The notes beneath the pieces were generated by a model. That model saw nothing but the letters and a program-made list of their open reading frames with translations, was not told the origin of the DNA and did no database searches. Positions 1-64,000 of a stretch of 64,000 nt of DNA are shown here, piece by piece. How positions within the stretch are numbered: the first letter of the stretch is position 1; each line of letters opens with the position of its first letter. Position numbers and translations under genes: made by a program. Where the stretch lies: contig OZ037768.1 in the NCBI GenBank assembly GCA_964035545.1, forward strand, positions 20,319,700 to 20,383,699, in the 5' to 3' direction. The stretch comes from Bugula neritina. Taxonomy: Eukaryota > Animalia > Bryozoa.

Positions 1-1
1 A

Positions 2-3000
2 GTAGCAAAACTGCTTATCAAGTCAGCTTCAGGAGAAAAAGAAAAAGATTTTATATTGTCTGATTCGGAGGATAAATCGACTGCCTTGCATTTTGCAGCT
101 GCACTAGGTAATGTTGATGTTGTAAAACACTTATGTGGGCTTCACAAAGGAGAGCTGCTATTTCAAGTCACAGATAATAAATGGACAGCTTTACACTTGG
201 CTAAAAACGAAGCCATAGCAAAACTTCTTATAGATTCAGTACCAGAAGCAAAACAAAGAGATTTTGTCATGTTTACAGACGCCAATTATGAATTAACTGC
301 TTTGCATATTGCATCAGCTGCTGGAAAAGCTGACCTGGTAAAATATTTGTGTAAACTAGACTGTGATGATGGTAGTATTATTGGTGCTCAAACGACAAAT
401 GGTGCAACAGCTTTACACATTGCAGGCAGCGGCGAGGTTATTGAGGCTACAGTTACCTCAATAAGTTCTCATGTGGTAAAAAACCTTTTGTTACATGAAG
501 ACAAGAAAGGGAACACACCATTACTGTCATTAGCTGAATATGGTCGCTACAAAGCCTTGGAACATCTTCTTGACTATATGAGGGATATTTATAAGCCTAC
601 TGAATTGCAGCGTCATCTGACCAAATGTAACAACAAAAAACAAAACATCTTGCATCTTGCTCCTATGTCTATTGTTTACTGTAAGCAGCTCTTTGAAGTT
701 ATGGACGATTGTATTGCTATAGAGAACATGATGCACCCTGATGTACACGGTAATACCCCTATATCTTACATTGCTGCCATAAATGAAACTGGTGTGTTTG
801 CTGCCATTATGCAGCGCCTTCCTCTGTCAAGCAGACAAAACCTTGCAGATATTTCAAACGAACAGCGGACAAGTTGTAGAAAAATTGTTCTCCAAAACAA
901 AAGTTTTGATGAAAAATATTACATCTGTAAAGTACTGTGTGATTTGGCAAAGCATAAGCTACAGAATAAGTTAAGAAAACTTATGTTCTTTTATGATGAT
1001 GTGGAAAAAAAAATAAACCACTTTAAAGATAATCCAACATATGATGGAAGGCTTTTGAAAATCTTCAAACTTTTTCTGAATGAGTATGAGTTGCTGGGGC
1101 CCGCTCTCACACCCTCGCTCATAACTCGTGCAGACGATGCGCATAAAGCTATGAAATTAGATGATCAGCTTGAGAACAAAGGGGGAATTTCAGTAAGTTA
1201 ATCTTTCTATAGTAGTTAGACTCTCTACTTTCTATATTTTTATGCTAAAGAGGAATCATGCCATTTCTGCTTTAAATAATAATCAAAATACCAGGCTGCA
1301 TTTCAGTTTATCCTAATGTTCAATATGTTTACTCACATTATCTATCAAACTCATTAAAATCACATTAATGCAGAAATTACTTTCTAATAACTTGTGATTT
1401 ACTTGATTTTCATTTCGGCCCTTTTTAAAAAATGTCATAGCACAAATTGAATGGCATATCAATCATAGTAAAAGCAATAAAGATGCAAAATCACTTGGCA
1501 AAAACTCACTCATGTATGAGACACAAAATATTTGACGTCATGGTTTACATGCGCAATCTAAAGTACTTTGTAAAACAGGAAATGACTTTGTACGTCTACA
1601 GTTCCAAGTCTATGGGCACACTGCATGTTATAACATTGGCATATAACAACCAAAAGGAAGTCCTGAAGGAAAGGGACAGTTGCACACAGAGAAGATAATA
1701 TTTCCATAAAACGTAGCAGTAAACTTAAATATAAAATTAGCTTTAAAAAACTACTATATGTAGCTGTATTGCTGTAGCAGTTTTACTTATTTATTTTAGC
1801 AGAATTTGCTATTTTATATCGTAAATTGTTTCCAAAAATTTCCAAAAGAACCAATAAGCAAGCAATGATAACACAATGCTTAGTTCCATTTTGTTGCTAA
1901 GAAATTGCTGTGTACTTCTAAAAGAAACTTAGTGACCAAAGGCTCATCGAAAATCATAGTTTCTGCTAATAATTTACTACATCTATTGATTTACACTTGT
2001 TCATGTAAATATCTCTTTAAGATTTGTGTATCTAAAACTGATATGCCAACTGCTGTTCTTTTACTAGTTTTTACCTGACGAGGAAGACTACTTCTCCCTT
2101 TTCATAGATGTTAACCTTCTGAGTGACCCAAAGCAGAAAACAGTGCAAGATGTTCTGGACCAAATGGACCTGCATATTGTCAATGGCAAGCCCAAGGTAG
2201 AAGGTGGACATTAATTTCAAATAGTATATTCACCCATTCTGTTTTTGTTGGACTGTAATGCTAATGGAAATAATAATACTGTTTAACCTATACATCTTTG
2301 ACTGAAACTACAGATGGCTTTAGCTACAGAATGATGCTTTTCTTAAATTTTTCATTTGAACATTCTTTAGAAATAGCCTCTTTTTAGTTGCCAATAATTT
2401 TCAATTCTTCACTGATGCTATACAGCCTTTAAAAAACAATTTGCAAATAATTTATGGTTTTGTTAACTTGCAGATAGCAGTCATACGAACTTGTGTTACG
2501 GAACCGGGCCTAAACCCAGTGCCACCAGGGCCTGACTACTTGCTAGTCACAGTACAGTACGACACTAATGATTATAACCGGTAAGAAGTTATCTCCCCGT
2601 ACTTGTGGAAACTTTTGAGTTTCATATGAAGCTGTTCTAATCTTTGCTGAAATTTTACAGCAAACCGTTAGCAAACATAAGACGATTCAGCTCAGTCTAC
2701 AACCTGGTCACTGAACTCTGCAAAAATCCTGGCGTACAGAAAGTAGATATTAACTCTACTCTGAACAGAAAATACTTGAGGGAGGAGAGCGAACTAGCTA
2801 TAGATGAGAATGAACTAGCTATAGAAAGGAGAAAACTAGTTATAGATGGTGGTGAAGTGGCCAAAGAAGGGGGTAATTTAGCCACAGAGAACAAAAACGT
2901 TTCCAATGCAACAGATAATAGCAGCGGATTAGTTAAAGGGAAACTGAGAAAACGTACTGACAGAGAGAAGAGTATTACATCAGCCAGTAGTGAGCTATGC

Positions 3001-5891
3001 CAGCTCATTCCTTTGACACAAACTAATCATATTCTGATAAGTGGAGACAACAGGGGGAAGGCTCTCATAATCTGCAACAACATAAAAGATAAGGGTGATG
3101 ACGAAATCACTGAGAGAAGACGTAAAGTCTTGCAGGATGCTAAAAAAGTCTTTGGTCATCACTTTGGCTGTAACATAGAAGTAAGAATTATGTCTGTTTT
3201 AAGCAATAAAACAACATTGCTAATTGAGGTTGAAAGTTTATAAGAGCAGAATTAATAAATACAAAGTATTAATGTTGTAGAACTCAGTGAATTGCAATCT
3301 TTCTGCACCGGAAATGCTTGATGCCATATCAGAATTCTCCAGATCAGATGGACATGGACCGCTGGCTATCTTGGCGATCTTTTCACATGGTAAAGATGGA
3401 ATGATATATGGACACGATAAAGCTACCAACTGCTCTGTACAGGAAGTAGTCGATAACTTCAACTTAGGACACGTGAAAAACATACCAAAGGTAATATTTG
3501 GAAAGCATAAAAATGCTGAAGCTGGTTAATATATTGCGATAGTTATTGAAATTATTTCTATGCACTTGTATTATTATGTAATTATAATATATATTTATGT
3601 CTTCACCAAATTTGTTGGAATGTACCTCAAAGGAAAAAAGCTGGTTGCTGTCAATAAACTTGTAAAGGCTTTAATTAGACAGCATATTGCAATTATCTTA
3701 TAGGCTTACTATAAATCTATTGAAAAATTATTTTTTTCGAATTGAAGTCATCTTTCCATGAACAAAAAACACTATATTTTAAGTGTGTTGCATGCAGAGT
3801 TTTAACTAAGTTTTGGAAACTGGGAGCTAGCTTTCAAATAATATTATATAAAATTTTTGTGCCCTAACTTGAACCATGCAATTTCATGTTTAAATTTATG
3901 TTAATTTTGCGTCAATTTTTCAGCTGATTTTCATATCAAGCTGCCGTGGAGAAATTCCTGCTAGGTACAACAGAACTCCTGGCAACTTTGAATCTATGGA
4001 TCAGGAGCTAGAGTGGACAAATAAACCAATCAAAAAACAGCTACTTTTCTCAACAAAAAAACAAGCATGGACGAATCTGTCATTCCCACCTTTTGATCTT
4101 CCAGTGGATTGTTATATTTGTTTCTCCACTCTGCCAGACAGCAAGTGAGTGATCGTTCGCCTCAATCAAATATTGAACTTAGCTTTTGGTGTGTGTAAAC
4201 ACAAGTGATATGTGATTATAAACACCCCGCTCTTTCTGTTATTGCTACATTAAAGGTTTTTAGAATAGCAGAGCTGGGGCCAAGTGTACTAGGTGCAGTA
4301 ACGGAAAAAACCGAGAAAAGCCTGCGTTCTTTTGTTTTTTGGCAAATTTTGGTTTAGGCAGTGAGTTAATCCTTGCATGAGAACATGAGTTCTTTTGCTA
4401 TATAACAGTTTTCATCTAGAACCAAGGCTGTTCCCACTGTCCCTGTTACTGTGTGTACCTCAGCCAAGTTACACTGATTGAGAGTTCCAAACATTTTTTG
4501 GCTTGTTGATATTAAATTAACTTTAAAGATTTAGTTGACTTTTTTCGAGTTTTAAGCAAATTGAAGTTATAAGTTGTTCAATTTAGTTTTTAGTATTGGT
4601 GGCCCTTTATCTAAATACTCATGGCTATGTTTTGATCATTATATAATTTTATGTTGCTTTAATAAAATTTACAAAAGTTTTTTGAGCAGCCAACAGCAAT
4701 TTGAATATTATCCAAGCGAGTTACTGGCTATGATACTGTAGTGGGGCACGCGGTATGTGCCTCCACGTGTCCCCTAGCCAATTAGAGATGCGTCAGGTGA
4801 CAACCCCCAGCGATGCGTAACTAGAAGGATGTTGCTGTAATTAGAGAGTGTGCTAGTAACAAGAAAGGATGTAATTGAATAGTGGAAATGTTTTGTGTAT
4901 ATCTTTTCTTAATGTGTAACTGTAAATAAATATATTCTAATCCTACTACAAACCCTCTATTACTGTGGATAAGTAAATCATAATCACAAGCTAGGAACCA
5001 CACATTAACATTGTGTAAATCACAACAATACTGTAATTCAATATCTCTTCTTTTAGTTATATATGAATTATTAAATATAGTTGAATTTTAAATTTGTCTA
5101 GCCTATAGGTACAATTTCTTTTATAGTGCTGAACACGTGACCTACCCACCGATTTCTATCACGGGAATATAGGGAATGTAATGTTTTAATATATTGACTT
5201 GCTTACGTACTAGTATGTTGATTTAAACCAATTTACGTAAGTTATCAATTGACTTCACCTAAAATAATGTTTGTTTGAAACGTGACTTGCCTTGTCTTGA
5301 CGTGGTTTTAACTGATCTCTGCAGAAAAGCGATCAAAATAAGCTGCCATTGAAGTAAAACTATTGTTTATAATAACCCGTTGAACAAGAAAATTAAGCTA
5401 GAAAATAGTAAACAAAAGACATAATGTGTTTGAAGACCAGAAGTATAACTAGTCTAAATCTATAATTATCTTCTATAGTAAACAGCCATTTTTAATTTTA
5501 TATTGAGTTAAAATGCAGTATCAATTTTATCTGCTTTCATAGATCTAAAGCTGGGGTGATGTTTGGGTGTTTTTCTAAGCACCTTTCAGACCTTACCACC
5601 AGTGCACTCTATAAACCCACACCAACTGAAAAGGAAGTGAGTCAAAAAACACCTTCGAGCGAAGAAAATAGACCAGCATCAGCAGCAGGCTCCTCTGAAA
5701 CCACCTACAGCTTGGCCCATGTAGGATCAGCCACTCCTCTCTCTCCAAGAGTAGAACTAACTGAATTACTTGCTGATGTGGCTGGCGCAGTGAGAGAAAA
5801 TTATCGATCAAGATTAACCGTCAACCTTTGTTACTCTGTGAATAGAAACAGTAAACAGATGTATATTGATCTTTTACCTGCGAAAAAGTAG
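2..5891 (+). CDS. Ankyrin-repeat protein with tandem caspase-like domains (5' partial); exons <2-1192, 2068-2196, 2474-2580, 2661-3180, 3281-3490, 3924-4144, 5543-5891 (~908 aa in window)
   Basis: Ankyrin motifs (STALHFAAALG, WTALHLA, LTALHIASAAG, GATALHIA, GNTPLL, GNTPIS). Caspase motifs RGKALIICN, IFSHG (His 3386-3388), PK|LIFISSCRG (Cys 3942-3944), DCYICFST. All introns GT-AG with matching phases (0,0,2,0,0,2). Frame open to the window start. Confidence 0.85.
2791..2895 (+). repeat. 21-bp (7-aa) coding tandem repeat in the inter-domain linker
   Basis: About 5 diverged copies of gaactagctatagatgagaat; translates ELAIDEN ELAIERR KLVIDGG EVAKEGG NLATENK. Confidence 0.7.
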
Positions 5892-6169
5892 GTAAGGCTG
5901 ACACGTACTAATGCATTTTCGCAGAATCTTATATTGCTTTTGCATTCAATATTTCATATATATATATTATAAGAATGAGGAAATTTGTAGGCACCAGAGC
6001 TTAGCTGTTCTGGTTAATGGTTATAGCAGCTATTATTTAATTTTTTTCATGTTATATCAATTTACAATATTATATAATGTCGATTTAGATAAGTTATTGT
6101 GTCTGTTATATATATATATTAGATTGTATTGCAATGTGATACATTGTAGTATTATGCTACTTCTTCTGG

Positions 6170-6352
6170 TGTCCGGTAAAATGGCACAGGTAATAATGGC
6201 ACAAATGGCAATGCAGGTGAAAATTGCACATTTTCATTATTATGGTTTGGGGTTTGGGAAAATTTAACATATGTATGCCAATTTGACCTACTTTTCCATT
6301 TGTGCTATTTTAACCTGTGCCAATTTTACCTGTACCATTTTTACCTAAAATC
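6170..6352. mobile_element. MITE/foldback-like element with internally repeated inverted arms
   Basis: Left arm repeats ggtaaaatggcaca-like units; right arm repeats the reverse complement (tgtgccaattttacc, tgtaccatttttacc). Confidence 0.6.
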
Positions 6353-6860
6353 ATGTCTGCTATTATATTGCACTGTGTTCTATTACAATTACAGTAGTTT
6401 TATTGCAATCATTGTCAAATAAATACTAATTAAGAGGCTAAACTATTTGTCTTATCCACCATGAACAAAGAAAGCCTCAGTAGAAAGTCTTTAGCTGTTC
6501 CAGTCAATTTATTTTCTATGTTCTAGATTTAAATTTATTTATCTAAAATTTCATAGCATTATATAGTCATTTACTTCGATTATTGAGCATAAATATTTGC
6601 TGTTTTTCATTTTTCCTTTCGATCCTTTTAATGCTAATTTTCAATTTATTTATTTACAAAGTATCAGATTGGATTTGTGTCATTCTGACAAGAATAAAAC
6701 ATACTTTTCAGCCCAAATTTCTTTTTTAAGTTCATAATTTTATTTTATGAAGACACTTTTGATCATCTTGCATGTCTAGAATGTATCAAGCTAGTCAATA
6801 GGGAAATACTCTAGCAATAAAATCTGCCTTGTAGTTAATAGATGCTTTGTGCTGCTCTAG

Positions 6861-6924
6861 CACACACTCGCGCGCACACACACGCACACACACACACGCA
6901 CACACACACACGCACACACACACA
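6861..6924. repeat. (CA/CG)n microsatellite
   Basis: Direct inspection. Confidence 0.9.
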
Positions 6925-7764
6925 ATGGGATGTATGTATATTATTGAGTGTGTACAGCAGCTGTTTTAGGGGTTGTTCCCTCGTAAGCACAGAACAGAGC
7001 ACCATATGGCTTACATCTTCACCATGGATGAAACTTGCATATTTAAAAAATGTGTAAACGCAATCATCAGATAGCACTAGTAACTCTAATTCTATGAGTT
7101 ACAAACTTTCGTATTGCTAAGCAGTTTGAATTTCTGAACATGGTGTATAGAGAACTCATGCCTGACAGTAAAGTGCAAATAAGCTGAAAAGAGAAGATAA
7201 CTCAAACACAGTTGTAGTTATTCTGTAGCATTGCATTTGAGATAGTTTAAACTCAGGCTGTATTACTGCACATAGTCAGTGTGGAGTGCAATGAGGCATT
7301 ACACATGACTGCATGCAAAGTAATTGCACTGCAATGTGACATGAGTACAGCTATCTATGGAGGAGTTGAATAGTTTGAGTGAGATTCACCAGGAATTGTC
7401 TTCTCAACTTATTACTGATCTGCCTTTTGCTGTATAGCCTACTGTCAGACCACAAAAACAAGAATCTATGTTTGAGAGTACATTAGACTTGGCTGTTCTA
7501 ATAATACACGGTTCCTTCTTATATACTGGTTTATTGTCCTTAGTGCTGCATGCTAAGGTTGAGAAGCATTTCACAGTTTTACCATGGAAATTTAATAGCA
7601 AAATTGTGTGTAAAATAAAACTTAATAGCTTCAATAAAAATAAAAATCACGGATTAGGATTGTTCAATATACATAATCAGTTTCTAAATATTTTTAACAA
7701 TATCAATTACTGGTTAGAAGATAAATAGTATCAATACAGAGCAAATAATAAAACTTTGATGCAT

Positions 7765-9171
7765 TTACAAAAGTAACACCATGACAAATGTAAACATAGT
7801 TGCAATATGTGGCATTATGGTACTGCTACCACTGTCTGTTGTGCTTGTTTTAGGAGTTGGTTTAGTGGTTGGTTTTTTAGGAGTTGTTTTAGTGGTTGGT
7901 TTGGTGGTTGGTGTCTTAGGAGTTGGCTTAGTGGTTGGTTTGGTGGTTGGTTTGGTGGTAGGTTTAGTTGTTGGTTTAGTGGTTGGTTTAGTGGTTGGTT
8001 TGGTGGTTGGTTTGGTAGTTGGTTTGGTGGTTGGTTTGGTGGTAGGTTTAGTTGTTGGTTTAGTGGTTGGTTTAGTGGTTGGTTTGGTGGTTGGTTTAGT
8101 TGTTGGTTTAGTGGTTGGTTTAGTGGTTGGTTTGGTGGTTGGTTTAGTGGTTGGTTTGGTGGTAGGTTTAGTTGTTGGTTTTGTGGTTGGTTTAGTTGTT
8201 GGTTTGGTGGTTGGTTTAGTGGTTGGCTTAGTGGTTGGTTTAGTGGTTGGTTTAGTGGTTGGTTTGGTAGTTGGTTTGGTAGTTGGTTTGGTAGTCGGTT
8301 TGGTAGTTGGTTTAGTGGTTGGTTTTGGTTTAGTGGTTGGTTTAGGGGTTGGCTTAGTGGTTGGTTTTGGTTTAGTGGTTGGTTTGGGGGTTGGTTTAGT
8401 GGTTGGTGCGACTGTAGTGTTGTGTTTGTGAGGAACATCTACGACTTTAGGTGGAGCTGCTCCATCAATCACTGCTATGAGAACTACACCTACAATAGAC
8501 ATGTATTACTTCATCAGAGCACATATCTTTAGCATACAGTTTAGTCATACAGAGCTATTGTTTTAAATATCTTATATATTGAAACTGGTAAATAATTTGA
8601 TTATAGTAATAATTGATGAATTGTAAAACTATTTTTATCATCTTCAATGTGTTTCAATATACAATAACTGAAATGCCGAGAAAGTTTGAGTTTACCTTTA
8701 TATTTTTATACATAGTGTAAAGACATATTGAACGGTAACGTTTAGCTCTATAAGAGTTCTAAAGTAAAGCACTACAGTCACAACATGTACCGTCTATTAG
8801 ATCAGTGGTTGTTAACATTACTCTGATGCTCTTCCTAACATCACCAATGGCCTTTGTCTAGGCTCGAACCCATGACCTTCGTGCTTACTAGGCAAACGCT
8901 CTAACCCCTAGACCACGGCTGCTCCATAGTGTATTTAAATTTTACTTACAGCATATTTATGTTGTACCTACAATATACCTACAGTTCCTATATTTCACCT
9001 ACAGTGTACCTACAGTGTACCTACAGTGTACCTACAGTGTACCTACAGTGTACCTACAGTGTACCTACAGTGTACCTACAGTGTACCTACAGTGTATTTA
9101 CAGTGCACTTACAAGGTGTAGGCAATCGTTTACTTACCAAGTATAGCTAGAATAATTGTGTTCAGCTTCAT
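7765..9171 (-). CDS. Secreted, probably GPI-anchored Thr/Lys/Pro-rich mucin-like protein; complement(join(7765..8489,9138..9171)), 252 aa
   Basis: Exon ATG AAG CTG AAC...CTT G|gtaagt joins in phase 1 to ttgtag|GT GTA, giving signal peptide [21 protein letters not shown]. Then a long TTKP array and C-terminus [23 protein letters not shown] typical of a GPI signal. Possible 5'UTR exon ending at 9821 (ctgaag|gtatgt). Confidence 0.85.
7850..8405 (-). repeat. 12-bp coding tandem repeat (accactaaacca; TTKP)
   Basis: Variation between units is mostly at third codon positions of the TTKP frame. Confidence 0.95.
8822..8925 (-). mobile_element. tRNA(Thr-AGT)-derived SINE, partial copy
   Basis: A-box-like tggtctaggggttag and B-box ggttcgagcc, followed by ccattggtgatgttaggaagagcatc; no acceptor stem; close match to the copy at 32516. 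Confidence 0.75.
8985..9105. repeat. 11-bp minisatellite (cagtgtaccta)n
   Basis: Direct inspection; lies in the mucin gene intron. Confidence 0.9.
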
Positions 9172-10392
9172 GTTGAGAAATTCGTTAGCAACAAGAATTC
9201 AGATCTGCAATTATTTACAAAATTATTTACAACTTTCCATAGAACATTCTTTCAGAAATAAAAAGTGAGAACAATTAAGCTACCATTCTGTAAGCAGGTG
9301 TTTTGCGTGATTAAAAAATGGCAAAATAATGTTTGACAATGATAGGAATACAAGTGAATGATACGACAATACTTTATTACTTTTTAACAATCTCTGTTTC
9401 TCTTATTCAGATAACTATAAACCCATTGCTTAATAAACATAAAATAAATGCCTGATTGCAATTGCTCTTGATTGGTTTACTCTAAGAAGCATTTGTTCAA
9501 AAATAAAGAAAAGCTAGCATAATAAAAAAGAGCAGCTATAATTTGCATTATTTAAAATATGAGAAAATTTCAAAGTTAATTTTTAAATAATTTTTTGAAA
9601 ACTGTCACGTAGAATTGTTCTATCATGTTCTAATTTAAAAATAATTTGCCTTCTTTCATCAATAATCAGATATTACTTGCATGTGCGTGCAGGTTGTTGC
9701 AAAAAACTAGCTGAAAAGTATTTCAACAAAAATATAAATCTTTTGAAACAGAAAGGGATTCTAACCTACCAGCGTAACTATAATTCACAGCATATCATCA
9801 ACAACACATGTGCTACATACCTTCAGTTTGATTTTGTCAATTCGCCGGCTCTACCAAAGCTCAAGTGATCTCAACTCTCTCAAACATGTGCATTAAAGCT
9901 CAGCCTGGGGGGTTTTTATCTACAACTGTTTAGATAAGGGGGAGGAGCCTGATAAGGAAGTTGCATCATTCAGCAAATATCATGGGTTGGGAGTTGTGTC
10001 GAAATCTACATTTTCCGTTGATGGGAAGTTTATGGCTCTTTTCTGCACTCCATCTGCATGAGAAGGCATGTTTGAGTGCAAATGTACTAATCAGCCTTGT
10101 GACCACCTTGTGACCATGTTATCATCACCTTGTGACCACCTTGTGATCATAGAGCTTTACTACATGCTGTTATATACATAACATACACTCATTAGTATCC
10201 ATGAGCAAGACACTCATATTCACCTACTCTTTTATTCCACATAGTTTTATTTTATAAGAATTATTATAAACACACGAGTTTCTATTCTTGACATATAAGC
10301 ATATGTACTAGCATGTATCATAGTATACATATTGTTATTAAACACCTATAGTGTATGATGCTTGTATCGTATAAAAAAACTTATACAAGTGG

Positions 10393-10508
10393 TATGTGTG
10401 TGTGTGTGTGCGTGTGTGCATGTGTGCGTGTGTGCATGTGTGCGTGCGTGCATGTGTGCGTGCGTGTGTGCGTGCGTGTGTGCATGTGTGCGTGCATGCG
10501 AGTGCGTG
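10393..10508. repeat. (TG/TGCG/TGCA)n compound microsatellite
   Basis: Direct inspection. Confidence 0.9.
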
Positions 10509-11464
10509 ATGACTGAAAGTAAAATTTGCAAGACAAATGTAGGATTTGAAAAATTTGAAAGCACCAGTGTTCCAGATAATGACCTCACAAAAGCATTGGT
10601 ATAGCCACATTTCAAACCAAATCTTATAAAGACAATTAAAGAACTTGGACTACATCTTTTCACGGCCACAGTTGAACTCAACTTAGGCATACAAATAGTA
10701 AACAAGGCAGATTAGAATCTTTTGACCTTATTAAGTTAGGTACCTGTACAAGTTTTATAATTGTAAAGAAGATTGTGAAAACTAAAATCGAATTTATATC
10801 TCAGAGCAATTCTGACCATAGTATAAAACTGTAGAGTGTAGACTTTATAAATTTGATGGCTGCAGTAGAAGCCGGTTCCTTTTGATATTCATGAGTAACA
10901 ACAAGCTTGTGACAGTTAGTTCCTTATTAGAAATATTCAGAGCATTTTGTTCATTGTTTTATCTAAATAGCTAAAACAGTGATTATGTTTATATTATTAT
11001 ACAAAAACTGCATTTATTGTGAAATTTACATAATTCAATAATAAAACTAATTCCTACTTGCTGTTTTATACATTTATCTTGTCAAACAGTTTAGTCATTT
11101 AGCACTTAAGTAGATCATTCTGTGTCTCTTGTGACCTCATTGTACTGTATACTGCATGTATAGCCATTCTTGTCACGCAACTGACAATATTTGTCATGTT
11201 GTTTCTCAGCAACAAAACTGACAATCAAATGTCCCAACTATTTTGATGAACTAGCTAGACTATACTTTTTAAGTTAGGCTGTAAAAGCCTAAACTAACTG
11301 TTATACTAATCTTATTTTCAGCAAAAACCTTTACCTTTAATTTCTCAGGCAGCCATTATCAGAAAATAATGGAAAAATATGCAATTTTCATGTTAGAGAT
11401 TATAACATTAAGGACGTTTACACCAGCTTTCGCCTTAACATGTCACAATACTAAAGTATGACAC

Positions 11465-11765
11465 CATATGTATACTAGTATGATGTAATATGTGTACTAG
11501 TATGATATAATATGTATACTAGTATGATATAATATGTATGCTAGTATGATATAATATGTATACTAGTATGATATAATATGTATACTAGTATGATATAATA
11601 TGTATACTAATATGATGTAATATGTATATACTAGTATGATGTAATATGTGTACTAGTATGATATAATATGTATACTAGTATGATATAATATGTATACTAG
11701 TATGATATAATATGTATACTAGTATGATGTAATATGTATACTAGTATGATATAATATGTATACTA
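11465..11765. repeat. 22-bp minisatellite (tatactagtatgatataatatg)n
   Basis: About 13 near-identical copies. Confidence 0.9.
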
Positions 11766-12598
11766 CTTAAACCCTGGTTAAATGCTACTATATTATTCTG
11801 TAGTTAACTTGTTTAAAGGGCTACAGAGTTTTCAGCAACTACTTTGTGGAGTAAATACAGTGGTAGTATCTCTGCCATGTTTTGGGTGTCCCCTAAACTG
11901 AAGCGGGAAGCCCCTCCCCCTCCCCCCTCCCTCCATATTTTCCTAATACACTCACAAGCCTAAGTGAAATATGTGATTAAATAGTTGATGGTTTGACATA
12001 AAGCTGGTGGTAAAACTCCATGAAATAATAAAAACTAAAGCCAATTCGAGTTGTTGTAGCCATTGTCCTTGTCTAGTTGAACAGCTCCAAACATGATCAG
12101 TTTCTCTGACTCATCTAGTTTATTTTCTCCTGTTTGTGTATATTGTTTATATATGTTGTAAAAATACAGATTATATTAAACAAGTTAACATCAGTATAAT
12201 AAACGACTTTTGTGGACATCTCAGCAATAGACTGATTAAATGCACATACGACACACAGAGGATAATATTGGTTCTTTATTCTTAAAATGTTGTTTAATCT
12301 AAAATGAATTTATGCATTTTCTTATTTTGCTTGATTGAAATTGCGGTCTGGGATAAGATGACAAACAAATTCAAACTGTTTTTTTGCATTTTACTTTCTA
12401 AGACTTAAGTAAAAAAGTTGAGGCATCTTATAGGCAGTAAAACTATAGCATCTATGCAACTGTTCGTGTACCCACACCAAGTTTTTTAGAGAAGTTATTT
12501 ATTGAATGTGTTGCTACGTATTATATGTAATATGTATTAAAACTGCTTATAAGCCCTCATCTTGTAAAGTTATACTCTACCCATGTATAAAACTTTTA

Positions 12599-12667
12599 CC
12601 CCACTGGGATTCGAACCCCGAGACCTCCGATTTACAAGCAGGCACGCTAAACATTACGTCACAGGGG
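12599..12667 (-). mobile_element. tRNA(Thr-TGT)-like pseudogene or SINE head
   Basis: Reverse complement CCCCTGTGACGTAATGTTTAGCGTGCCTGCTTGTAAATCGGAGGTCTCGGGGTTCGAATCCCAGTGGGG: B box intact, anticodon stem mismatched. Confidence 0.55.
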
Positions 12668-13312
12668 TATACTAAACACTACACCCTGTAGTGGGAATAT
12701 GAGAATACATCTATAAGAATAATAACTATTCAGGTAAGTAACATTATGTAGTATGGTGAACAGATAAAGAAATGGACAAGCTAATTAAACTCAAACGCTT
12801 GACATTGAAGATCCACATGGTAAGAAGGGAAAGTTGTTCGTCGGCCAGGCAACTATCAGTAATAGGGCTTTGGACCCAAATTATCTAATCCCATGCAAAT
12901 GAGATAATTTTTTCTGAAGCAACAGTGAATAGGTGTCACTTGTCTACAACTTGCTTCTGTTGACAAACTTTAAATTGCAGCTGTCACTTCAGTAACTGAT
13001 AATTTCGATAGCCGCATGGAACTTTTTGAATTTCATTAGCATTTAGAATATGAATTTTTATGAAAGCCATAGTTTTCTTTATTTTCCAAATGAACTCTAA
13101 AGGGAAATGTAAGATATAATTTAAAGAGTCCTTAAGATATATAAAAATATTTTAATACTGGTTATATTAAGTTTGTCACAGATTCTTTAAAGTCTTCTGC
13201 CACCAACCTCTACTGCACTCTCATAGTTAGAGGAGGTAGTTTTAAAACTATTGAAGTTCATTTACGATTTAATTTGCGCCACATTGTTAGGGTTTACAGC
13301 AGCGGGGAACGA

Positions 13313-13405
13313 ATTGAGTAAAGTATTGAGTATAGTATTGAGTATAGTATTGAGTATAGTATTGAGTATAGTATTGAGTATAGTATTGAGTATAGTATTG
13401 AGTAT
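13313..13405. repeat. 12-bp tandem repeat (attgagtatagt)n
   Basis: About 7 copies. Confidence 0.9.
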
Positions 13406-14892
13406 AAACACCATACCCCTGGACATGCAGTCACACCATTATAGTCAGTCATGGTGTATGCATTTAGTAGCATGTGATGTTTCAACTTAGAGATAACTTT
13501 ACTAGGAAGTGTGATGCTGAAAAGCACTAAAAGAACGCAAATATTCACATTTCAATTTCATGGGAAAAAGATGAAAAAAAAACATTACATTTTGAAATAA
13601 TCAGGAAATAGGAAAATGTATAAGTATGACAGTATTTTTATAATTAATATAAAATATGCTACTGAAATACAGTTGGTTTACAGCTTTAGTTCCCAACGCA
13701 TTTATATTCTGTACCTTCAGCAAAGTAAACTAGAATCTTTATACATAGTAAAATAAAGTCAGTGTTTTGCATATTCCAAAACACTACCTTTTAGCTGAAA
13801 CACTCCAAGATGGGAAACCCTTGGAAACCCCTGCCACTCATACATGAACATTAGTACATAAGGGTACCCCGACTTTCAGAAGTTGCAGTAATACAAGAAA
13901 GATTATATAGCTCATTGGCTATAGCCAACTTGTCGGTTCGTCTCTTGGTATAAATTGAGACAATAGAACAGTTAGGTGCATTTCTTTACTGTAAACTTGA
14001 GGCAGCCGTCACAACATATTATTTACAGAATTCCAAACTAGCTACTCTATTTTTCTAAACAGCATATCTAGCCCTTATTTCTGTTATTGGATTTGTGTCT
14101 CTTGATTTAGAGTGAGAGCTAAACCTACCGGATGAGTGTTAGATATGGGACACCGTTTAAAACTGCCCCACTTTCATGAAATACTGCATACATTTTAAGA
14201 GATGGTCTTTTCTTTCAAACTCACTTATAGTTTTATTTAAATTTTAAATAGTAAGATCAGACAATAGGTTGGTTTGTAGATTAAAAGTGTCTTTAGAATA
14301 TCAGCAGGCCGAAGGTCACACAGCACGGATGTCAACAGATTGGGTACAACATCACAAGATGGCAGACGTTCATAAGGACATGCTAAGATGAGGGTTGCAT
14401 GGTGCAACTTGCTTCTGATAATAACCTAGGCATTTGTGATAAAGTGGGATGGTAAAGACAAAGTTGATAAAATTAAGTAATGCCCAGCAAATAATAGGCT
14501 GAAAATTCTCACAGACTTGCTCAATATTGATAAGGGTTATCAAAGGTCACAATCTACAATATTTTATCTCGATTCATTTAAACTTGACCTTTGATGTTGG
14601 TTTATTCATAAACAACATGTGATGTATTAGAAGCCGGCAAGGGTGGGTGCTGAGCCTATAGCTAACATTACTTCTGTTATGTTGTATAGAAGTCACTTTG
14701 TGTCTTTCAACCTCCTACAGCTGCATTCGTTATCTTTTTTTTATACATGTGACTGTTGAAAGCTAACCAACCAATGATAGGCTAGTCTGAGTGAGCTATT
14801 TATAACAGCGAATCATAGAGGGAAGTTCACCATAAGTTCGTGTAAGGACAACATAACTCTCAAGAATATATAAGTGGGCTTTAGCTAATTGA

Positions 14893-15199
14893 CAGGGGTG
14901 TCCAACCCACTGAAAGGAATATTTCATGGCGAGGGCCACATTGAAAGCTTTAGTTCGCTCTGGGGGCCACAGCATCAGTATTGTTCAAATTACATTATTC
15001 CAAATTCTTATGAATCATTGCACAATGAAGTCCCAATGGCTGCATGTTTTGTAGCATGTGTATAAATGAGACATTTAAAAGGTGATTTTTCACTCTAATT
15101 CATGTGTGAAACTTAATTTTAGTTTTATGCCTTTGAGGGCCACATAAATGTAGGTGGGGGGTCACATCTGGCCCTGGGGCCGCTTGTTGGACAGCCCTG
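14893..15199. mobile_element. Non-autonomous hAT (Charlie-like) MITE
   Basis: TIRs caggggtgtccaac ... gttggacagccctg, internal gggccaca repeats, near-duplicated flanks agctaattga / agctaataga. Confidence 0.75.
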
Positions 15200-15709
15200 A
15201 GCTAATAGATTGTGTATTAAGCATGTAGCAATTGCAGTGAGACAAGATGCATCGGAGGAAATTTTTATATATAATGGCGAACATATCTAGTTATGACATG
15301 GACAATGACAGTGACCATAAACCTTCTACTGCTAATAATTCTTCTGGTGTAAACTGCCTAAATTATTATAACTGAAATATTTAAGAATTACATGTTTTAA
15401 ATAATATATACGTATATGGCCATGGTACTTTGTTCTGTGCTGATGAGGAAACAAATCCCAAAACAGCTGCTGTACACAAATTGAGATATATAAATATATT
15501 CAAAACATGTAAATCTTAAATACTTTTATATATATTTATATTGATTTATCAATATAATTATATAAGAATATTTTAAATACAATGAGGATATACTGTATTT
15601 TAATAATTTTATTAGTAAAATATATAATAATCATAACATAATTACTACAAAATTAATTTCAGTTTTACAGGTATGGGTGTGGGATGCATTTGTATCCTAA
15701 CAACATTAA

Positions 15710-17840
15710 TGCTGAAAGAATTTGAGAATATTTCAAAACAACATATGCATATATACAGATCTACAATGAACAAATTGTTTAAGTTACGCCCTACTATATA
15801 ACACCGATTATCTTACACCATGCAGTATTTAATTTACATATTACATCATATAGTAAAAAACAGAGTAATAACCCCTCACATGCATTAATAATATACTATT
15901 TTTAGAAAATTATTTTCCGTAGAGTTGATATAATGCAAAAACACATATAATAAAATTCAGCTACAAGACCTTTTCCTTGCAAATAATTAAAATAGGAACA
16001 TTTTGAAAAAAATCGGTAAACCACAAATAGTTACAGTATTAAATTTAAACATGTTTGTCTTCTGTTATTATTACTGTCATTATTCAAATAGTGTACTAAA
16101 ATAGCAAAACAAAAGTTTGAAAAAATGCTCAATAATGAATGGTGACATAATGAGTGACACCATATGATGTGCGCGTTTACTGGGTTAAAAAAAATTGCAG
16201 TTTTTTGCTGCCATTAAATGTAAACTTATTATGCTTTTTCGTGCAACTTTTGATTACATAAATTCAAATATGTTCTTGCTGTTACTTCTCTGTCTAATTC
16301 ACTTGCTGGAATCCACTCTTCTGGCAGTGAAGCTGTATTAGTAAGTTATATATTTCTCCAATACAAATATAATAATAGTCAATTTTCTTCTGTTATTATG
16401 ATCATTTGAAAATTTTGTGCATATACGTGCATTATGTGTTTGCTTTAATTTCTTAAACTTTAATTGCAGTAATTAAATATTGAAAAAGATTTAATTTCGA
16501 AGCTTGATAGTTATTTGTTGCAAAAAGTGGGAGGCGATTTTCTATGACTGCATTGTACTTAGACTAGTGATTGAAGAGCATTCCTGGCAGAAAAATAAAG
16601 CTCTGAGCAGCCAAGGCAGGATTCAAAGGTGAGAATAAGCTTCATACAAATCATCTTCTGTAGATTGACTAATACTGAGATGCTGGTAGTTCAACTATGA
16701 AATTGGATATTTATAGCTTTTACTGTATGTTGAGTGTTATGGTATAATACAGCTTAATGCAACATGAAATATTCTTACATAATGGTGTTGGCTGGAAACA
16801 GGAGAGAAAAAAAGGAAATAGCTTTAAAGAAGGCAGAAGTGCAGTAATATCATATTCCCTTGCATTCTTGTGACAATATTATAGCCTGCAACTTCACAGT
16901 CATTGCAAAATCAACTGAAGCACAAGTGTATAAAGAATTGGATTCATGCAAATCCACTAAACTCAAAGATGTGTCAAAACGAAAGAATGCGTTGTGCAGG
17001 TGCTTGCTAGCACGGGAGGTCTGCTTCTAACATAACAGTTTCCTCTTCTACTTTCTACAGATCAGCTGACACCAGAGAGTCCGAGTCACCCCTGAAGACC
17101 AGCTCCTTTGTATAACCAAGCCTATCAAATTGGAGACTTTCTAAAAAAATTCGAAGGAACTGGAACTCGCCCTAAGACACACAAGCTTCACCTTCGTCCG
17201 GAAATTATTATGCATGAGTTGAATTAACTACTCACCTACTCTTTTAACTTATTACTTTATGTTTCATTTTAAGTTTATGTCCTTTTATACTATCTTTAAT
17301 ATAATATTCCACATAGAACAACTTGCAAGACAATCTTGCAGCAATCACTGACAACATGCATTACAAAGAAAGTTAAACCCACCAAAGATTTAGGTAAAAA
17401 GAGATTAAAATTCACTCAAGAAATAGGGAAAATATCATCACAACAAAGTATACCAAATTTGGATCAACGATGAAGCAATGCCCACTTACTCCATGGAATA
17501 GAAGGAATTCTAAACAACTCCCACAAAAGAAATCAAGAATAAAGACATCACTGATTGTGATGGTGCATGCAACATTCCTTCCGTTTGTTGAAAAGTTTCT
17601 ATAAAACTTGCAAAGTAGAAAAACAGTTATGTTTTTACGTACTGCAACAGGAAATTTTCATTTTTTTTCAATTAAATTCCTGCTTTTCATTAGACATGAG
17701 ATAAGAAAGGAGCTTGTACTACAGTCTGCTGTCCAAAGTGAAAGAAATGCTAATAAGGAGAAGAGATTTGTGGAACAAAATTTTGAACGGAGCAGAGAAA
17801 CTGATAAGGAAAAACTCCCAACGCTTTCCAATGTTTCTGG
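15710..17840 (+). pseudogene. Decayed multi-exon gene of unknown family, left arm of inverted duplication
   Basis: Exon-like blocks with gtaagt/gtgaga donors; RVRVTPEDQ.LC.TKP and SKELEL.LR.TSF.F shared with the right arm; frameshifts and stops present. Confidence 0.55.
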
Positions 17841-18079
17841 TAAATTCTTAAGTTAAGAAAATAGTTGTAAATAAAAAAATTTGCTGCACTTTAAAATATT
17901 AATAGAGACAAGTGTAGTCCTGAAACCTTGTCATGGTGCAAGCAATATAGCTAATTAACCTTACCATTATAGTTTTCTTTGACTACAGGATAGGTTCTAT
18001 GACGCTTATATCAACTATTTTCATCTATATACAAAAGTTTTGATAGTTCTAATTGGCAATACCAGTCCTAATATTGCAG

Positions 18080-19600
18080 TTTAGAAATTTTGGTTTGGTG
18101 CTTTGCTTCAACAATGCTTGAATGAGTTGTTTTCTCTCTTTTCTCAAATCTTCAGTGAGTTTGACTTTCTTCAGTGCTCAGTATCAGTGTTTGCTGTAAA
18201 AGTACATTGCAAATAGTTTTATATATAAGATCTTATGCTAAAGATAGTATAAAATGACACCATATGGATTTCTAAAGTTAGAACTATAACATAATCAATA
18301 GAAAAGAGTAGGTGAGTAGTCAATCTAACTTACACATAACAATCCATGGGCGAAGTTGAAGCTTGTGGGTCTTAGGATGAGTTCCAGTTCCTTTGAATTG
18401 TTTGAGAAAGTCGTCCAACTTGATAGATTCTGAGGCTTGGTTAGACAGAGGGACTGGTCTTCTGGAGTGACTCGTACTCTCTGGTATTTTGCTAATCTGA
18501 TTGGCCGATCTGATTAGTTGATTTTACAATTCCTGTGAAGTTGTTTATTATATCATCACAAGAATGCAAGAGGATATGATTTGTCTTCTCTTCTCCCTTC
18601 TTTAAAGTATCCTTAGTGTTGTTTTTCCTGTTACCAAACAAACTTTCAATAAGCCAACACCAATATTTAAGAACATTTGATGTCTCTTTAACTCATTAAG
18701 CTGTACTATGCCATAACATTCATAATGTAGGAAGTTTTAAATATCCAATTTCATAATTGAACTACCAATATTTCAGTTTTAGTAAACTTACAGGAAACAT
18801 GGTAGCAATAAACTTATTCTCACCTTTGAACCCTGTCTTGACTGCTTAGAGATTGATTTTTCAGCTGGGAATATTCTTTAACCACAATACAATACAGTTA
18901 CAGATATTCACCTTCCACTCACTGTAACAAACAATTATCATACTCAAACTAATTTTTTTACAAAATTCAATTCCAATAATAGTTTAAGAAATTAAAACAA
19001 AAGCATCATATGTGCATAGAATTTTCAAATTATCATAATAAAAATAAATAACGGAAAACTAACTATGATTATTATATTTATTAAGAAATAATATGACTTA
19101 CTAATACAACTTCACTGCCAGGAGAGTGGATTCCAACAGAAAAGCATAAGAAGTTCACATTGTGTAGCAGTAAAAAACTGTCCTTTTTCAAACTCAGTGC
19201 ATCGTTGTGTCATTCATTGTGCATAACATAACGCATTATCAAACACTTTTTGAATATTTCGTTCCGCTATTTTGATACACAGCTATTTAAATAACAATAG
19301 TAATAGTAACAGAACGCCAAAATGTTTAAAATTCAATGCAGTAGTTAGTTGTAGCATGCTAATTGCAACTTTCAAAGTGTTCCTATTTTAAGGATCTGTA
19401 GGGGAAAAGTTTTATTGCTAAATTTTATAATGTGTTTTTATATATCATTAACTTTGTGAAAAGCTATTTTCTAAATCTGTTTTCTACTGAACAAAATACA
19501 GGTGTAAGAGAATACGTGTTATATAGCAGGGCTTCTCTGAATATTGCAATTTTTTATTGTACATATTATATGTTGCTTTGAAATATTCTCAAATCCTTCC
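18080..19600 (-). pseudogene. Decayed paralogous copy, right arm of inverted duplication
   Basis: Colinear reverse-complement match to 15710-17460 (e.g. 18301-18320 vs ~17228-17246; 19090-19135 vs 16308-16350); at least one acceptor appears lost. Confidence 0.55.
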
Positions 19601-20381
19601 AGGGTTTACAAGCCTTGGTAGCTTTCAACTCCATAGCTTTCAATGCAAAGGGAAAATTCAAGAGTTGATAAATTTATGTCCACAAACTCTCATGTCATTT
19701 TATTTTCTAAACTGCACTAAAATTCAGAGCTTTTACTTGGCATTTTTAATTTATCTATACACAACATGGAGTCTTACAGCACAGTCATTGGAGTTGTTTG
19801 CTCAGCATTGTACAACTTGTATGGAGGCACAACTTCTTGATAATATCTGGTATATACACACGAGTTGAATCAACTAAATCACAATATCTGATAAATACCA
19901 AGTCTTCATTAAACTGTAATAGAAAGTTTTTGTAGTGCCTAAAGCTGTTACATACTTTAGTCTTTAGCATTTAACTTTCTACGATTTGATGTTATACGCA
20001 GTTTCCAATGCAGAATATATGCAGTTAATAATTCAGAATATATATATGTTAATTTCATACCATAGCTATGCTCATTACTGTGTTATTTTACATAATCTAA
20101 TGTTATAAGGAACTTTGAAATACACCACAAATTAATTCCTGTTTTATAAGTTTATACTTGTACACAAAAGCAAAAAGTACATACAAGTAATAATAATAAA
20201 GATTTGTGTTTTTCCAAGACATTACATAATCAATTGTTTCATAATTACATAAATAAAAGTAAATAAAGCGTTAGCTAATAATAAATGGACTGAGAAATCT
20301 ACAGAGTTTCCACTGTGGTAGCTGCTGGGACCCATGCCAACTAATATGCATGAATGCAGAGGTTAGATAGTCTGAGCCTTG

Positions 20382-23354
20382 CTACTGCACGTCTGGAGTC
20401 TGAATGACAATCAGCAGGTAGTCGTGATCTAGAAAATAACATTGTGCATTGTAAACTGTAGTATGTTAGCACAAAGTGTTTTATGACTTTGACAAAATGC
20501 GCTTAAACAGACTAAGTTCTACAGATTTTTGCAACCAGTTAGCAGATTTGAAGTACTTGTGTTTCACATCAACAGCTATTTTATGAAAAAATTCTACGTT
20601 CATGACTCATCTAAGTGGCAAGAAATCAGTTGATCAGTTAATCATTGCTCAAAATTAAACAGTGATTTTCTAGAAAGATATGTAAATAATAAAAGTTGAA
20701 ATGGTACTCAATGTACATCTACTGAAGTTTTTACATTCGAGCTTTTTCAGATTATCCTAAACTATACAATTTCGTAAAATTTCAGTCAAGAAACTGCACT
20801 TATCTAGCACTAAATCAGTAATACGTCATTCCTGACTCACCAGGGGCAACCATAATTTCATATTTTTTACTGCGTAGCCTAAAGAAAGTCAAGTCATTCT
20901 GTGGATCAATGTCACGAACAACACCTCGAGCCTTCTGAGCTAAAGAGTGCACTGTGCTGGCATATGTCATTGTGGTAGAGTTGTCCAGTGTTGTTCTGAT
21001 AGGAATTCCTGTGTGAAAACAGTTTATTGACATGTTTAGTTTGTAAAACAATAGACCGGGTATTAAATTGTACAGTTTACTCAAAATTGGCAAAGCAAAC
21101 TTGTCAGAAAAGAGCATAAAACAAATTATTTTGAGCAAATTAATTATTTAAAGTGAAATAAAATTTCAATTGTTGCAAATTAAATATAAACATAATTAGA
21201 TAATGAACAACTTTGCATAAGTTCATGTTACACATTTCCTCAATATGTCAGTATGATCATACCATCTTGGTTTAGAACTATATAGCCGATCACCCCTTTG
21301 TGTGCAGCAATGCGCTTCAATGTTTCTTCTACCTCTGACTAAAAATATAAACCAATGATCAACTATTATTAGGTTGTTTAGCCTTACAGTAATGCAGACA
21401 ATCAAACAAAACACAAATAATAAAAGAGAAAAACTGTTATATTTTATTGATGAGCTTCACACAACAGAATTAAGAATTTCTGTCTCATGTAAAAGAGATC
21501 ATACTGGGAATAATCCTAACACAGGTTTCTCGTATGTTAGATATAATCTTAAAACTTTCCTGGTATTGGATGGAGCCTAGAAATTTCATTACCTACCTAA
21601 CATAGAGACATACAAAATACAAAAGCTATGGTTTACATAAAACATAAAAAATTCAATTTGAACAATTTTGTTGTCTTTCTACATGATTCTCTGATCTGTG
21701 GTGGACATAATTTCATAATTTTTAGCTGGGTAAATCAAGTACATGTTTAATTTTCTAACTTAAACAAAAATTATCATTATAGAGTTAAAGAATGGTAATA
21801 CTGTTGAAAATATTATTGATATTAAAACATCAGAAGCTAATTTTTCATACAAAACTAAAAAAATTATTTAAACAATAGTTTTACAATACTTCAATATTAT
21901 AGAAAAAGAGTTATAAACTTATGCCAAAAATGATTATATTTGTATATAATTATATTCCACCAAGTCAACCTAACTTGAGTATTTGCTAAATGAAAAAGTA
22001 AAAGTTTTGGTTCCAACCAACTTGTTAAATTCAAAAATTTAATTTGCTTAACTAATTGAGCCAATAGAGATTTTAATTGATTTGTCGCAAGCGTTTAAAA
22101 ATTCCAGTCATATACAAAATTTTCTTTTTAAATTTAGAGCAATTCTTTATATTTTCAGCCTATGCTTAAATTGAAATTAATTATTCAACAGTACTTTAAT
22201 GAAAATATTAAAATAAAGCTAAACTAACAAGCATCACGTTTTTCAAAAGTCTAGTTGGCTATATCTTTAGTAACCACCTAGTATTTAGTAAATTCTAATC
22301 AAATAACTATTCTCTAATTATTTATTGGTTATAAAAAGCTCTAACTGTTTACTATCGTATCATGAGACTTACATTTAACGTCATAAAAAAATTGCACAAA
22401 AAGTAATTAAAGACATAATCTAAACCTAACAACTATTTTCAACATCTAAAAATAATTCATAGTTTGCAACAACTAAGTTATCAACAATTGGTAGGATAAT
22501 TTACTCCAAACAGTGACAGGATAACTTAAATAGGCTAATTACAAATAAGCAATAACTATTTTTATATGACTGGCAACCATTAATAACAAGAATTTATTAA
22601 TAATTAAACTTACTAGCATCATATGCTAGTAGCAAATTTTTTTAAACAATTGGTGAAATTTTGATAGCTCTAACAATAAATCTGTGTCAATTCCAATCAT
22701 TAAATATAAAAAGAGGAAATAGAAATAAATTTCAAGTCAAAACAATCTTTAAATAAAACTTTTAATTCAGAGTAGTGATAATGACATATCACCATTTTAA
22801 TTGCCTTAAAAATCGAGATAAAAATTAATTAAATAAGAATAAATTAGAATACCAAGTCCTATGACCTAGTTATACCCTAGTTAACAATAGGCTTCAAATA
22901 CATAACAGCAATGTAATTAGAAACAGTTTCCATCAACTGATTTAATAAATTTATAATCCATAATTTAAATTACAAAGACAAAGTTGAAAAAATAGATTTT
23001 TATTAATAAACTTTAACACAATTTGAATTAGATCAAATATTAAATTATAAAATCACCATAACTAAGACTATTACACTCACTATGAATCTAACCATAAATG
23101 TCATGGTACAAGACAGCGTCAACTGATTTTGAGTAATCAGTTGAGCCTGTAACTGCAAGTGCAATAAAATAAAAATGAAAATCAAGATGAACTAAAAGTA
23201 AATTGTTGGATAGGACTCATCATCAAGAGCCCCGTAATCAGGGTAATGCTTAAAGCGCGTTAGTTAAAACATTGCTGATAAAACTATTATTTAACATATT
23301 TTAAATCATAAGAAACTCAATAGCAAAAGAATGTTAATAAATAACTCTTACCAT
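20382..23354 (-). CDS. DYNLRB: Dynein light chain roadblock-type; complement(join(20382..20428,20841..21008,21263..21338,23352..23354))
   Basis: [39 protein letters not shown]...[41 protein letters not shown]; ATG-only first exon then 76- and 168-nt exons as in vertebrate DYNLRB. Placement of the ATG exon is the least certain part. Confidence 0.95.
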
Positions 23355-24160
23355 CTTTAAATTTCAGTATCAGCTCAAATGTTTGAGGAAAACACAAATG
23401 TGACCAACTAAACCTTTCAAAGCCTGTTGCTAAGACTCCGTGGTCATGCGCGAACACTGTAAACTTCCTGTGGCTAGTTCCGATAATAAAAAGGAAGACA
23501 ACACCCATGAATTTAAATTCATTGTAATGAGGAGTTATACTAATTTATTGAAGATTGTATTATATATTTTATGTCTTTTGCAAATCTAACGAAGGAATCT
23601 TAAATTATGTAATAACGATGCTTTTTAAACCTAAAAATAGTTAGATGCATGCATTATTTTGTGCAGCGTTGGTTCTATTGAACATACATTTGCAGCATAA
23701 ACATTTAGTTGCATGGCTGTCTCTTTAAAAAAACTGAACACTAGACTCTAGAGTCTAGACTATCAAAATTAGAAACACATTAATAGTACATTTTGACACA
23801 TTAGGATGAAAATATGTTAGATATAGATGCATTTCACTTTTAAGAAAAAGCCCCTGCAAGTTTGAACATGATTTTTATTTAAAATCAGCAATATTATATT
23901 ATTATCAAAGCGCATAAAAAATGTGCAGCTTTCACTTCCTACTATAAATAGGAAGTACAAAGTTGACCTTTTCTTTTGACCTTTTACATCATCTGTTTAA
24001 AGATCTCTTTTTTATTTATAAACAACTTTTTGTGACAACTCTGGTAGTCTAATGGATTTTACACAGACTATAAACATTACTTCGCAAGCCATGCCGCATA
24101 TCGGGTTAAAGGCCTAGGTATCACACAGGAGTGATCATTCTAGCCAATGCTTTCCCTGTT

Positions 24161-24288
24161 GGAATCGTTTTATAAGCAGCTCTGAGTTGTGAGTGACTGA
24201 GTGCAGGAGTTTGAGATTCTCAAGTTTGGAGTTGGAACGCCCAACTCGAGAGTCACCGCCAACTCAGAACTGCTTACACAACGATTCT
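24161..24288. mobile_element. Short MITE, same family as 44961-45095
   Basis: TIRs ggaatcgttttataagcagctctgagttg / caactcagaactgcttacacaacgattct. Confidence 0.7.
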
Positions 24289-25151
24289 CCCTGTTGAGTT
24301 TTGTCTGCAGTTGATAGAAGTTAGTCAATTCTGACAATCATTATTTATTTTTACACAAAAGTATCAGAAAAAGCAATTGTATAGCAAAACATACCAATTT
24401 TCATTTACAGTTACTGAACTAAAACAGACAGGTGATAGATATATTGTATTGAATTAAACATCTCTCCAAATAATAAGAGTTGAGTATTCCACATGAACTA
24501 GGCTGATATAAAACTGTACAATATAGAATTCTCCCATTAAACATGTATATAAAACTAGTTTCCTAACCTGTTTACTCATACAATTTGCAGAGAAAACCTG
24601 GGCTGGAGTGAATAACAAACATAGTAATAGTAGTATAACAATAGAAGTGGACAGTAAAACAAGTGACTAGCCGACACTGTAGTAATTGCACGAAATAATA
24701 TAACATAAAAATAATAACATCGTGTAAATCATTTTAAAATTAATGGAATGACGTTATGACATTATGGATAGTGCAGTTTTAATGCTTTTTTAATTATAAC
24801 GAATAGTTAGAGAATTTTTATCAAGTTCTGTTAAATGAAACCCAATTAAGTAGATGAATTTTCAAATAAATATCAATAAGATCATTCTATAAGAGAAAAG
24901 TTGTAAACTCAGTTTAAAGATAAACCATTTGCAATACAATTAGTTTTATGGAGCAATAAAAAGCTTTTGGAGAATAAAAATAATTTTACAAACCGCAAAA
25001 AAGCACAAAACAGATGGACAGTCAGCGTGTGAAAGGGGTGGATAAAGAAGGCTGCTGTTCAGAAAGGGGGTCAACAAACAATGTGTGAGTGGGAGTAGAT
25101 ATCACGAGCCGAGATGAAATTCGGAAGTCAAGGTCAACACTATAGAGCTCC

Positions 25152-28100
25152 TCATTTATCTCCAACTCTCAACTTGTCCATCTCTGTTGATAATACTTTG
25201 TTGATCTTCAAGGCTTTGTCAGCCTCAGGCCCTCCGATATGTCTAATGGCTATTTCCGCTGCTTCCCTCACCTGAGAGATCGGGTCGTTCCGCCTACAAA
25301 TCATAAATGAAAATTTAGAACTAAACTTCAAGTAAGAAGAATAAAGATTATATTCAGCAGAGCAAGGGCTTATTCATACCAGCAACTGTTACATAAGAAG
25401 TCGCGTTAGGCAAAATCTCCAGCTCATATTATACAGTTTTCTCTAACATAACAGAGTCGTCTTACTAGTTAAGTGTGCAACATATGAATTGACAAGAGAA
25501 AGCACAGTACTTGATTATATTACGATCAGGAACCTTCACTTAGTTTTTATAGGAATAATGATTTAACTCCTTATGAAACAGGAACTTTAAACATTTGATG
25601 ACTAATGCATACTTCACATTGTCACCAAACTTGCCTAACAAAACTCGTTCTACAGCAGAATACTTTCATTAGAGTTGCTGTCTTAGATAAATTATGATGC
25701 TGGCAGTGCACAGTCATGAATAGTTTTACGGTTTACTAAAACTATTAAAATGACTTTTGGTCACATGATCTGAACAGACCTGTTAAAACCATTCAACGTT
25801 GTTAAGCTTCATTGGCTTGAATTCAGGTACTGCACACACAAAACTAGTGCGACTATTCTAATAACGATTGACCAGTGCAGCTAACAAAATCAAACCAGTT
25901 ATTAACATAGCAACTGCCTCTCAGCACTTGATAGTACAGACCAGATATCTGAAATCTTCTGGACGGATTTGGTTTCTCTCATCAGAGCTTCTGCTAGGCA
26001 AGCACTTTGCCTGACTAGTCTATCTTCATCACTGAGTAGTCGTACCAAACTGTCTTGCACCCTCTTTGTACCTTGACCTTTTAAATATAGAACAAACAGT
26101 ACATTGACTATACAATATATTACATAAAAAATCGCAGCAAATAATAGCAATTATTACACCAATAATATATATTATAATATTGATAATAATAGTATGTTAA
26201 CTCACCGGCCTTTCCTAGGCCAATAGCTGCAACAGCTCGTATATTAGGATCCTCATCTGTTGTGAGGTCACAGAGAGAGCAGATTACTGAGGGTGTCTGA
26301 AACCTCCCTGTGCAGCAGAAAACAGTTTACTTTAGGATCACAGTCTAATAGCACTTTAATAGCAATGTAGTAGTAGCCTAATAATATTCTAATAGCAATC
26401 TACTAGCAATCTAATAACAATGTAGTGGCAGCCTAATAACAATCTAAGGAAAAATATAGATAATAACAGGATCCTAGAAAGAAATTTATTAGAACATTTT
26501 TTACCTTTTACAAAGTTATGCACATGCATGAGAAGATAACTTTCTAATATGATCAAGGTAGCCACGTTTCCAATGAAACATTTATTTTACAAACAATGTT
26601 TATACCAACATAACATATATAAACAACATTAGACGAGTCATGAGTGCTCACCAATATTCTGTATAGCTTGAAGACGAACTGAACTCTCCATGTTGAACAC
26701 TTCTCTAATGGCGAAGTAGCCAACTGTATAGTCACATAGGCAACTGTAACAGCACATAGACAACTGTAACAACACATAGACAACTGTAACAACACATAGA
26801 CAACTGTAACAACACATAGGCAACTGTAACAGCAAATAGTGCAATTGTAATTTGTAAGGCGAATTCTAAGGCAATGATTGAAAACTAATTCAATAAGTGT
26901 GAGACTTCTAGACAGTAATTGTCTGCTTGTTATGCTTACAATAATATTATGTTGATACATGGAGCTATCTCAACAGAGAAGACAACTCTACGCTATGATC
27001 AAAGTCTCATTAAGGCGATAGTATTTTTGTGTTATCTTGTTAGTGAAATGGTTGACAATGAAGGACGAGAAGAGTGACATTTCTGTAAAATTGTCTCCCC
27101 ATTATTACTCAAAGTAATTACTAGTTATTAATTTGTAAAGTCGTCCAAACTTTTAAAAACCAACTATAAAAAAGACACTTTTATTCACTAAACTTTACAA
27201 TGGTATGTTCAATGCAGATGCTAAAAAGTGCAATCCTACATAACAATTACAGATTTTCAAAGTACGTCAAAAAGTCTTTTAGCAACTCACTTGAAGAAAT
27301 GGTCAGCCAGACATTCTGTATCAGATTCCTGCTTACCGCAGAAGGCGTCGTACGTTGACCTAGATATGCACGACTTCATGTCAAATATGTCCGTCTCCAT
27401 CAGCTTCATCAACATGTCTGCACCTTGCTGAAGAACAAACATTATCAATATAATGAGAAAGCCTCTAGATGTGTCCTAGCAAGACAAATATGTGCTATAC
27501 AACTACGGTACCATTTAACAAGTGCATCTGAACAAATTGAACACGTGTAACAACGCAGTAATTACCTAACAAAGGCTTGCATAAAGGTGACAATATAAGT
27601 TCATATTATCATTTTATACTATTCTCTATATTATATTCGATATTATTGCTTTACATTTTTTACATCACTTTTATGCTACTGTCCTTGTTATTATTTTTAT
27701 ATAATTATTATTTTTATTTCATATTATTATTTTTATTGCTGTTTTTGTAATATTTTATATCATTACATCTTACAGTCTCAACAAATATAAATGTTGGAAG
27801 AATTTTATAAACAATGGAAGAGAATGAAAATCCAAATTTCTTGTGGATCAACGGTCAGCAAAATTTTAGGATAGAATCACAAAGTCTAAAAAAAAAGAAA
27901 CATTCAATGCGGAACATATAAATTGGTGCCGACTTCATACAGAGCTGAATAAATGCTGAGAGCTCAAACTCTAACCTGATGAGTGGTAGAAGTCATCAAA
28001 GGCTATGACTATGACAATTACAAAACACTGTTTCATAAAAGAAAAGCAGCAAAATAAATAGAACACTCATCCATTGCCAAACTTTATGAGGTCAACTATG

Positions 28101-31100
28101 AGAACACGCGTGATTTCTCAATATCTTAATGACATAAAAGTGAACTTGTGCAACAAGTTTTCCAACATCTAGTGTTATTTCATTTATATAGCCGAACGTA
28201 AGTTCAACTGTCCTTGATAGAGATTATTAGGCAACAGCGGCTGACATCACTAGACTACATGAGGTGAGGTTTGAGCAATCAGTACTACTGGATATTATTC
28301 ATATCTGTTGCTATACTATGTCTACACTCCTTACATCAGCAGCAGCAAACGTTAGTCACTGATGACGCTGACCAATAAAACGGTATTTTTATGTATAAAA
28401 AAACATGATGAAACAATATTTCCTTGTTTTGTTTTTTAGTCAAAAGGCCAACAGTTGCTCATTCACGTATATAATAATTCATAGGAAATGACAAAAGTAG
28501 TATAAAATAGACCAGCTTGTCTTACATTGAGAAAACGAGTGATTGAAACTGTAAAAAGAGTACATGGTCCTTAAGAGTAACTGAGTACATGTGAACTCGT
28601 AATAGCTAAATGTATTGGAGGGAAAAATCTTATTGAATTTCACAACATATCAGACTTGAGGATACTAGATTAGATCAACAGGAAATGAGGTCACGCACAG
28701 TACACTACACTTCACGAATTCCAAAGAAAACCTTTTTACAGATCAACAACTGCAGTTGTTTGCATGTGCAGAACTGCTTTTGCATAACATTAATTTGAAT
28801 ATTACACCATTTCTAGCTAACAACACCTGAGCATTGCATAATGTGCTTGGCATGATGCAATGCTAGCTGTGTCATGATAATGCACTGAGTACTAAGAAAT
28901 GCAGCACATTCGTGTTTACATCTAGTAAGTTTGTAACATCTGTTGAAAGTTTCAAGGCTTGGCATCAAAATGAATACTTAATGAAGAGGAAATGAAGCTC
29001 TAACTTGCTTCTATTAGTCAAAATTCCTCTTGACAGATGGTAGCAGGTTGATAACAAGCACTCTGCTATGAGGGAAGTAAACATTGCAAAGTAGCTTATA
29101 TTAATATACAATTGAGTCATGTTTAAAAAATTTTCCTGCATTCAAATAACAATCTTTGCACAATAAAATACCAGAAAAAAAACCGGAAAAACATTGATAA
29201 TAATAGTACATCACACCATATCTATCATTGGAATGTATTCCACCAACTAGCAGCTGCAGTCAACTAAATAATCGTGGTTATAGCAGCAGCAACAGGTAGA
29301 ATAATTGATCCAACAACCAACGGAATTGATTTTACATTATTACATTAACCCTGTGACAGATTAGCTAGATGTGACACATTAGGTAGGTGTGACACATTAG
29401 CTAGGTGAGACATTAGATAGGTGTGACACATTACAGGTGTGATACATTAGGCAGATGTGACACATTAGATAGGTGTGATACATTAGATAGGTGTGACACA
29501 TTAGATAGGTGTGACACATTATGTAGGTGTGACACATTAGATAGGTGTGACACATTATGTAAGCGTGACACATTAGGTAGGTGTGACACATTAGGTAGAT
29601 GTGACACATTAGATAGGTGTGACACATTAGATAGGTGTTACACATTATGTAGGTGTGACACATTATGTAGGTGTGACACATTAGATAAGTGTGACACATT
29701 AGATAGGTGTGACACATTATGAGGTATCAGCTAACTGAGCATCTAGTATACAATATTATAGCATGATGTACCCTGAAAGAAAGTCATGATATACCTTTCC
29801 GAAGCTAAGCTCCAGAGTCTCATTGTAGTCAACATAGAAGGTTCTGGCAAATGTTATCCAGTCAACCTCTAAATGTGCTCCCCAGTGGCGATCCCAGAAG
29901 TCTAGAATGTTCCGCTTGTATTGAGGTGAGCCGACAGCAAAGTCTTTGGACTCGGATCTCTTCACACTGCACTGGCGGTTGAAGTTATATTGAAACTTGT
30001 CGATGTCTACGCCGTGAAAATCAGCACTAAAATATGAACTTATCAGTTATTATTTTGTTGTGGTTTTCACCTTATATGACTGTTTATAAAAAAAAGTTAA
30101 CCAAATACTATCAGATGTAGCAGCCTGAAATGCTTTACCCAAGAGTCTGGGGCAAATAGGTAACAAATAAAATTCAAAGTGACTCTAAAGCATCAAAGAT
30201 CAGTAGTCTAAAGTCTCAACAATGGGAAGACTCATATATGCAACAACACTGCCAGTAGCAATGACAGCATAGTAGTAATAGCTAAAATATAGCTATTTTT
30301 AGAATGTGAAATATGTTTATTGATAACCGAGATAGAGGGCACCTGTTCATCGTATATTGTTATTTACAATAGGGTACCTGTGACAGGTGTCATATTCCTG
30401 CAAAGCTTGAGTTACTTCCTCAAGGAACCTCTCTAGTTTCTGTGGATATTCTTCATCTTTTACAAAGAAAATCCAATTGATTTTTGCTAGTGTCAAAAGC
30501 CTAAAATATTAAGTCTACATTTGAGGTGATGTAACATTAACCATGTGTTGCTGTCATTTTTTATAACTTTAAAAGACACTTTAACATTGGTTTGATTCAA
30601 CAACCACATATATAGGTAAATTATTCATCAAAAACAAATTAGGCCTCGTAAGTGACATGGAAACTTTGGTAGTCTTGTATCAGTGAGACTTGCAAAATCA
30701 CATTGCAAAAGTATGTTGAAATGCTAAAAGGTATAACCCCTTTTCAACCTTTATCAGATAACAGCAAATTATATAAAAACCAACTAAACGTGATACTAGC
30801 ACAATAGTTTATCATTAGAAGTCATGTCCAAATCTACTGTTTTCAATCAAAATACTTCACAGTAAGATCCTGAGATCATAGAAGCAAAAAATACAGTATT
30901 TTTCAGATTCGTGGGCACCCATAGTACATCACGAGACTACTTACATGGCGCTGTCCATGTGTTTGGATACGTCTGGGTAGTACTCCCTCCCAACAGGAAT
31001 GATGATGGAGTTGGTAATGTAGGCTAAAGCAACACTATCTCTAATCGTTTGCTGATTCACGCATTCAGCCGACATAACCACGATGAAGACCTGTTTGATA

Positions 31101-32418
31101 GAACAGAATAAAATAGTCCACAACTTTTGAAAAAAGTTGAAACCTACTCAGCTCTAAAAGCTTAAGCAGGTACAGCTTGCTGGTATAGCAGCATGAATTA
31201 GGTGACCAATAAAAATTGAGATACTAACAAATTCACCAACCATCTTGTTGGTAACTGGGTCATTTTACTTAATTTAGTACACACTGGAAATCTCCAGTTT
31301 TTAGCTATTTTTCACAACTTAACTGTTTATTAACATGGTTTTTTGCCCAAAACTAGTAAAATATCAATAAATACACCTAAATAATCAAGGTTCTTTTTAA
31401 TTTTGCTTGATTTTCTATGCTTTTTCCTAATTATTCAGCTATTTTCGATTGCGGACCTTTACTAAAATACCATAACGATCCGCAATCCAAATTAGCTAAA
31501 TAAATAGAAAAAACATGGGAAATCAAGCAAAATTGAAAAGAACCTTGATCGTTTAGGTGTATTTATTGATATTTTACTAGTTTTGAGCAAAAACCCATGT
31601 TCATTAGCAGTTAAATTGTGATAAATAGCTAAAAACTGGAGATTTCCAGTGTGTACTAAATTAAGTAAAATGACCCAAGTTCTACACTCAAGTTTCGAGA
31701 ATCGTTCAATAGACTGGTTTTACTATCATAGAGTTCCAGAGAGTGGAGGCAATGAGTAGTGACGCAACCAACCTTAGAATCTACTATAGCCCTAGTAACT
31801 TCCTCTATACTGCTATCTTCAACGGGGTACCACACATCAAACTGGTCTTTGAGAGATTCTGAACAATAAAGTTTAGCGACTATTTTTACATAGCAGCATG
31901 CTATTAACCACAGTTGCAATTTAATATGAAACCTGGTGCAGCAGAAGTCTATGATAATCTAAATTATTACAATTTATTTTATACACAAGCAAAGCATCTA
32001 CACAGCGAGCTTCAGCTTACTAAAATTAAAAGACTAAAATATTTCCTAAACAAATTTGAACAACTTTTACTAAACTTTTATTTATTTTTAATCTGTACCA
32101 AAATGTCTAACATTAGAGCAAACACAAGCTAAACATGGCAATAAATTAAAGTAGAATTAGAATTACCTGTGTCAATAAATATACAACAATACAAAAACAA
32201 ACTTAAACGTATATTTGCAAGTTTTCCCACAACTACCTTTAAAGTTGTTTTAAAATTGATAATGACATTTTAAATAAATATTTTACAACTATAAAAATCT
32301 TTTGAAATGATACAGTACCTGCTAGTTTGTTTCCAAACCCTTTATCACCGTTACAAAACGTTAGCATGATATCACACACTCTCCCAGCTTGGTTTGTATC
32401 TTCTAGAGCCAGTGCCAT
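25152..32418 (-). CDS. TIR / EF-hand-like / HEAT protein A (TIR lacks catalytic Glu); exons 32418-32319, 31858-31773, 31090-30945, 30500-30378, 30026-29795, 27427-27291, 26743-26652, 26307-26206, 26077-25942, 25293-25152 (431 aa; may extend upstream)
   Basis: Ten exons splice into one 1296-nt stop-free frame. Aligns end to end with protein B (DIMLTF/DIMISY, AIVDSK/AIIDSK, VALAYI/LALAYI, FWDRHWG/FWDRNFG, EVFNMESSVRL/EVFNMDSSVRL, WRNDPISQVREAA/WRNDYISSVRDAA). HEAT motifs DEDPNIRAVAAIGLG and DEDRLVRQSACLA. Confidence 0.85.
26721..26835 (-). repeat. 20-bp tandem repeat spanning a splice acceptor of gene A
   Basis: Unit tctatgtgttgttacagttg on the - strand, about 6 copies, each containing a tacag acceptor-like site. 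Confidence 0.85.
29350..29720. repeat. 18-bp intronic minisatellite (gtgtgacacattagatag)n
   Basis: About 20 copies; source of the repetitive MCHTYL/RCDTLD ORFs. Confidence 0.95.
31254..31680. mobile_element. Foldback/MITE palindrome with ~200-bp arms
   Basis: 31254-31457 is a close reverse complement of 31478-31680, with a ~20-bp spacer. Confidence 0.85.
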
Positions 32419-32515
32419 GTTTCGTCGACTTCCAACTGTTGATAACAAAACTGATTTTAGTTAAAGTGTTTGGCACAAAATTAACTTCTATAATTATAAA
32501 TGCATCACATATAAT

Positions 32516-32740
32516 GGACAGCAGCCGTGGTCTAAGGGTTAGATCATTTGCCTAGTAAACACGAAGTCATGAGTTCGAGCCCAGACAAAGGCCATTGGTG
32601 ATGTTAGGAAGAACATCCAGTCATAATTGCTCCTGTGTCAAGTATGAATAAGTCCTTAGCCCTATTTAACAAAAATCCTTTCCATCAGGGGTTTCTCACA
32701 GGTTTGGGGACTATAAACCTGCGTGAGCTTTTTATATAAT
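32516..32740 (+). mobile_element. tRNA(Thr)-derived SINE, longer copy
   Basis: Same head and core as 8822-8925; AT-rich tail near 32730. Confidence 0.75.
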
Positions 32741-34124
32741 AAATATATCAACACACGGAGGCCATTGAAACTTCAAGAACACAATTTATTGAATAAGTGT
32801 CTAAAAAGACGTTTGCAATTAGTTCTTGTTGAGACTAATAGAAGTGTAAATAATGACCAGAAATAAAAAAATACTAAAGATTATTTTAAAGTAATGTTAC
32901 TTCCATTGTTTACCTGACAATGAACTACAAATAAAAGATATTATTGATTAATCAACAATTTTTACACACTTATTATAATCACTTGACTAATATAAAGCTT
33001 TTTTCAACTGTTTCCCAGTTTATTTAAATTAATGACTACTCTAAATATCTGCACCCGAAGTGTATAACTATAATAATAAGGATGCTGAAGGTACATTAAT
33101 AAAAATAACATAGTAAAAAATGAGGATCAAAATCTAAATTTTCAAAAACTCAAGTTGAGGTGTTTTGGATCAAATCTCTTGATTCCATAACCAACTTGAT
33201 TGAACTTGAAGAATTGCTGACACATTACATTGATTTTGCAGCATTAAATTATTCACAGATATCTTGACTATCAACTGAATACAACTTGAATACAACCCAA
33301 GCATATTGGGTTTATAATGAATTTTCTTAATACATGTTTCGAATTAAGTCATGATGATGGCTCACTAGTTGATGACGCTTTTGTGCAGCTCAGTGTCTGC
33401 AGCGATGTAGAACTGATACTAATTATTGCTGATTTTTATTGCCTTATGAAACCCTGAAGTTGTATTTAGCTAATAGCCAAGATGTGTAAAAAAATTATTA
33501 CTGCATAAATGTAACGTGTCAGGAATTTTTTAAAGCTACTGTTAGAAGCAAGCAAGTATATTCAAAATAATTCTAATCGACTCAGGCTATTGCTTGACTT
33601 GACTTGTACCTAATTTTTTTAATTTCAGCAATGACTGATTTCAAGTACATTAGCTATTGACTCAATAGGCCTAGCTGATAGAGCGAATCATTGACTTAAT
33701 TTTGACTAAACATATAAGACTAAAAGTGGCTTACAGTTACCAAGTCCAAAATTTACAAAACGACTAATAGGCCTACTTTTACTAACACTATTAGTAGTAT
33801 TACCATTATCACTAGCTGATAATCATAATAGTAATAATAATTATCAATTTTTATAGTTTTATAATGAAGACTAATACTCCGTTATTAATTATTACTAATA
33901 GTATTACTAGTAGTAATAGTAATACTTCATTATTTATACTCATACTGTAATCATAATGATCATGAGAAACGACATTCATATCTAATTATATATTCATACT
34001 TATAACCGAGTTTATATTCATACTGAGATAAATTATAACCTAATTACTCCAAGACTAAAGTTAGTGTGATAACTTAAGATACTGAATAATATATTCAATT
34101 TGACATTTGATGCATATTCATACT

Positions 34125-36860
34125 CTTTCACTATTGCATGCTATTACCGTAGACCCTGTATAAAACAAGTAGAAGATATAGTAAATTGGTATTATGATCA
34201 AACCAATCCGAACATTGTTATGGTTGGGGATTTTAACCTACCTGACATTGACTGGAATGATAGTAGCAGGCCTGTACTTAAAACAACTAGAGAAACTAAC
34301 TTGCACCAATTGTTCGTAGATTTTATAATTTCGAATAATCTTTCTCAGGCTATCAATAAACCTACTCACGACAAAGGTAATACGCTTGATCTAGTTGTTA
34401 CAAATGTAACTACCACTAACCCCCGAGTTGAGTCATCCTGCTCTGACCATTTTATTATCAATTTCAATGTGTTGGCGGATAATGTTATTAAAAGGACAGC
34501 ATCCCTAACCAAACCAAAACCATATTGGCAGTTTGAAAAGGCAGACATAACGAACATCACCGTGGACTGTTACTCCCTACATTGTAAAATCACCTCAGAT
34601 ATCTCTAAGAAATGTAGCGCTGAACAGTTATGGCATAATCTCAAATCTGGAATACTTCAGGTAGCCCATTCCAATATCCCATACAAATTTAGAAAGAAAA
34701 AATCAAAACTCTGGATATCCCAAGAAACTAAAAGTGAGATCAGAAAAAGAAAACACCTCCACCTAGCTTGCCTTAACGATCGCACCCCGCACAACATTTT
34801 AAAACATGCCACCCAGTCCCGGTACTGCAAGAAATTGTGTAACAGGGACTATAATATTTATATAAACAAACACATATGCAATACATTAGAGCAGGGTGAT
34901 TCAAAACCTCTTTATCGGTTCATAGCAAGTAAAAAGGGCAGCTCAAATACTGTACGCCAACTAGACAACATCCCCCCCTAACAACAATACTGCTATAGCT
35001 GAATCTTTTGCGGACTCCTTTGCTTCTGTGTTTTCTATTGGTGATGGTAATATCCCTCCCTGCATTCCACCTCAAACTATATCATCTCCTATACAATTTG
35101 ATCCTCGGGGAGTCCTAACACAGCTCACCAAACTCGATCCACGAAAAGGTGCTGGCCCAGATGAGCTTTCTCCTGCACTTCTAAAATATCTTGCACATTA
35201 TATATATGAGCCCCTGACAAAAGTTTTTCAGTACTTTTACGATACATCTCAGACACCACAAGACTGGAAAACAGCAAACATTGTACCGATCTTCAAGAAA
35301 GGAAGTCGTACAGACCCGCTGAATTACAGGCCAATATCACTCACTTCTATCATATCCAAAATCTTCGAGCATATCGTATCACATAATATCAACTGTTTCC
35401 TCGAATCAAATGACCTGTTTTACCCACACCAACATGGTTTCAGGACAAATCATGGCTGCGATACTCAGTTGTTGAATACAGTGAGTGAATTTATAGATTT
35501 TTTTGACGAAATGATACCGGTTGATCTCGCTGTCTTGGATTTTTCAAAGGCCTTTGACGTTGTGTCGCACCATAAACTACAGGTTAAACTGCTAAATATC
35601 GGAATAGCTGATAAAACTGTCAAATGGATTTTTTCATGGCTTCAGAACCGTCTTCTTTCAGTCTGTGTCAACAACGTCAAATCGGCCACTAGACATGTGA
35701 CCTCAGGAGTGCCCCAAGGCAGTGTATTAGGACCATTGTTATTTAATGTGTACATAAATGACATGCACTCTGCGGTAGCCAACAGCAAGCTTAAACTATA
35801 TGCAGATGATTCCTTGTTGTACAAACCAATCACAACACCTGCTGATTCTAGTTTATTTCAGAATGACTTAGACCATCTTATAACTTGGGCAGACAGTTCT
35901 CAGATGAAGTTCAATATAAATAAATGTGAGCATATGACAATTCAACGCTCCACTGTAAATCCTCTAGTGTCTCAATACAGCATGAATAATGACCCCTTAC
36001 AATGTGTTGACAAAGTATTATACCTTGGTGTCACGATTGATAATAAACTGTCATTCGATCAACATATAATAAACATTTGCTCAAAAGCTAATAAATTATT
36101 ACACATGCTGATGCGCTGTCTAAAAAAGGCTAAAAGTAAAACCAGAGCCATAGCTTATAAAACAGTCTGTCGCCCTATACTAGAATTTGCGACCCACACC
36201 TGGTCTCCATTTAAATTGAAAAACATCAACATCATAGAAGGTATAAATAGAAAAGCCTTCAGGTGGACATTCTGTAAGAGAAAACGAAATCATATAACTG
36301 AGCTCATGACAAATTCTAATTGGGATAGCCTTGCACAAAGACGTGACAATGCAGACCAAAAAATGTACTTTCGTATGCTTTCTGGTAGTGCCGCTATCGA
36401 CCAAGACCGGTTCTCCCTTCATTTTGCAGAGTCTCACAATACCAGACATGGTGCTATTAAGGGCAATATCAATACCAAAACTGCCAAACATTCATATAAA
36501 CATCGCATCCATAAACTTTTCTAATGATTCTAGCTGCTTTGCCTAACTGATTATAAGCACTTAACACCGACTCTGCTTTATATCATCTGAAGCTGTGCGG
36601 TGTATATCTATTTATTTATATTCTTTTTTTTTTTTTTTTTTTTTTCTTTTTCTTTTTTTCTTTCTCTCCTGGCAGTAGCTAGCTATTGATCTTTGAATCG
36701 AAGCATAATTAACTTTATTCTTATCTCGTAGACAAAATAGTTTTCTTCCTTACTACTGATAATCTAAACAATTGTTCATACACCACTGCATCTCGATAAA
36801 GGAGCCAAAGCGCTCCGAGTGAGATTAATTAGATGAGATGAGATGAGATGAGATGAGATA
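34125..36860 (+). mobile_element. 5'-truncated non-LTR retrotransposon (CR1/L2-like): partial APE endonuclease + reverse transcriptase, one frameshift
   Basis: GDFNLPDIDW, GNTLDLV, SDH (endonuclease); NYRPISLTS, QHGFR, LDFSKAFD, GVPQGSVLGPLLF, YADD, YLGVTID (RT). The two ORFs fuse if the C7 run at 34972-34978 were C6. 3' UTR ends in (AGATG)n at 36831-36859. Confidence 0.95.
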
Positions 36861-38169
36861 TTAATAATAATAATAATTAATATAAATAATAGTATTTAAC
36901 TTTCAGTTTCACTCCGACTTTAAATCTTAGGTGTTGAACTTCAACTCAAAATAATAATTATTATTCCATTAATTATTAATAGCAGTATAAAATTAAATAT
37001 CACATTCACTATGAAGCATCAAAATCAATATGACCAACAGAAAATCCTAATGACATCATTTATAGTTATACTTATAGACTAGTAATAGTCATCACACTTC
37101 ACAGCCGCTTATCAAACTCAAGTTATCTGTCACTATAACTATGAGTATGCCTATCAACTATGATTATGCCATTGTCATTGTAAATTTGTTATACTTATAG
37201 TTATTGTTATTGTAACTATAACTCAACTGTAAGTATAGGTAATAATAAATATAATCATAATACCAACTTTAGTTAAAAGTTACACTTAGACTTACAGCCT
37301 ACAGCATGAGTATTGAGTATCAGTATGAGTACTGAGTACAGCCACAGGGCTTTGAGTTTCTGTTGAAATTTAAAATAAATTACCCTTAGTCTTACAGTTA
37401 CAGTCTATGATACTCTATGTTTATGAGTATGATAATGATGATGACTATAACTATAAGTATAAGTATAAAGCTATACTATTAGTATTAGTATTACTTATAG
37501 TTGAAAAGTTATAGTTATAACCTACAACTCACAAGTATAGTTATTATAACAAATAATAATATAGTATAATTAGTAATTACTAGTATGTATTAGTAATACT
37601 ATTACTGTATTAGTACTTTCATTTTGTTGATTAAATTATGAATTGAAGTAGAATCAAGTTACAAATTGGATTTAGTCAATTTTAGTAGCTAACACGATCT
37701 TGACCTTACACTGTTTCTTGCACTAACAAAATATTCAGGGGTTAAATTGAAATAGCTGTTAATAAAATTTTAAGTACAGTGGGTTATTAAATACATGTCT
37801 ATTATAATGTTATTACTGTGCGATCTGAGTTGAGCAAGGGGCAACAACTCTTTGTACAATACAGAGACTTTAGTAAAAACTTTCAATCCATAAAACCATA
37901 ATATGCAGTCCTTAATAGTGTCGGTTTCCTCATAAAACTATTCTGTTGAAAATATTTCATATTGCAAAATTCTATCAGTTAGAGTTGACTTTTTCCCAAA
38001 AATATTTCTCTCCATTAATTGATAAGTATTTCTATTTGATTTGCAAACTGCATGAAGAAACATAAAATTTTTGATGAGTTCAAGCGTTTGTTATTTATTA
38101 TATTCCTCAAATGTATATAACTCACTATTTCTGGCATTAACCATTGCCATCAATTCAAATTATTCTCCA

Positions 38170-38174
<5 letters not shown>

Positions 38175-38268
<94 letters not shown>

Positions 38269-38300
38269 TGTGTGTGTGTTGTGTGTGGTGTGTGTGTGTG
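38175..38300. repeat. (TG)n microsatellite
   Basis: Direct inspection. Confidence 0.95.
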
Positions 38301-41300
38301 TATTGTATCTGTAGCTTGTAAGAAATAATTGTTGAAGTTTTAACCGCAGTTTGTTAAAATATGAGAGCAGCTAGAGAAAAGAAGAAAAGAATATATCCCC
38401 ACATGATGTAAACCTACTATAAATATATTTCAAATAGTAAAGCCTAAAAACTTCAGAGCCAACCAACATGGTGTTGTTGCTGCACACAAAACAGCTTAAT
38501 TTATACACAAACCATCATTCTAATTCCCAAAATCATAATCAGGTTAGCTAACTCATCGAAGAATTGAAAGAGTATCCTTTCAACTCAAAAATTATACAAA
38601 TATATTCCAAATATCTTTTGGGTTGTCATTTCAACAAAGCAAAAACTTAAAATTCTACAAGGATTATTATAGTTTTAAGCTAAAAAGTTGGGTGTAAAGT
38701 TACGTTTATACCTCTGTTGAATCGTGAAGGTATAAAGGCAACTTAAGAGTTTTGAAATGTGTTAGCAAACTTTCATTAAAGCTATTTATGTTTAACTATG
38801 CAACTTTATTATTTATTGGTATATATTGGTATATATTCTAGGCTTGTGCAGGGCTCCCAGAACTTATTTCAAATTATAGACGTTTTTACACTAATTATAA
38901 TCAGATGCACATTTTAGAATTAGACTTTGTCCACATTTTGAGTGTAGCATAGATTGTAACTTTTACCTCAATCTAGAATTGTGATTAAAAGCATATATTG
39001 CTTAAGTATGAGTTTAATAAATACAATTTTTATTCACTTTGCTATGCTTGGTGCTGTAATCTGATAGAAAACTAATAATTTTGTTGAGGTATGCCATTAC
39101 TGGCTTTAGAAATAAAATAGGCACTGAGTTAGTAGGCTACATATAGTTATCTATTTTTGTGAGAATGGGTGCACTAAAGCAACCATTAAAACATTTTAAA
39201 TAATATTGCTACTGAAACCATTACCATGTGTAAGACTTATCAGCAACATGAGATCATTGTTAATCCATTGGTTAAATTCTCAGCCAATTACAAGGCATCA
39301 TTAAACAATACTGCGTTATAATACTTTAGTAATTTAACAGGGTTATAGATATTTTAATTAGAATCATAATAATATTATAAATGCATAATAATAATATATA
39401 CTACTCACTCTAGAGATTATAGGTCACCCTTCTTGCTGTTTCACTTTCAATAAAGGCAGCGTGCTATAAGGCAATGTGAATGTGAAACTACGGTCACCTT
39501 TCAATCTGCTTGATGATTGGTTGATGCTTTGATGGGGGAAAACGTGTTGAAGTCGCCTACTACTCAACTACTTGTTGATTGCGAGCAATTGACAATGAGC
39601 AAAATCAAAATATGATAAGGATATTAAAATAGCTGACAAGTGAGGTAGGTGGGACTACGATTTAGTCCATTTTGATTGATCACCTTACTGATAGTGATAA
39701 ATATTTGTTGTTGGTATCGTAGTGATAGTAAGGGTTTATAGGGGAAAGTCACTGCATCAGTTTCAGTGTGCATTCAGATTCAGGTTGACACGGTCAGGGT
39801 CTCTCTTACTCTTGCACCAACAGTTGCAAGTTTCAATGCTTCTATAAATATTATATAAACATAACAAAAAATAGACGCTATAAGAGTATATAAGACTCAC
39901 GCCGAACTTTGCTCTTCAGATTTAATCTCATTGTCATTGCTATTGGACGATTTGTGAATGCCATTGGCATTGGACTTAGAGTTAGATTCAGTCTATTAGT
40001 AGTAACATTACACTTTACAGCGCTACTACTACTATTACTTTCGCTAGTATTAGTATTACTACTAGCATAGTAATTCAGCGAAATTGAAAGTGGCTGGAGC
40101 CACCACAAACTACCAAATAACTTAAACTTAAAGGATATTGTCCGTTGTTAATAATACGACAGTATTAAAAGACTATATCTGATTTTAATTTCACGCTGTA
40201 TTAATCTTGGAAGATTTAGATTTAGGCTGACCGTAGTAATACTAATTGCTAATAGTAATACCCACGACCTAGCACTTACAGTTTTCTTTACTTGGTCAAC
40301 AGCCTTATCTGAGTATTTAAAACTGCTGCATCCTGATGACAATGACATTGTCTAGCGCTGAAAAGTTATCTAGTACATGCCCTTGGAGATTTCCTCCCGT
40401 TTCTGAAGATCTAATGCAGAGTTACTCTACAGCATATCCCAGTAACAACAATAACTTAGGAGCTGTAAATTCTCATTCTGCTAAAGTTGAACACGAAGCT
40501 TTATTATTTTCCCTTTCACTTGAGGAGGCAGTAGAGGGTGAGTTGAATTCACAACGACAATATAACTGTAACTTTTGAAAATGATAGCTAGGCTATATTG
40601 ATATTTAATATACTTTGCCATTGGCATTTGAAAGTTGTAGTATTTTATTTCTAACAAGTTGCTTTAACTAGGTGGTCATAAAAAATCATGTTATACTTTG
40701 AATACTGCCAAGATCACTACTTTATAGATTCCTTAGAATGATTTTGAAATGTTGCAATTTCGATTGTAACGTACATACCTACATTTGTAATAACCAAAGA
40801 ATGTTGTATCACTGTTAGACTTTAGTACTTTTAGTGGCTCCAAGTGCAATTAATTATAATCCTCAGAATATTTTTCAGCAGTTGCTTTATTTTTGATATC
40901 AAGTTTTGGTGCCTCTTGGTACTAGTCTACCATACTATAGTGCCAGCATTGTGCTGTCACAACAGAAAACTAACATTAAACCAGGTTCTTTTCTAAAACT
41001 TTTACTCTTGAGTTTTCTTTGAGTTTGTGGGCCAAATCCAAGCTATACTTCCTTGTGTTGACTCAAATAATATGCTTTTTCAGTAGAATGGTCGAAATAA
41101 AAGTGGGTTAATCTATCCAATATGGTAGAAAAATATCCAAAAATTTTGTTAGTTTTTTTACTAAATCTTAGAGTTTTCCTTTTAGTTTATGATTTACCAG
41201 CTAAAAATTCTGTTTATTGTCTAAGCTTATATAGTTCCTAAACATAGGGATATTTATTAATCTATATTTTTAAAATTTTAAAACTATCCCAAAGTTCAAT

Positions 41301-43513
41301 TAAGATTGTAACTTTCTGTCCAAAACTGGATCCTGTTCTATATACTTGTGAAGTTGGTTAAGAATTAAAAAAAACTTCTGCTTTGCCAAGGTTTGTAAAT
41401 ATTGGCTTAAAACTTGAATTTGATGCAACTGTCTTGAGCAAACACATTTTTGAACTAAATTTACCTGTTGAAATTAAACTGCATGAAAAAGTGGCTATCT
41501 TTTTACATGCTTCCAGTTGGATATTTTCACATTTTTAGAATATTTCTAATTTTAAAATGCATGTTTTGACATGATAGCCACCTTTATAGCCTTGTTGATG
41601 AGCTATAAACAATTTTACAACCTATATTATTTAAAGCATAACATTCTTTATCTCTCTTCAAACATACTTATAGAAAGCCAACTTTTGGTTGGCTTTGTTG
41701 ACTAGCAAGGGACTGACACAAGCGTGTTCAGCAAATAGTTTCACTCTGAAACTATAATCAAGGAGAAAAATTGGAATCTTTTTCTAACTAAACTGCTGGT
41801 TTCTATTTAATCCAAATGTAAACCCAACATAATATACCAAAATCTGGTCCACTGTTCTTAATTTGCTAAAACAAAGAACAAAGCTCTACCTATTGTATAT
41901 TAACTATATCCTATTAGCAAAACTACCCATCATCTAAAGTCTAAACTTAAGACTGCACACTACAGATTAGTAGTAATAGTTCATCAACTGTAAACTCTTG
42001 TGATATAAGTTTTAGCAACCCCAGTCATTAAGTAGTTGCAAGTATTTTACTCAAGTTTCTGGGGGTTTTCACTGCTAAGAACTTAGTTCCTAGTGAAACT
42101 ACCATGCAACTTGATTATCAGTTAATAAAACTCTCGTCTTGTAGCGATTGCATAATAGGTGCTACCTGTTATGTCCAGCCAATTTTCCTGGAATTTCACC
42201 AAAAAAAATGTTGATGGGAGATAAATTATATGGTTGAGACTGTTGTAGCTGTTAGATAAACTGTCAGAGTACTGTGGTTTCAAACAAATTGGCAGAGGGA
42301 CATCATAAATAAACATTTCAAAATGCACACTCAGCTTCTACTGAGAGAGATTCTGCACGCTGAGTCTGATATTCAACACCTATGCTGGCATCCTGCATAG
42401 ATATGTTTTGAATAGATTGCCTAGGGACCAAGTTCTTGCTCAACTCTCATTGTCAACTTCAGTATGCCATCACTCAGTCACTGTTTAGCCAATAAATCAT
42501 ATGATTAGCGTTATAGCTTCACTGTTTGCAACGGACATGAGAGGCGCTCGTCATAAACTATCTCATAGTGAAAGAGGTAGCTAGTTATTCTCGTCGCGTT
42601 ATGGAGTGTTTGCCATCATATCTGCTCAGTAAATGTAGAGCTTTTACTTCTTGTCGCTTCTAGCTGTTCGGTATATTTCTTGGTCAACAAATAGGGGCGT
42701 TTACTGAAAGGTAATTTATACAAGTTTCTCTTCATTTATTGCTAGTTGTAAGGTTATACCAAGCTAGTAGGTCAGCTGTTAATTTAGTGACTTTCCTAAT
42801 AAACTCGGGCTATCATGTTTCAGTTTTAGTGTTTATAGCCAGTTTTCAACACTGGGCTACACAGCTACATTCTCTCTAGTTGTTAACTCAATAATTATGA
42901 CAGCAGAATATGATAGCAAGTAGCTTCAAGGCTTTGATTAGCATAACTTAATTGCACTGTCAAGAAATTGCTAAATTGCACATTGTCCGGGTAGACATAT
43001 TGCCACAGTGAGATTATTTTTTTATCTATGAACATCTGGCATCTAAAAAGATGGTATATCTAGTGCAAGATAACAACATGCTATAGTAGTAAACAGCTCA
43101 TATGAATGGCAATGTCTATACTGCATATATTGAAAATCTTAGGCAATATGAATTAATAGCCACCACCACATTGTACTAATTCACATTGCATGTATGTGGT
43201 ATTCATCTCTCTGTATAATATATAGTGTTAGTGTGGTCATTTATTTTTATTATAAGCTCATGATCTTATAATGTTAAATAGATTAATAGATTTATTCTAA
43301 ATGTGTTGGTAACAGTTGAGGGAGTTGAAGGAATATTTGGCATGAATTATGAAAATATATGAAAACCAGACTTTCTGTCTGCATGACGCCATTTGTATAG
43401 TGCAGAGTTTAACGACAGAGGGAGGGAGTCCGTGATTGCTGCCAGTGTTTGTCGCTGTCAGTGATGACAGATATTCTCATGGTGTTTTAGGTAAGGCAGA
43501 CAGGTCAGCCGAC

Positions 43514-46500
43514 ATGGGAAACATCAGTTCTGGGAAAACAAAGGATCACAAGCCCCCTACACCCTGCTACCCCCTTACCTCTGACAAGAAGAGTGTACAG
43601 CACAAGAACGATCTCAACTCCAAGCAGCCCTCTCAGCCTACCCACCACACACCCACTTATATTGACACTAAGAACGGCAGCATTCAGTCAGTCAAGCCCG
43701 TCAGCGACAAGTTACCTGGCGTCAGCGTACAGAAGATGGTTGCTGACTCTCCCACTCAGGTCCCCGGTGACCAGTCCAAGAGTTCTCCTCAGGGAGTCAG
43801 CATAGATGGCGTGAAGCTGACTTTAGACGTGAACAATAGTCGACCATCCAGTAGGTCCAACACTCCTCTCCAGCCCAGAAAGAATGGCTCGAATGGTTCC
43901 TATTTGGCCCAGTCCCATACTGAGCACAAGGGCTCTAGCAGTAGTCTCAAGGACTCCCAAGCTAAAGATATTATGATCAGTTACAGTCATCTGGATAAAG
44001 AGATTATGTTGAAGCTCAAAGGTTTGGCTCTACTACACAATTTATATTCTAGAATCTAAAATCTGGATAGTAAGACTTAAACATCTTATTCTGCCCACCC
44101 AGTGTTACTGAGAACTGCTCTCAGGAGAATTGTTGTATAGAATTTGTGTGAGCATTGAATAAAATTGACTAGTCTAACTGCTACTAATATTTCACTTGAA
44201 TTGCTATAATGTAGCCTAGCTTATTGATTAGTAACATGTAACACTCGGTGCCGCACAACTCAATTATCACTCGCTGCTGCAGTATACTTGTACTCCTTAC
44301 TTTTACTTCCAATGATGGATATACTCCATTTAAACATTCATCATTTTGATATATGGCACTGTGCCACTTTGGCACTGTTTAGTTTAGGCTTACCTGTTAA
44401 CCAGTTGTCACAAATCACCTATTGTCAGTCTACTTGAGTCAGGGCAGTAGAATTTCACAAAACTTGCAGTAACTCGATCCTTATTTCTTCCAAAACTAAG
44501 CAGGTGTTCTAAAAATGCTCTCTTTCTAATAGTTTACATGTGATTGTTGCAGATGCACTGGAACATCACAACATATCTGTTTGGGTGGACGTGGTCGGCC
44601 TCAATGCTGGTGTTAACTTTCTCAACAAAATAGGCCAAGCTATCATTGACTCAAAGGTAGGTACACAGGCTATCATTAACTCAAAGGTGGGTACACAGGC
44701 TATCATTAACTCAAAGGTGGGTACACAGGCTATCATTGACTCAAAGGTAGGTGCACAGACTATCATTGACTCAAAGGTAGGTACACAGGCTATCATTGAC
44801 TCAAAGGTAGGTACACAGGGTATCATTGACTCAAAGGTGGGTACACAGGCTATCATTAACTCAAAGGTGGGTACACAGGCTATCATTAACTCAAAGGTGG
44901 GTACACAGGCTATCATTAACTCAAAGGTGGGTACACAGGGTATCATTGACTCAAAGGTAGGGATCGTTCTATAAGCAGCTCAGTGTTAGAGTCTGGGGGT
45001 TTAAGTTGGAACTTGGAGCCCCCAACTCCAAACTTGATAGTCCAAACTATTGCACTCAGTTATCCCCAACTCAGAGCTGCTCATATAATAATTCCAAAGG
45101 TGAAAGTTGTAGGTGATGATGGAGCAAATAGTATCACTACAGAATAAGTTTAGCAGATTAGCCCTAAACTAAGTTGTTCTGGTAGCGTAGTAGATAATCT
45201 AAAAGAGTTGGTGATGCAAGAGTTCAAACCCCACTCTCAGCATGTTATTTTCAGTATATATCATGTAGCAAAGGGTAATATCTAAGGAAACAGCTAACTG
45301 CAGCACACCAGTTAGGGCAGCTGGAGTCTATACTGGCTTATTTATTCCTGTACTCTTCACGGAGTCGATGGAAAGGTTATTAGTGCTGAAGGGAAGGTGT
45401 GCTATTCTTGGCACTAAATTAGCTCTTAAAATACACTGGTTGTGAACAAACAATACGTAAATATGAAGACATTAGAGCAGTGGACATTGTTACTATTGTA
45501 TTGGCTCAATTACCTTCTGAATTGAATTCGGAAAGAAGGAGTTCCGTTTGTCAAATGACTCATAATGTTTACATATGATAATTGTGTCACATGGTGATAG
45601 ATAGGGATTAGAAGCCCCCCCCCACATCAGATGATCTTCTGCTATCAATTTTCAGGCACCAGCTCTATATAGAGTATAGTGGGTTTCAACAATGAATTAA
45701 CATCTTCAATGAATATTATGAGATTGCATTTAATTTATACCTGTCGGCCATATTAAAAGCATTGCAAAATTTTAGTAAAAAGTATTAAGTGTTTCTTGTT
45801 CCACCACTCATATTGGGTTTTCGAAATAGGTGTGGCCAACACCCACTCCAACCCAAGTAGTATATATCTAGTATAAGAAATAGGGCAATGTCAAGGAGTC
45901 TTGGATAACATATGCCAGGCTTGGCTAAGATAAATTGGAATTCTTTAAACATTTTTTGTTTTTGAAAATGTGATGCAGTGAAATCAAATTGTCATCTAGA
46001 TTCTATTAACACGACATCATAGCTTACTTAGAGCAGTAAAACATTTCCACAGCCTATAATATTATGTAACTCAAGTTAGCAGTGTTATTAGAACAAACAT
46101 TCTACAGCAGATAATGATCTTATCTGCCATTGAACAATACTTAATATCAGAAAGTAAAACTTTAGTTAACCTAGCATTACTCTACTCTTTCATCATGGTT
46201 GTGCAACATGTCCTATAATATCCTTTAATATAATATAATGCAGCCATTATTGCATGTAGGCCATAATTATTTCTCCATGCTTAGTTAAGAGTTCAAACTT
46301 TGACAATCTCAAAAAGTGCCTTGTTTCAACAATTAGTTGTGATTCCACATTCAGTTTGGGCAACACACCAACCCCAACCAAAAGACACCATCCAATATGT
46401 GAAATTAAGCAACTCGAAATGTCTGTTTTACAAAATGTATCTTGTGTTTCTTGGAAATAAGATAATGTTGTTAGGGTGAACCACAAACCCCCTTCCGCAA

Positions 46501-49500
46501 AAGTTGGAGTTCAACAACATAGCACCTAAATTACACAACTAAGTTATCTCAGTGGCGTTGGTGACTTTTCAAATAGATCATTCAGTTTGAGGCATTCCTA
46601 AGAGATGATTCAGAGGGTGCTATCGCCCATTTCCTTTTGCAACATCTTTGGAAACTAGCATACACGCGTAGCCATATTACACTGTATACGTGAGTTGTAG
46701 GGTAGTTCACTTGATGAAACAGCAGCAAAAAGAAACTTGGTGATGCAGACCTTGTGTGATGCAATGTTGCCCAATAAATGACCCAGTAACCTGCCATCCA
46801 TGGTGAAGAGTGTGTAATGATTTGTGTACAGTTTTGGTGGGGGTTGATTGACCCCATTTAGTAGGACAATATTTCATATTTATGTATGGTATTTTGGCAT
46901 TAAAGTTGGTCATATTTTCTGATGGGAGTCTGTAGCCTTGGCGACTCGTTTCCGGCAACTGAAGCATAATTATGTTAATTTGTGAAATCATTGTAGATGT
47001 TCATAACTTTGCTGACAGAAAGGACCGTAGCCTCCAAGTTCTGCCAAGATGAGTTGGCGCTGGCATATATTTCCAATAAACCCATATTTCCTGTTAGTCT
47101 ACAGCCTCAGTCTGAAATCTTTCCCAAAATTCCCACCGGAATGTGAGTATGGCACTGTTCTTACCCCCCCCCCCCCACCTGTGTCCTAGTAAAGTTTGTT
47201 TTTTTTTGTCAGGTGAACATTTAATCAACTAGTAAATAAAAGACTAAGTACCACCTTGAGACAGTCATCAATAGTTGAGGTTTCAAATATCATATACAAG
47301 GTTATTCATCTCTTCCATTACCTTTCTAGTAGCCCTTTCATTCACCAGTAAATAAACTGTTAAAATTTAGTTATTTGTTTATTGGGTTTGTTTGCCTACT
47401 GAATGAATCATATTTTACTAATTTCATATCCACATTTTTTCATCACATTTTCAGAGATTATAAATAAATTATAAAGCTCTTAGATGAAACATTCTATTGA
47501 CCTCGTGTCAAGTGGTAACACATAATTTTAGTTTGGGAGACATGCTAATTGAATCCTGACATGTAATCTTCAGCTAATAGTCTTAGCATTAAGTACCCAG
47601 CTATGACATAGTGTAGTATAAGTATCTTTTCAGGAATTCTCATCACAAATTTTGTTAGTTGCCACAGTTTTCTTTGAATAAGAAATCTTGAATACCTGTA
47701 TTGTGTAACGGTTTTGCTTTTATATTTAAATCTTTAGGGCTGTAAAACCTCTTTTTCACCAGTGCTCAACTTGTGATGTGAACTTTCACTGTGCAGGAAT
47801 CATTCTGGTGTTTTCATATAACAAATAATAATGTCAATTCTTCTTATTGTATTAGTTTACTGAGAAAGGTTACTATTCAACTGTTATCTCCAGTTTCATT
47901 GCCAGGTTTTAATGTCACAGTTAAAATGCATGTTTATATAACTTGGTTTCCATGTTACTCTGTAGCTCTGTAGTCCTACATGCCTCTAAGTAGGTTCAAA
48001 ACTTAAGCCTTTCTTTAATGACTCCAAAACACAAGCAAATTCTCTCTAGTTATCTATCAACGTAGTAGTGCTACTTTCATTAGAGGAAATGGTGATATTT
48101 GTGGAAGTTTGTGTAACTTATTCACTGATACTGCGTACCACTCGGTGTTGGTGGTAAGATGACGCAATCTCTTCTCTCACAGGAAGTTGCAGCTGGCCAG
48201 GTTCGAGTGGACTCAGATCTCAGTAGAGAATTTCAATGAAGACATACAAGTGTTGCTGAAGAAGCTGCAGGCATGTCTGGACGACATGAGATCAGAAGGC
48301 AAAGACGGTAAGTCGCTTGTACCAGTAACCGAGTCTCTCTGAAAGTTGTAACCCTTGGAACTGGTCACCTGTATGTTCCTAGTGTTTATCTAGAGCTTAA
48401 GATCTGGTCTTGTTGTTGTTTCCGTTGTGTTTTATCACAACTATGTTGCTCTGTGATTTCTCTTGATTTCGTAAACTCTGATTATCTCTATTTGTCAAAT
48501 TATAAAACTTCAGTGAGAATCAACTTGTTATACGGTTGCAGACGTACCGGATCTATCATCACCTCCAGCGGAGGACAAACTGCCTTTCAGGAAAACCCTG
48601 AAGAGGAAGGTGACCAGGCCCAAACTGTACCAGTACAATCGGTCACTCTCCAGGTGCAACTCCATTATTGAGCAGACAGAAGATATTGACGCCCAGGCCG
48701 AGTTTTGGGACAGAAACTTTGGAGATCTCAATGCTGTGCAGTTTGATAGGTGAGGCATTTGGCCCGACACAAATAGTCTTGTTTAGCTAGGTTCATGTGG
48801 CTACACTTTGCTCACATTGTTTGTGTGTAAGTGGATCTACTATAATCTTATACTAACAAGTCCAACTCTAAACATGTGTTTCTATCGTCACAGATACGGA
48901 AACTTAGTTGTTTCACTGCGATTTGACGTGGAGTAGCCTATATCTTTTTTAGTTTAAATTTGTGAGCCAGAAATCCGTTTAACTGCTTGGGCTGAAAAAA
49001 AAACAGATTCTCCCTCAATCTTGAGCGGAAAAATAATAGTCACAATGTAGCATATTTTGAACTGTGCTGTTTTTTTTGTAGTTTTGAAGCCTCTTTTACA
49101 AAAGATTACGAGCGTCAGCTGAACATGACTTATGCGCTGTCAGACAGGGAATGGTTTATTGATATCTTGAAGCGGGAGCTGGAAGTTGAGGAAGATGGAT
49201 TTATTCACAAAGAGAAGTATAAAGGTCAGTATATAATATGACTAAAGCCTCACTAGGACATAGGGTAGTAAATGAGGAAGTGATTGTTGATACAAGTTTT
49301 AGTGTGTGAGATTAGATTCAGCTGACATGATCAGTTAAGTCATAAATACATCATTTAACATTAAATGATATCTAAATTATGCCTTTATCAGTGTACTTCT
49401 GTCATCTTAGATTGTAAAGTGACTTTTTCAATTGTTCAAACACTTTACTTGACTGAAATTGACAATTTTCCTGTTTTCTAAAGACACAAAAATTACTAGG

Positions 49501-51200
49501 TGAATTTCAGTGCTTGGTGTTCAAGACAGTTACTAATATACAGAATAGGATTCAGATTTCATGCCGCTAAGGACCATGGCTAAGTTTTGAGTTTCTTGAG
49601 ATCAAACAAAGAGAACTCATTTATTATGCATAGTTTGATTAGGTTGACTAAATAGAATGTCAATTCTGATTAATTTATGTTGTCACCAAAGGCTTAACCA
49701 AATTAATTTTGCCTGCTCATATGTCTATTTAGGCTGTCAAAAACATTGTTGCATTGCAAGTATTAATTCCAGGAAAGTTGTTGTTGGCTGCAACTATGCA
49801 ACTTGCAGGTTATTTAAATATTTTGGTTAATAAGTGAACTTTGCCTAAAGCCACGTTGTCTGCTCTCACTGAGCTAGGACTGTCTCCCGCCTGATACCCT
49901 CACAGACACATTTTCAAGAGCTCATCGCTATTGCATGTTTTTGTTTCCATATCTTTAACCTGCGAGATTATTAAAATGCGGTAGTTAACCTCTGTCTGCT
50001 GTTGTGTAGAATTCATAACTGAAGAACTCGATGGCACCTTGAAGGAACAGCCCATACTCAAATGCGTCAATGATTTGGCTGTAGAAAACTACACAATGAA
50101 GGAAGTATTCAACATGGATTCTTCAGTTAGACTGGATGCTATTAATAACTTAGGTATGTGCTTTCAGTGAAAAGGTTTATTTCCATTTTCTACATTGTGC
50201 AAGCAAGTTAATGACTTTATCAACACTGATGATTCGATTCTATCAACACCATCATCTTATACAAACTAGACGTCTATTTCATGTGGACTCATTGCATTTA
50301 TTTACAGCAAAGTTTGGTAGTGTGGCAGTGGTAGAGGCTTTGTTAGACCTGCTAGACGACCAAGAGCATGATGTCAGAGCTACTGCTTGCATTTCATTGG
50401 CTAAATCGAAAGCTGGTGATCTGAGTATGAAGATAGATCGACTAATGAGATGTCTCCGAGATAGCGACCGCTTTGTTAGAGAAAGTGCGTGTGTTGCTCT
50501 CGGCTATTTGAGAGCAGAAGAAGCAGTTCCCGTGTTGCTTCAAATCTGGTAACTTTCCTTTTCTGACTCTGATAACAATATCAATTCTTTTTGATAAAAC
50601 AAATATTTTTTGCTGTAGCAGATAAAGTCTGCTCTAAATTAGCAATACTGTCGAATCTTCCTTCATATATGCACTAGTTGGAAGTCACTCACACATTATT
50701 GGTCTGATTCATTCTTATAAACTTTTGATCATGTTATTATCACGCCAGAACATTTGATATATTACAATTTAGTAATTAATTCATGTTTTACAGGAGAAAT
50801 GACTACATATCTAGTGTGAGAGATGCAGCAGAGTTGGCGCTAAAGCAAATTGGTGGCAGTGAAGTCAACAGAGCCATGGAAATGACCAATGTGCTTACAG
50901 CGGAGATTGGTGAACTTATCAAGGTTTGCTTTTATGCATAACATTAGAAATTCGCTCTCCGATAAATTGGCATTCTACTTCCTGTTTAAGCACCGCCACT
51001 TCCTGTTTACATATCATTACATATAAAATATTTCTTTATACATCTTTTAGGTGCTCACTGGTAAAGGAACTTCTCCTAAAAACCCTTTAAGATCAAAGAA
51101 TTGGACACCACTCAATGCTAACACTCTACCAGCCAACTTTGGTACTTCTACTGGTGCGATAAGTTTGATGTCAGCCCCCAACAGAAACACTATAGAATAG
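43514..51200 (+). CDS. Putatively myristoylated TIR / EF-hand-like / HEAT protein B (catalytic Glu present); exons 43514-44021, 44553-44656, 46997-47142, 48183-48307, 48542-48749, 49082-49224, 50010-50153, 50308-50548, 50794-50923, 51051-51200 (632 aa)
   Basis: Ten exons give a 1899-nt stop-free frame. MGNISSGK start; TIR_2 pattern DIMISYSHLD...SVWVD...LNAG...IGQAIIDSKMFITLLT...SKFCQDELALAY...KPIFPV (Glu 47051-47053); HEAT repeats LLDDQEHDVRATACISL, LRDSDRFVRESACVALG. Probable 5'UTR exon ending at 42710 (gaaag|gtaatt). Confidence 0.9.
44636..44962 (+). repeat. 30-bp tandem repeat containing the splice donor of gene B exon 44553-44656 (11 in-frame donors)
   Basis: Unit gctatcatt(g/a)actcaaag|gt(a/g)ggtacacag; translates (VGTQAIIDSK)n without stops. 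Confidence 0.95.
44961..45095. mobile_element. Short MITE abutting the 30-bp repeat array
   Basis: ggatcgttctataagcagctc ... gagctgctcatataataattcc; similar to 24161-24288. Confidence 0.65.
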
Positions 51201-53211
51201 CAGTAGTTCCTGAGAGCACACAGGTGGTGTCAAGTAGAGTGAAGAGGACTATACTATACTAGTTGCTCACTTCCTTAACTCAGTAGCTTCAATGACTGAC
51301 ACTACTAACTTACTCTGCAACTGAACAAGGAAAGGAAATAATTAGCCTGATAGCTTTCCTACCGTCCTCAACCGTTACAGCATTGGTAGTTGTTGAACCT
51401 CAGCAATGACTGAATTGTAATAACTGTATTTATAACATTATTTATGTTTCAGGACTATTATCCCATGTTTTGCAGTTCTACTGGTATAACTGAAAGATGT
51501 AGTAGTGAGACTGTTCATGTACTTTTATATATCAGTGATCTTTATAAAAGCAAAATGGTGATAAGGTCATAAGTTTATTACTTATTTTTAAATTAGTAAC
51601 TTCACTCAGTTAATTTCATTCCCATTCTTATTTATCTACTTAGAAAATGTAAAGTTCATAATTTAATTCTGTAGTAGTGGCATCTACTTTCATTTCCTAG
51701 CCCAAGTGCATTTGGTCAGTTTTCTATAACGAAAGCATATTTGCAGATATTTGTTAAAAAGAAATTGGTGTATGCTACGCGGTTGAATATTTTTTCATTC
51801 CAAAAGTATTCTGTAGTTATAAAAATTATAACATGTTACATTTTCTATAAATTTTCAATTATTATTCTATCTCCTACAGTCCCTATCCCTGCTATACAGA
51901 TTAACCACATAGATATAATTATGTAATATTTAGAAAAAGCGCTTTACATTTTATGCCATGTTTTTGATAACCATGAATTGGAATAAAAACTTGGCGTTTT
52001 TGATGTAAACTATTTATTATAGACGCAATGTAGTCATCATAAAAACAACTTGTTATAATATAATATATATACACATAAGCTGTTTCAAAATAAATAAATC
52101 CTTTCCATATAATAAAACAAAATTTGCCTAATTTTCAGAATCATGGATTCCTATCCTTACAGTACAAAATGCATATAAATTTGAGTATAAAATCTGGGAG
52201 CATGCAGCACTGTCACCAAAATACTGTCCAAAGTGTACAAATTACAGTAAAAGATGTACAACAAAATCACTAAATAAAATAAGAGGGTCAGCAGAGCTAG
52301 AATATAGCCTTAGAGATCTGCGTTTCAGCCAATTACACACAACAGACTAAGTGGTGAGCACTTGGTTACAGTCCTGGTAGATCAACAACAGGCCACAATA
52401 GTTAGTGGTGCGATTAATGATATTATGTAAAACAAACTTATAGTTGAATAAAACGTCACACAACATAGGATAGAGGTACCATATTTGTTGCATCCAAGAG
52501 GAGTAACTCCATATTCTCATTTGATGGCCATAATCGAACTATTGATTTCAAGCAAAATGTTGAGCGAAAACCCTCAACGCGAAGTTTGATGTGCAAAAAT
52601 AGCCGAATGAGTGCTTAGTAAGAGTTGGTGTAACGGCCATGCAGTACCTCTATGCTATTCATCACACAACTGCAGTGCGTAGTGAGTGGTAGAACAGCTA
52701 TGTCTATACATTTACTCCCTAATAGTTGTTGGCAACCGTCAGTTCTGCTGGATGACAAAACTTAGAGAAGCTGAGGTTAGAAGCTGACTTGCAGACTGCC
52801 TGCTGCCAGGCAGTCTAGACTAGATAAATAACCTGCTAGAAGCGAAAGAGTAAATCAACCAATGAACAACAGCTATTGTGAATATACAGTCACCTGAACA
52901 CTCAATGAGTGGTACATTTGCCATCTTTGGATTTGCCTGGAGCAGAAAATCAGACCATGTCTAGAAAACACAGATTTGAAAACAGGAGTCAAAAATATTT
53001 GGCCAGTTGCCTGTTCTACATCACTACCACATAATATCAAACACATAAGCTGAATAACTCCAATTAGATTATCAAGATGATTGTATGTTCCATGCAGACT
53101 ACACTCTCACACTTGTCTTGAATGAAGAGTTTACATGCAAGAAACTGAAAGGGAGCCAGAGTCCGGCGTGTAGTGCGCAACACACGCTGGACAGAGGATG
53201 TGATGTCATAA

Positions 53212-63148
<9,937 letters not shown>

Positions 63149-63310
63149 ATCATACGTGGTAGAAGCTTTTCAATTTGAAAATAACCATTAAACTACGTAA
63201 ACTAGTTCAATTTTGTACACCTGTATTAGATTTTCTACCTTTTCAATTCATAACTTGGGGAAATCGTCAAAGACAAATGTCATTGATTGACTCCTACAGT
63301 AGATAATCAG

Positions 63311-63325
63311 AAAGGAAGTGACGTT
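63311..63325. promoter_or_regulatory. ETS/CRE-like composite motif GGAAGTGACGT upstream of S6K
   Basis: aaaggaagtgacgtt in a locally GC/CpG-richer patch ~170 bp upstream of the ATG. Confidence 0.35.
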
Positions 63326-64000
63326 AGACGGTAGTTTGTGCGCGCTCCAATAGTAATGATGCTGGGTGGTATTAATTCGTGGCTCCCATGCTATACGGCC
63401 ACTTTTTCGAGTTATTCTCTCGAAGCAAGAGTTGAAAAGCCAGAATGACAATTAAAATATTTACAATTCTTGTAATAACCTGTCTTCTATAAAAAAAAAA
63501 TAAAAAAAACAATTACTTATGTTGCAGTTCATATCTATTTTTCATGGTAAAAGTTAAGTTCAACTAATTTATGAACGTCGACTACTGTTGCCATGAAGCT
63601 TGTCCAACCTCAGTGCTTGCAATTTTTACTGTTCACAATTAGATGCATTCAAATCAGTGATGGTGCAATTAAATTCAACATTTAAAACTAATATGTTTGT
63701 TGTCATATAGATATTATGCAACAATTGTGATTTGAGAGGTATTCAACCTGCATGGTGTATAGTTTGCACATAATCATCATAACATATTATCTAGGAAATA
63801 TGCATGGAATTTTATAGATTGTAATTGAGATAAAATTAGATGTATACAAATAACAGCACAAAAATTCAATAAAATAATCATCACACATATTTTCTGAGTA
63901 CATACTTGCAATTGATCACTATATCTAGCTAGAATCTACATTAGATGATTCAGAGCTACCTGAATTTTAGCTAATTCTGCGTCAACCTGATTCAATTCAA

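Follow-up and report, generated by a model that had tools for sequence, protein, structure and literature searches.

An ankyrin-repeat gene of the bryozoan Bugula neritina with a probable dead, caspase-derived module ahead of a caspase domain

The window analyzed here, a 64,000-nucleotide stretch of the Bugula neritina genome, opens with a gene for which the original prediction, made from the sequence alone, proposed ankyrin repeats followed by an inactive and an active caspase domain in a single chain. The question is whether the first of these modules indeed derives from a caspase and, if so, whether it could act as a built-in partner of the second. The gene comprises seven exons on the forward strand (span 2–5891) that splice into one open frame of 908 residues, with no frameshifts, no internal stops and a single terminal stop; its 5' start lies beyond the window edge, and exon 1 is open on that side. 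Exon 1 (2–1192; residues 1–397), the donor of which at 1193 is bridged to exon 2, encodes ankyrin repeats (Pfam Ank_2, E = 4e-21) and closes with a conserved block of helices, which the AlphaFold model of a Bugula homolog predicts to be further ankyrin-like repeats. Module 1 occupies exon 2 (2068–2196), with predicted strand 3 and helix 3, PK at the end and no SHG; exon 3 (2474–2580), with predicted strands 4 and 5 and a short linker between the strands; and the first part of exon 4 (2661–2781), with one helix, predicted strand 6 and the motif STLNRKY. It is followed by a poorly conserved inter-module linker (2782–3033; 19% identity to the Bugula protein P0001) and by module 2, namely, strand 1 and helix 1, with an Arg at 3118–3120, in the remainder of exon 4 (3034–3180); the large subunit, with the His of SHG at 3386–3388 and PK at the end, in exon 5 (3281–3490; Pfam Peptidase_C14; 71% identity to Bugula P0002); the Cys at 3942–3944 within SSCRG, a long inter-subunit linker and strand 5 in exon 6 (3924–4144); and the end of the small subunit, that is, helix 4, a low-complexity insert, helix 5, strand 6 and the stop, in exon 7 (5543–5891). 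Exons 2, 3 and 4 (2068–2196, 2474–2580 and 2661–3180) have the AG/GT ends and encode the motifs that the original prediction assigned to them, and the last of the three carries the end of module 1 and the start of module 2 in the same frame, an arrangement found in 19 family sequences.

All six introns are bridged by the X1/X2 contigs, each of them by at least one contig that extends 31 letters or more to either side; five of the bridged joints are GT..AG, and the first contains four substituted letters at the junction. One contig of 963 nt links exons 1–5 and thus runs from ankyrin sequence, across module 1, to module 2. The contigs come from one sample, with an RNA status that is a guess judged from the intron-skipping joints, and are about 92% identical to the window gene, so that they may derive from a paralog or from a related species. 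These probable RNA contigs show that, in a close relative, the ankyrins, module 1 and module 2 are carried on one transcript; the exons of module 1 are neither missing from the transcript nor part of a separate gene, the outcome that would have spoken against the original prediction. No match to the end of exon 1 emerged from a word search of 132 candidates.

The genome of B. neritina encodes several paralogs that share the ankyrin, module 1, module 2 layout, and P0003, which is 94% identical to P0001, is annotated as a single protein with the whole layout; the annotations P0007, P0025, P0002 and P0157 are in some cases split or skip exons. Compared with P0001 and P0002, respectively, the window gene is 51% and 41% identical in module 1 and 50% and 66% identical in module 2; module 1 is conserved about as much as module 2. 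The length of the inter-module linker ranges from 32 to 206 residues across 19 family sequences. Pfam detects an ankyrin domain in exon 1 and in all seven long exon-1-type relatives scanned, and no CARD, DED or death domain in 10 relatives or P0001–P0003; these sequences may, however, represent single exons or incomplete models, and the window gene lacks its 5' end. Intron positions in other species were taken from the read-through ends of protein fragments. Among 98 pattern matches of a metagenome scan with P0003, none was a relative, and in an HMM search of the family alignment against PDB sequences, the best 60 of 107 matches were all ankyrin-type proteins.

Judging by its sequence, module 2 is a caspase domain in which the catalytic pair is kept and the substrate pocket is atypical. 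Exon 5 alone reaches 22.6 bits for Peptidase_C14 (Pfam cut-off 21.4), P0001–P0003 score 45.5–52.9 bits, and the module-2 family profile, built without six ordinary caspases, matches ordinary caspases with E = 1.6e-23; one false motif row was excluded from the ordinary-caspase set. His 3386 and Cys 3942, the catalytic dyad, are each present in 11/11 family rows covering the column, and the helix-1 Arg (3118–3120) in 18/18 family sequences examined, a pattern of conservation that would fit a functional active site and a basic pocket. Caspases have a pair of pocket Arg residues, R179 and R341 in caspase-1. The invariant Arg of module 2 precedes the Gly at the end of helix 1 by 16 residues, versus 18 in the ordinary caspase P0152, and loop 3 is shortened, with Arg or Lys at position 13, not 16. 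The Gln of QACxG is absent from module 2, being replaced by Ser, Cys or Thr in all 11 rows (SSCRG in the window), and, with loop 3 shortened as well, activity of this module on Asp is uncertain. The inter-subunit linker is long and conserved, with no conserved Asp site detectable by eye.

Module 1 probably derives from a caspase. The profile of its core scores 35.4 against 23 ordinary caspases (E = 3.7e-5), the best of 100 column shuffles reaching 17.8, and the N-terminal part of the module shows no caspase match (E = 0.23). Pfam gives no hits on exons 2 and 3 and a single C14 stretch in each of P0001–P0003. The catalytic His motif (SHG or THG) is absent from all eight module-1 copies, in agreement with the earlier claim that the first copy lacks the SHG His, and strand 3 is followed by a loop some six residues shorter than its module-2 counterpart. 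The Cys in the catalytic column (codon 2492) is kept in only 2/7 copies, the Gln of QACxG in 6/7, and an Arg at the ordinary-caspase spacing of 16 residues from the strand-5 Asp in 4/7; the paralog P0154 has QKC in the QAC column. The catalytic dyad is lost from module 1, which is likely to be inactive. The strand-6 motif of the module is strongly conserved across 19 sequences, and its tail shows a weak match to the C-termini of ordinary caspases (2/100 shuffles) and none to module 2. Direct comparison of the two modules of the window protein gives a Smith-Waterman score of 49, matched by 9/2000 shuffles; the same test gives 16/2000 for P0002, but through a different, non-homologous stretch, and 256/2000 for P0001, so that the pairwise similarity, which falls mostly within 26 residues, is weak when taken alone.

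Structure prediction points in the same direction, with no single search decisive. The ESM Atlas model of P0002 150–365 aligns over 180 residues with a caspase-7-like cluster (TM 0.60) and with a cFLIP cluster (0.59), the next rows reaching 0.41–0.48; all rows are below the tool's naming bar, and the Atlas feature scores, 0.85 and 0.88, are no more than leads. Response regulators come after the caspases in the Atlas list. In the AlphaFold model of P0003 1–285 (mean pLDDT 64, pTM 0.39), residues 1–123 align to ankyrin proteins, and module 1 consists only of strands 3–6 and two helices, with residues 123–161 unresolved; thus, the predictors disagree on the N-terminal third of the module, which is included in the 180 residues aligned by the Atlas. 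The top five Foldseek rows for this model are caspase-8, -3 and -6 entries; the best E-value is 0.016, and there are no rows at E ≤ 0.001. In VIA-align, cFLIP (Z 6.0, rmsd 4.5, 115 aligned) is the best caspase-family row (it is second in the Atlas structure list) and is followed by Sf-caspase-1 (Z 5.9, rmsd 4.5, 116 aligned), with CED-3, caspases-8, -9 and -4, Dronc, legumain and GPI transamidase in lower rows; DegV/FakB proteins share the top places (Z 6.3 and 6.2, rmsd 2.5–2.7, 85–87 aligned), and nothing reaches Z 8. Only one helix is present between strands 5 and 6 of module 1, where caspases have two, and this helix does not significantly match helix 5 of module 2 (33/100 shuffles). The claim that the first module is a caspase is supported as to its probable derivation, by the profile match and the caspases heading the fold searches, but not as to a complete domain: in the models, module 1 looks like a truncated fold, and the part predicted to be retained is the dimer-interface side of the caspase fold. 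A full-fold module 1 beginning inside exon 1, which we also considered, is supported neither by the profile test nor by AlphaFold; the Atlas model still permits it.

Did the two modules arise by duplication within the gene, as originally proposed? Both have a phase-0 intron right after PK and, in the next exon, Cys as the seventh codon (2492 and 3942); each then has a phase-2 intron in the same loop, although the two positions differ by three codons, counting from the Asp that opens strand 5. Loop length and a V/I-Q motif are common to both modules as well, the motif being present in 6/6 and 5/5 module copies, with Gln at this position in 2/28 ordinary caspases. Against this, the module-1 profile scores higher with ordinary caspases (35.4) than with module 2 (24.7), and in a tree of 25 rows and 147 columns the two modules join with support of 14 and a long-branch warning, such that the clade is neither shown nor rejected. 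Intragenic duplication is a likely origin, with support from the shared intron, motif and loop length.

Caspases require dimerization for activity, and cFLIP-L is an inactive partner of caspase-8 that yields a dimer with one active site. These are two separate DED-bearing proteins, with cFLIP retaining the whole fold, whereas the window gene encodes a single chain with a module 1 that is predicted to be truncated. The idea of a single-chain pseudo-dimer is not new, because coral caspase-X (PMC4715348) and mammalian caspase-16 (PMC12198278) have both been described with a cFLIP comparison. In Acropora, caspase-X is reported to be a coral-restricted protein with several paralogs in which an inactive caspase-like domain precedes an active one, the latter typical in all respects; it was modeled as a cFLIP/procaspase-8-like pair interacting through strand 6 and helix 5, and removal of the inactive domain increased the killing of HeLa cells (PMC4715348). 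The gene in the window resembles caspase-X in the inactive-then-active order within one chain and in the presence of paralogs, and differs in the ankyrins (a word absent from the caspase-X text), the predicted truncation of module 1 and the loss of the QACxG Gln from module 2. Caspase-16, of the caspase-14 clade of mammals, is described as having a caspase-like prodomain that arose by exon duplication of both subunits with conserved intron phases (PMC12198278; PMC12292325), lacks the dyad and the inter-subunit linker, is biochemically untested and forms the N-terminus with no sensor in front (PMC12198278); it is similar to the window gene in having a dyad-less, caspase-like domain, for which duplication is likely here as well, ahead of a caspase, whereas ankyrins come first here. 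In ANK caspases, known from parasitic flatworms and a single annelid and proposed to be initiators, ankyrins have been reported in place of CARD or DED; the clade is said to be confined to parasitic flatworms, and bryozoa, Bugula and Membranipora are absent from the main text (PMC11463336). The ankyrin prodomain and the lophotrochozoan host are common to these proteins and ours, but the passages covered mention no second caspase-like domain (PMC11463336). In sum, the inactive-plus-active tandem and ankyrin caspases are already known; for the two combined, for a truncated partner and for the bryozoan family, a search of open-access papers gave no precedent, and it recovered nothing on bryozoan caspases or on ankyrins with two caspase domains.

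The reading that we prefer, tentatively and at somewhat less than even confidence, is that ankyrins, a dead caspase-derived module serving as a built-in partner and a dyad-bearing caspase are combined in one chain, with the ankyrins as the likely input. Module 1 would dock on module 2 intramolecularly through strand 6 and helix 5, an evenly balanced call made by analogy, to give a single active site. The pairing, the single site and the restraint at rest are extrapolated from caspase-8/cFLIP and the coral caspase-X models; in the latter, strand 6 and a neighboring helix are the interface elements (PMC4715348), and module 1 is predicted to retain both. At rest, module 1 may restrain rather than activate its neighbor, a role slightly favored by analogy with the coral experiment. 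The ankyrin stack would then be the likely input that switches the module pair; that the ankyrins sense a ligand is doubtful and the weakest part of the proposal.

The same fold evidence is compatible with a relic of a caspase that pairs between chains, in a dimer, ring or filament, with either module of another molecule, so that the module would substitute for CARD or DED in clustering. The long and variable linker makes this arrangement possible, the strong conservation of the strand-6 motif would suit it, and it is named as an alternative for caspase-16 (PMC12198278); however, a tethered partner would be present at high local concentration, and the caspase-X and caspase-16 models, which are not solved structures, pair within the chain. 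On balance, we consider it unlikely. Still less probable is that the protein serves as a scaffold, or as a protease with an unusual specificity, rather than as a death caspase, module 2 having kept its dyad but lost the Asp pocket and module 1 only stabilizing the ankyrin-caspase junction: the lost Gln, the shorter loop 3, the helix-1 Arg out of register and the linker devoid of a conserved Asp site would all agree with this, but the invariant His and Cys in the rows found and the Arg in 18/18 sequences speak against it. This alternative is compatible with the built-in partner that we favor. We give little credence to module 1 being a small alpha/beta domain of the DegV or response-regulator type, the caspase likeness of which reflects chance and a shared four-stranded core; the DegV tie, the response regulators in the Atlas list and the concentration of similarity in 26 residues could be so explained, but caspases align over a longer stretch that includes the last strand (115 versus 87 residues), the profile score is twice that of the best shuffle, and the PK intron, the V/I-Q motif, the loop length and the QKC of P0154 link the module to caspases. 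That two neighboring genes or a pseudogene were wrongly joined is very improbable, for all the single-sample, non-identical contigs and the split or exon-skipping annotations, considering the 908 open codons, the two modules in exon 4, the bridged introns and P0003 as one protein.

Partner tuning of caspases is known mainly from cFLIP. If the built-in partner that we favor is real, a natural partner of four strands would reveal the least structure needed for caspase switching, and the multi-paralog family would allow the question posed by caspase-16, whether pairing occurs within a chain or between chains, to be addressed by experiment. The gene also suggests that tandem caspases are a recurrent feature of animals that annotation overlooks, with Pfam detecting one caspase domain only. 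In the most far-reaching version, which is improbable as a whole, this would be an expanded bryozoan sensor-protease family in which an ankyrin array reads a ligand, a half-fold reduced to the dimer face acts as the partner and the active domain has departed from Asp specificity, making it the third independent origin of the tandem, the first with a repeat sensor and a natural example of a minimal caspase dimer partner. The single-exon ankyrin arrays are variable, with frames that reach about 1,300 residues in relatives, and an expanded family with such arrays may be a candidate for immune or allorecognition signaling in a colonial animal. The Bugula entries currently carry the names hypothetical protein or CASP9.

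The proposed caspase-tandem gene is real and consists of seven exons on the forward strand, delineated by translation and splice-site checks: an ankyrin exon that is open at the window edge (2-1192), followed by exons at 2068-2196, 2474-2580, 2661-3180, 3281-3490, 3924-4144, and 5543-5891. Spliced by these coordinates, the exons yield a protein of 908 residues with a single terminal stop; no second copy of the gene was found within the 64-kb window. The original prediction described an inactive caspase-like copy (hereafter module 1) and a caspase domain (module 2) behind ankyrin repeats, and its motifs, intron phases, and Cys positions (2492 and 3942) all agree with the exon check. Pfam identified ankyrin repeats in exon 1 and Peptidase_C14 in exon 5 only, with no match for exons 2, 3, and 6. 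The linker between the modules contains short 7-codon repeats (2790-2860), with one additional 21-base unit in a transcript contig and long repeat expansions in relatives.

That the exons of both modules belong to one transcript, as predicted, is borne out by two contig sets (X1 and X2) of a single, putatively RNA sample. All six introns are skipped in these contigs; the junction letters are GT..AG at five joints and include four substitutions at the first one. A single 963-nt contig spans 1124-1190, 2070-2194, 2472-2579, 2660-3180, and 3281-3418, joining exons 1-5; it differs from the window at 74 positions (~92% identity), so that its source is a close relative or paralog, not the window's allele. 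A further joint runs from 3470 to 3941 with 37 other letters between; splicing at 3490/3924 would leave just this length, which suggests a spliced paralog sharing this intron. Independent of RNA, a single frame of exon 4 runs from the last part of module 1 into the first part of module 2; the same holds in 19 family sequences (near-copies counted), whose linkers span 32-206 residues. Sequencing run X3 covers 1872-4157 unbroken, introns included.

Judged from its sequence, module 2 probably acts as a protease. The profile of its family matches ordinary caspases at E=1.6e-23, and the catalytic His and Cys are each present in 11 of 11 rows and the Gln of QACxG in none, in a search that favours query-like sequences. 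Loop 3 is shortened, with Arg/Lys 13 residues from the strand-5 Asp versus Arg at 16 in ordinary caspases, and the Arg that opens helix 1 (18 of 18 sequences) is shifted by about two residues from the ordinary register.

Taken together with the motifs, several fold and profile lines, each of which stays under its own threshold, make module 1 probably of caspase ancestry. When a profile of the module 1 core (residues 160-278 of the Bugula neritina paralog P0003; 22 rows) was set against 23 ordinary caspases, its score was 35.4 (E=3.7e-5), with 17.8 as the highest among 100 shuffles; set against module 2, it scored 24.7, with a shuffle maximum of 20.0. The profile of the preceding 100 residues matches neither. 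Pairwise similarity between the modules is weak: in the window protein, 9 of 2000 shuffles reached its score, and the same test gave no support in two paralogs. Caspase clusters also came up by ESM Atlas features, with scores of 0.85 and 0.88 that serve as leads only, and the ESM Atlas model of residues 150-365 of another paralog, P0002, gave TM 0.60 to a caspase-7-like cluster and 0.59 to a cFLIP cluster. The AlphaFold model of P0003 1-285, built from a 33-row alignment without ordinary caspases (mean pLDDT 64, pTM 0.39), has helical repeats up to residue 119, no resolved structure at 123-161, and then, in order, strand 165-170, helix 178-188, strands 199-206 and 221-228, helix 247-255, and strand 260-267. 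A Foldseek search with this model, a check proposed for the first module, ranked caspase-8, -3, and -6 at the top, but none at E<=0.001. Among 48,161 chains compared by VIA-align, DegV/FakB (Z 6.3, rmsd 2.7, 87 aligned) tied with cFLIP (Z 6.0, rmsd 4.5, 115 aligned) and Sf-caspase-1 (Z 5.9, rmsd 4.5, 116 aligned), and many more caspase-clan chains came lower. The noted lack of the SHG His extends to all eight module 1 copies, which lack SHG/THG; in the QAC column, six of seven copies retain Gln and two of seven retain Cys. Conservation is about equal in the two modules and far lower in the linker.

The evidence on the proposed intragenic duplication is mixed. V/I-Q occurs 18 and 17 residues before the PK end in 6/6 module 1 and 5/5 module 2 sequences, with Gln at this position in 2 of 28 ordinary caspases; this spacing corresponds to a loop some three residues shorter than most of these have (2/28 are also short), and read-through fragments end at PK, the common intron site, in both modules. 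These common features favour duplication within the lineage, as far as sequence comparison goes. Contrary to a simple duplication, module 1 keeps ordinary caspase features that module 2 has lost, and the phase-2 introns of the two modules differ by three codons; the module tree is uninformative (support 14). If real, the duplication predates the divergence of module 2.

Word searches identified P0001 and P0002 of Bugula neritina, and cluster look-ups added P0003 (named CASP9), P0154, and P0157; they also assigned P0007 and P0025 to Bugula and P0027, annotated with module 2 only, to Watersipora subatra. P0001, P0002, P0003, and P0154 contain the end of the ankyrin region, module 1, and all or at least the first part of module 2; exon 5 is 71% identical to P0002. 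A HMMER search with P0003 gave 182 matches at E<=0.001, and the 150 listed include many exon-sized family fragments, ordinary caspases, and low-complexity matches. The motif ending the ankyrin exon was found in 32 collected sequences, the long ones of 932-1287 residues. Family members with names are cheilostome bryozoans.

Tandems of inactive and active caspases have been published for coral caspase-X (PMC4715348) and mammalian caspase-16 (PMC12198278; also PMC12292325). Ankyrin prodomains on caspases are described for parasitic flatworms and one annelid in a survey (PMC11463336) with no mention of bryozoans in its main text; the available part of PMC7836458 holds nothing bearing on the comparison. 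In searches of freely available main texts, we found no published report of the ankyrin, inactive, and active caspase combination or of bryozoan caspases. In its proposed way of working, the gene resembles caspase-X and cFLIP/caspase-8. Outside the window, three ordinary caspase matches have repeated caspase motifs in one record: two QACRG in P0106, two SHG in P0144, and a repeated block in P0053, a partial sequence named caspase-8. Such records could be genuine tandems or products of fused annotation.

The caspase sheet has the strand order 2-1-3-4-5-6, and two domains pair via strand 6 and helix 5. This pairing interface is also described in PMC4715348. In module 1, the modelled strands 3-6 would form the interface side, with far-edge elements absent or degenerate. 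Module 1 could thus dock onto module 2, giving one active site per chain, and the ankyrin stack, adjoining module 1, would control docking or activity. Restraint at rest by module 1 is slightly favoured by analogy, because HeLa killing by caspase-X rose once its inactive domain was removed (PMC4715348).

Elsewhere in the window, a LINE-type retroelement (34073-36524, forward strand) has two overlapping frames with an endonuclease (Exo_endo_phos_2, E=7e-13) and a reverse transcriptase (RVT_1, E=5e-31). At 43436-50552 (forward strand), fragments of what is probably a multi-exon gene include a TIR-like stretch under the cut-off (TIR_2, E=0.008), a tandem 10-residue repeat in frame 44513-44974, and HEAT repeats at 50154-50552. 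Facing the caspase gene on the reverse strand (7765-8505) is a mucin-like, Thr/Lys/Pro-rich frame (TTKP units after a hydrophobic start). Small high-copy repeats reach depths in run X3 of 1,000-1,600 at 4740-4920 and ~20,000 at 6170-6350, versus ~115; the latter shows opposite-strand joints, as expected of an inverted-repeat element.

Follow-up and report, generated by a model that had tools for sequence, protein, structure and literature searches.

In this study, we asked why two related TIR genes stand head to head in a 64,000-nt stretch of Bugula neritina DNA (the whole stretch is called the window here), and whether the protein with a complete catalytic pocket may be controlled by its neighbour with an eroded one. 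Only recently have animal TIR enzymes other than SARM1 begun to come to light, and it is an open question what holds them inactive.

Two divergent genes and their transcripts

Gene A lies on the minus strand and gene B on the plus strand, a divergent, head-to-head layout that was seen in this window only. The features are as follows.

25152-32418, minus strand: gene A, ATG at 32418, 10 coding exons, 431 aa; TIR domain (eroded pocket), linker, EF-hand-like helical domain and HEAT repeats
32418-32319, 31858-31773, 31090-30945, 30500-30378, 30026-29795, 27427-27291, 26743-26652, 26307-26206, 26077-25942, 25293-25152, minus strand: coding exons of gene A
31773-31858, minus strand: BB-loop exon of gene A, 86 nt, 6 residues shorter than in B, conserved Asp absent
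30945-31090, minus strand: TIR exon of gene A, 146 nt; codon 19 (31036-31034) is AGT, Ser at the catalytic-Glu position
34073-36524, plus strand: LINE-type retroelement with endonuclease and reverse transcriptase frames, between A and B and outside the pair
about 39590-40537, plus strand: main first exon of gene B, spliced to 43491, joint in runs X2, X4 and X8
42311-42710, plus strand: alternative first exon of gene B, seen in one run, with a stop in frame ahead of the splice and no in-frame ATG
43514-51200, plus strand: gene B, ATG at 43514, 10 coding exons, 632 aa; disordered Met-Gly N-terminus, TIR domain (full pocket), linker, EF-hand-like helical domain and HEAT repeats
43514-44021, 44553-44656, 46997-47142, 48183-48307, 48542-48749, 49082-49224, 50010-50153, 50308-50548, 50794-50923, 51051-51200, plus strand: coding exons of gene B
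44553-44656, plus strand: BB-loop exon of gene B, 104 nt
46997-47142, plus strand: TIR exon of gene B, 146 nt; codon 19 (47051-47053) is GAG, Glu223

The sequence-only reading had proposed two intact 10-coding-exon paralogues, and this was borne out by stop-free reading frames and GT-AG introns throughout both genes. The two proteins were 28.7% identical over 435 residues (E 5e-58). Three introns in the TIR and two in the HEAT part had the same column and phase in both genes, in agreement with the five common positions claimed earlier, and four introns in each gene had no counterpart in the other. The equal TIR exons and the unequal exons before them (86 nt in A vs 104 nt in B) were likewise confirmed, and the Ser codon at 31036 and the Glu codon at 47051 proved to be aligned positions. 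No third copy of the gene was found within the window.

Splicing was assessed with transcript contigs from runs X2, X3, X4 and X8, taken as RNA by guess or library label, which come from a close relative and are mostly 90-99% alike. The contigs bridged all 18 coding introns (9/9 in A and 9/9 in B), with at least 3 of the 4 runs supporting every junction, and they show splicing, the ranking of expression levels and timing being beyond their reach. Both genes were spliced in the same four runs, so the RNA check suggested earlier came out positive for expression and splicing of both. Exon 7 of gene A starts at 26743, within a tandem repeat, and the contigs confirmed this start. A 10-base loose end upstream of gene A gave 15 matches, with 13.7 expected, and found no assignable place. 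In the main first exon of gene B, translation could begin in frame at an ATG at 40336; the protein would then be 75 residues longer, with 11 coding exons in the gene, and the named relative P0082 carries this extension in its annotation; because the alternative first exon carries an in-frame stop, the Met-Gly form of B would result from it. About 7 kb with the LINE and repeats lie between the ATG of A and the first exon of B, and no shared promoter was seen.

Family, age and neighbourhood

Pfam TIR_2 and HEAT_2 exceeded the cut-off in the A orthologue P0003 and were present in 49/49 B-type relatives. The TIR and HEAT parts of the TIR-EF-HEAT architecture proposed earlier therefore stood, while its EF part came down to a weak match with the Cbl_N2 EF-hand-like domain (8/11 A and 10/49 B members, best E 1.4e-4), which was absent from the single exons of A and B in the window. 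The fold of the middle domain rests on weak matches to Cbl_N2 and CBL-B, and calcium binding is conjectural. In fold searches with the whole protein, TIR and HEAT matches took up the results, and TIR, linker, helical middle and HEAT repeats explain the full protein length. Among the 11 A and 49 B members, neither NB-ARC nor LRR was listed as a Pfam family. SAM was likewise not listed among A/B members, and the TIR is N-terminal, which departs from the ARM-SAM-SAM-TIR order of SARM1. SARM1 orthology was rejected on this TIR-first order and lack of SAM, and Trichoplax has a separate Sarm1-like gene.

The classification of Gerdol et al. 2017 is said to define ecTIR-DC 11. By their sequences, A and B belong to this uncharacterised invertebrate family of immune-type genes (TIR + Cbl-type EF-hand-like + HEAT): both carry the N-terminal TIR and C-terminal Armadillo/HEAT repeats that the family is described with, B groups with the Trichoplax protein TrispH2_006851 (P0137, labelled ecTIR-DC 11; SH-aLRT 96), and A is a full-length paralogue of the B-clade proteins. 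The label was taken from supplement 1 of Kamm et al. 2019 (PMC6321704), where it is a domain-architecture label; the accessible part of that source does not remark on two subfamilies, pocket erosion or linkage.

A and B formed separate clades across Bilateria, with SH-aLRT, the only branch support in this tree, of 97 for A and 96 for B, and the B clade included Trichoplax. Topology tests rejected a bryozoan-only origin (p-AU 3e-69) and also a hemichordate-only origin. In these sequence trees, the A/B split predates the placozoan-bilaterian divergence, and the old, maintained pair of the earlier proposal is older than the bryozoans. Rooting is unsure, with choanoflagellate P0153 beside the A side in one tree and on the opposite side in another, and the bryozoan A branch is long. 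Gene A was 79% identical to its Watersipora orthologue and gave pN 0.14 and a saturated pS of 0.86 against L001, which supports purifying selection on A, a point that the sequence-only reading had proposed to check. A decaying or recent duplicate was rejected because the tree excludes a bryozoan-only origin and pN is far below pS, and an assembly artefact because Watersipora carries orthologues of both genes. The searches across species were incomplete: one retrieval gave 77 B and 10 A proteins, many species yielded B only, no A-type was present among named echinoderm or tunicate proteins, and the single named sponge had the eroded type only.

Linkage in other species was read from sequence lengths and identifier numbers alone, gene orientation being outside their scope. 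Besides Bugula neritina, 8 of 10 species with both types had them on the same sequence, and the identifiers were near-consecutive in 5, in keeping with the linkage that the sequence-only reading had suggested searching for in related genomes.

Ptychodera: XP_070573267-271 (A) adjoin 272-273 (B)
Watersipora: 067932664-668 (B), 670 (A)
Owenia: CAH1801189 and 193
Glandiceps: LOC144449132 and 144
Lingula: LOC106162413 and 415, on one 212-kb scaffold
Trichoplax H2: two ecTIR-DC 11 genes with consecutive tags 006850 and 006851, 006850 being known by its label alone

A and B were on different sequences in Octopus and on different scaffolds in Lymnaea, and their identifiers were thousands apart in Ostrea and hundreds apart in Tubulanus. 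In Gigantopelta, close paralogues that lie on one sequence differ by more than 21,000 LOC numbers; similarity-based numbering was therefore rejected as a source of the adjacency, and distant numbers are no proof of distance. A metagenome scan gave at least 11 loci, with flanks too short to show linkage and both types together in none of those listed. The identifiers show indirectly that A and B appear to be still neighbours in several phyla.

The catalytic pocket

Both folds resembled the SARM1 TIR, with Z 15.7, rmsd 2.1 and 124 aligned residues for the A orthologue model and Z 14.3, rmsd 2.4 and 128 aligned for the B orthologue model. The closest solved TIRs to B by sequence were enzymes (Cat1, E 9e-6; SARM1, E 0.006). 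B Glu223 aligned with the alpha-C motif Glu of bacterial Cat1, and A has Ser at this mark of enzymatic TIRs.

We used a pocket signature of four positions, picked from a SARM1/Cat1 alignment and the roles of SARM1 residues: first-strand Tyr-Ser, Asp with a fixed-length BB loop, an aromatic residue 3 before the Glu, and the Glu. The full signature was present in 26/26 B and 5/5 deep B-like proteins, and in 0/20 A and 0/7 sponge-type proteins; the enzyme-type pocket predicted for B was thus complete. The BB-loop span was 20 residues in all 26 B and 12-26 in A. The Glu/non-Glu split expected earlier did not generalise: 16/20 A-type proteins keep the Glu, an outcome which the sequence-only reading had itself counted as refuting, and the remaining pocket is incomplete in all 20. 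First-strand Tyr/Phe was also kept in 16/20 A. The Glu was lost at least three separate times in A (bryozoans, Lymnaea and P0167), it is absent from 7/7 sponge-type proteins, and no conserved substitute residue occurs at the aromatic and Asp positions of A. Scoring TIRs by Glu alone misses this whole eroded subfamily.

In 8 matched A/B sets, identity in the pocket half of the TIR was 63% among B vs 36% among A, and 28/28 pairs, though not independent of one another, had the lower value in A. The second TIR half (41% in B vs 39% in A) and the middle domain (34 vs 37%) were equal. HEAT identity was also lower in A (51%) than in B (60%), so part of the A effect is a general rate. Judged from these identities, relaxation in the A TIR does not reach beyond the catalytic surface; both A and B keep the alphaD-alphaE side, and non-pocket surfaces are alike. 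At the N-terminus, 17/25 B proteins start with Met-Gly, which we take to be an N-myristoylation motif.

A candidate enzyme-partner pair and known systems

Our preferred reading is that B is an NAD+-processing enzyme and A a partner without catalysis, which would assemble with B and restrain or gate it; we give this reading a probability of about 0.47. The ancient split and the apparent continued neighbourhood suggest such an enzyme with a regulating partner. B, a predicted NAD+-processing TIR enzyme, may often be tethered to the membrane by N-myristoylation, and the common HEAT and EF-hand-like part may bind the trigger or drive self-association. Because TIR enzymes are expected to need TIR-TIR assembly, A subunits, which lack a working BB loop and pocket, would join B assemblies, poison or cap them, and hold B off or gate its activation. 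A trigger would rearrange the A-B complex and release B, with a cADPR-type signal or NAD+ loss as the probable output.

Several results speak against this pairing. A is still conserved with Glu in most members, and the helix may matter by itself; A brings no additional domain for sensing, and nucleotide-binding and LRR parts are missing from the pair. Glu is also a poor predictor of activity, since just 12 of 61 animal TIRs that carry it showed activity (bioRxiv 10.64898/2026.04.20.719644, accessible part). B was retrieved far more often than A, each may act alone, about 7 kb of LINE and repeats separate them, and tandem duplicates may stay linked without interaction. It is possible, though on balance unlikely, that an ancient tandem or inverted duplication gave rise to A and B and that the two have since gone separate ways, B as a likely enzyme and A as a non-enzymatic adaptor or scaffold working with different partners. 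Their linkage would then be a remnant in genomes that rearrange slowly. Absent or loose linkage in molluscs (Octopus, Lymnaea, Ostrea) and a nemertean (Tubulanus), the many species with B only and the lack of a visible shared promoter agree with that history, as do the non-catalytic adaptor TIRs common in animals (same preprint, accessible part); however, near-consecutive identifiers in a bryozoan, an annelid, a brachiopod, two hemichordates and probably a placozoan would be a long survival for an idle tandem, and the likeness of A and B on non-pocket surfaces also weighs against it.

We consider it improbable that neither protein is a working NAD+ enzyme and that both are signalling adaptors, the B pocket being kept for ligand or partner binding. 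In the accessible parts of the sources, 49/61 Glu-bearing animal TIRs gave no product in a bacterial assay, some Glu-bearing human TIRs are inactive, and an adaptor role was proposed for ecTIR-DC proteins (PMC6321704), but every pocket position and the BB-loop length are kept in 26/26 B, whose nearest solved relatives are enzymes. Similarly improbable, in our opinion, is that both subfamilies were enzymes with different chemistry or activation, the A site being completed in trans by a neighbour's BB loop and its Glu being lost later only in bryozoans and a few other lineages; the Glu and Tyr/Phe kept by most A proteins and the long bryozoan A branch would fit, but the repeated Glu losses, the Glu-less sponge-type proteins and the unreplaced aromatic and Asp positions do not.

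With B as enzyme and A as restraining partner, the pair is a small, single-copy candidate, present across phyla, for an enzyme that a linked pseudo-enzyme paralogue controls. Such logic has so far been described in plants, and the unstudied ecTIR-DC 11 family becomes a directly testable two-protein system. More tentatively, and at less than even odds, a paired TIR receptor may have existed in animals from before the placozoan-bilaterian split onwards, in which linked enzyme B and pseudo-enzyme A form one complex and A restrains or gates the NAD+-derived signal of B; it would be convergent with plant executor/sensor pairs, with HEAT instead of NB-LRR, and kept in marine invertebrates and early chordates. 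No description of the A/B pair was found in the literature searched, most subscription papers, including the family-defining one, being outside the search.

SARM1 and C. elegans TIR-1 are the best structural match of both TIRs, and as in A and B their TIR shares a chain with an ARM/HEAT solenoid, a possible regulator of the TIR. In contrast to SARM1, A and B have a reversed domain order (TIR first), no SAM by Pfam and an EF-hand-like middle. SARM1 is a homo-oligomer and is not known to have a disabled paralogue. The catalytic invertebrate non-TLR TIRs of Hurieva et al. (bioRxiv 10.64898/2026.04.20.719644) carry the Glu, as B does, and these TIRs produce cADPR or lower NAD+; 154 TIRs were tested there, and the accessible text does not mention HEAT, bryozoan, paralogue or heterodimer.

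The plant paired TIR-NLRs RPS4/RRS1 and CSA1/CHS3 are head-to-head genes, as A and B are in the window, and the accessible part of PMC13725568 describes a homogeneous enzymatic-type TIR beside a partner whose BB loop is short or variable and whose Glu is optional, as in B and A. Its section 6 gives the same relaxed-pocket pattern for sensor vs executor TIRs, including sensors that keep the Glu, and a degenerate TIR beside a homogeneous one is what we found in A and B. Unlike plant paired TIR-NLRs, A and B have no NB-ARC, no LRR and no integrated decoy, and they are single-copy and conserved across phyla, whereas the plant pairs are fast-evolving. By analogy, the A/B pair may resemble a paired NLR in its working, yet it is no NLR.

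Gene models and splicing of A and B

The exon models built from the sequence gave open translations for gene B (ATG 43514, + strand, 632 aa) and gene A (ATG 32418, - strand, 431 aa), and the proteins were 28.7% identical over 435 residues (E 5e-58). Five introns matched in column and phase, the 146-nt TIR exon was present in both genes, the BB-loop exons differed by 18 nt, and Glu of B (47051) and Ser of A (31036) fell in one alignment column. The intact divergent paralogues of the sequence-only reading were reproduced in all these respects. In contigs of four public runs of a close relative, 9/9 coding introns of B and 9/9 of A were bridged, including an acceptor of A within a tandem repeat. 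Although the RNA status of these runs comes from a label or a guess, the contig joints span GT-AG introns, so splicing of both genes is shown. The ten coding exons proposed for each gene held as modelled, with an addition in B: two first exons lie upstream, of which the main carries an in-frame ATG (40336) adding 75 residues, and the other (42311-42710, +) would keep the Met-Gly start.

40336-40537, + strand: main first exon of B, coding extension (contig joints and frame)

We speculated that these exons toggle the 75-residue extension against a free Met-Gly start, possibly altering membrane targeting. N-terminal isoforms occur in Watersipora B as well (626-692 aa). In run X2, one contig departs from gene A at 32422 (-), three bases 5' of the ATG, and the ten letters beyond could not be placed; they may be an upstream exon or a strain difference. 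In a 30-base tandem repeat (10.7 copies, 44639-44958, +), the last part of B exon 2 recurs along with its splice donor; of these donors the contigs used the first.

No third TIR-EF-HEAT copy was found within the 64-kb window. Simple repeats and a LINE-type element occupy the A-B interval; weak joints in runs X2 and X4 leave out 33926-37051, which may mark a site without the LINE. The flanks are an ordinary housekeeping context without a TIR cluster.

34073-36524, + strand: LINE-type element between A and B, long endonuclease and reverse-transcriptase frames, frameshift near 34970
20818-21147, - strand: flanking gene, Roadblock/LC7 dynein light chain exon
55095-55367, - strand: flanking gene, protein-kinase C-terminal exon
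7765-8505, - strand: exon in which a 12-base unit recurs about 48 times and codes for a mucin-like Pro-Thr-Thr-Lys stalk

Family and age of the two types

A Watersipora subatra protein (P0003), retrieved with an A exon, was 79% identical to A, and a named Bugula neritina protein (P0082) was identical to B across TIR, linker and middle domain, so the DNA of the window comes from a bryozoan. Full-length relatives were found in protostomes (annelids, molluscs, nemerteans, a brachiopod), in hemichordates, echinoderms, lancelets, tunicates and acoels, and in Trichoplax, a sponge and a choanoflagellate; the named matches of these non-exhaustive searches included no vertebrate, arthropod, nematode or cnidarian member. 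TIR_2 and HEAT_2 were present in every scanned member, and the EF part of the proposed architecture came down to a weak Cbl_N2 EF-hand-like match (8/11 A-type, 10/49 B-type). Models of Watersipora A and B predicted a TIR fold nearest to the SARM1 TIR and an alphaRep-like HEAT solenoid. Both genes are members of ecTIR-DC 11, the label carried by Trichoplax TrispH2_006851 in PMC6321704 (supplement 1). In the choanoflagellate Salpingoeca urceolata (P0153, P0166) the architecture is complete and Asp occupies the position of the Glu; the family therefore predates animals. Two retrieved sequences (L003 2331-3998, L004 4410-6077) hold a bryozoan-like B gene with one intron from TIR to HEAT versus eight in the window, through intron loss or as a retrocopy.

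A and B formed separate clades (SH-aLRT 97 and 96, 28 rows; other trees agree), each containing acoel-type sequences besides those of protostomes and deuterostomes. With 23 rows, AU tests rejected an A+B clade for bryozoans (p 3e-69) and hemichordates (p 3e-45), and weakly a bilaterian-only one (p 0.018). Because Trichoplax 006851 is B-type in the tree and the sponge-type proteins, which have eroded pockets, group with A (support 95), the split dates at least to the placozoan-bilaterian ancestor, with the root unsure. Per domain, A was 78-85% identical to Watersipora, and B likewise. Against transcript L001, A showed pN 0.14 with saturated synonymous sites (228 codons, C-terminal half), and the four listed coding differences between window and contigs were all synonymous. 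Judged by these sequences, gene A is maintained, and the idea of an old, preserved pair is borne out.

Pocket and linkage

The sequence-only reading had expected its Glu/non-Glu split to recur in relatives; this failed, since 16/20 A-type proteins keep Glu and the loss is lineage-specific, with Ser in the window and, elsewhere, His (Watersipora), Gln (Lymnaea) and Arg (P0167). We scored four positions: the Ser/Ala following the Tyr of the first strand, the Asp of the BB loop, the aromatic residue that is fourth when counting back from Glu as the first, and Glu itself. The pocket was complete in B (26/26) and deep B-like proteins (5/5), and in no A (0/20), sponge-type (0/7) or choanoflagellate-type (0/2) protein, excluding fragments (P0088, P0161, P0169, P0175), long-branch rows (P0157, P0162, P0194, P0199, P0212, P0215, P0216) and the Gln-bearing paralogue of mollusc type that derives from B (P0074, P0144). 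In a larger set, 74/77 B-side proteins had Glu and 3/77 Gln. Every B had a BB-loop span of 20, against 12-26 in A. Across eight A/B sets that were matched, identity in the TIR pocket half was 63% among B versus 36% among A; it was equal in the second TIR half (41 and 39) and middle domain (34 and 37), with a smaller gap in HEAT (60 and 51).

The mollusc-type paralogue in or beside the B clade (P0074, P0068, P0076, P0144) has Gln for Glu and has lost the Tyr-Ser motif; its sequence marks it as a second, younger pseudo-enzyme, independent of A. All seven sponge-type proteins (P0095, P0009, P0011, P0013, P0017, P0019, P0028; one named, Corticium) are without Glu, and no sponge B-type was named among the retrieved proteins.

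Linkage beyond the window was judged from sequence lengths and identifier numbers, and numbering is neither similarity-based (Gigantopelta paralogues) nor strictly positional (Corticium isoforms seven apart). Besides the window, ten species had both types named; A and B lay on a same-length sequence in eight, with near-consecutive identifiers in five. These are signs of linkage in part of the species, and divergent orientation was read in the window only. In Trichoplax H2, two ecTIR-DC 11 genes have consecutive tags (PMC6321704), and one of them, 006851, is B-type.

Table. A/B linkage by species
Ptychodera: identifiers consecutive
Watersipora: identifiers 2 apart
Owenia: identifiers 4 apart
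Glandiceps: 12 LOC numbers apart
Lingula: 2 LOC numbers apart, one 212-kb scaffold
Branchiostoma lanceolatum, Tubulanus, Ostrea: common chromosome-scale sequence, identifiers distant or unchecked
Octopus: different sequences
Lymnaea: different sequences, scaffold-level assembly

Proposed function and known systems

We put slightly under even odds (about 0.47) on B being an enzyme and A a co-assembling pseudo-enzyme partner. B would be a TIR enzyme, often membrane-tethered through its Met-Gly terminus (17/25 B versus 4/19 A), which by its motif would be a myristoylation site. A would join B through surfaces kept by both (second TIR half, middle domain, HEAT) and would restrain or gate it. Several observations speak against a pair that is obligate: linkage is broken in molluscs, B matches outnumber A matches, A has no extra sensor domain, and no shared promoter was mapped. 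That A and B are independent paralogues with leftover linkage seems to us less likely than the enzyme-partner reading.

Caution about B as an enzyme is due because only 12/61 Glu-bearing animal TIRs were active in bioRxiv 10.64898/2026.04.20.719644. That both proteins are adaptors is improbable beside the complete pocket of B; PMC6321704 offers the adaptor role of ecTIR-DC 11 as a hypothesis only. Slightly more improbable still is that A is an enzyme of a variant kind or one that works in trans, which the Glu of most A-type proteins would suit and their incomplete pockets would not.

The literature searched gave no account of two ecTIR-DC 11 subfamilies or of an A/B pair. The enzyme-partner reading has a likeness in plants, where executor and sensor TIRs show the pocket pattern seen here and some sensors keep Glu (PMC13725568). 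The A/B genes are neither NLRs nor SARM1, and resemble the plant executor/sensor TIR pair in sequence pattern and gene layout.
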